From sequence record SRR31156797_4757: 33,167 nucleotides of DNA, one strand, 5' to 3'. The number at the start of each line of letters is the position of its first letter. Position 1 is the first letter of the stretch. The notes under the pieces were generated by a model, which made no database searches, was not told the DNA's origin, and saw only the letters and a list, made by a program, of their open reading frames with translations. A program made the position numbers and the translations under genes. This document shows positions 1 to 33,167 of this stretch, one piece after another.

Positions 1-180
1 AAAAGAAATGGACTCCGCCGGAAGGGCAAGAAAAAAACTGGGAGGAACGCCAGTGACGGCTCTCTTCTTCAAGTCGTTTAAACGACCTCCCAAATCGCCG
101 CCGCTGAAAGCGGCATCTACCCCTTCTTCTCTCCGTCGGGGTTTAAACTCCGACTGCTTCAGTCCGCGACCAGCGACCAT
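1..180 (-). CDS. Possible 5' end of a divergent gene running off the window (unknown product)
   Basis: ATG at 180 on the minus strand, with an open frame to base 1 (MVAGRGLKQSEFKPRRREEG...). No recognisable motif. Confidence 0.35.
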   Translation of the reverse strand, partial: MVAGRGLKQSEFKPRRREEGVDAAFSGGDLGGRLNDLKKRAVTGVPPSFFLALPAESISF

Positions 181-288
181 ATATATTAGACAACCACACC
201 CAAATCCTTTACAAGACTGTTCCGAAACGCCGTCTCCCACGGGTCTTTCCGTGTGTCCGGCAAAAAATGCGCTCCCCCAAAAGGCATT

Positions 289-2094
289 ATGAGCAAAATA
301 GATAAAATACGTAATTTCAGCATCATCGCCCATATCGACCATGGCAAGTCGACCTTGGCCGACCGCATTCTCGAACTCACCGGCATGGTCGGCGACCGCG
401 AGAAAAAAGACCAGTACCTTGATAAAATGGAACTGGAACGCGAACGCGGCATCACTATCAAGGCGCAAACCGTGCGAATTCCGTACACCGATACGGACGG
501 CGAAAAATATATCCTGAACCTCATCGACACGCCCGGCCACGTTGATTTCAGCTATGAAGTCTCGCGTTCGCTGTCGTCCTGCGAAGGCGCACTGCTCGTG
601 GTTGACTCCACGCAGGGCGTTGAGGCCCAGACCCTTGCCAATGTGTACCTCGCCATGGATAACGACCTCGAAGTTATCCCGGTGCTCAATAAGATCGACC
701 TGCCGAGTGCAGACCCCGAGGCGATCAGCCACGAGATCGAAGACGTGATCGGTCTGGACTGCTCCAATCCGATTATGGTTTCGGCCAAGACCGGTCTGAA
801 CGTGCAGGAAGTCATCGACGCGGTCATCAACCTGTTGCCCCCGCCCGAAGGCGACCCGGAAGCACCGCTCAAGGCGCTCATTTTCGACTCATGGTATGAT
901 TCATATCAGGGCGTTGTGGTGCTGTTTCGTATCCTCGACGGCAAGCTCAAGAAGGGCGACAAGATCAAGATTTTCTCCACGGGCAAGGAGTTCGACGTCA
1001 CACGTGTCGGCGCGTTCATGCCCGAAGCCGTGGATATCAAGGCCATGGGACCGGGCGAAGTCGGGTTCCTGTGCGCATCCATGAAAGAACTTGGCGACGC
1101 ACCAGTCGGCGATACTATCACCAAGGCTGAAAACCCGGTGGCCGTGCCGTATCCCGGCTTCAAACCGGTCAAGCCCATGGTGTTCTCCGGCCTGTATCCT
1201 ATTGAACCGGCAGAGTATGAAACGCTCAAGGCCGCACTGGAAAAACTCCAGCTCAATGACGCGGCGTTCAGCTACGAACCGGAAACTTCGCAGGCTCTGG
1301 GCTTCGGCTTCCGCTGCGGATTCCTCGGACTGCTGCATATCGAGATCATTCAGGAACGGCTGGAACGCGAGTTCGAGGCCAAGCTCATCACTACGGCTCC
1401 GTCAGTTATCTATGAGGTGTCGGATATCCATGATGAGATCATGACCATCGATAACCCGTCCAAGTTGCCTGATCCGTCAAATATCGGCAGCATCCGCGAA
1501 CCGTTCGTGCGTCTTGAAGTGCATGTGCCCAATGAATTCGTGGGCGCGGTGCTGGCTCTGTGCGAGGAGAAACGCGGCATCCAGAAAAACATGGCCTACC
1601 TGACCGAGAAGCGCGTGGTGATTACCTACGAGATTCCGTTCGCCGAGGTCATGTACGACTTCTTCGACAAACTCAAATCCTCTACCAAAGGATATGCGAG
1701 CCTGGATTACGAGATCATCGATTACCGCGAGGCCGACCTTGTGCGTCTCGATATCCTGATCAACGGCGACCCCGTGGACGCATTCTCCTGCATTGTGCAC
1801 CGCGAGAACGCGGCCCGTATCGGCCGGTCACTGGCTCTCAAGTTGAAACGCTCGATCCCGCGCCAGATGTTCGAAGTGGTCATTCAGGCCGCCATCGGCA
1901 ACAAGATCGTTGCCAAGGAACGCAATGCACCGTTCCGTAAAGACGTTACCGCCAAGTGTTACGGCGGCGACATCACTCGTAAACGTAAATTGTTGGAAAA
2001 ACAGAAAGAAGGTAAGAAACGTATGCGCCGCATGGGTAACGTTGAAATACCTCAGGAAGCGTTTCTCTCAGTACTTAAATCTGACGAAGACTAA
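289..2094 (+). CDS. lepA: Translation elongation factor 4 (LepA)
   Basis: [39 protein letters not shown] and C-terminal [24 protein letters not shown]. Start placed at ATG 289. Confidence 0.98.
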
Positions 2095-2229
2095 TAGACC
2101 GACCCAAATGCCCCGACGATGGCGTTTCCCTCATGTGGAAACGTTTTGCACAACCGTGCACATCGGACCGCGTTGTGATACGCCCTGCATTCGAGTCTTC
2201 TTACAAGAATTAACATTGGACTAGATATT

Positions 2230-2850
2230 ATGACCCAAAGCTCTCTGAAATCCTTTCGCGACTCCATCGAGGCCATTGTCGTCGCCCTGCTGCTCGCCTT
2301 TGTTATCCGCGCCTTTATTGTTCAAGCTTTTAAAATCCCGTCCGGCTCCATGCTGGAAACCTTGCAGATAGGCGACCACTTGCTGGTCACCAAGTTCGCG
2401 TATGACGTGCGCCTGCCGTCCAATATCTGGCTCGACACCACAGATGGTAAAGTCCTTGCCAAGACCGGCGACCCTGAACGCGGCGATATCATTGTGTTCA
2501 AGTTCCCGGAAGATGAGTCCAAGGATTTCATCAAGCGCGTTATCGGTCTGCCCGGTGAGACCATCGAGATTCGTAATAAAGTAGTCTACATCGACGGCCA
2601 GCCTATCGATGAGCCGTACACCCAGCATACCAAATTCACCCGCAATCCCATTCGTGACGACTTCGGGCCGTTCACCGTGCCGCAGGACGAGTTCTTTGTC
2701 ATGGGCGATAACCGTGAAGGCTCCTACGATTCCCGCTGGTGGGGACCGGTCAAGCGTCAGAAGATCGTGGGTAAAGCCCTCGTCATCTACTGGTCCTGGG
2801 GCTCCCTGACAGATATCAGATTCAATCGCATCGGAACCATGTTCAATTAG
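2230..2850 (+). CDS. lepB: Signal peptidase I
   Basis: N-terminal TM helix, IPSGSM (catalytic Ser), FIKRVIGLPG (Lys), MGDNR..S.DSR. Directly follows lepA. Confidence 0.97.
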   Translation: MTQSSLKSFRDSIEAIVVALLLAFVIRAFIVQAFKIPSGSMLETLQIGDHLLVTKFAYDVRLPSNIWLDTTDGKVLAKTGDPERGDIIVFKFPEDESKDFIKRVIGLPGETIEIRNKVVYIDGQPIDEPYTQHTKFTRNPIRDDFGPFTVPQDEFFVMGDNREGSYDSRWWGPVKRQKIVGKALVIYWSWGSLTDIRFNRIGTMFN

Positions 2851-2863
2851 ATCGGTTGTAGAA

Positions 2864-2868
2864 AAAAT
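2864..2868. repeat. Target-site duplication, left copy (AAAAT)
   Basis: Immediately precedes TGT at 2869. An identical AAAAT follows ACA at 19090. Confidence 0.88.
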
Positions 2869-2937
2869 TGTGAATTCCATCGCTAAACGCGACTGAACAT
2901 CGATAAGGGCTACTGATACAACGATAAAGAGAACTGA
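2869..2937 (+). repeat. Transposon end with three closely packed TnsB-binding-like repeats
   Basis: CATCGCTAAACGCGACTGA (2878-2896), CATCGATAAGGGCTACTGA (2898-2916), CAACGATAAAGAGAACTGA (2919-2937). Confidence 0.85.
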
Positions 2938-3018
2938 GGTGAGTAGTGGAGATGACGAACAATATTTCCACACACATTATAAGCAGTACATTTTTTCTCG
3001 TGTTAGAAGAGCTTTACG

Positions 3019-3051
3019 GCGGCCATTGCTATTTCAGCAGTGGTCGCTTTT
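3019..3051 (+). terminator. Putative intrinsic terminator inside the transposon end
   Basis: GCGGCCATTGCT-atttc-AGCAGTGGTCGC forms a 12-bp stem with 2 G-U pairs, followed by TTTT. Confidence 0.55.
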
Positions 3052-3085
3052 ACTGTTGAAGATTCTCTTATGGTGGTGAGTGATT

Positions 3086-4801
3086 ATGACAACTAGCACT
3101 ATGATCCCTGGCATAAAAACATTTCCCAAAGACGGTCGAGTATGGCGGATTGATTGGCTTGGTGCAATCAATTCAAATACTCAACGCTCTGTTGAGCCAA
3201 CTATTGATGTGATAATCAGTCCCCTAGAATCAAAACAAGTACAGGCATTAACTTCAGACAATTCTAGAAGGGGTGTAATCGTTGGTGTGGGGCTACTGCC
3301 GTTCCTTAGAATTGGATCTTTATGGCTTGATGGTTTGCCATATCCGGACTTTTTAGGCTCTAATGAAGAATTACTTCATATCGAGATTGCAGAAGATACT
3401 ATAACAAATATCCATGCAAATGATCTTGATTCTACACAAGATGAAATACGCGCCATTATTCCATGGTGGGAGTATGATGTTGGTGATGCTGGCCGTGAAT
3501 CTCAATGTATAGCTATCCAGTATGAAAAAGATCCTTTTGGAATAATACTACCAAGTATTGAGGCTATTCGTTTTTACTATGCAGGGTCTACCAATTTGAC
3601 AAGTATGACTTTGTTTGGAGCGTATGAGAATTATTTAAATGATATCATTAATGTAGAGAAGTCAGGTTTCTTGGAAGAGCATGCCCGATGTATATTGCAG
3701 TTGAGGCGTTGGATAACTGATGACGATGGGTGGACAATTGGAAGAGTTTTACATGATAAATTTGCGAGAGCTGGCGTTAGACAAGTTTACGACTCAATAC
3801 TTCCGTATTCAATGAAAGGCGAGCCTGTTTACCCCAAATGTGGTTTGCCTTTTGAGGGGGAAGTCAATTGGGTTGCTCGCGGGAAGTGGATAAAGAGTGG
3901 GCTTGAGCCTGGACGCCGTTTCATTGTGTTTGAGTTAATTCGATGTTCTTCACCTTTTCCATTTGATGAGCTTCATGTAATCCGAGATAATGATGGCAGA
4001 CAGGCTGCTGAGGATACAGATATCCCAGAAGTAGAAAAGATGCCGGCTTGGGGTGTCCCCAGAGTAGCAAGGCTTCCTGGAGAGAAAGAAGCTTTGCTTC
4101 AGAGCGAAGAGGATCCACAAAAAGGTATAGCTCCAATGTATGTACCGTTAATTGGGGATCGGTTTGATGCATTGGATGGCAAAGAGATAATAAAAACCGA
4201 AAAAGAAGAAGCACCATATAAAGGGGTGAGGTTGTCTAGCCTTTTGACTGTGTCACCCGAGTCCTATAGCACCGGGGAAGAGGTTAGCGGAGAACATCCC
4301 GTAGGGGCAGTCAAAATACAAGAGGCGAGAAGGCGTAAAGGGATAGCCCCCTCATTTGATATTCTTATAAAGGCTGCCGAATTAATCAATTCGCAAGATG
4401 GATTTAGAGCTTCAATGCGATCGACCCGCTACGATCAGTTTTTAACTCCTCCTTTAAGCTCTAAAGCAAGAAAGCCATGGCCATACCTTGATTACAAAGC
4501 AGACAGGTTGCGGTGTGTTTGGGCCATTGATGTTGAATATCGCGGGGGGCATTATTGCTTTATTGATTTTGAATTGCGGAAGAAAAATGAGCATACTGCA
4601 GCTCTTGTCAGACATTTGGCAGGGAATAGACTTTCTAAGTCTGATTTTTCTATAATTTTACATCTGATTTCCGCCACGAAAGGACGATGGGATAGGTCGC
4701 GTTTTGCTCGCCATGGTATGCTTGTGACCAAAAGGAAGCATACGTGGTCAGATGCAATGGGATGTGCAAAGGCCGTAGTCGATATGATCACTAGAGGCTA
4801 G
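3086..4801 (+). CDS. Divergent TnsE-like target-selector protein
   Basis: About 570 aa, inside the Tn ends. Collinear motifs IILPSIEAIRFYY, ARGKW...FIVFEL, YSTGE...G, FDIL and RCVWAIDVEYRGGHYCFIDFE resemble my recollection of Tn7 TnsE. Start uncertain (3080/3086/3101). Confidence 0.6.
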   Translation: MTTSTMIPGIKTFPKDGRVWRIDWLGAINSNTQRSVEPTIDVIISPLESKQVQALTSDNSRRGVIVGVGLLPFLRIGSLWLDGLPYPDFLGSNEELLHIEIAEDTITNIHANDLDSTQDEIRAIIPWWEYDVGDAGRESQCIAIQYEKDPFGIILPSIEAIRFYYAGSTNLTSMTLFGAYENYLNDIINVEKSGFLEEHARCILQLRRWITDDDGWTIGRVLHDKFARAGVRQVYDSILPYSMKGEPVYPKCGLPFEGEVNWVARGKWIKSGLEPGRRFIVFELIRCSSPFPFDELHVIRDNDGRQAAEDTDIPEVEKMPAWGVPRVARLPGEKEALLQSEEDPQKGIAPMYVPLIGDRFDALDGKEIIKTEKEEAPYKGVRLSSLLTVSPESYSTGEEVSGEHPVGAVKIQEARRRKGIAPSFDILIKAAELINSQDGFRASMRSTRYDQFLTPPLSSKARKPWPYLDYKADRLRCVWAIDVEYRGGHYCFIDFELRKKNEHTAALVRHLAGNRLSKSDFSIILHLISATKGRWDRSRFARHGMLVTKRKHTWSDAMGCAKAVVDMITRG

Positions 4802-4858
4802 TAGTTACTATGGCAGCCTCATATAGCCTTGTTGTGACGGTAATTCCTCCTCCATTTT

Positions 4859-5587
4859 TTACATCGGGTTAATACTCACTTTTTGGCCTCCCCCGCTTAA
4901 TTGAGCCCGGTAGCATGAGAGTGGTGTGTTTCGTTTTTCATTCATCTCAGTGACTTTATTAATGAGCCCTTCGCTTGCGTTAGCTCCAAATATCAAGCCA
5001 ATTAGCTGGTCTGGGTTGAACTTGTGATAACCAGGCCCTTTTTCCTCCCAAACTTTCCATTCTTCTTCATTTTTCCATTTTTTTGTCTTTGTCACGAGTG
5101 ACTCTAATAGTTGCCCCTCTCGATCAGGCCTGAAGGGATTGTAGAGGGGAAGCTCATCCTCATAAAAGATTTTGTATACGGGAAAGAGAGGAGGAGAGTC
5201 ATGCTCCATTGAAAAAATCAGACATACACCGGTATGTCCAGCAGCATATGATTGCCACATGTGCATATTGTTGTTTCTCTCAGTTAGGCAGAGAATTCCA
5301 ACTGTGTCTGACACTCTTGATGAATCAATGCCCTCTTCAGCCTTGTGCTCGAAATCAAGTAGTAGTCTCAGTATCTCATTTTGTATTTGATGTGGTCTCC
5401 ATAGAGGTTTCCTGAGGCGGACAAGCTTTCGGATAGTAAGCATTTTTATTATGCGCGGGGCGTTAGGTTCTATTGTGATCTTACAATCGCATGGATCATC
5501 GAAAGTGCTAGGTGCTGAAAAATGGAGCGTGTCTTCAAGGAAAATCTGCTGAAGCCATTCCTTTTTCGGTTTATGGTATCGATACAA
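4859..5587 (-). CDS. DUF2971-like protein (candidate defence gene)
   Basis: YRY, FSAPSTFDDPCD, ILCLTE....HMWQSYA..HTGVCL, TK...W..EEEW and LIFGA form the typical DUF2971 pattern. Start codon uncertain. Confidence 0.78.
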   Translation of the reverse strand: MYRYHKPKKEWLQQIFLEDTLHFSAPSTFDDPCDCKITIEPNAPRIIKMLTIRKLVRLRKPLWRPHQIQNEILRLLLDFEHKAEEGIDSSRVSDTVGILCLTERNNNMHMWQSYAAGHTGVCLIFSMEHDSPPLFPVYKIFYEDELPLYNPFRPDREGQLLESLVTKTKKWKNEEEWKVWEEKGPGYHKFNPDQLIGLIFGANASEGLINKVTEMNEKRNTPLSCYRAQLSGGGQKVSINPM

Positions 5588-5673
5588 TTCATCGGGCCAC
5601 CTAGATAGAGAGTATGCACATATCTCTCCAAAGTTTTCATGCGGGCATCCTTCTACTGCTCTGGTTCAAGCTT

Positions 5674-6909
5674 CTAACCTCGGCAAAAATTAGACAGCTG
5701 AGTTTCAAGGTCTTCCTTCAGGCAACGCATTTTATAACTTGAGATTAGCTGGGGAGGGTCTTGTTTTGCTCGATCACCTACCGCTATTCGATTTTGCTTT
5801 TTAATCTTCAAAGTAGCTTTTTCGCCGATTACATCCTGAATACTATGTAAGTTGTAATTAAAAACAGGCTGATCAGGTTTGTCTGTAGGCTCATGGCAAA
5901 ATTTTGCATCGATCAAAACATGCTTTCCGAACTCTGTTAGTTTATTCTCAGATGTTGCGACATACCCTAGCGAGATTTCGGGGAGGCTTCTTGTTGAAAG
6001 CACATCCATTGGCAAACGAAGTAAAAAAAGATCCCAAGCGGTTGCTCGTAATGATGTTATCGCATCACTCTTATTCATGTTTTGCTGAATGTTAACCAGC
6101 TTGCCTGCAAGATTAGAAAAGTAAAATAGAGCAAGATGTTGCTCATGTGCTAAGATTAAGCCGATGTCGTTTCTCATGAACTTATCGAATTCATCAAGTT
6201 TTTTATAAGGCCCCTTTTTATCTTTGTGTTTGATGAGGACCATCTTTAACAGGCATAAATATGTAACATCTAGACTGCTTTGTGATTGGGGATGTTCGCT
6301 AATTTTCAAAATGAGCTTCTGACTACATTCATTAAAAGAATCTGCATTATATTTGTCGAAAAGTTCCTGTGTAAGCTTTTCGTCGAGCCTTATGGATGAA
6401 TCTTTGAGGAAAGTATTTGTGTCAATTGATTGTAATTTCAAAATGGATTCAACGACTGGCGGTGTGTTGACCCAAAAGTCCCAGAGCGAATTTTTATGAT
6501 ATGATTCAATGACGTAAAAAATGGGGTTAAAGTCGAATCCTGTTTTAGTAAGATGTACTAGAAAATCATGAGTGCATTTCATAATGTCATTAGGGACATT
6601 AGTATTTTGCTTGTAATAACGATCTAGGTGAGAGGCAATATGACTATCCATAATTACCGAAGGGTAAAAATGGAAATGAAACTCTCCGGGGAAGCAAGTC
6701 TGATTATTTAAGTAATATGGGCGCTTTCCGTTGAATTGATCAAGGATACATATCCGATGTTTCCCGTGTTTAAATTCCACGCTTCCATTGTATGGAGCAT
6801 CATGATTTGGTGAGTCCTTGACTAAAAATACGCTAATCCTATCGTCACCAGTCTTTTGAAAGTAGGAAAACAGGTCCCCTATCATTTTACCCCCATATAT
6901 TTGCTTCAT
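5674..6909 (-). CDS. Hypothetical protein, possible PIN-like nuclease fold
   Basis: 411-aa AT-rich ORF. Acidic motif spacing VIMDSH...YVIE...AWDL...VATSE resembles a PIN domain. Confidence 0.6.
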   Translation of the reverse strand: MKQIYGGKMIGDLFSYFQKTGDDRISVFLVKDSPNHDAPYNGSVEFKHGKHRICILDQFNGKRPYYLNNQTCFPGEFHFHFYPSVIMDSHIASHLDRYYKQNTNVPNDIMKCTHDFLVHLTKTGFDFNPIFYVIESYHKNSLWDFWVNTPPVVESILKLQSIDTNTFLKDSSIRLDEKLTQELFDKYNADSFNECSQKLILKISEHPQSQSSLDVTYLCLLKMVLIKHKDKKGPYKKLDEFDKFMRNDIGLILAHEQHLALFYFSNLAGKLVNIQQNMNKSDAITSLRATAWDLFLLRLPMDVLSTRSLPEISLGYVATSENKLTEFGKHVLIDAKFCHEPTDKPDQPVFNYNLHSIQDVIGEKATLKIKKQNRIAVGDRAKQDPPQLISSYKMRCLKEDLETQLSNFCRG

Positions 6910-7021
6910 TGTATCCGGCTCACAGCCTTAAAACATGATACTCAGTGGCAACAGAGCGAGCCTACTTCTTCTCTATTAGTTATGCCTTCAGAGATGCGAG
7001 GAAGGCAAAGTTAGGCGGGTG

Positions 7022-7282
7022 TTATTCTTCAATATCCATATTTGCAGGGAAGCGGATTTTTTGCATCGTGAGCATCTGGTTTGCGTTCAAGCGTGCCATT
7101 TCGTCAACACTTAGAAAGTCGATGCGACCATTTGGAAGCTTCCTGACCTTCATTATGCTATCTACAACCGTCAGTCCCTTTGCGAAGTGCATTTTACCAT
7201 TGCGCATTGAGTTTTCCAAAAGATGAAATCTGTGTTCGAACTCAGCTCTTGTCTTTGGGGTTTCCATTGGCTCAATATTCAT
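7022..7282 (-). CDS. avs1c: AVAST type 1 small protein Avs1c
   Basis: 86 aa, TPKTRAEFEHRFHLL...GKMHF...KVRKLPNGRIDFLSVDEMARLNAN. Directly after the protease-STAND gene, with a GGAG RBS. Confidence 0.85.
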   Translation of the reverse strand: MNIEPMETPKTRAEFEHRFHLLENSMRNGKMHFAKGLTVVDSIMKVRKLPNGRIDFLSVDEMARLNANQMLTMQKIRFPANMDIEE

Positions 7283-7298
7283 GTCTGCTCCATGTTTT

Positions 7299-10200
7299 TT
7301 AGTTGGTAGTTATCATGCTGACAGGCTGACCATCGATCTCATAAACCCAAGCCAATGAAAAACCAAACGGTAGCTTTAGTGCATCTTCTTTGATGGCCAA
7401 AGAGCAACCTTCATGTTCTGGACCTCCTCCCAAACTTTCTGAGAATCTACCCGACTTCCAATGCGAACGAGTAAAATCAGCTCCAGAAGCACCTGTATAT
7501 TTAATTAAATCTGAAGTTGGAATAGCAGGCGTAAAGCCGCCAAAGTAAGCCGGTAAGCCAATAACGTTACTACAAGTATCCCACTGAGTGTTCTTTGCTG
7601 TCGTTGGCTCATCTGTTGAAAAGAATCGTCCCGAAGGGAGTGGAAGATCTTTTTCTTTATCGTAGAAATAGGCAGTTAGCCTTACGCTAACCATTTTTTC
7701 TCCCTGCCAAATTCTTTCATAATAATCGAGATAAATATCTTCCCCACTGATAGGTTTGATTGATTCCATTTGCTCAAGCCAGTTTAAAGCCGGCGAAGAG
7801 AAGCCAACAACCCGCATCCCCTCTATACGTGTTGGGTTATATGGGCGAAAGATGTCCTCGATTTGGGGAAGTTGGTGCAAGGTCGACACAGGGAGAAGTG
7901 CAACCTGGAATGCAAAGCGGACTTTTGCTTCCCATCTTCCTGGGCGACGAGGGTTCCCTCTGGCCCCTTCTGCAAGTAGTTGTTCAAGCTCTAAGTTTGT
8001 TTCCCACGGCAGCGGCAGGCACTCCTTCTTAAGTATTTCCGATGCTCGTTTAATTAAATCATCACATGCAAGACCTAGCTCTGTAAGCCTAGACCACTGA
8101 TACATGATACTCTCAGCCCATTGTGGGCAATTGAGCTTAGATGAGGAGTTAGATTTGAAAGCCGAAGTTGGAAAATCTTTCTCCAATAGAGTCAGAGCTT
8201 TCGCGGCGGGATTCGAACCATTTTTTGCAGCTCGATTCACAATGTGTATCAGAACGGAAAGTCTGCCAGCATGCATACAGTCTTTTTTGATACTCACAAT
8301 ATCTAAGGCAGGAGCTAGTTGATCCCAAAGCTGTATTGAATCTATGTTGGAGAGTTGGTCTAGAACTCCACAGAGGACGTCTGGGTGGTTGTTGCTGTTC
8401 ATTGAGAAGGCTTGAGGGCCAAATTCAAGAATATACTCAGAATCCATTCTGAGTAGCCAAAGCAGCATCTCCGCAGCTTTCTCACTTCGTAGCCAGGTGG
8501 GATGGTCAACAGCATGAAGGATAAGCTGCATGAAGCAAGAAGAAATTTCTTCTCCGTTGGTTTTTTCCAAAAAATCATAGCTTTGAATCTGATGATCAGC
8601 AAAATCTATCATAATTGAGATGTGCTCTAACGCCACCTTTACCAAGGCCGCTTGTTCCTCCTGAGTGCACCTTTCTCCCAGCCATTCAATTAGCTGGTTA
8701 GCTATGAGCCATCTGTCGTCGTGGCGTTCATTCAGTATAAGTGCTGAGTATGATTTGATTACTTCTGATGTCGAATCAGTCGTCTGAAGCAGCATTTTTT
8801 TAGCCTTAGAGGCCTCACTCATCAGATTGCTCCAGATAGACCACTCCCCTTTTTGAATTGCCTCTAGTCCAGTGATCACCTCTTTTTGCGCTTCGGATTT
8901 ATTGCGGCGTTTTAAATACCGTTCAGCCCTTGAAAAAGCTTCTTTTGCCTCTGCGATTGAGGCTTTTGTCCCAAACACCCCTGGGAAAAACAATTCATCG
9001 CGAGACTCTTGTTGCTGGGGCTGGCTTTCGCTTTCCTGGGCCGAAGTTGGATTCGAATCAGTTGCTGGGTCATTGAGGGGAGAGTATACTCCGAACAGTG
9101 CCTCATATTTCTCAACAAGCTCAGAGGGCAACTCTTTGCTGACTGAAGATAAAAAATCAGAACACTGCTCCTTCTCAACTTCCGATTCGCATATAAGCTT
9201 TAGCCGCTTCATCATTGCGGCAACAGCCTCTCCATCTCCTTGGTTCAAATTTACTAGCTGAGCATACGCTTTCCCATAATTGGTAAGATGCCGCGAATCT
9301 CCAAACTGAAATATCTCCAGAAGAGACCAGCACAATTTCCAGTCAATGACCGGAATTGCTGACCTGACAATACGCAGTATCGCATCTTGCTCATCTAGGG
9401 CTCCACCAGGGAAACGTGTCCCCCTTAATGGGGAGACTCTGTCGATCTCTCCTTCTTTAGCTTCTTGCAGCAACTGCTCGGGAGAGCCATAGGTTTGACG
9501 CATGAAGTAACTCGACACTTTACCGTAATCACCTCGAGCACATAAAGCAGCGATAAAGTCACTCTTGGCATATCGAACAAATCGCTGAAACGTCATCTCG
9601 CCAGCAGCAGCATCTAAAAAGCCTGCAATTTGAGACAATGTACCCGTTTCTAGTGCTGTGTCATCGCCAACAGAACTCATGGCTGAGGTCATCAAACCAA
9701 ACTGATCTTCTTTGTACCAATTGGGGCCCATTGAAAATGCTAGGACAGATTGGTATGACCGCTGAGCCTCTTCTGTTGCGCCTAGTCGAACAAACAAAGG
9801 TATAATAGCTAAGAGTTCAGGGACAAGTTCATGGCGATTCTTCAGATTTTTTTGTACAAACTCTCGCCAACGCTCAGTCAGTGAAAATGCCTGATCTTCA
9901 ACATCATCTTCTAAATGGATCCGGGTGACTTTTTCTAAAACTCTGGCCAGCACGTCTCTAAATCCCTCTGAATAGAGGCCATATTGAGAAGAAAAGCGAT
10001 CTTCAATAAATGCTAGCAAGTCACTGATGTGGCCAGGGAAAATGTCAATAACTAATGACGCTAGCTGCTGGTATATTCGAGGGAATACAGCTTCGGGAAG
10101 CGCATAACTGGTTTCCCATTTAGCCCGTTGTGCCAGAGTAAATTTAAGCTGACTAAGAACCTTTTCTTGTAAAACAGCCCAAACTGCCTCTAGCTGTTTA

Positions 10201-13061
10201 GTATCATTCGATTCTTTTGCACGCCTTGCTCTACCATCGCACCATGCTAAAATCTTACAAATCGAATCGACCCCGTCCTTCCAATTGAAAGGAGAGAATA
10301 GGACCAATGAGGGGCACGCTAGGTCCGCATTGGTCAGAGACTCAAATCTCCATTCAGCCATTCCTTCTTGAAATGCTGCTTCGTCCATGGAGACATTATT
10401 GTCAGCAATAAACTGTATTGTGGGGGGCATTATATTGGGTTTGCCACTAATCATTTCGATTGTATTGCTTGGCATACCAAGAGCTATCATGGCATCGATA
10501 ATGTTGATGTGTACTTCTTCCGTTTCACTCTGCGTTTCCTCAACTATAGTCTGTAGATCATCAAAGACCGCATCCAATAGATTGTTATTTGGAGTGAGTT
10601 GATAATCATTGCAGATCAAGTGATAACCGAAAAGTCCATCTCGCAGTGGCCCTAGTAAATCGTCCACAGGGCCGGTATAGTTCTGGCGAACTTCTGCTAC
10701 TGGCTGATAACGGCCCCATAAGCACATGCAAGCTGCTTGCATGTGCAGTACCATTACACTTCTAATGGAAGAATTCGTCTCGTCATCTGGGAACATCTCC
10801 TTAATCTTATCCATCCAAAAAAAAGTGAAATTGAAAAAATCACTAGCAACCTCTGGTCCTATTGCACGTACTTTAATGGCAAGTTGTTGTACCTGTAGAT
10901 CAAAGAGTTCTAAGAAATCATGAATGCTCATCCCATTAATGTTAGAGAATAACTGTTCTTCCAGAATTCCCTCGACAATGTTCAACAACTTTAGTCCAGC
11001 CTCAAGGTCGTTCGCAGTTATCAGCTTGTGAGCAATGGTAAGAGCTTCAGAGACTGGAATCATTAAGCATCCATAACGAATAACATGTTTTAAGACTTCT
11101 TTCGTTTTGCCTAAAGCTATGAGTGCATTGGCGGTTAGCCCTGCGGATTGGGCAAATAAAATATCGTATCGGAATTGTAGCCTTTGGGACAGCAATAGAA
11201 TCCGAGCAGTTTCAACGAGATCTCCGCGACCTGTTGCCTTTGCCAATACGTCATTGATATCGCTAAGCAGGATGTCTGGTTCAACCCCTTGTGTGACGCA
11301 TTTATCAACCCAGCTTTGATTACAAAGTGAAATTACGTGATTTGTGCTATCGGTTTCAGACTTTAGACCATGATATATAAGGTTGAGTAGACCATAGCGG
11401 TCATCTTTGTGCGTCTCACAATATTCAGCGAGGCGTTTTTGAATGTCATGCTCGCGTAACTCGGTTTTTTCAATCAAGAAATCCGAAAAGGATGAGTGGT
11501 GAATAGTTGTTTCGTTTGGAACCAGAAGTAGGTGTCGAATCCGATCAAGGGTGTTGACCATGACCGCTAGTTCTGTTTGGTTTAAGACTTCTGAAAGCTG
11601 ATCGAGTGAGACTCCCCACCGCAAGCGAGCGATAATCGCTAACAAATTGACGGCTTCTGGATCCTCTTGAAGCTGGCTCCATAGCGCATCGTAATAAACC
11701 CTAATACTTCCATCGATCAATGGGAGTGAAGCTAGTTCGCTATCATCAGCTCCTGAATTGACTAAATCTATGAGATAGCGAAGATAAAGAGGGTGCCCTT
11801 GGGCCCTGCCGCAGATAATTTGAATGGTTGAATAGCTTGAGCGGTCCTCTGTCAGCGCACTATGGCAAAAGACACGTGCTACACTGTTTCCAAGCAAAGG
11901 CATTGATAGACAGCTTTCGCTATTTACCCTTGTCCCCAACCTAGCGGATAGTTGCGAGTAGCTCGGAGCAGAAAGCACAACAGATAACCCCTTGGGGGCT
12001 TCAGCTGGGAGCAATCCGATAAATTCCTCAAGCATCTTGCCGCCGAGCTTCTGTACTTCATCAATACCATCAATAAAGAGAACTCCGATTTTATCATGAG
12101 CTATATATGCCTCACCCAAATGCTTCAAAAGCGTCTCAATTTCCTTAACTATTCTAGGGTAGCTTTTTTCACCAGTACGCCCTGGCTGTTGGGTAAGAAA
12201 CATTGAGACCTGCATGCTCAACCAATCATAAAATTCCTGTGGCTGTGCTAGCAGAGCGGCATTTACTGCATCTTTTTCCGATGTGAGACTATATGTATCA
12301 AAGTGCTTTATTGCCGGATCAGTTGGAACGTATGTCTTACAAAAAGTTGATTTGCCAATCCCGTGGGTTCCCTCAATAAAGATGTAACCACCAGACTGGT
12401 CGGCAATTAATGAATCAAGCTTTTTAGCAAAATCTTCTCGTGAAGCAAGGTGTGGGTTTCTAGAATCTTGGGCTATGGCGGTTTCTGCCAAGACCTCATG
12501 TTTGCGTAAGAAATTTCCAATGGATTCCATTGATATTGCGCCGATTGTGTTGTCTACAGCAATTCGAATGATTCCTGAGCAAACGCCATCACATATCAAC
12601 GCCGCCCCGGAGAACCCTTGATAATTGGTAAGCTTAGCAGAGCTTTTTATATGAAGATCCACATTCATGCCTAATTGGGGCTGGGCGAGACATTGTGAGA
12701 TTGTTCCCTCAAGTCTATGCCCGATCACGAGTTTACTAACGGGCCAGCCATATGCGTAAAATTCCTCTCCCTCAACTGGAAGAGTTCCTTTCAGCACAAT
12801 AGGAGTGATGTCATTGGCTCTCTCTAACGAAAGTAAACAAATATCTGCGTTTTCATCATGATCTAAAATAGTTGCCTTCAATTCTTCAGAAGAATTTGAA
12901 GACCGAAAAGATAGGGTTATCTTTGTATCTGGTTCTTCAATGGCATCAATAATACAATGGCGTGCTGTTAGAACCGTATCTGGAGATACCAGTATGCCTG
13001 TGCCATAGTCTTTTCCGCACGTAACCTGGCATGTGGCGTTTTTTATTTCTGCATCCAACAT
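7299..13061 (-). CDS. avs1b: AVAST type 1 trypsin-like protease-STAND NTPase Avs1b
   Basis: Trypsin triad TARHC / DICLL / GFSGA, Walker A GTHGIGKST, Walker B VLFIDGIDE, GHPLYL, and a long helical C-terminus. 1920 aa. Confidence 0.9.
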   Translation of the reverse strand: MLDAEIKNATCQVTCGKDYGTGILVSPDTVLTARHCIIDAIEEPDTKITLSFRSSNSSEELKATILDHDENADICLLSLERANDITPIVLKGTLPVEGEEFYAYGWPVSKLVIGHRLEGTISQCLAQPQLGMNVDLHIKSSAKLTNYQGFSGAALICDGVCSGIIRIAVDNTIGAISMESIGNFLRKHEVLAETAIAQDSRNPHLASREDFAKKLDSLIADQSGGYIFIEGTHGIGKSTFCKTYVPTDPAIKHFDTYSLTSEKDAVNAALLAQPQEFYDWLSMQVSMFLTQQPGRTGEKSYPRIVKEIETLLKHLGEAYIAHDKIGVLFIDGIDEVQKLGGKMLEEFIGLLPAEAPKGLSVVLSAPSYSQLSARLGTRVNSESCLSMPLLGNSVARVFCHSALTEDRSSYSTIQIICGRAQGHPLYLRYLIDLVNSGADDSELASLPLIDGSIRVYYDALWSQLQEDPEAVNLLAIIARLRWGVSLDQLSEVLNQTELAVMVNTLDRIRHLLLVPNETTIHHSSFSDFLIEKTELREHDIQKRLAEYCETHKDDRYGLLNLIYHGLKSETDSTNHVISLCNQSWVDKCVTQGVEPDILLSDINDVLAKATGRGDLVETARILLLSQRLQFRYDILFAQSAGLTANALIALGKTKEVLKHVIRYGCLMIPVSEALTIAHKLITANDLEAGLKLLNIVEGILEEQLFSNINGMSIHDFLELFDLQVQQLAIKVRAIGPEVASDFFNFTFFWMDKIKEMFPDDETNSSIRSVMVLHMQAACMCLWGRYQPVAEVRQNYTGPVDDLLGPLRDGLFGYHLICNDYQLTPNNNLLDAVFDDLQTIVEETQSETEEVHINIIDAMIALGMPSNTIEMISGKPNIMPPTIQFIADNNVSMDEAAFQEGMAEWRFESLTNADLACPSLVLFSPFNWKDGVDSICKILAWCDGRARRAKESNDTKQLEAVWAVLQEKVLSQLKFTLAQRAKWETSYALPEAVFPRIYQQLASLVIDIFPGHISDLLAFIEDRFSSQYGLYSEGFRDVLARVLEKVTRIHLEDDVEDQAFSLTERWREFVQKNLKNRHELVPELLAIIPLFVRLGATEEAQRSYQSVLAFSMGPNWYKEDQFGLMTSAMSSVGDDTALETGTLSQIAGFLDAAAGEMTFQRFVRYAKSDFIAALCARGDYGKVSSYFMRQTYGSPEQLLQEAKEGEIDRVSPLRGTRFPGGALDEQDAILRIVRSAIPVIDWKLCWSLLEIFQFGDSRHLTNYGKAYAQLVNLNQGDGEAVAAMMKRLKLICESEVEKEQCSDFLSSVSKELPSELVEKYEALFGVYSPLNDPATDSNPTSAQESESQPQQQESRDELFFPGVFGTKASIAEAKEAFSRAERYLKRRNKSEAQKEVITGLEAIQKGEWSIWSNLMSEASKAKKMLLQTTDSTSEVIKSYSALILNERHDDRWLIANQLIEWLGERCTQEEQAALVKVALEHISIMIDFADHQIQSYDFLEKTNGEEISSCFMQLILHAVDHPTWLRSEKAAEMLLWLLRMDSEYILEFGPQAFSMNSNNHPDVLCGVLDQLSNIDSIQLWDQLAPALDIVSIKKDCMHAGRLSVLIHIVNRAAKNGSNPAAKALTLLEKDFPTSAFKSNSSSKLNCPQWAESIMYQWSRLTELGLACDDLIKRASEILKKECLPLPWETNLELEQLLAEGARGNPRRPGRWEAKVRFAFQVALLPVSTLHQLPQIEDIFRPYNPTRIEGMRVVGFSSPALNWLEQMESIKPISGEDIYLDYYERIWQGEKMVSVRLTAYFYDKEKDLPLPSGRFFSTDEPTTAKNTQWDTCSNVIGLPAYFGGFTPAIPTSDLIKYTGASGADFTRSHWKSGRFSESLGGGPEHEGCSLAIKEDALKLPFGFSLAWVYEIDGQPVSMITTN

Positions 13062-13063
13062 GA

Positions 13064-14248
13064 TTAATCATCCTTTACTAATACCCACTCCGTAGCGTTT
13101 TCTCTCGCTAAGAATGGAGCACCGTTTTTGGTTTCGCATGTCTGAATCTCACTCGAAGCAGGAGTTGGGTAGTTAAAGTACAGAGTTCGAGAAAAATTGG
13201 CAGGTCTTTCAACTATTGCGGTAAGAAGTTCAATGTCTGGATGGTTATGCTTACGGCCATTCGACGATATAAAGTACATAGGAGCATCAACTAGCTGCAA
13301 CAATTCCGGGCTGGTATTACGAAAGCTGCCGTGATGTGAAATCTTAATTGCATCGAATATCATGGAACATCCCATAGCTTGTTGCTTTCGCAAACTCTCC
13401 ACGACATCTTCAGCCCAAGCATCAGCGAGCATCAGTATGCGTGCTCCACCCAATTCAATAATGGCTGCAATAGAGCTGCTATTAGTGATTGAAGTGTCAG
13501 GCTGATAGACATCTTTTAGTTTTTTCCCACGCCTTGATGACAATTGTTTCGGCTCTTCCTCGGGATTTTCTGGTAGATGCTCAAAGCTAAATTCAAATGC
13601 ATCATCGATTATGTCACCGGCTCCCATAGGCCCCTTATATCCGTAACTATGAAGTTGCCTTTTCCATGATTTCAGTAAGCCGTCCAAACGCTTCTTCGAA
13701 GGAGTGATTACACGAATACTTTTTTTGGACAGGGAAAGAGCATTGGAGTTTTCCACCGAAATACTTGCCGTGCCATCACGTCCATTCCATAGATACCCCC
13801 CCCTGCGGATTATAGAAGCCAATGCGCTTCCTTGTTTAGCGCTAATTTCCTCCAGAGTAGAGTCTTTGTTGCTACTTTGTGGCGGATGCCCACGCAGATT
13901 GATCGCTTCTAACAACTCAAGATTTTTTGCCTGAATCTTTGAGTCGCATGGAGAAGTCAAACTTCGTAGGCTATTATGCCAAATGTTATGAACGGATATA
14001 ATTTTTGGTTGGTCTGACAAACCATTTTTGGACAGAAATCGTATTATCCCCCCAATATGGTCAGAATCGATATGGGTAGTAATAATAAGGTTTAGGACTT
14101 CGCCGTTGGCAGCCAATTTTTTGAGGTCATGCTGAATATGGTCATCGAAAGTTATTGCGTAACCACCATCAATAAGAATGTTGGCTTCATCAGCATGAAT
14201 CAGGAATGCGTCGCCGTTTTGTGCCGGGTACATTTTAACCCTCAACAT
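13064..14248 (-). CDS. avs1a: AVAST type 1 MBL-fold metallo-hydrolase Avs1a
   Basis: NGDAFL, ILIDGG, THIDSDHIGG, KISHHGS and HNHPD. Ends 2 bp before avs1b. Confidence 0.9.
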   Translation of the reverse strand: MLRVKMYPAQNGDAFLIHADEANILIDGGYAITFDDHIQHDLKKLAANGEVLNLIITTHIDSDHIGGIIRFLSKNGLSDQPKIISVHNIWHNSLRSLTSPCDSKIQAKNLELLEAINLRGHPPQSSNKDSTLEEISAKQGSALASIIRRGGYLWNGRDGTASISVENSNALSLSKKSIRVITPSKKRLDGLLKSWKRQLHSYGYKGPMGAGDIIDDAFEFSFEHLPENPEEEPKQLSSRRGKKLKDVYQPDTSITNSSSIAAIIELGGARILMLADAWAEDVVESLRKQQAMGCSMIFDAIKISHHGSFRNTSPELLQLVDAPMYFISSNGRKHNHPDIELLTAIVERPANFSRTLYFNYPTPASSEIQTCETKNGAPFLARENATEWVLVKDD

Positions 14249-14514
14249 AACTCTCTCCTTCTACAGTCATGCCGGTAGTGCAAGTGCTCTGGTAATTGTC
14301 CATGTAGTCTTTTTCATGCGTTCAGCTACTGAATGAGAGCTGTTTTCTGCCAAAATCTCACAATGCATAGCACGTGAAGACTTATCTTAAGTCGAGTTGA
14401 AAGGCGATATAAAATAGCTGGTTTATGTTCGTTCCCTTACTGCCGACATACTAAGTAGGTGAGGTTGACTAGCTTCGGGCAGTGGCTGTTGTCTTTTCTT
14501 CATTTTGCTGGGAT

Positions 14515-15549
14515 TTAAGCACTATTTTCAAAATTAATCTTTCCCATATTACGTAGTTTTGTCTTCTGTCGGTTTAAATTCTGCACCAATGATAAATACC
14601 AATTGGGCGGATTTGGGAAATCTCTTACTAGCGAAGAATACCTGACAGCCCCTTCTTTCCATGCGTCTGTAATGCGCATGGCCGGGCTTACCATTAACCA
14701 AAGTGCGAGTTGGATAATATGATGGCGTGTGGAAATGCCTCTCCAGGAAAAAGGGATTCTTTGGTGTGGAATCATAAGAGCAGGCACATCAAGATTGGAG
14801 CAGATATGCTCTCTAAGTTTGCCCTTATTTCTTTTTGACAGCAAAACCCAACATAAATGGTGAAGAACTAGGAAGAACGGCAAGTCATGGCCGCAAGCAG
14901 TGCTGGCATTAATGGAGTGTAAGAGTTCTTTGTGTTTGTTAATCAGTTCCGGACGCCCCACAAGTCTTTGTGGCTTCGCAGAGCGTAAGTCAGCCCCGCA
15001 ATTGTAGCACATAGTCATAGAGGCGGCCTGATTGACGTCCACTCCACAGTCTCTTCTGTGGAATGCGACATGAGCGTCACATGTCGGGCATGAGATGAGC
15101 ATCTTTTCCATATGAATGGGGCAAAACGTGTACAGTGCTAATCTCCACTGCCTTCGATAGTAGGGTTGTCCCCCTTCGGATAGGCATCGTGGACAGAATT
15201 GCGTGCCGCTTGTTGTTATTTTAGATATTGATGTCTTTGCAGGTAATACCCATTGCTTCCTTTTCCCTCTTTGGCTGGCGTGGAAGACGATTCCTGAATA
15301 CTCGGCAAGAGTCGTCTTATGGCCGTCATAGAGTGGAGTCCCTGTTGCGGAGCAGAGTGCTTCAAGGAACCATTCGCCTCCTTCAACATCTAGAACCCAA
15401 GACCATGGAGGTTTTTGCGCTCCAAGGCGCATGAATGCGAGCGTGTGTTGCTTGACGAGATTTGCTTCAGCTACGCGTGAAAACCATGAAGCAAGCGATT
15501 CATTCCATAGCGGCTTGGGATGTGCCGGCAGCAACTTTCCTGAGAGCAT
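14515..15549 (-). CDS. tniQ: TniQ-family target selector
   Basis: P.P...ESLASW..R.A.AN, FCPRCL...YYRRQWRL....CPIH, CPTC and CYNCG zinc-binding motifs. ATG 15549 follows GGAGG. 344 aa. Confidence 0.9.
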   Translation of the reverse strand: MLSGKLLPAHPKPLWNESLASWFSRVAEANLVKQHTLAFMRLGAQKPPWSWVLDVEGGEWFLEALCSATGTPLYDGHKTTLAEYSGIVFHASQRGKRKQWVLPAKTSISKITTSGTQFCPRCLSEGGQPYYRRQWRLALYTFCPIHMEKMLISCPTCDAHVAFHRRDCGVDVNQAASMTMCYNCGADLRSAKPQRLVGRPELINKHKELLHSINASTACGHDLPFFLVLHHLCWVLLSKRNKGKLREHICSNLDVPALMIPHQRIPFSWRGISTRHHIIQLALWLMVSPAMRITDAWKEGAVRYSSLVRDFPNPPNWYLSLVQNLNRQKTKLRNMGKINFENSA

Positions 15550-15551
15550 AC

Positions 15552-16454
15552 TTACCCTCCGTGTTCTGGCCAGTATCTCCTGTCTTGGGGGGCACACCAA
15601 TTGAGTGAGCTCAAAATGTTGGTGTCGATTTTTTCATGCCCCTGCTTCACAGCTGCCGTAGCAGCGTTTGTCAGGAGTCTGGATATTTCACCTATGTACC
15701 CATCGCTCATGCTGAGAATTTGGTTCGCGAGAGGGCCCTTGTGAAGGTCGGAGGCGTTTTTAAGCGGAAGCATGCGTTCAAATGTGATCAGTAAGCGGCG
15801 GTATGTTTCACCGTCTTTCCACCTAGGAAGTGGGGCAGGCTCAAAACGATTTGCTAACTGGTCGTCTGTCTGAATTGCACGAAACGCTTCTTTGGTGCCG
15901 ACGCCGATAATTGGAATTTGAAGCTCATTGCCAATGTATTTGATGACATTAAGAAAAGCCCTTTGCTTGTTAAGATTTCCCGCTAGAATTTGATGGATTT
16001 CATCAATGACGAGCATGCGCAAACCTACATATTTGAGCAATTTGATTGCCTGGGCACTTTTCTTTCCAACCCTGTCCGATGGCCTGAATGGCGCAAACAG
16101 TTTTTCAAGAATCGCATTGTAGAAACGCCCTTCATCCGGAACCGGTGGTGCTTGGATGTAAAGGACTGGGACAATAGCAGCCTCGCCTTCAGGATTGTCA
16201 TTGGGAGGATGTCTTTTACAAAACCTTTGGACCAACATCGTTTTTCCATTGTTGGTGTCCCCCACAATAAGCAGATTCGGCATCCTGTGAGACTTAGGGT
16301 ATGTGAGTAGGTCTTCTAGTTTCGCCAGCGTCTTTTCAGCCTGAGGATAGCCAATCCATCGGGAAGATCTGATTTTGGCAATTCGTTCGTCGTCAGAAAG
16401 AGCTAGGTGCTCAATGGCCAGTTCGTTGAGATGTGGATATTGAGGAGTCATCAT
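15552..16454 (-). CDS. tniB: TnsC/TniB AAA+ ATPase
   Basis: WIGYP, Walker A GDTNNGKT, Walker B LVIDEIH and QLANRF. ATGA overlap with the tnsB stop. Confidence 0.93.
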   Translation of the reverse strand: MMTPQYPHLNELAIEHLALSDDERIAKIRSSRWIGYPQAEKTLAKLEDLLTYPKSHRMPNLLIVGDTNNGKTMLVQRFCKRHPPNDNPEGEAAIVPVLYIQAPPVPDEGRFYNAILEKLFAPFRPSDRVGKKSAQAIKLLKYVGLRMLVIDEIHQILAGNLNKQRAFLNVIKYIGNELQIPIIGVGTKEAFRAIQTDDQLANRFEPAPLPRWKDGETYRRLLITFERMLPLKNASDLHKGPLANQILSMSDGYIGEISRLLTNAATAAVKQGHEKIDTNILSSLNWCAPQDRRYWPEHGG

Positions 16455-18313
16455 AGCTCCTCCATCACATCAAAGGGTTGCAAGTTGTCCAAGTCATCAA
16501 GTTCGGATGGAACTGGTTCAGCTTGGGGACTCAATAATTTTTTCTCAGTTGCCCCAATGCCCATTTGCCTGCGTTTATTTGCTCTTCTTGTCGCTGTGGT
16601 ATTCTTCTTTGCTGTCTCTACAACTTCTCGCATGTGCGTGTAGGCTTCAAAAATCAAATCTTCATTAATAGAAGTTTTCCCGGCTTCTAGAAGTCTACGT
16701 TTGGCTTCACGCATTTCCCATACGCTTATTGGAGGGCGAGAACTATCCCTGTAGGGAATTGGGAAGTATGTATCGAGCTCCGGGTCGAAAAACCAAATTG
16801 TACTAATGTCGCGAGGGTCACGGCGAAAAATGAATTTTCGTTTGAGTTTTGGATTTTCTGGCTCAGGCGCATCAACCCATCTTCGTAGAGCATCTGCCCA
16901 ATAATGAATCTTATCAATCAGTATGCCATAGGTTTGAACCGACCTTTCAACGAAAGGCATGAAATCAAGTCGAAGCCGCTCTTCGTCCAACGCCATAGCC
17001 GGCAGCCCTTTGCCTGGCCGAGTATCGGTTCCTAAAATGCCTTCACGGTATTTGTCGATAGGGGCCATCTCTATGGTTGAGTGAAGACGATGGTGGTATG
17101 CTTGTACAACGAGAGTAGCAAACCATTTTTCAAACTCTGAAAGTGATAGTGCTGCCTCGTTTTCAGACTTGTAGCGGCCCCGTTCCTGTACGTTTGAAAA
17201 TGTTGTGCCAGGCAGAGCTTTGATTTCATCAGCAAATGTTCCAAGTAGTCTCTCTACGTGTCCTCCAAATTCTGGGCGAGCCACCGGACGCCACTCAATG
17301 TGTATCCCATACTGGTCGCAGGCCTTTTGTAGCATGGTCCCGCGGAATTCTTTCGCATTGTCAACGTGAATGGTTGTGGGAAGCCCATAGCATGGCCATT
17401 CCCCGTCTATTTCGTGCTTGGTGAGCCAGTTGTCTTTCGGAAGTATTGCGTGAGCTAAGCACAGGCCGGTGGAAAGGGCGCTGGGAGGGTCAAAGGATAT
17501 ATGATAGCCGACCACCATCCTACTGAATACGTCAACAGCCAGCGTTATCCATGGCCTGCCGATAGGCATGCGGTAGATGTCATCAACCAGAATGATGTCC
17601 ATCGGAGTGTGGTCAATTTGAACAATCGTTAGAGGGTGATCCGCCCCTGGGAATTCTCCCTTGTTTGGCTCGTATTTGTCTTTGGCGGCTTTGTAGCCAT
17701 GCCTCTTGGCTGTTTTGAGGTAGCCGGGGATGGCTTTCAACCTGTTCCTAACTGTGTTGGGGTGAGGAGGTTTGAGATCTGCTTCACGGCACCTGCGCTC
17801 CACTTCTTGGCATACTTTAATAGGAGCTTTTTTTTGCTTGGTTAAGTATTCTGTCTCGATGACCTCTCGGATAATTTTTTCAACTTCATCGGAAAGCTTC
17901 TTGGTCCCCTTGTCGATTCTTCGTCCAGGGACAAGCGAGGTCATTAGTCTTGAATCCTCATAACGTCTCATCCATTTGTAGAGCGTGTTGACATGCACGC
18001 CTACCTCATCAGCACGGATGGCAACAAGCTTTCTGGTTCTGCCTGGGAGAAAGAGGAGTGGCTTGATGTATTCGTACCGTTCTTTGGCGATTTGCCACTT
18101 TTCCTCTGTCACTCCCTCGATGCAAGGGGAGTCTATAGGTCGACTTGGAAGAGGCTTAACCTGGGATAGTTTAAACGTATCCACTTGGCCTGTTTCGTAA
18201 TCGCTGATTGTGAATGTATCCAAGTCAAGGATTTCGATAATGGTCCCACGGCGACCATCGGCTATTACCATCTCACCCTGAGAGAATGAATATGTGGCTG
18301 GATAATTATTCAT
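16451..18313 (-). CDS. tniA: TnsB/TniA DDE transposase
   Basis: VQIDHT, GRPWIT.A.DVFSR, HVDNAKEF, GGHVER and Mu-C-terminal-like RRDPRDIS. 620 aa. Confidence 0.93.
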   Translation of the reverse strand: MNNYPATYSFSQGEMVIADGRRGTIIEILDLDTFTISDYETGQVDTFKLSQVKPLPSRPIDSPCIEGVTEEKWQIAKERYEYIKPLLFLPGRTRKLVAIRADEVGVHVNTLYKWMRRYEDSRLMTSLVPGRRIDKGTKKLSDEVEKIIREVIETEYLTKQKKAPIKVCQEVERRCREADLKPPHPNTVRNRLKAIPGYLKTAKRHGYKAAKDKYEPNKGEFPGADHPLTIVQIDHTPMDIILVDDIYRMPIGRPWITLAVDVFSRMVVGYHISFDPPSALSTGLCLAHAILPKDNWLTKHEIDGEWPCYGLPTTIHVDNAKEFRGTMLQKACDQYGIHIEWRPVARPEFGGHVERLLGTFADEIKALPGTTFSNVQERGRYKSENEAALSLSEFEKWFATLVVQAYHHRLHSTIEMAPIDKYREGILGTDTRPGKGLPAMALDEERLRLDFMPFVERSVQTYGILIDKIHYWADALRRWVDAPEPENPKLKRKFIFRRDPRDISTIWFFDPELDTYFPIPYRDSSRPPISVWEMREAKRRLLEAGKTSINEDLIFEAYTHMREVVETAKKNTTATRRANKRRQMGIGATEKKLLSPQAEPVPSELDDLDNLQPFDVMEEL

Positions 18314-18959
18314 GGTAAATACCAGATCGGAGTTTTCATGGTTATTGGTTCGGAAAAATCACAGCCGATTTGAAAAGTGCCAATCAAGTACCATAGCGTT
18401 GGTAGCAATTTTGCCTGATTCCATTCGTCTTCAAAGATGTATTTCACCAAATTGCGTGGTGTGGTTTCGCCAAGTTCGTGTAGCTTCGTGTCCAGTAACT
18501 CCATATGCGCCTCTGGGCCCGGTCCTTGGCGTGTAAACGGCAGTAGGAAACGGGCTGAATCCAAGAGGGGTGTTCTGATTTCAATTTCGGAAGCAATTTA
18601 AAACGCCATCCCTGAGTTTTGGCGAATGACAGGGCCTTTTTGAATTTGGGTTTTAGGTCGTTCCAGGCCTTTGCCATGTCGCTTCTATATTTGACCTCAA
18701 AAAGTGTTGGAATGCGTTTGGACTTTTTCGTGTAGTGAACAAGTACGTCAGGAGTGTAACGACGGTTCTTGCCTTGCGGATCAGGCCACTCGATTGTGAC
18801 CGGTTGGACCTCGAAAGACTCAACTTCGGGCGAGAATTCGATGAGCGTCAAAAAATCCCTTTCAAGGGTTGATTCAAATGCAGCAACATCTGTCGATTTT
18901 TTGTGCGCAGCAATTCCGGTCACATTGCGATAATTTTTAGGAATTCTTCTAGCTGACAT
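18310..18959 (-). pseudogene. tnsA: TnsA endonuclease, frameshifted near 18598
   Basis: N-terminal part (FESTLERDF, QP..I, YTPD.L, EVKY) and C-terminal part (LDSARFL...LW.LI) lie in different frames. One extra A at GWRFK restores a 216-aa ORF ending in an ATGA overlap with tnsB. Alternative start at 19010 with AGGAGG. Confidence 0.85.
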
Positions 18960-18965
18960 ATTAAA

Positions 18966-19090
18966 CCAGTAGCGATTAGCGTTGTGAATTTTGTTTGTAC
19001 TATACCCCATGAGACCTCCTATTAGTCAATAGTGTTGTGGGAAAAGCCGAAAATGGATGGGGCTGGTAGCGAAGAGCGATGGAATTTACA
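18966..19090 (-). repeat. Transposon end with spaced TnsB-binding-like repeats
   Basis: Minus strand: CATCGCTCTTCGCTACCAG (19063-19081), CAACACTATTGACTAATAG (19019-19037, degenerate), CAACGCTAATCGCTACTGG (18966-18984). Confidence 0.8.
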
Positions 19091-19095
19091 AAAAT
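19091..19095. repeat. Target-site duplication, right copy (AAAAT)
   Basis: Identical to 2864-2868. Confidence 0.88.
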
Positions 19096-19103
19096 AAATG
19101 AAT

Positions 19104-19130
19104 AAGCCGCCTGCAAGGGCGGCTTTTTTT
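19104..19130 (+). terminator. Intrinsic terminator, probably the displaced lepAB terminator
   Basis: AAGCCGCC-tGCAAg-GGCGGCTT followed by a T-run. In the reconstructed empty site it lies about 26 bp after the lepB stop. Confidence 0.85.
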
Positions 19131-19255
19131 GTGGCCGAGGTTTGCAAAGAGCCATTCTGTGTTCTGATGATGAGAACGCTTTCTTTTCAAAAGAACGTAG
19201 TGTATATCCTCTATACTGTTTAGCTGCTAAACTCTTTAAGAACATGGAGACAGAT

Positions 19256-20221
19256 ATGAGTGATATTCTCAGAAAAGTAGACAGGGTCTCGATTCTTACG
19301 CTTCAGGATAATTATATCGATGTGCTGGCCATGGATGGGAATGATACAATCGAACGGCCAATTCTTGTAAAAAATCCTACAAGGACCGGAGCGACATTGT
19401 CGTTGAGTCCTGTTGCGGAGCATGGCTTTTCAACATGCATTACCGTGGAAGCGGACGGGCAGGAACGACGTATGCTTTTTGATTTTGGGTGCTCACCTCA
19501 TGGCGCGGCATTTAACGCAGACTTATTGAATGAGGACATGACACGTGTCGAGGCGTTGGCGCTTTCACATGGTCATTTGGATCATTTCGGGGGCATGAAG
19601 CAACTGGTTGAGCGAACGGGAAGGTCGGATTTGGAACTCGTCACGCATCCCGGGGTGTTCAAGGAGAGTCGTTTCGTGAAGACTCCCACGGGGTATCAGC
19701 TTATTTTTCCAACGCTTGCGAGAGCGGATGTGGAGGCTTTAGGCGTGTCCGTAGTTGAATCTGAAGTCCCTCGTCAGATGTTGGACGGGAACGCTTTGTT
19801 CTTGGGGGAGATTCCTAGAAATTGTGATTTTGAACGGGGGATGCCGAACGCGTTTCAAAAAAACGGCGGGGAAGAATCTTTCGATACCATAGAGGACGAT
19901 TCATCCATGGTCTTTCATTTGAAGGGGAAAGGGTTAGTTATCCTGTCCGGTTGTGCTCATGCCGGTATCGTCAATACGGTCAACTATGCGCGAGAGGTTA
20001 CGGGAGTGGACAAGGTCCATGCGATCATGGGTGGTTTTCATTTGACCGGGCCTGATTTTGTCCATGCTGTCGAGCCGACCATAGCGGCTTTTCAATCGTT
20101 TTCACCGCAGCACGTGATCCCGGCGCATTGCACAGGGCGGGCGGCAACCCTTGCCATTGAAAAGGCCATGCCAGATGAGTTTATTTTGAATATGTCCGGG
20201 ACGACGCTGAATTTTGCTTGA
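19256..20221 (+). CDS. MBL-fold metallo-hydrolase (AEHG / SHGHLDH / GCAH / GGFHL / HCTG subfamily)
   Basis: Motifs as listed. ATG 19256 follows GGAGA. Confidence 0.88.
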   Translation: MSDILRKVDRVSILTLQDNYIDVLAMDGNDTIERPILVKNPTRTGATLSLSPVAEHGFSTCITVEADGQERRMLFDFGCSPHGAAFNADLLNEDMTRVEALALSHGHLDHFGGMKQLVERTGRSDLELVTHPGVFKESRFVKTPTGYQLIFPTLARADVEALGVSVVESEVPRQMLDGNALFLGEIPRNCDFERGMPNAFQKNGGEESFDTIEDDSSMVFHLKGKGLVILSGCAHAGIVNTVNYAREVTGVDKVHAIMGGFHLTGPDFVHAVEPTIAAFQSFSPQHVIPAHCTGRAATLAIEKAMPDEFILNMSGTTLNFA

Positions 20222-20256
20222 TGAAATGGTGTGTAATATTGAGTTTGTACTCAGAA

Positions 20257-20286
20257 GTGAAAGCCGTCATTGTAGGCGGCTTTCAC
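20257..20286. terminator. Hairpin between convergent genes, probable bidirectional terminator
   Basis: GTGAAAGCCGTC-attgta-GGCGGCTTTCAC. Confidence 0.7.
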
Positions 20287-20310
20287 GAATAAAATCAGCA
20301 ATAAATGATC

Positions 20311-20673
20311 TTATAGGTCAAACACTTCTTTTGCAGCAAATAGTCCATTGAGCGCCGCGGGAAATCCTGCATATACGGACATTTGTATTATCGTTTCAAT
20401 GATTTGATCTTTACTCAGCCCAACATTAAGCCCCGCTGAAATGTGTACCTTGAGTTGCGGGGTTGCGTTACCCATGGCGGTCAGGGCTGCTATGGTCGCG
20501 ATTTCACGGGATTGAATGTCCAGTCCGGGGCGGGAATAAATGTCGCCAAACGGGAATTCGATAAGGAGGTCAGCGAAGTCCGGGGCAATATCCTTCAGGC
20601 TTTCAATGACGTTTTTTCCAGCTTGTCCGTCAATTTCATTGAGTTTTTCGAGCCCTCTTTCGTAGCGTGTCAT
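20311..20673 (-). CDS. Carboxymuconolactone decarboxylase (CMD/AhpD) family protein
   Basis: FGDIYSRPGLD...REIATIAAL, QLKVH and YAGFPAA. Confidence 0.9.
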   Translation of the reverse strand: MTRYERGLEKLNEIDGQAGKNVIESLKDIAPDFADLLIEFPFGDIYSRPGLDIQSREIATIAALTAMGNATPQLKVHISAGLNVGLSKDQIIETIIQMSVYAGFPAALNGLFAAKEVFDL

Positions 20674-21025
20674 ACTCAGTCTCCATCTTTTCGTAGATTT
20701 CGATTTTGTGGTCCAGAACGACCAAGTGGCTTTGGAGTTTTTTAATATTTTTCTCCAACTCCTGCCTGTGCGAAAGAAGCATGACCTTGCGTTCGGAGAT
20801 CGTGGCGTCGCCTGCGTATCGCAATTCCGAGTATCTCAGGATTTGCTTGAGAGGCATTCCGGTTGCCTTGAGCCGTTTGATGAATTCCAGCCATAAACGG
20901 TCCTGTTTGGTGTAGGCCCGTCTGCTGCCAACCCTTTCCACATCCCGGATCAGTCCTATCTTTTCATAATAGCGCAACGTGTGCGGGGATAATTCAAGCT
21001 GTTTTGCCAATTCACTGATGGTCAT
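20636..21025 (-). CDS. MerR-family transcriptional regulator
   Basis: MTISELAK..ELSPHTLRYYEKIGLI, R.Y and LKATGMPLKQI. Confidence 0.92.
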   Translation of the reverse strand: MTISELAKQLELSPHTLRYYEKIGLIRDVERVGSRRAYTKQDRLWLEFIKRLKATGMPLKQILRYSELRYAGDATISERKVMLLSHRQELEKNIKKLQSHLVVLDHKIEIYEKMETEYDTLRKRARKTQ

Positions 21026-21047
21026 GTTCTATCTCCATTGAAAGCTG

Positions 21048-21078
21048 AGTGTACGAGTTAGAGTAAACTCTAAGTCAA
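21048..21078 (-). promoter_or_regulatory. MerR-type promoter with operator
   Basis: Minus strand TTGACT-19 bp-TACACT. The palindrome TTAGAGT-AA-ACTCTAA (21058-21073) occupies the spacer. Confidence 0.85.
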
Positions 21079-21270
21079 GCGAAATGTCATCAATTTAAAG
21101 AATTCGATTTAATCAGTGGCAAGTCGTTATTTTAATAGAGTCAATTGAGATGCATAGGTCTTGACTGGACGCTATTTATCATGCGCAACCAGTGGACACT
21201 CAGCTTCATTAAGGGTAATAATCGCGAAGTCTCAAAATTTTCTAGATTTTAACTTTCACGTGGCGGATTC

Positions 21271-23952
21271 ATGGAAAAACAGACCTTATTTGCGGGGATT
21301 CCCGATATGTTGGATGAGCAGAAGTATGCTCATGGCGGGAACGTGCGGCGTATGGCCGAGACGGCCGGGTGTGCTCCTGATGATATCCTTGATTTTTCCG
21401 CCAATGTGAATCCGCTTGGGCCACCGCCGTGGCTGGGGCAGGTCGTGGGGCAAGCGTTGCAGGACGTTGATTCCTACCCGGACCCTGAATGCCACGATTT
21501 GGTCATGGCGGCCTCTGAGAAATACAAGATTTGGCCCACGCAGGTTTTGCCGGGGAACGGCGCGTCCGAGTTGTTGTTCGCCATCGCGGGTATGGGCCAG
21601 CATCGGCAGGCTATTATTCCGTCACCCACCTATGTGGATTATGCACGGGCATGCAAGGCGCATAGGCTGCCCATTGTCGAAGCCGGGATGACCGAGGATT
21701 TTCAGGTGGATTTCCCGGCCATGGGATCGCTGTTGACCACGCCGTCCGTGGTCTTTCTGTGCAGCCCGAACAATCCCACGGGTACGATGTTTTCGCCGGA
21801 TGACCTGCGTGAGGTCGCGGCCATGTTCCCGCAATCGCGGTTTGTGGTGGATGCTTCCTTCAGCGATTTTCTCCCTGAAGATCGAGATCAGCTTATCCGT
21901 AATCGACCAGCCAACGTCATCACTGTTCTTTCCCTGACCAAATTTTACGCTATCCCCGGTATTCGGCTCGGGTTGGCTTTTGCCGATCCCGAGATCGTCT
22001 TGCAGATCAAACAGCGTATGCCAGCATGGTCCGTGAATACGCTGGCTCAGAGTGTGGGTATCAAGTGCCTCCGCGACACGCAGTACGCCGTCGAGACCCG
22101 TGAACAGACGGCATTGCTCCGTGAATCCCTTGCCTCGGGACTGCGGAATGTGCCGGGAATCAAGGTCTTGCCGGGGACAGCCAACTACCTGCTTTGTCGA
22201 GTCGAGCGTATTGGGCAGGATGCGGTCATGCTCCGTGACAAACTGTTGGCCGAACATCATATCGGCATTCGGCTGTGCGGGAATTATACGGGACTGGACG
22301 ACAGTTGGTTCCGGGTCGCTGTGCGGAATCAGGGCGAGAATGAACAGCTGATCAAGGCCATGGAGGCGGTCAGTGGTACGGCGAAGCCTCCGGTGGTCAA
22401 ACGTACCAAACGCACCCCGGCGTTGATGCTTCAAGGCACCAGCTCCAACGCGGGTAAATCCGTGTTGGCTGCGGCGTTTTGTCGGATTTTTTTGCAGGAC
22501 GGCTACAATGTGGCTCCCTTTAAGGCGCAGAACATGTCGCTGAATTCCTATGTCACGGATCAGGGCGGAGAGATGGGCCGTGCACAGGTGACGCAGGCCA
22601 TGGCCTGTCGATTGAAACCGGACGTACGTATGAATCCCGTATTGCTCAAGCCCGGTTCTGATGTTGGTTCGCAGGTGATTGTTATGGGGCAGCCTGTAGG
22701 GAATATGGCTGTGCGTGAGTATGTGGAATACAAGCCGCGCGCGTGGGAAGCCGTCAAGACTGCGTATGATTCGCTTGCCAACGAGTATGACATCATGGTG
22801 CTCGAAGGGGCGGGGAGTCCTGCTGAAGTGAATTTGAAACACCATGACATCGTGAATATGGCCATGGCCAAATACGCGGATGCGCGAGTGCTGTTGGCGG
22901 GTGATATCGATCGGGGCGGCGTATTTGCGTCCATGGTCGGCACCATGAGCCTGCTTACCCCCATGGAACGGTCATTGGTGGAAGGTTTTCTCATCAATCG
23001 GTTCCGGGGTGATGCCACCCTGCTGGAACCTGCCTTCGGGCAGATGTTTGAGCATACGGGCAAACCTGTGCTTGGCACCATTCCGTATATCCATTCGCTC
23101 GGTCTGCCCGAAGAGGATTCCGTATCCTTCAAGGAAGGGCTGCTTCCTGACAGTGTGAAGTTCCCTGACGAAGAATGTGTGGAAGTCGTCGTTGTCGACC
23201 TGCCGCGCATATCGAATTTCAATGACATCGACCCGCTGTTTGCCGAGCCGGACGTCAAGGTCCGTGTGGTGACGGATGCCCGCGATGTGGGGACGCCGGA
23301 TGCCATCATTTTGCCCGGTTCCAAGTCGACGGTGCCGGATATGAAAGCACTCAAGGGAACTGGTATGGCTGCGGTGTTGCGTGAGTTGGCAGGCGACGGA
23401 CACAAGACGCGCATTGTCGGTATATGCGGTGGTTTTCAGATGCTTGGCGATATTGTGGACGATCCGTATGGCCTTGAATCCGAAACCACCCGCGTTGAAG
23501 GATTCGGCCTATTGCCTGTGCAGACTTCGCTTGCTCCGGAAAAGACCCTTGTCAGAACATGGGGTGTACATTCTTCGTCCGGTCAAAAGGTTCACGGGTA
23601 TGAAATTCATCATGGTCAGACAACACCGTTGTCTGAATCTTTGCGGGTGGCTTTGCGGAATAATAACGGTGAACCGTTAGGATACGGCAGGGCGGATGGG
23701 CGTATATTCGGCACGTATCTTCACGGATTATTCGATGCAGATGAGTTTCGTCGTTGGTTTATCGATCAGTTGCGCATGGACAAAGGGCTGTCGCCTCTTG
23801 AACAGGTTCAGACCACATTCGACCTGGAAGATGCCATTGATAATTTGGCGAGTGTCGTTCGTGAGGCCGTATGTATGGATTCCATCTATAAGTCTCTGGG
23901 GCTGAGTGGTTGCTGCGCTCAGGCAAGTCTGTTTTACAAACTTGGTGGTTAG
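21271..23952 (+). CDS. cobQ: Fused threonine-phosphate decarboxylase (CobD) / cobyric acid synthase (CobQ)
   Basis: N-terminus [35 protein letters not shown] (PLP Lys). C-terminus [47 protein letters not shown]. Confidence 0.93.
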
Positions 23953-24071
23953 TTGGCCGTTTCGAGGCGGTTCTCTTTACCATAGAATTGAATTCGTGCT
24001 ATTAATGGCACTGCTCTGGAAAAGGCAATGCGCGTTTGCGTATTGGTGACTGCTTTAAAGGAGAGAGTGTC

Positions 24072-24785
24072 ATGAAATGGAGTATCGGATTGTGTTGGCT
24101 CTTTGTTGTCGTGTTAGTCTTGCCTGCTCAGGCGTTTAATCAGGCGGACGTGGACCGATTGGCTGCCGGGGACAAGAACATGCAGGGCGCAGATTTGAGC
24201 GGTGCGTCTTTGTTTGCTGATCCTTATGACGGCGTGAATTTCAGTGGCGCCAACCTGAGCAATGCCACTATGATCGGGCGGGTTTTTCAAAATTGCGATT
24301 TTCGGGGGGCGAATCTCAGGGATGCCCAGTTTCGTAGTGCGCGGTTCCTCGAGTGTGACCTGAGCGGCCAGGATTTTTCTGGGGTTAGCTTCAGTCATCA
24401 GCAAATGATGCAATGTACCTTGCGCAACGCCCGGTTTAACGGAGCGTTTGTGGAGAATGTCCTGATGTATCAAAATGATATTGCCGGGGCTAAATTCGAC
24501 AAGGCCACGCTCAAGGGCGGGCGATGGTATCAAGAAGATGGAACCGGTATCACCTGGGATAATATCAAATTTCAGCAACCTTCCATCGTGTTGGACGCCA
24601 TCAAGATCAGTGAGGTCTACAAACCGTATCTCTCCAGTCAGATTCCGGTCGGCAAAGTTCAGTGGATGGCCTCGTCAGGACGTCAGGTAGATCCGTCCAA
24701 GGTACAACTCAATAAAAAGGTCAAGACCTACAAGCCTGCCACTCCCAAGGGTGTGCAAAAGGGTATGGTCCCGAAGGCGCCATAA
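24072..24785 (+). CDS. Exported pentapeptide-repeat protein
   Basis: Signal peptide ending AQA, with repeats ADLSG, ANLSN, CDFRG, ANLRD and AQFRS. ATG follows AAGGAG. Confidence 0.82.
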   Translation: MKWSIGLCWLFVVVLVLPAQAFNQADVDRLAAGDKNMQGADLSGASLFADPYDGVNFSGANLSNATMIGRVFQNCDFRGANLRDAQFRSARFLECDLSGQDFSGVSFSHQQMMQCTLRNARFNGAFVENVLMYQNDIAGAKFDKATLKGGRWYQEDGTGITWDNIKFQQPSIVLDAIKISEVYKPYLSSQIPVGKVQWMASSGRQVDPSKVQLNKKVKTYKPATPKGVQKGMVPKAP

Positions 24786-24801
24786 AAAAAGTTGTGTTGA
24801 G

Positions 24802-24835
24802 AAATGGCGGTCTTTGGATCGCCATTTTCTTTTTT
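24802..24835 (+). terminator. Intrinsic terminator
   Basis: AAATGGCGGTC-tttg-GATCGCCATTT followed by a T-rich tail. Confidence 0.8.
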
Positions 24836-24919
24836 CAGTACGGACACTTGATTAATAAGTCTCGCCAGAAAAAAAGATATCCCAATTGATCTTTTTTTCA
24901 CAAAACAATTGTTTGCCTC

Positions 24920-24935
24920 TTGACTTGTCAGTCAA
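24920..24935. promoter_or_regulatory. Putative operator palindrome upstream of the CBS-ACT/ABC cluster
   Basis: TTGACT-TGTC-AGTCAA in an AT-rich intergenic region. Confidence 0.4.
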
Positions 24936-25082
24936 AAATAGGTTTTGAAGTGGTTCGCTGGTGGCCTGCACCGTTTATGGATGGAATTGCACCACTGAAT
25001 GAAAACGTGTATCCATCCGTAACAATTATGTGCCATTAAGGCTAACAGAGACCGCACAGCGGCTATCCAAGGAGGATAAAAC

Positions 25083-25739
25083 ATGTACGTCGGACTGAAA
25101 ATGCTTCGCGACTTCGTTAAAGTCACCCCCCAGACTCTGGTCAAGGACGCCCAGAAGCAGCTTGAAGAAAGCAAGCTTTGGATGCTCCTGGTGGTGGACG
25201 AGGAAGGCAAGCTGGTCGGCTACGTGCGCAAGGAAGATATCTCCGCTGCCCTGCCCAGCATCATGACCTCCTTGGAGAAACACGAGATCAACTACCTGAT
25301 GAGCAAGCTGACTGTAGAGAAAATCTACCGCACCGACATCAAGACCGTGGCCCCTGAGACCGAAATCGAAGGTGCTGCCGACATGATGTACGAAATGAAC
25401 CTGGCCGGACTGGCCGTGGTCGACAGTGCCGGCGAGCTTATCGGGTATATTAATCGAAACGTCATGCTCGACGTTCTTGCCGAAGAGATGGGATACCGCG
25501 AAGGCGGCAGCCGCCTCACTATTGAGGTGGAAGACCGTTCCGGTGTACTTTACGAAGTCGCTGGTGTCATCGCCAACATGAAAATGTCCATCATCTCCAC
25601 CGGCACTTTCTTTTTTAACGGACGTCGCGTTGTCGTCGTCCGCATAGATACCGAAGACCCGTCTGCAGTAGAGGCATCTCTCAAGGACCGGGGCTACAAA
25701 TTGGTCGCTCCCGACGATTTCAAGGGAGAATGGACCTAA
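25083..25739 (+). CDS. CBS-pair + ACT domain protein (AcuB-like)
   Basis: Two CBS repeats (LLVVDEEGKLVG, LAVVDSAGELIG), an ACT motif (VEDRSGVL) and an AGGAGG RBS. Confidence 0.88.
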   Translation: MYVGLKMLRDFVKVTPQTLVKDAQKQLEESKLWMLLVVDEEGKLVGYVRKEDISAALPSIMTSLEKHEINYLMSKLTVEKIYRTDIKTVAPETEIEGAADMMYEMNLAGLAVVDSAGELIGYINRNVMLDVLAEEMGYREGGSRLTIEVEDRSGVLYEVAGVIANMKMSIISTGTFFFNGRRVVVVRIDTEDPSAVEASLKDRGYKLVAPDDFKGEWT

Positions 25740-25852
25740 GGGCCTATTCGCTAACTCGGCAGCATATGGACCTGGGCGGTGTTACGTAATTCACCGCCAG
25801 GCCGTGCAAACGTCGTTTTGACGGGTTTGCTCTCAACCATAATTGCAGGATT

Positions 25853-26650
25853 ATGGCTTACCTCGACGTCAGTGACGTAACACTCACCTTCAAGGGCATC
25901 GCCGCCCTTATGGGGGTGTCGTTCACCGTGGAACAGGGGACTATCGCGTCCCTCATTGGTCCAAATGGTGCCGGCAAAACCTCCATGCTCAACTGCATCA
26001 GCGGTCGCTACATTCCCGATGGCGGGGCCAGCGGACCGTGCAAGATTTCTTTAGACGACGAATGTCTGCTGTCCCTTCCCGCGCATAAGCGTACGGAACT
26101 GGGACTCTCGCGGACATTCCAAAACATCGCCCTGTTCAAGGGGTTGTCCGTGCTGGACAACCTTATGGTCGGGCGACACAGTCAGATCAACTATGGTTTG
26201 CTATCGTCCATCTTCTATTGGGGCAAAGCCGTCCGTACCGAGGACAGGCATCGCCGTCGAGTGGAAGATGTGATCGATTTTCTTAACCTATCCCCCTATC
26301 GACACCAACACGCGGGACGCCTTCCCTACGGTGTGCAGAAAAGGGTGGAACTCGGACGCGCACTAGCCGCCGAACCCAAGCTTATCCTTCTGGATGAGCC
26401 GATGGCTGGCATGAACCTCGAAGAAACCGAGGACATGGCCAGATATATCTTGGATATCGCCGAAGAATGGGGCGTCACCGTCCTATTGGTGGAACACGAC
26501 ATGGGAGTTGTCATGGACATCTCCGACAAGGTCGTTGTTCTCGATTTCGGAGCCAAGCTAGCCGAGGGTACGCCGGATGAAGTGCAGGCGGACAAGAATG
26601 TCATCGCCGCCTACCTAGGAACCGAGGAAGCTACATTTACCGGGAGATAG
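25853..26650 (+). CDS. ABC ATPase, LivG-like
   Basis: GPNGAGKTS, RTFQN, LPYG.QKRVE, LLDEP and VEHDM. Confidence 0.92.
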   Translation: MAYLDVSDVTLTFKGIAALMGVSFTVEQGTIASLIGPNGAGKTSMLNCISGRYIPDGGASGPCKISLDDECLLSLPAHKRTELGLSRTFQNIALFKGLSVLDNLMVGRHSQINYGLLSSIFYWGKAVRTEDRHRRRVEDVIDFLNLSPYRHQHAGRLPYGVQKRVELGRALAAEPKLILLDEPMAGMNLEETEDMARYILDIAEEWGVTVLLVEHDMGVVMDISDKVVVLDFGAKLAEGTPDEVQADKNVIAAYLGTEEATFTGR

Positions 26651-26700
26651 AAGACAGAAGGTCCGGCCACTTTGGCCGAGATAAAAAATAAGGAAATTTC

Positions 26701-28614
26701 ATGGCAAAACCATATAAGACAACGTTGCCCCGACTGCTGTGCAAACAGGCCGAGGAACGCGGCGAAAAGACTGCCCTGCGAGAAAAGGAGTGGGGTGTCT
26801 GGCAGGCCGTGTCCTGGCAGGAAAACCTCAAAGTGACGGCGGAATTCGCGTGTGGCCTCGAACATTTCGGGCTGGGCAAGGGCGACATTGTCATCCTCAT
26901 CGGCGACAATCGCCCGGAATGGATCTGGGCAGAGCTTGCCATTCAGGGGCTGGGCGGTATCGCGCTGGGTCTGTATCAGGACTCCCCCGCAGAAGAAATC
27001 GAGTATATTTTCGCACTGGCTGAGTGCAAACTGGTGGTGGCCGAGGATCAGGAGCAGGTCGACAAGATGCTCTCATTCCGCGCAAACCTGCCCAATCTCA
27101 AGCATATTATTTACCACGAGCCAAAAGGCCTCAAAGCCTATGAGGCGGACGTGGACGGACTGTTGGATTTTAAGGCTGTCCGTCGTCTGGGCCGTGAAGG
27201 CTGCAAGGATGCCGTGGCTCGATATAGAGAGCTGGTCAGCGCGGTCAAACCGGATGATCCGGCATTGATCGCCACAACGTCCGGCACCACTGGTCGTCCC
27301 AAACTGGCGGTGCTTTCACACGCCAACCTGCTGTCCATGGCGCACAATCTGGGCAAGTATGACCCCAAGAGTGCAACCGACGAGTTTGTGTCCTTTCTGC
27401 CTCTGGCGTGGATGGGCGAGCAGATGATGGCTGTGGCCTCGGCCCTGCTGTTCGGTTTTTGCGTCAATTTCCCGGAGAACCCGGACACAGCATCCAATGA
27501 CTCCCGCGAGATCGGGCCGCATTTCATCTTTTCCCCGCCCCGTGTGTACGAATCCATCGCTGCCAAAGTGCAGGGCGACATCATGGAGACCACGAAGTTC
27601 AAGCGGTTCCTTTACAATTTGTTTTTGCCCATCGGGTATGAGTATGTGGATACCGTGTTTGCCGGAAAGACTCCGTCTGTCTGGTTGAAGCTGAAGTATT
27701 TTATTGCCGACCAAGGGTTGTTTCGCGCCTTACGTGATCGCCTTGGTTTCAGCCGTATGCGGTCGGCTACAACAGGCGGAGCCGCTCTTGGCCCGGATAT
27801 ATTTCGTTTCTTCCATGCGCTCGGTGTCAGGCTCAAACAGATTTATGGCCAGACCGAAATTGCGGGTATTTCCTGCATCCACAAGGAAGGCGAAGTTGAC
27901 TTCACCTCCGTGGGCGCACCCATCCCGGAAACAGAAGTGAAGATCACGGATGAGGGCGAGATCGTTTCCCGATCTCCAGCGGTTTTTCTTGGTTATTACA
28001 AGAACGAGGAAGCCACTCGTGAGACCGTCAACGAAGATGGCTGGTTGCTTTCGGGGGATGCCGGATACTTTGACGACAACGGACGTCTGGTGGTCATCGA
28101 TCGTTTGAAGGATGTCATGCATCTCAATGACGGAACCCAATTCTCGCCTCAGTTTTTGGAGAACAAAGTCAAGTTCTCTCCGTTTTTGCGAGAATCCGTT
28201 GTGTTGGGCGGCGGGCGTGACTATGTGGCCGCAATTTTGTGCATTGATATGGCTATCGTGGGTCATTGGGCTGAGACTCAGATGATCACGTATACCACGT
28301 ATCAGGATTTGGCAGCCAAGGAAGAAATCTACGCGCTCATCAAAGCAGAGATTGCGAAGACTAATGATTCGCTCCCCGGAGAGACGCAGATCAAGCGTTT
28401 TTGTCTGCTCTACAAGGAACTGGACCCTGACGACGGTGAGTTGACCCGTACCCGCAAAGTGCGACGGTCGACTATCAACGAGCGGTATGGTGCGTTGATC
28501 GAGTCGCTCTATACCGATGCATGTGCAGTGAATCTGGAAACTGAAATTACGTATCAGGATGGCCGGGTGCGAGAGATGTGCGGCGATATCCGCATAGAAG
28601 ACATGGAGGCGTAA
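26701..28614 (+). CDS. AMP-binding acyl-CoA synthetase (long-chain FadD-like)
   Basis: TSGTTGRPK, YGQTE, GYYKN, SGDAG and IDRLKD. Confidence 0.9.
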   Translation: MAKPYKTTLPRLLCKQAEERGEKTALREKEWGVWQAVSWQENLKVTAEFACGLEHFGLGKGDIVILIGDNRPEWIWAELAIQGLGGIALGLYQDSPAEEIEYIFALAECKLVVAEDQEQVDKMLSFRANLPNLKHIIYHEPKGLKAYEADVDGLLDFKAVRRLGREGCKDAVARYRELVSAVKPDDPALIATTSGTTGRPKLAVLSHANLLSMAHNLGKYDPKSATDEFVSFLPLAWMGEQMMAVASALLFGFCVNFPENPDTASNDSREIGPHFIFSPPRVYESIAAKVQGDIMETTKFKRFLYNLFLPIGYEYVDTVFAGKTPSVWLKLKYFIADQGLFRALRDRLGFSRMRSATTGGAALGPDIFRFFHALGVRLKQIYGQTEIAGISCIHKEGEVDFTSVGAPIPETEVKITDEGEIVSRSPAVFLGYYKNEEATRETVNEDGWLLSGDAGYFDDNGRLVVIDRLKDVMHLNDGTQFSPQFLENKVKFSPFLRESVVLGGGRDYVAAILCIDMAIVGHWAETQMITYTTYQDLAAKEEIYALIKAEIAKTNDSLPGETQIKRFCLLYKELDPDDGELTRTRKVRRSTINERYGALIESLYTDACAVNLETEITYQDGRVREMCGDIRIEDMEA

Positions 28615-28615
28615 C

Positions 28616-29503
28616 ATGGAATATTATCTGCAACTCATCGTCAATGGACTGGTGGTCGGCGGCATCTATTCCTTGGTCGCCCTGGGATTCGTCATTATTT
28701 ACAAGGCCACAAAGGTCGTGAATTTCGCACAGGGTGAACTGGTCATGGTCGGGGCATACATGTGCTTCGCGTTGACCGTACAGTTTAACATCCCGTTTAT
28801 CTGGGCATTCTTTATCACTCTGGGATTTTCAGTCTTGCTTGGACTTGCCATCGAACGCATGGTCCTGCGGCCACTTATAGGCGAGGAACATATCTCGGTT
28901 ATCATGGTTACGGTGGGCATGAGTTCCGTGCTCAAATCGTTGGTGCAACTTTTTTGGGGCACCCAGATTAAGGTGTATCCGCAGGTGTTGCCGAGTGAAC
29001 CGATTGTGATCGCAGGTTTGCCCGTGGCCCCTGTCTATATCGCAGCCTTTGCGCTCTCTGCGGTCCTGTTCGCCATCTTCTCGGTTTTTTTCAAATATTC
29101 ACGGACAGGGATTGCCATGCGGGCCACGGCCTTTGACCAACAGGCCGCGCAATCCATGGGGATAGGTATCAAAAACATCTTTGCCATGAGTTGGTGCATC
29201 GCTTGTGTTGTTTCTTCTGTGGGCGGCGTAATCCTTGGCAATATCAACGGCATCAATTCCCATATCGGTCATCTTGGACTGAAAGTTTTCCCGGCGGTGA
29301 TTCTCGGCGGGCTGGATTCCCTGCTCGGCGCGGCACTTGGCGGGTTGATTATCGGTGTGCTTGAAAATGTGTGTGATGGGGCGGCGCGACAGTTGCTCGG
29401 TTTGGGTGGTTTCCGAGAGGTTGCGGCCTTCATTATTTTGGTCATTATTTTGATGATCAAGCCATACGGTCTGTTCGGGACCAAAGAGATCGAGAGGGTT
29501 TAG
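28616..29503 (+). CDS. ABC permease, LivH-like
   Basis: NGL..G.IYSLVALG, VNFAQGE, G.AMRA, GGLDS and KPYGLFG. Confidence 0.92.
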   Translation: MEYYLQLIVNGLVVGGIYSLVALGFVIIYKATKVVNFAQGELVMVGAYMCFALTVQFNIPFIWAFFITLGFSVLLGLAIERMVLRPLIGEEHISVIMVTVGMSSVLKSLVQLFWGTQIKVYPQVLPSEPIVIAGLPVAPVYIAAFALSAVLFAIFSVFFKYSRTGIAMRATAFDQQAAQSMGIGIKNIFAMSWCIACVVSSVGGVILGNINGINSHIGHLGLKVFPAVILGGLDSLLGAALGGLIIGVLENVCDGAARQLLGLGGFREVAAFIILVIILMIKPYGLFGTKEIERV

Positions 29504-29505
29504 TC

Positions 29506-30552
29506 ATGCAAGGCAAATGCGGTCTCTTTTTTACCTCCTATAGCGGCGAAGCCCGGATTTTCCAATCCGGTTTCCAAAAACTCATGATCGGCTTGCTTGT
29601 TGCGGCCTTGTGTGTTGCCCCATTGGTACTCGACGTCTTTACGACATCCGTCATGAACCTGATTTTTATCTCGGTTATCGGCGCAGTGTCCCTCAATTTG
29701 TTGACCGGCGTATGCGGGCAGATTTCCCTCGGTCATGGTGCATTTATTGGTGTGGGTGCGTACGCAGCAGGGCAATGCTCCCTACATGGTGTTCCCTTCC
29801 CGCTGGCGATCCTGACCGGAGGGCTGATTACGGCCATGGTCGGTATGGTGTTTGGCGTTCCTTCACTCAGGCTCAAGGGTATTTATCTCGCTATCGCAAC
29901 GTTGGCGGCCCAGTTGGTGCTTGAATACGTGTTCCTGCATGGCGGGGCGTTGACCGGTGGGTCCAACGGGCTGCTGCTCGATCCTCCACAGATGTTCGGT
30001 TTCAGTTTCGATACCGAGGGCCGGATGTACTATCTGCTCTTTGCTTTTGCCGCTGCCAGTCTGCTCATGGTGTCAAATATCATGCGGTCCAAGTACGGAC
30101 GGGCTTTCGTGTCCATCAGGGATTTCTATCTGTCGGCTGAAATCGTGGGAGTGAACTTGTTTTGGTACAAGCTCATCGCATTCGGCGTCAGTTCGTTTTT
30201 AGCGGGAGTGGCCGGTGGCCTGTGGGGGCATTACACGGGATACATTTCTGCCGAGCAGTTCAATATAGGGCTGTCCATTTCCTACCTTGCCATGATCATT
30301 ATCGGCGGATTGGGGTCGGTCATCGGTTCTGTGTTCGGTGCCATATTCATTGTACTGCTCCCGGAAGTCCTCAACATTCTTGCGAACGGCGTGGGGGCGT
30401 ATTTCCCGGACATCGCCCAGCACATTGTGGCTCTGCGCGAAGGTGTGTTCGGATTGGTTCTTATTTTGTTCCTGATTTTTGAACCGGAAGGACTGGCAAA
30501 TCGTTGGCGTTTGGCCAAGGCGTATTGGAAGTTGTATCCGTTTGCTCATTAG
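29506..30552 (+). CDS. ABC permease, LivM-like
   Basis: LNLLTG..GQISLGH, LRLKGIYLAIATL, GRAF..IRD and EPEGL. Confidence 0.92.
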   Translation: MQGKCGLFFTSYSGEARIFQSGFQKLMIGLLVAALCVAPLVLDVFTTSVMNLIFISVIGAVSLNLLTGVCGQISLGHGAFIGVGAYAAGQCSLHGVPFPLAILTGGLITAMVGMVFGVPSLRLKGIYLAIATLAAQLVLEYVFLHGGALTGGSNGLLLDPPQMFGFSFDTEGRMYYLLFAFAAASLLMVSNIMRSKYGRAFVSIRDFYLSAEIVGVNLFWYKLIAFGVSSFLAGVAGGLWGHYTGYISAEQFNIGLSISYLAMIIIGGLGSVIGSVFGAIFIVLLPEVLNILANGVGAYFPDIAQHIVALREGVFGLVLILFLIFEPEGLANRWRLAKAYWKLYPFAH

Positions 30553-30638
30553 GCATAATCCCGCAAAAGGCGGGTTGAAAATAGAAATGACGTCTCGTTC
30601 ACAGTGGAGGGACGTGTCAACCTCAATCCCTTAGGAGA

Positions 30639-31859
30639 ATGACTATGAGGGTAGGTACAATCATAACTGCGGTTTGCATCACGCTTTTGGCCGGGCTGAT
30701 GCTGTTTGGCTGCGGAGGCGAAGACAAGAAATCGGCTGAAACTTCAACCAACGACGCTTCACCTATCAAAGTGGGTGGCCTTATTGATCTGTCTGGTCCC
30801 ACGTCGTCCGTGGGTGCTCCGTATGCAGAAGGCATCAAGGGCGGCGTCAAGTACGTTAACGAGAACGGCGGCATCGATGGCCGTATGATTGAACTGAATC
30901 TTCAGGACACTGCCTATAATGTCCAGCAGGGCCTTTCTTTGTACAAGAAGATGGTCAACACCGACAAGGTTGTCTGTATTCAAGGGTATGGCTCGGCTGT
31001 GACCGAAGCTCTGATCCGCAATCTGGCCAAGGACAAGGTCCCTGATCTTTCCGCATCCTATTCCGCGCATCTGACCGATCCGAAAAAGGCTCCTTACAAC
31101 TTTTTCATAGCGGCGGATTATTCCACGCAGGCCCGTGCTGCCATCAAGTATTTCCATGAAAACTGGAAGGGCGAAGGCGCACCCAAGATTGCCTTTATCT
31201 ATCCCGATCACCCTTATGGTTTGGCTCCTATTGCTGGTGCCAAGGCATACGCCGAAGAACTCGGTTACGATGTCGTGGGCGAAGCCAATGTTTCGCTCAA
31301 GGCTATCGACGCCACCACCGAGTTGTTGCCCCTCAAGGATTTGGCTCCCGATTTTTGCTGGATAGGCGGAACAACGCCGTCCACATCGGTCATTCTCAAG
31401 TCTGCCAAGAATATCGGCATGAATACGACCTTTTTTACCAATATTTGGGGCTCTGATGAAAATCTGCCCAAATTGGCTGGAGAGGATGCCAACGGTGCAT
31501 ATTCCAATCAGGCCGCCGCAGTGTATGGGCAGGACGTTCCCGGCATGAAGGCTATTATGGAAATTACCGACAACAAACCGCAGATGACACATTACATCCG
31601 TGGTTTTGTGTCCGTGTTGGTTATGGCCGAGGGCCTCAAACGTGCAAATGCCAACGGTCCAGTGATAGGCGAGTCTCTTAAGACGGCTCTTGAAACCCTT
31701 CGCGATTTCGATCCCATGGGACTGGCTCCGCTCATTTCCTACTTCCCGGATGATCACCGCCCGAATATGGCCGTGTTCCTGTATGTCATCAAAGATGGCA
31801 AGCTCACTTTCGTGAAAGAGGAAATCCTGAACCGTCGAGCCGATTGGCTGGGACATTAA
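30639..31859 (+). CDS. ABC substrate-binding lipoprotein, LivK/LivJ-like
   Basis: Lipobox LFGC, DLSGPT and NENGGIDGR. Start at 30639 or 30645. Confidence 0.9.
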   Translation: MTMRVGTIITAVCITLLAGLMLFGCGGEDKKSAETSTNDASPIKVGGLIDLSGPTSSVGAPYAEGIKGGVKYVNENGGIDGRMIELNLQDTAYNVQQGLSLYKKMVNTDKVVCIQGYGSAVTEALIRNLAKDKVPDLSASYSAHLTDPKKAPYNFFIAADYSTQARAAIKYFHENWKGEGAPKIAFIYPDHPYGLAPIAGAKAYAEELGYDVVGEANVSLKAIDATTELLPLKDLAPDFCWIGGTTPSTSVILKSAKNIGMNTTFFTNIWGSDENLPKLAGEDANGAYSNQAAAVYGQDVPGMKAIMEITDNKPQMTHYIRGFVSVLVMAEGLKRANANGPVIGESLKTALETLRDFDPMGLAPLISYFPDDHRPNMAVFLYVIKDGKLTFVKEEILNRRADWLGH

Positions 31860-31874
31860 AAACTGTTGAAAATT

Positions 31875-31966
31875 CCGGGCTGGCGTCGTTGCTTCGGCAA
31901 ATTCAGACTCTTACGTAGGAGGACTACGCTTCGATCCAGAATTTGCCTTGCGCCTACCCAGCCCGG
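31875..31966. repeat. Long imperfect palindrome (REP-like element)
   Basis: Nested arms CCGGGCTGG/CCAGCCCGG, GGCAAATTC/GAATTTGCC and CGTAG/CTACG, followed by a T-run. Confidence 0.65.
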
Positions 31967-32041
31967 TTTTTGTTTTTGAAGAAATAGAAAAAAGACTGAG
32001 GGCGGTTTCAATCGTTCTTAGTCATATCGCGGGAGTCCCTC

Positions 32042-32842
32042 TTGAATAACGTACTGAAGGTCGAAAATCTGGAAGTCGTCTATAATGACGTCGTTCTCGT
32101 GCTGAAAGGGTTGTCCCTGGCCTGTCCATTGGGAGAAATCACAGCTTTGCTTGGCGCTAATGGCGCGGGCAAATCAACTACCTTGAAAGCTATTTCCGGC
32201 CTGCTTGAGACCGAAGACGGCGAGGTCACGGACGGAACTATTTTGTACAAGGATGAGCCGATTCAAGGGACTATCCCCGAGAAGATCGTCAGGAAAGGCA
32301 TTTTTCAGGTCATGGAAGGGCGTCGTATTTTCGAAGACTTGACCGTTGAAGAAAACCTCAAATGCGGTGCATTTACCCGTCCACGTTCCGAGATCAATGC
32401 GTCCATGGAAAAGGTCTATGATTATTTCCCCCGGCTTCGGGAACGGTGCAAGCAACTTGCAGGCTACATGTCTGGTGGCGAACAGCAGATGTGCGCCATT
32501 GGTCGCGCCATCATGGCGAAGCCCGACTTGCTTCTCCTTGACGAGCCATCCCTCGGCTTGGCGCCACTGTTGGTGGAAGAAATTTTTGACATCATCAAGA
32601 AGATCAACGCTGAAGAAGGCGTGACCATCCTCTTGGTGGAACAGAACGCTCGCGCGGCCCTGTCCGTGGCGCAACAGGCGTACATTATGGAAAATGGTCG
32701 GGTCGTCATGGACGGCACTGCCGCTGAGTTACTCAACAACCCGGATGTGCAGGAATTTTATCTTGGCATGGGGAAGAGCGGCGACAAACGATCTTATCGG
32801 GATGTAAAGCATTATCGCCGTCGTAAGCGTTGGCTTGGGTGA
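32042..32842 (+). CDS. ABC ATPase, LivF-like
   Basis: TTG start after GGGAG, GANGAGKST, SGGEQQM, LDEPSLGL and VEQNA. Confidence 0.92.
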   Translation: MNNVLKVENLEVVYNDVVLVLKGLSLACPLGEITALLGANGAGKSTTLKAISGLLETEDGEVTDGTILYKDEPIQGTIPEKIVRKGIFQVMEGRRIFEDLTVEENLKCGAFTRPRSEINASMEKVYDYFPRLRERCKQLAGYMSGGEQQMCAIGRAIMAKPDLLLLDEPSLGLAPLLVEEIFDIIKKINAEEGVTILLVEQNARAALSVAQQAYIMENGRVVMDGTAAELLNNPDVQEFYLGMGKSGDKRSYRDVKHYRRRKRWLG

Positions 32843-33098
32843 CGGCTGTCCATAGCGGGGTATCTGCACATTTATCCTACTCTGAACAGCCTTCAGGTGT
32901 GATAGGGGGCGCTGTTGGGTGCTGGAGCACCAAGGTGCTTTGGTTGGTGAGAGATTGTTGATTTGCTAGAAATATTTTTAGATCTGTCGTAAAAGGGAAG
33001 GACTGTATTTTTAGACTGATTTCTACGCCGCTTTATTTACTTTTCTCGTTGGCATGACCTGTCAGTGGCGTAGCGACAAAAAGTTTAGGAAGGGGGTT

Positions 33099-33149
33099 CC
33101 AAGGGGGAGAACCCTTTTCAAAGGGTTTCCCCCTTGGCCGCCGGAGGCA
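33099..33149. repeat. REP-like palindrome
   Basis: CCAAGGGGGAGAACCCTTTTCAAAGGGTTTCCCCCTTGG followed by CCGCCGGAGGC. Confidence 0.65.
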
Positions 33150-33167
33150 TCTTCAAATGTACTACAG

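Follow-up and report, generated by a model that had tools for sequence, protein, structure and literature searches.

A Tn7-like transposon with anti-phage cargo beside lepB, and a proposed family of the Tn5053/Tn6022 group with a remote TnsE-like gene

The 33,167-nt stretch of DNA analysed here, hereafter the window, carries a Tn7-like transposon of 16,222 bp at positions 2869-19090, bounded by imperfect terminal inverted repeats and situated just past the lepB gene. We consider it highly likely that this element belongs to the Tn5053/Tn402-Tn6022 group and represents a family with the mechanism proposed below, in which, reading from the right end, a tnsA-tnsB-tniB(tnsC)-tniQ core is followed by cargo and then by a convergent tnsE-like gene beside the left end. 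The features that place it among the Tn7-like transposons are its TGT...ACA ends, the arrays of putative transposase sites within them and a 5-bp target duplication.

The left terminus at 2869 reads TGTGAATTCCATCGC... and the right terminus at 19090 reads ...GCGATGGAATTTACA, with the ends named by the convention set out in a section of PMC11406308; together they form a 26-nt inverted repeat with 81% complementarity. The pentamer AAAAT abuts the element on both sides (2864-2868 and 19091-19095), and because an uninterrupted site with a single AAAAT is found in a genome of the same genus (G019, locus L052), it represents a true 5-bp target duplication. Duplications of 5 bp were also observed at three relatives (L003, L007 and L012). 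The right boundary is confirmed by an unrelated metagenome run (X2), in which the match of an approximately 96%-identical copy ends exactly at 19090 and gives way to a different flank. An earlier note, prepared from the letters of this DNA, had proposed an intact-ended Tn7-like element at these positions, and the inverted repeats, the duplication and the empty site bear this out. The left end (2869-2934, plus strand) comprises the terminal TGTG and three head-to-tail repeats of about 20 bp that resemble TnsB sites, and the right end (18969-19090, minus strand), which terminates in ...TTTACA, holds two such repeats at 19066-19081 and 18969-18984, the latter falling within the 5' coding region of tnsA. 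A pattern derived from these same sites has three matches in the left end, two in the right and one in the rest of the window, against an expectation of 1.09. Between the left end and the tnsE-like gene lies a terminator-like hairpin (3018-3048, plus strand) with a 13-pair stem (-22 kcal/mol, z -3.6); strong but non-homologous hairpins occupy the equivalent place in the relatives L032 (z -4.7) and G001 (z -9.0). The GC content of the element, 0.38-0.50 against 0.50-0.56 in the flanks, also fits insertion.

The core genes lie at the right end on the minus strand, in the order tnsA-tnsB-tniB-tniQ and with frames that overlap or abut. The product of tnsB (16451-18313) is a 620-aa DDE transposase with the Pfam domains rve and Mu-transpos_C, which is 42% identical to the TnsB of Tn6022, 38% to the TniA of Tn402 and 24%, over 644 columns, to the TnsB of Tn7. 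That of tniB, equivalent to tnsC (15552-16454), is a 300-aa AAA+ adaptor (Pfam TniB, PF05621, E 1.2e-79) with identities of 46% to Tn402 TniB, 37% to Tn6022 TniB and 22% to Tn7 TnsC. These families and identities agree with the TniA/TniB-type core plus TnsA that had been claimed for the element. The tniQ gene (14515-15600; Pfam TniQ, PF06527, E 1.9e-23) is listed at 361 aa; the family alignment, which left out row L015 with its stop codon, suggests Met18 as its true start and displays two conserved Cys/His clusters. An AF2 model of TniQ (pTM 0.80) retrieved as its top Foldseek match the TnsD of a TnsD-TnsC-DNA complex (8v32_J, E 2.3e-7). The gap between tniQ and the nearest cargo gene, Avs1a, is merely 266 bp. 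A search for CRISPR-like or tandem arrays and for Rfam families found none, none of the scanned ORFs matched a Cas effector protein in PADLOC or Pfam, and the only CAS-labelled PADLOC models matched were CAST-associated TniQ models, on TniQ itself. Likewise, Tn6022 TnsF had no match at E<=1 in a six-frame search of the whole window, and Pfam identified no resolvase family among the ORFs of the element. The earlier statement that cas genes, CRISPR arrays and TnsF are missing is thereby upheld for these searches.

The first gene of the core, tnsA (18310-19010, minus strand), is broken, with its two Pfam domains in different frames: Tn7_TnsA-like_N in 19010-18444 and Tn7_Tnp_TnsA_C in 18564-18310. 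The lesion is a 1-nt deletion of one A from an A-run near 18596, and the frame is lost after about codon 138. The additional A is present both in the nearest relative, G001, and in run X2, and each of the nine complete tnsA ORFs obtained from relatives reads through as one frame, at 216-233 aa. Programmed -1 frameshifting was considered for this break, where no canonical X XXY YYZ heptamer lies in the zero frame, and the break was treated as a mutation. Of the tnsA-B-C-tniQ operon that had been described as tightly coupled, the gene order and the overlapping or abutting frames stand, but tnsA is not intact, a frameshift that the first reading had missed. Because of this frameshift the element has probably lost the capacity for unaided excision, barring TnsA provided in trans or replicative movement.

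The broken tnsA raises the alternative that the element, immobilised by the frameshift and perhaps by other lesions, is now dead and fixed in place and serves only as a chromosomal Avs1 locus, and we regard this as a serious possibility of somewhat less than even likelihood. The contigs of the likely source run, X1, carry the deletion in identical sequence at a word depth of 114, but X1 is possibly the assembly's own data and hence not independent. A further run, X4, yielded no contig over this stretch, which counts neither way. In two genomes of the same genus (G015 and G026), left-end-like sequence after lepB with no core detected fits decay at this site. Conversely, the affected position is a single base within a homopolymer, and no damage is seen in the other transposition genes, in either end or in the duplication. 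Furthermore, TnsA could come from another element, and Tn7 without TnsA activity can still transpose replicatively.

The cargo, all on the minus strand, appears on family assignments to carry anti-phage defence. It includes a 1920-aa Avs1b, the AVAST type 1 protease-STAND protein (7299-13061; NCBIfam NF041810, 2035.8 bits against a cut-off of 1500; PADLOC Avs1b, 2540.9 bits), and its partner Avs1a, an MBL-fold hydrolase (13064-14248; NCBIfam NF041809, 515 bits against a cut-off of 420; PADLOC Avs1a, E 2e-175). Adjacent Avs1a and Avs1b genes, here both scoring above the NCBIfam equivalog cut-offs, are what AVAST type 1 requires. Nearer the left end are a candidate defence gene of the PDC-S31 type (4859-5587; PADLOC PDC-S31, E 5e-33; Pfam DUF2971, E 2e-4) and a gene for a 411-aa protein (5674-6909) with no family in Pfam, NCBIfam or PADLOC, for which the ESM Atlas returned unnamed clusters. 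The NCBIfam and PADLOC assignments of Avs1a, Avs1b and PDC-S31 match the defence cargo expected by the earlier note. Anti-phage systems aboard Tn7-like transposons are already a well-documented pattern (PMC8649781), of which this element is one more instance.

The remaining gene of the element (3080-4801, plus strand) lies at the left end, faces inward and is convergent to the core. Its 573-aa product is a predicted target selector resembling TnsE, yet this resemblance is apparent in structure rather than in sequence. No match was obtained in NCBIfam, PADLOC or Pfam, the Pfam scan extending to E<=10 and including PF18623, the TnsE C-terminal model cited in the consulted part of PMC10293859. 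BLAST detected no similarity to Tn6022 TnsE, and profile comparison with that protein was weak (E 0.0015, probability 16.5%). The profile matched PDB sequences at chance level alone (E 0.3-0.4), so that sequence by itself gives no link to a solved TnsE; the ESM Atlas yielded nothing useful (best score 0.76). In the AF2 model (pLDDT 77.8), however, residues 421-573 align by VIA-align with the TnsE C-terminal domain 5d16_A at Z 11.9 (rmsd 3.5, 141 of 161 residues aligned), the next entry reaching Z 6.3, and TnsE C-terminal domains take Foldseek ranks 1-4, 6 and 9 (probability 0.98-1.00, TM(target) 0.57-0.61). The N-terminal half gives OB-fold matches to PriB/SSB at Z 5-6 only (residues 50-293, VIA-align), and disordered linkers are modelled at 325-352 and 381-422. 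Both the modelled OB-type matches and the two linkers are in keeping with published descriptions of TnsE, among them those in the available portion of PMC10293859. On its modelled fold the distal gene is TnsE-like, in line with the earlier proposal of an inward-facing TnsE-like gene.

We then considered the genomic contexts of this gene in relatives. The TniQ-TniB-TnsB genes are convergent and 2.4-9 kb downstream of it in 16 of 25 genome loci, and in a further five loci, five of five tested, TnsB is 12-14 kb away on the same contig. Hence the gene keeps its end and its orientation, convergent to a homologous core, in 21/25 genome loci across variable cargo; of the other four, three lie on contigs that end and one (L001) fell outside the check. 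Among metagenome loci the core is beside the gene in 6/13, and one of these loci, L038, is a cargo-less element in which a mere 134 bp separates the two. The protein moreover has a family of 2085 full-length cluster representatives at E<=0.001. A reading of the 573-aa gene as ordinary cargo that came to lie beside the left end by chance could draw on its want of a sequence-family annotation, but the fixed position amid differing cargo, its retention where cargo is missing, the full-length family and the TnsE-like fold make this exceedingly improbable, and the conserved position effectively refutes it. The distal gene is a core component of the element and not cargo; its persistence at this position in relatives with different cargo, which the earlier note had put forward as a check, is borne out.

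Close members of the family are nearly missing from plasmids: 8 of 72,556 PLSDB records match, each of them either distant (22-26% identity) or truncated, which provides little direct sign of an active plasmid pathway. As a gauge of TnsE activity, carriage on plasmids proved uninformative, the two contexts inspected holding fragments only: a 332-aa fragment beside IS21 with no core nearby, and a 182-aa piece on an unannotated Xanthomonas plasmid.

The attachment site of the element is the 3' end of lepB, which encodes signal peptidase I (2230-2850, plus strand; Pfam Peptidase_S26, E 8.9e-56). The insertion point lies 18 bp past the lepB stop codon and ahead of the native lepB terminator (19104-19130, plus strand; a hairpin plus T-run, -17 kcal/mol), which the insertion has cut off from lepB but which is contiguous with it in the empty site of G019. 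Three full elements (the present one, G001 and L032) use this site, 18-23 bp past the stop codon and 33-35 bp past the codons for R-I-G. The 3' end of lipA is the site of all 24 flank-bearing genome loci and of 8 metagenome loci (32 loci), with a spacing, measured by pattern, of 23-29 bp in 26/28 loci and a median insertion point 26 bp past the codons for Y-H-A-D. The left end is the one nearest the target gene. At equal distance from lepB, G001 has the duplication AGAGA, differing from AAAAT, and its core is 91.6% identical to that of the present element against 97.7-98.4% for the flanks; from these differences we conclude that the two are independent insertions. The lepB lineage constitutes one clade in the TniB tree (SH-aLRT 100), and the TnsB tree nests it among lipA elements. 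A chromosomal safe site had been anticipated for this element, and a fixed gene-end site is indeed seen, but its identity as the lepB 3' end had been overlooked. Neither attachment site was found in the literature searched, though entries for them may exist in the supplementary tables that accompany Benler 2021 and Faure 2023.

In G015 and G026 the left-end-like sequence directly follows lepB, and tblastn (E<=1e-4) over 40 kb and 20 kb turned up neither a core gene nor a TnsE-like one; these sequences are probable remnants.

By homology with Tn7 and Tn6022, from which all component roles are drawn, we propose that TnsB would bind the ~20-bp repeats in both ends and perform the 3' cuts and joining, that TnsA would make the 5' cuts leading to cut-and-paste transposition, and that TniB/TnsC would link the transposase to the target selector. 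TniQ would recognise conserved coding sequence at the 3' end of a housekeeping gene (lepB here, lipA in most relatives) and place the element downstream at constant spacing, with its left end towards that gene. The TnsE-like protein would open a second route, with replicating or conjugating DNA as its target. In published accounts of Tn7, TnsE binds 3'-recessed DNA and the beta-clamp, and TnsABC+E inserts into replicating DNA. The portion of PMC11014353 consulted reports that Tn6022 undergoes TnsABC+TnsE-dependent transposition into the F plasmid without TniQ/TnsF, and that its site-specific insertion needs TnsF besides the short TniQ. With no TnsF present here, the TniQ of this family may or may not bind DNA alone.

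It might then be argued that the TnsE-like protein is the partner which lets the short TniQ recognise lipA or lepB, a role akin to that of TnsF in Tn6022, rather than a selector of replicating DNA or plasmids. In its favour, the family lacks TnsF and its TniQ is similar in length to the TnsF-dependent one of Tn6022 (PMC11014353, in part), the tnsE-like gene lies at the end adjoining the target gene, members of the family are rare on plasmids, and divergence of the TnsE-like protein tracks the site, with 54-56% identity within the lepB group versus 30-41% to the lipA group. Yet TniQ, the TnsE-like protein and TnsB diverge together between the two groups, so that covariation cannot tell which protein sets the site. 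Moreover, the present element and G001 have the lepB site in common with TniQ proteins that are 81% identical but TnsE-like proteins that reach only 56%, the modelled fold and, apparently, the domain order match TnsE, the TniQ model best resembles the DNA-binding selector TnsD, and the Tn6022 TnsE acts on a plasmid without TniQ/TnsF, as the same excerpts have it. On balance we judge this partner role unlikely. Slightly more doubtful still is the fuller proposition that the short TniQ cannot read DNA alone, that the TnsE-like protein serves or doubles as the lipA/lepB reader and that the switch from lipA to lepB maps to it; were it true, a TnsE-fold protein would act in chromosomal homing.

Among known systems the closest in layout is Tn6022, of the AbaR type from Acinetobacter, which likewise has tnsA-tnsB-tniB-tniQ at the right end, a remote convergent TnsE of about 570-600 aa at the left end, a short TniB-type TnsC, and a chromosomal site together with a presumed plasmid pathway. 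We verified the remote left-end TnsE on the opposite strand in the Tn6022 of pA85-3. The split layout is not new: in the parts consulted, Faure et al. 2023 (PMC10293859) place the TnsE homologue of Tn6022-like elements close to the left end, far from the core and on the other strand, and the 2024 A. baumannii paper (PMC11014353) also describes such a layout with a remote left-end homologue. In contrast to the present element, Tn6022 encodes TnsF/Orf3, a protein resembling an inactivated tyrosine recombinase whose gene shares an operon with tniQ, and it inserts inside comM, whereas this family uses the 3' end of lepB or lipA and leaves most of the gene intact. Identities to Tn6022 are 42% for TnsB, 37% for TniB, 32-36% for TnsA and 29% over 100 aa for TniQ, and the two TnsE proteins are detectably related by profile or fold only.

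Trees were built from 19 TnsB rows of 600 aa or more and 25 TniB rows of 270-340 aa, with truncated rows left out and with one Tn6022, one Tn402 and one Tn7, but no CAST sequences, for reference. In the TnsB tree the family, Tn6022 with an Azospirillum element, and Tn402 part at an unresolved node, and the long Tn402 branch of the TniB tree arises near or inside the family; neither tree puts the family inside Tn6022. Based on the low TnsB (42%) and TniB (37%) identities, this unresolved split and the missing TnsF, we assign the element by sequence to a separate family within the Tn5053/Tn6022 group, outside Tn6022 proper and with no new architecture. Hence, of the distinct subfamily with a split layout that had been proposed, the separateness survives, but the layout was already published; the comparison with Tn7, Tn6022 and Tn402, itself suggested in the earlier note, does not place the family inside Tn6022 and leaves the order of the TnsB split undecided.

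Tn7 of E. coli shares the TnsA/TnsB heteromeric transposase, the AAA+ adaptor, the 5-bp duplication, TGT...ACA ends that hold several TnsB sites, one selector that has a TniQ domain and targets a conserved gene's 3' end with fixed spacing, and another of the TnsE type. It differs in having tnsABCDE in one operon and in the low identity of its TnsB (24%) and TnsC (22%) to their counterparts here. Its TnsD is 508 aa against the 361 aa of the present TniQ, and its right end faces glmS whereas here the left end faces the target gene. The Tn5053/Tn402 elements (tniABQR) come nearest in TniB (46%) and resemble the present element in TniA/TnsB (38%), but carry the resolvase tniR and lack TnsA and TnsE; according to the section of PMC11406308 consulted they hunt plasmid res sites, whereas the present element has tnsA and tnsE-like genes, a chromosomal gene-end site and no resolvase.

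The family thus adds to the Tn7-like transposons a well-delimited group with the Tn6022-type split layout but without TnsF, and allows one to ask whether TniQ alone suffices where Tn6022 needs TnsF. Its lipA and lepB groups lend themselves to a comparison aimed at the determinants of target specificity in a short TniQ.

Both ends and the target duplication of the Tn7-like element described in the earlier note are confirmed. The upstream flank consists of lepA (253-2094), which opens the window, and lepB (2230-2850), whose stop codon lies 18 bases before the element. The element itself spans 16,222 bp, from its first bases at 2869 (TGTGAATTCCATCGC) to their inverted copy, which ends at 19090 (...GCGATGGAATTTACA); a repeat finder recovers these terminal inverted repeats as a 26-nt pair with 81% complementarity, and GC content is 0.38-0.50 in the element versus 0.50-0.56 in the flanks. 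Directly outside each end is the motif AAAAT, and the lepB terminator, a hairpin with a T-run (19104-19130), lies directly 3' of its right copy. In the same-genus genome G019 (locus L052) lepB, the end of which is 95% identical to that in the window, a single AAAAT and the same terminator are contiguous; this represents the empty site, and AAAAT is therefore a true 5-bp target duplication. Independent support for the right boundary comes from contigs of X2, an unrelated metagenome run, which carry a ~96%-identical copy whose match ends at 19090, followed by a different flank. The left end additionally displays three ~20-bp repeats arranged head-to-tail (2878-2934) and the right end two of the same type; a pattern for these repeats matches once elsewhere in the window, with 1.09 matches expected by chance, although such counts are purely descriptive as the pattern was written from these same sites.

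At the right end the minus strand codes for the core, namely tnsA (19010-18310; the first gene inward), tnsB (18313-16451), tniB (16454-15552; the tnsC) and tniQ (15600-14515). All four genes of the proposed tnsA-B-C-tniQ operon are thus in place, but tnsA is broken by a frameshift. Its two TnsA Pfam domains fall in different frames, and an A-run near 18596 is one A short relative to G001, the nearest genome relative of the window; the extra A is also found in X2. Contigs from the metagenome run X1 agree with the window here at a word depth of 114, but this agreement is not independent as X1 may be the source of the assembly. Given the split frames and that 9/9 complete tnsA ORFs from relatives are single-frame (216-233 aa), we conclude that the window copy is broken after about codon 138. 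At another homopolymer, the C-run of the tniB/tniQ junction (window 15552-15600), G001 has seven C and the window six; the two G001 genes form one 647-aa open frame (9237-11180 of locus L050, G001:C1:64501-79600), which could be a natural TnsC-TniQ fusion, homopolymer slippage or a sequencing error. The Planctobacterium marinum element (L016; G104:C15:923620-925440), with one in-frame TAG in its TnsB homologue, is another partly decayed copy of the family.

The cargo comprises Avs1a (14248-13064) and Avs1b (13061-7299), both above the NCBIfam equivalog cut-offs, a gene for a 411-aa protein without known function (6909-5674) and a DUF2971 gene matching the PADLOC candidate PDC-S31 (5587-4859); the latter two are arranged head-to-tail and may constitute a two-gene defence candidate. 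The absence of a CRISPR array, cas gene or TnsF noted earlier is borne out: no tandem array was found in the window, no Cas effector model matched the scanned ORFs, and Tn6022 TnsF found no match in its six frames. The only CAS-labelled PADLOC matches are CAST-associated TniQ models on TniQ itself, and no Rfam family matches the window. G001 has no equivalent of a ~965-bp stretch of the right flank (20226-21190), which bears a CMD-family gene (20311-20673) and a regulator of the MerR family (20636-21025), but 73 bp in its place.

The remaining gene, a 573-aa ORF on the plus strand (3080-4801), faces inward from the left end. Its product matches nothing in Pfam, NCBIfam or PADLOC, and its 44 relatives from a word-indexed search, mostly ~570 aa, are all unnamed or labelled "hypothetical protein". 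In an AlphaFold model built from 41 relatives (mean pLDDT 77.8), the solved TnsE C-terminal domain aligns with residues 421-573 (Z 11.9, rmsd 3.5, 141/161 residues aligned; the runner-up entry scores Z 6.3), and TnsE C-terminal domains occupy Foldseek ranks 1-4, 6 and 9. The N-terminal half gives weak OB-fold matches of the PriB/SSB type (Z 5-6), with two disordered linkers between the halves. This build agrees with descriptions of TnsE in passages of PMC10293859 and PMC12153342, and the protein, as modeled, is TnsE-like, in keeping with the separate, inward-facing TnsE-like gene of the earlier note. At E<=0.001 an exhaustive profile search recovers 2085 cluster representatives, many full length, indicating that the family is large.

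In 16/25 genome loci of its relatives TniQ-TniB-TnsB(-TnsA) homologues lie convergent to it, 2.4-9 kb downstream, and in 5/5 further genome loci tested TnsB is convergent on the same contig, 12-14 kb off; of the other four, three lie on contigs that end within 600 bp and L001 was left out. The core is likewise present in 6/13 metagenome loci. Conservation of the gene at this place, which the earlier note had proposed to check, thus holds; it rules out the cargo alternative and makes the gene part of the transposon. One of these six, on metagenome contig L038 (1756-7902), is a cargo-less element of the family, with a gap of just 134 bp between the tnsE-like gene and tniQ; its site is neither lipA nor lepB.

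Against reference proteins from annotated plasmids, TnsB is 42%, 38% and 24% identical to those of Tn6022, Tn402 and Tn7 respectively, and TniB 37%, 46% and 22%; identity to Tn6022 is 32-36% for TnsA and 29% over 100 aa for TniQ. The distal protein shows no similarity to Tn6022 TnsE by BLAST, and by profile a weak end-to-end alignment (E 0.0015, probability 16.5%, 522 columns). The TnsB/TniB trees, which took in no CAST sequences, assign the family to the Tn5053/Tn402-Tn6022 group and do not nest it within Tn6022, with a deep node that lacks resolution and long reference branches. Hence, of the distinct subfamily with split layout that had been suggested, a separate, TnsF-less family stands but the layout is already known: Faure et al. 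(PMC10293859) describe in Tn6022-like elements a TnsE homologue near the left end, on the opposite strand and far from the core. According to passages of a 2024 A. baumannii study (PMC11014353), transposition of Tn6022 to the F plasmid is TnsE-dependent and its targeting of comM requires TniQ and TnsF. Unlike Tn6022, the present family lacks TnsF and uses two gene-end sites, lipA and lepB. In the literature searched we found no paper on Tn7-like elements that dealt with lipA (lipoyl synthase) or lepB, and neither site is mentioned in the main text of PMC10293859 or of PMC8649781, though their supplements may list such elements.

The lipA 3' end adjoins the left end in 24/24 genome loci with a left flank and in eight metagenome loci. 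For 28 of the 32 loci a sequence pattern gave the spacing (median 26 bp): insertion occurs 23-29 bp past the Y-H-A-D codons of lipA in 26 of them, the outliers being 34 bp and 81 bp (L035), and by eye it is ~25-30 bp in the four missed by the pattern. In 20/28 measured loci the insertion is upstream of the native stop, such that transposon sequence takes the place of the final lipA codons and supplies a new stop within the left end; the right flanks inspected retain the remaining lipA codons or the lipA terminator. A related element lies equally far from lepB in G001, with flanks 97.7-98.4% identical to those of the window but a core of merely 91.6% DNA identity, and with other cargo (a C5 methylase, a GHKL ATPase and a 706-aa protein of unknown function). 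Its duplication, AGAGA, is different yet internally matching, which argues for independent insertion. A third, more diverged element (L032; TnsB 74%, TniQ 54% identical to those of the window) lies 23 bp past the lepB stop in a metagenome contig whose lepB is 83% identical. By hand count, the three insert 33, 33 and 35 bp from the conserved R-I-G codons of lepB. The TniB tree unites them as one clade (SH-aLRT 100), and the TnsB tree has the window and G001 nested within the lipA elements (SH-aLRT 93 with L036). Relative to the lipA group, the window TniQ is 30-38% identical and its TniB 62-69% in all rows but one truncated. The simplest reading, we infer, is that TniQ would read conserved coding DNA and set a fixed insertion distance by a TnsD-like mechanism, and that the lineage of the window would have switched from lipA to lepB. 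As TnsE and TnsB diverge in parallel, covariation assigns specificity to no single protein. Recognition of the site may need no more than the short TniQ, or the TnsE-like protein may be involved too. In two further same-genus genomes, G015 (L060) and G026 (L055), sequence resembling the left end, TnsB-site-like repeats included, stands 15-18 bp past the lepB stop. G026 also has a truncated tnsE-like start, and no core genes were found within 40 kb and 20 kb respectively; both are probably what is left of decayed elements at this lepB site.

Each of the three elements at lepB has a strong hairpin after its left-end repeats and ahead of the tnsE-like start (window 3018-3048, L032 ~9927-9963, L050 ~885-950; z -3.6, -4.7 and -9.0). 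The hairpin sequences are unrelated; a possible role is to block read-through from lepB, which the insertion has parted from its own terminator. In lipA-site elements the tnsE-like start lies only ~80 bp in from the left end, and no such hairpin was evident by eye in the left-end sequences viewed. The DNA common to the window and G001 elements is confined to the outermost ~58 bp of the left end and to the core, beginning in the 3' part of tniQ; between these (window 2927-14595) DNA similarity is absent, with no more than 56% identity between the two TnsE-like proteins. It appears that the TnsE-plus-cargo block has been swapped as a single module between related elements. The element belongs to a Tn6022-like, TnsF-less, defence-carrying Tn7-like family that homes to lipA or, as here, to lepB.
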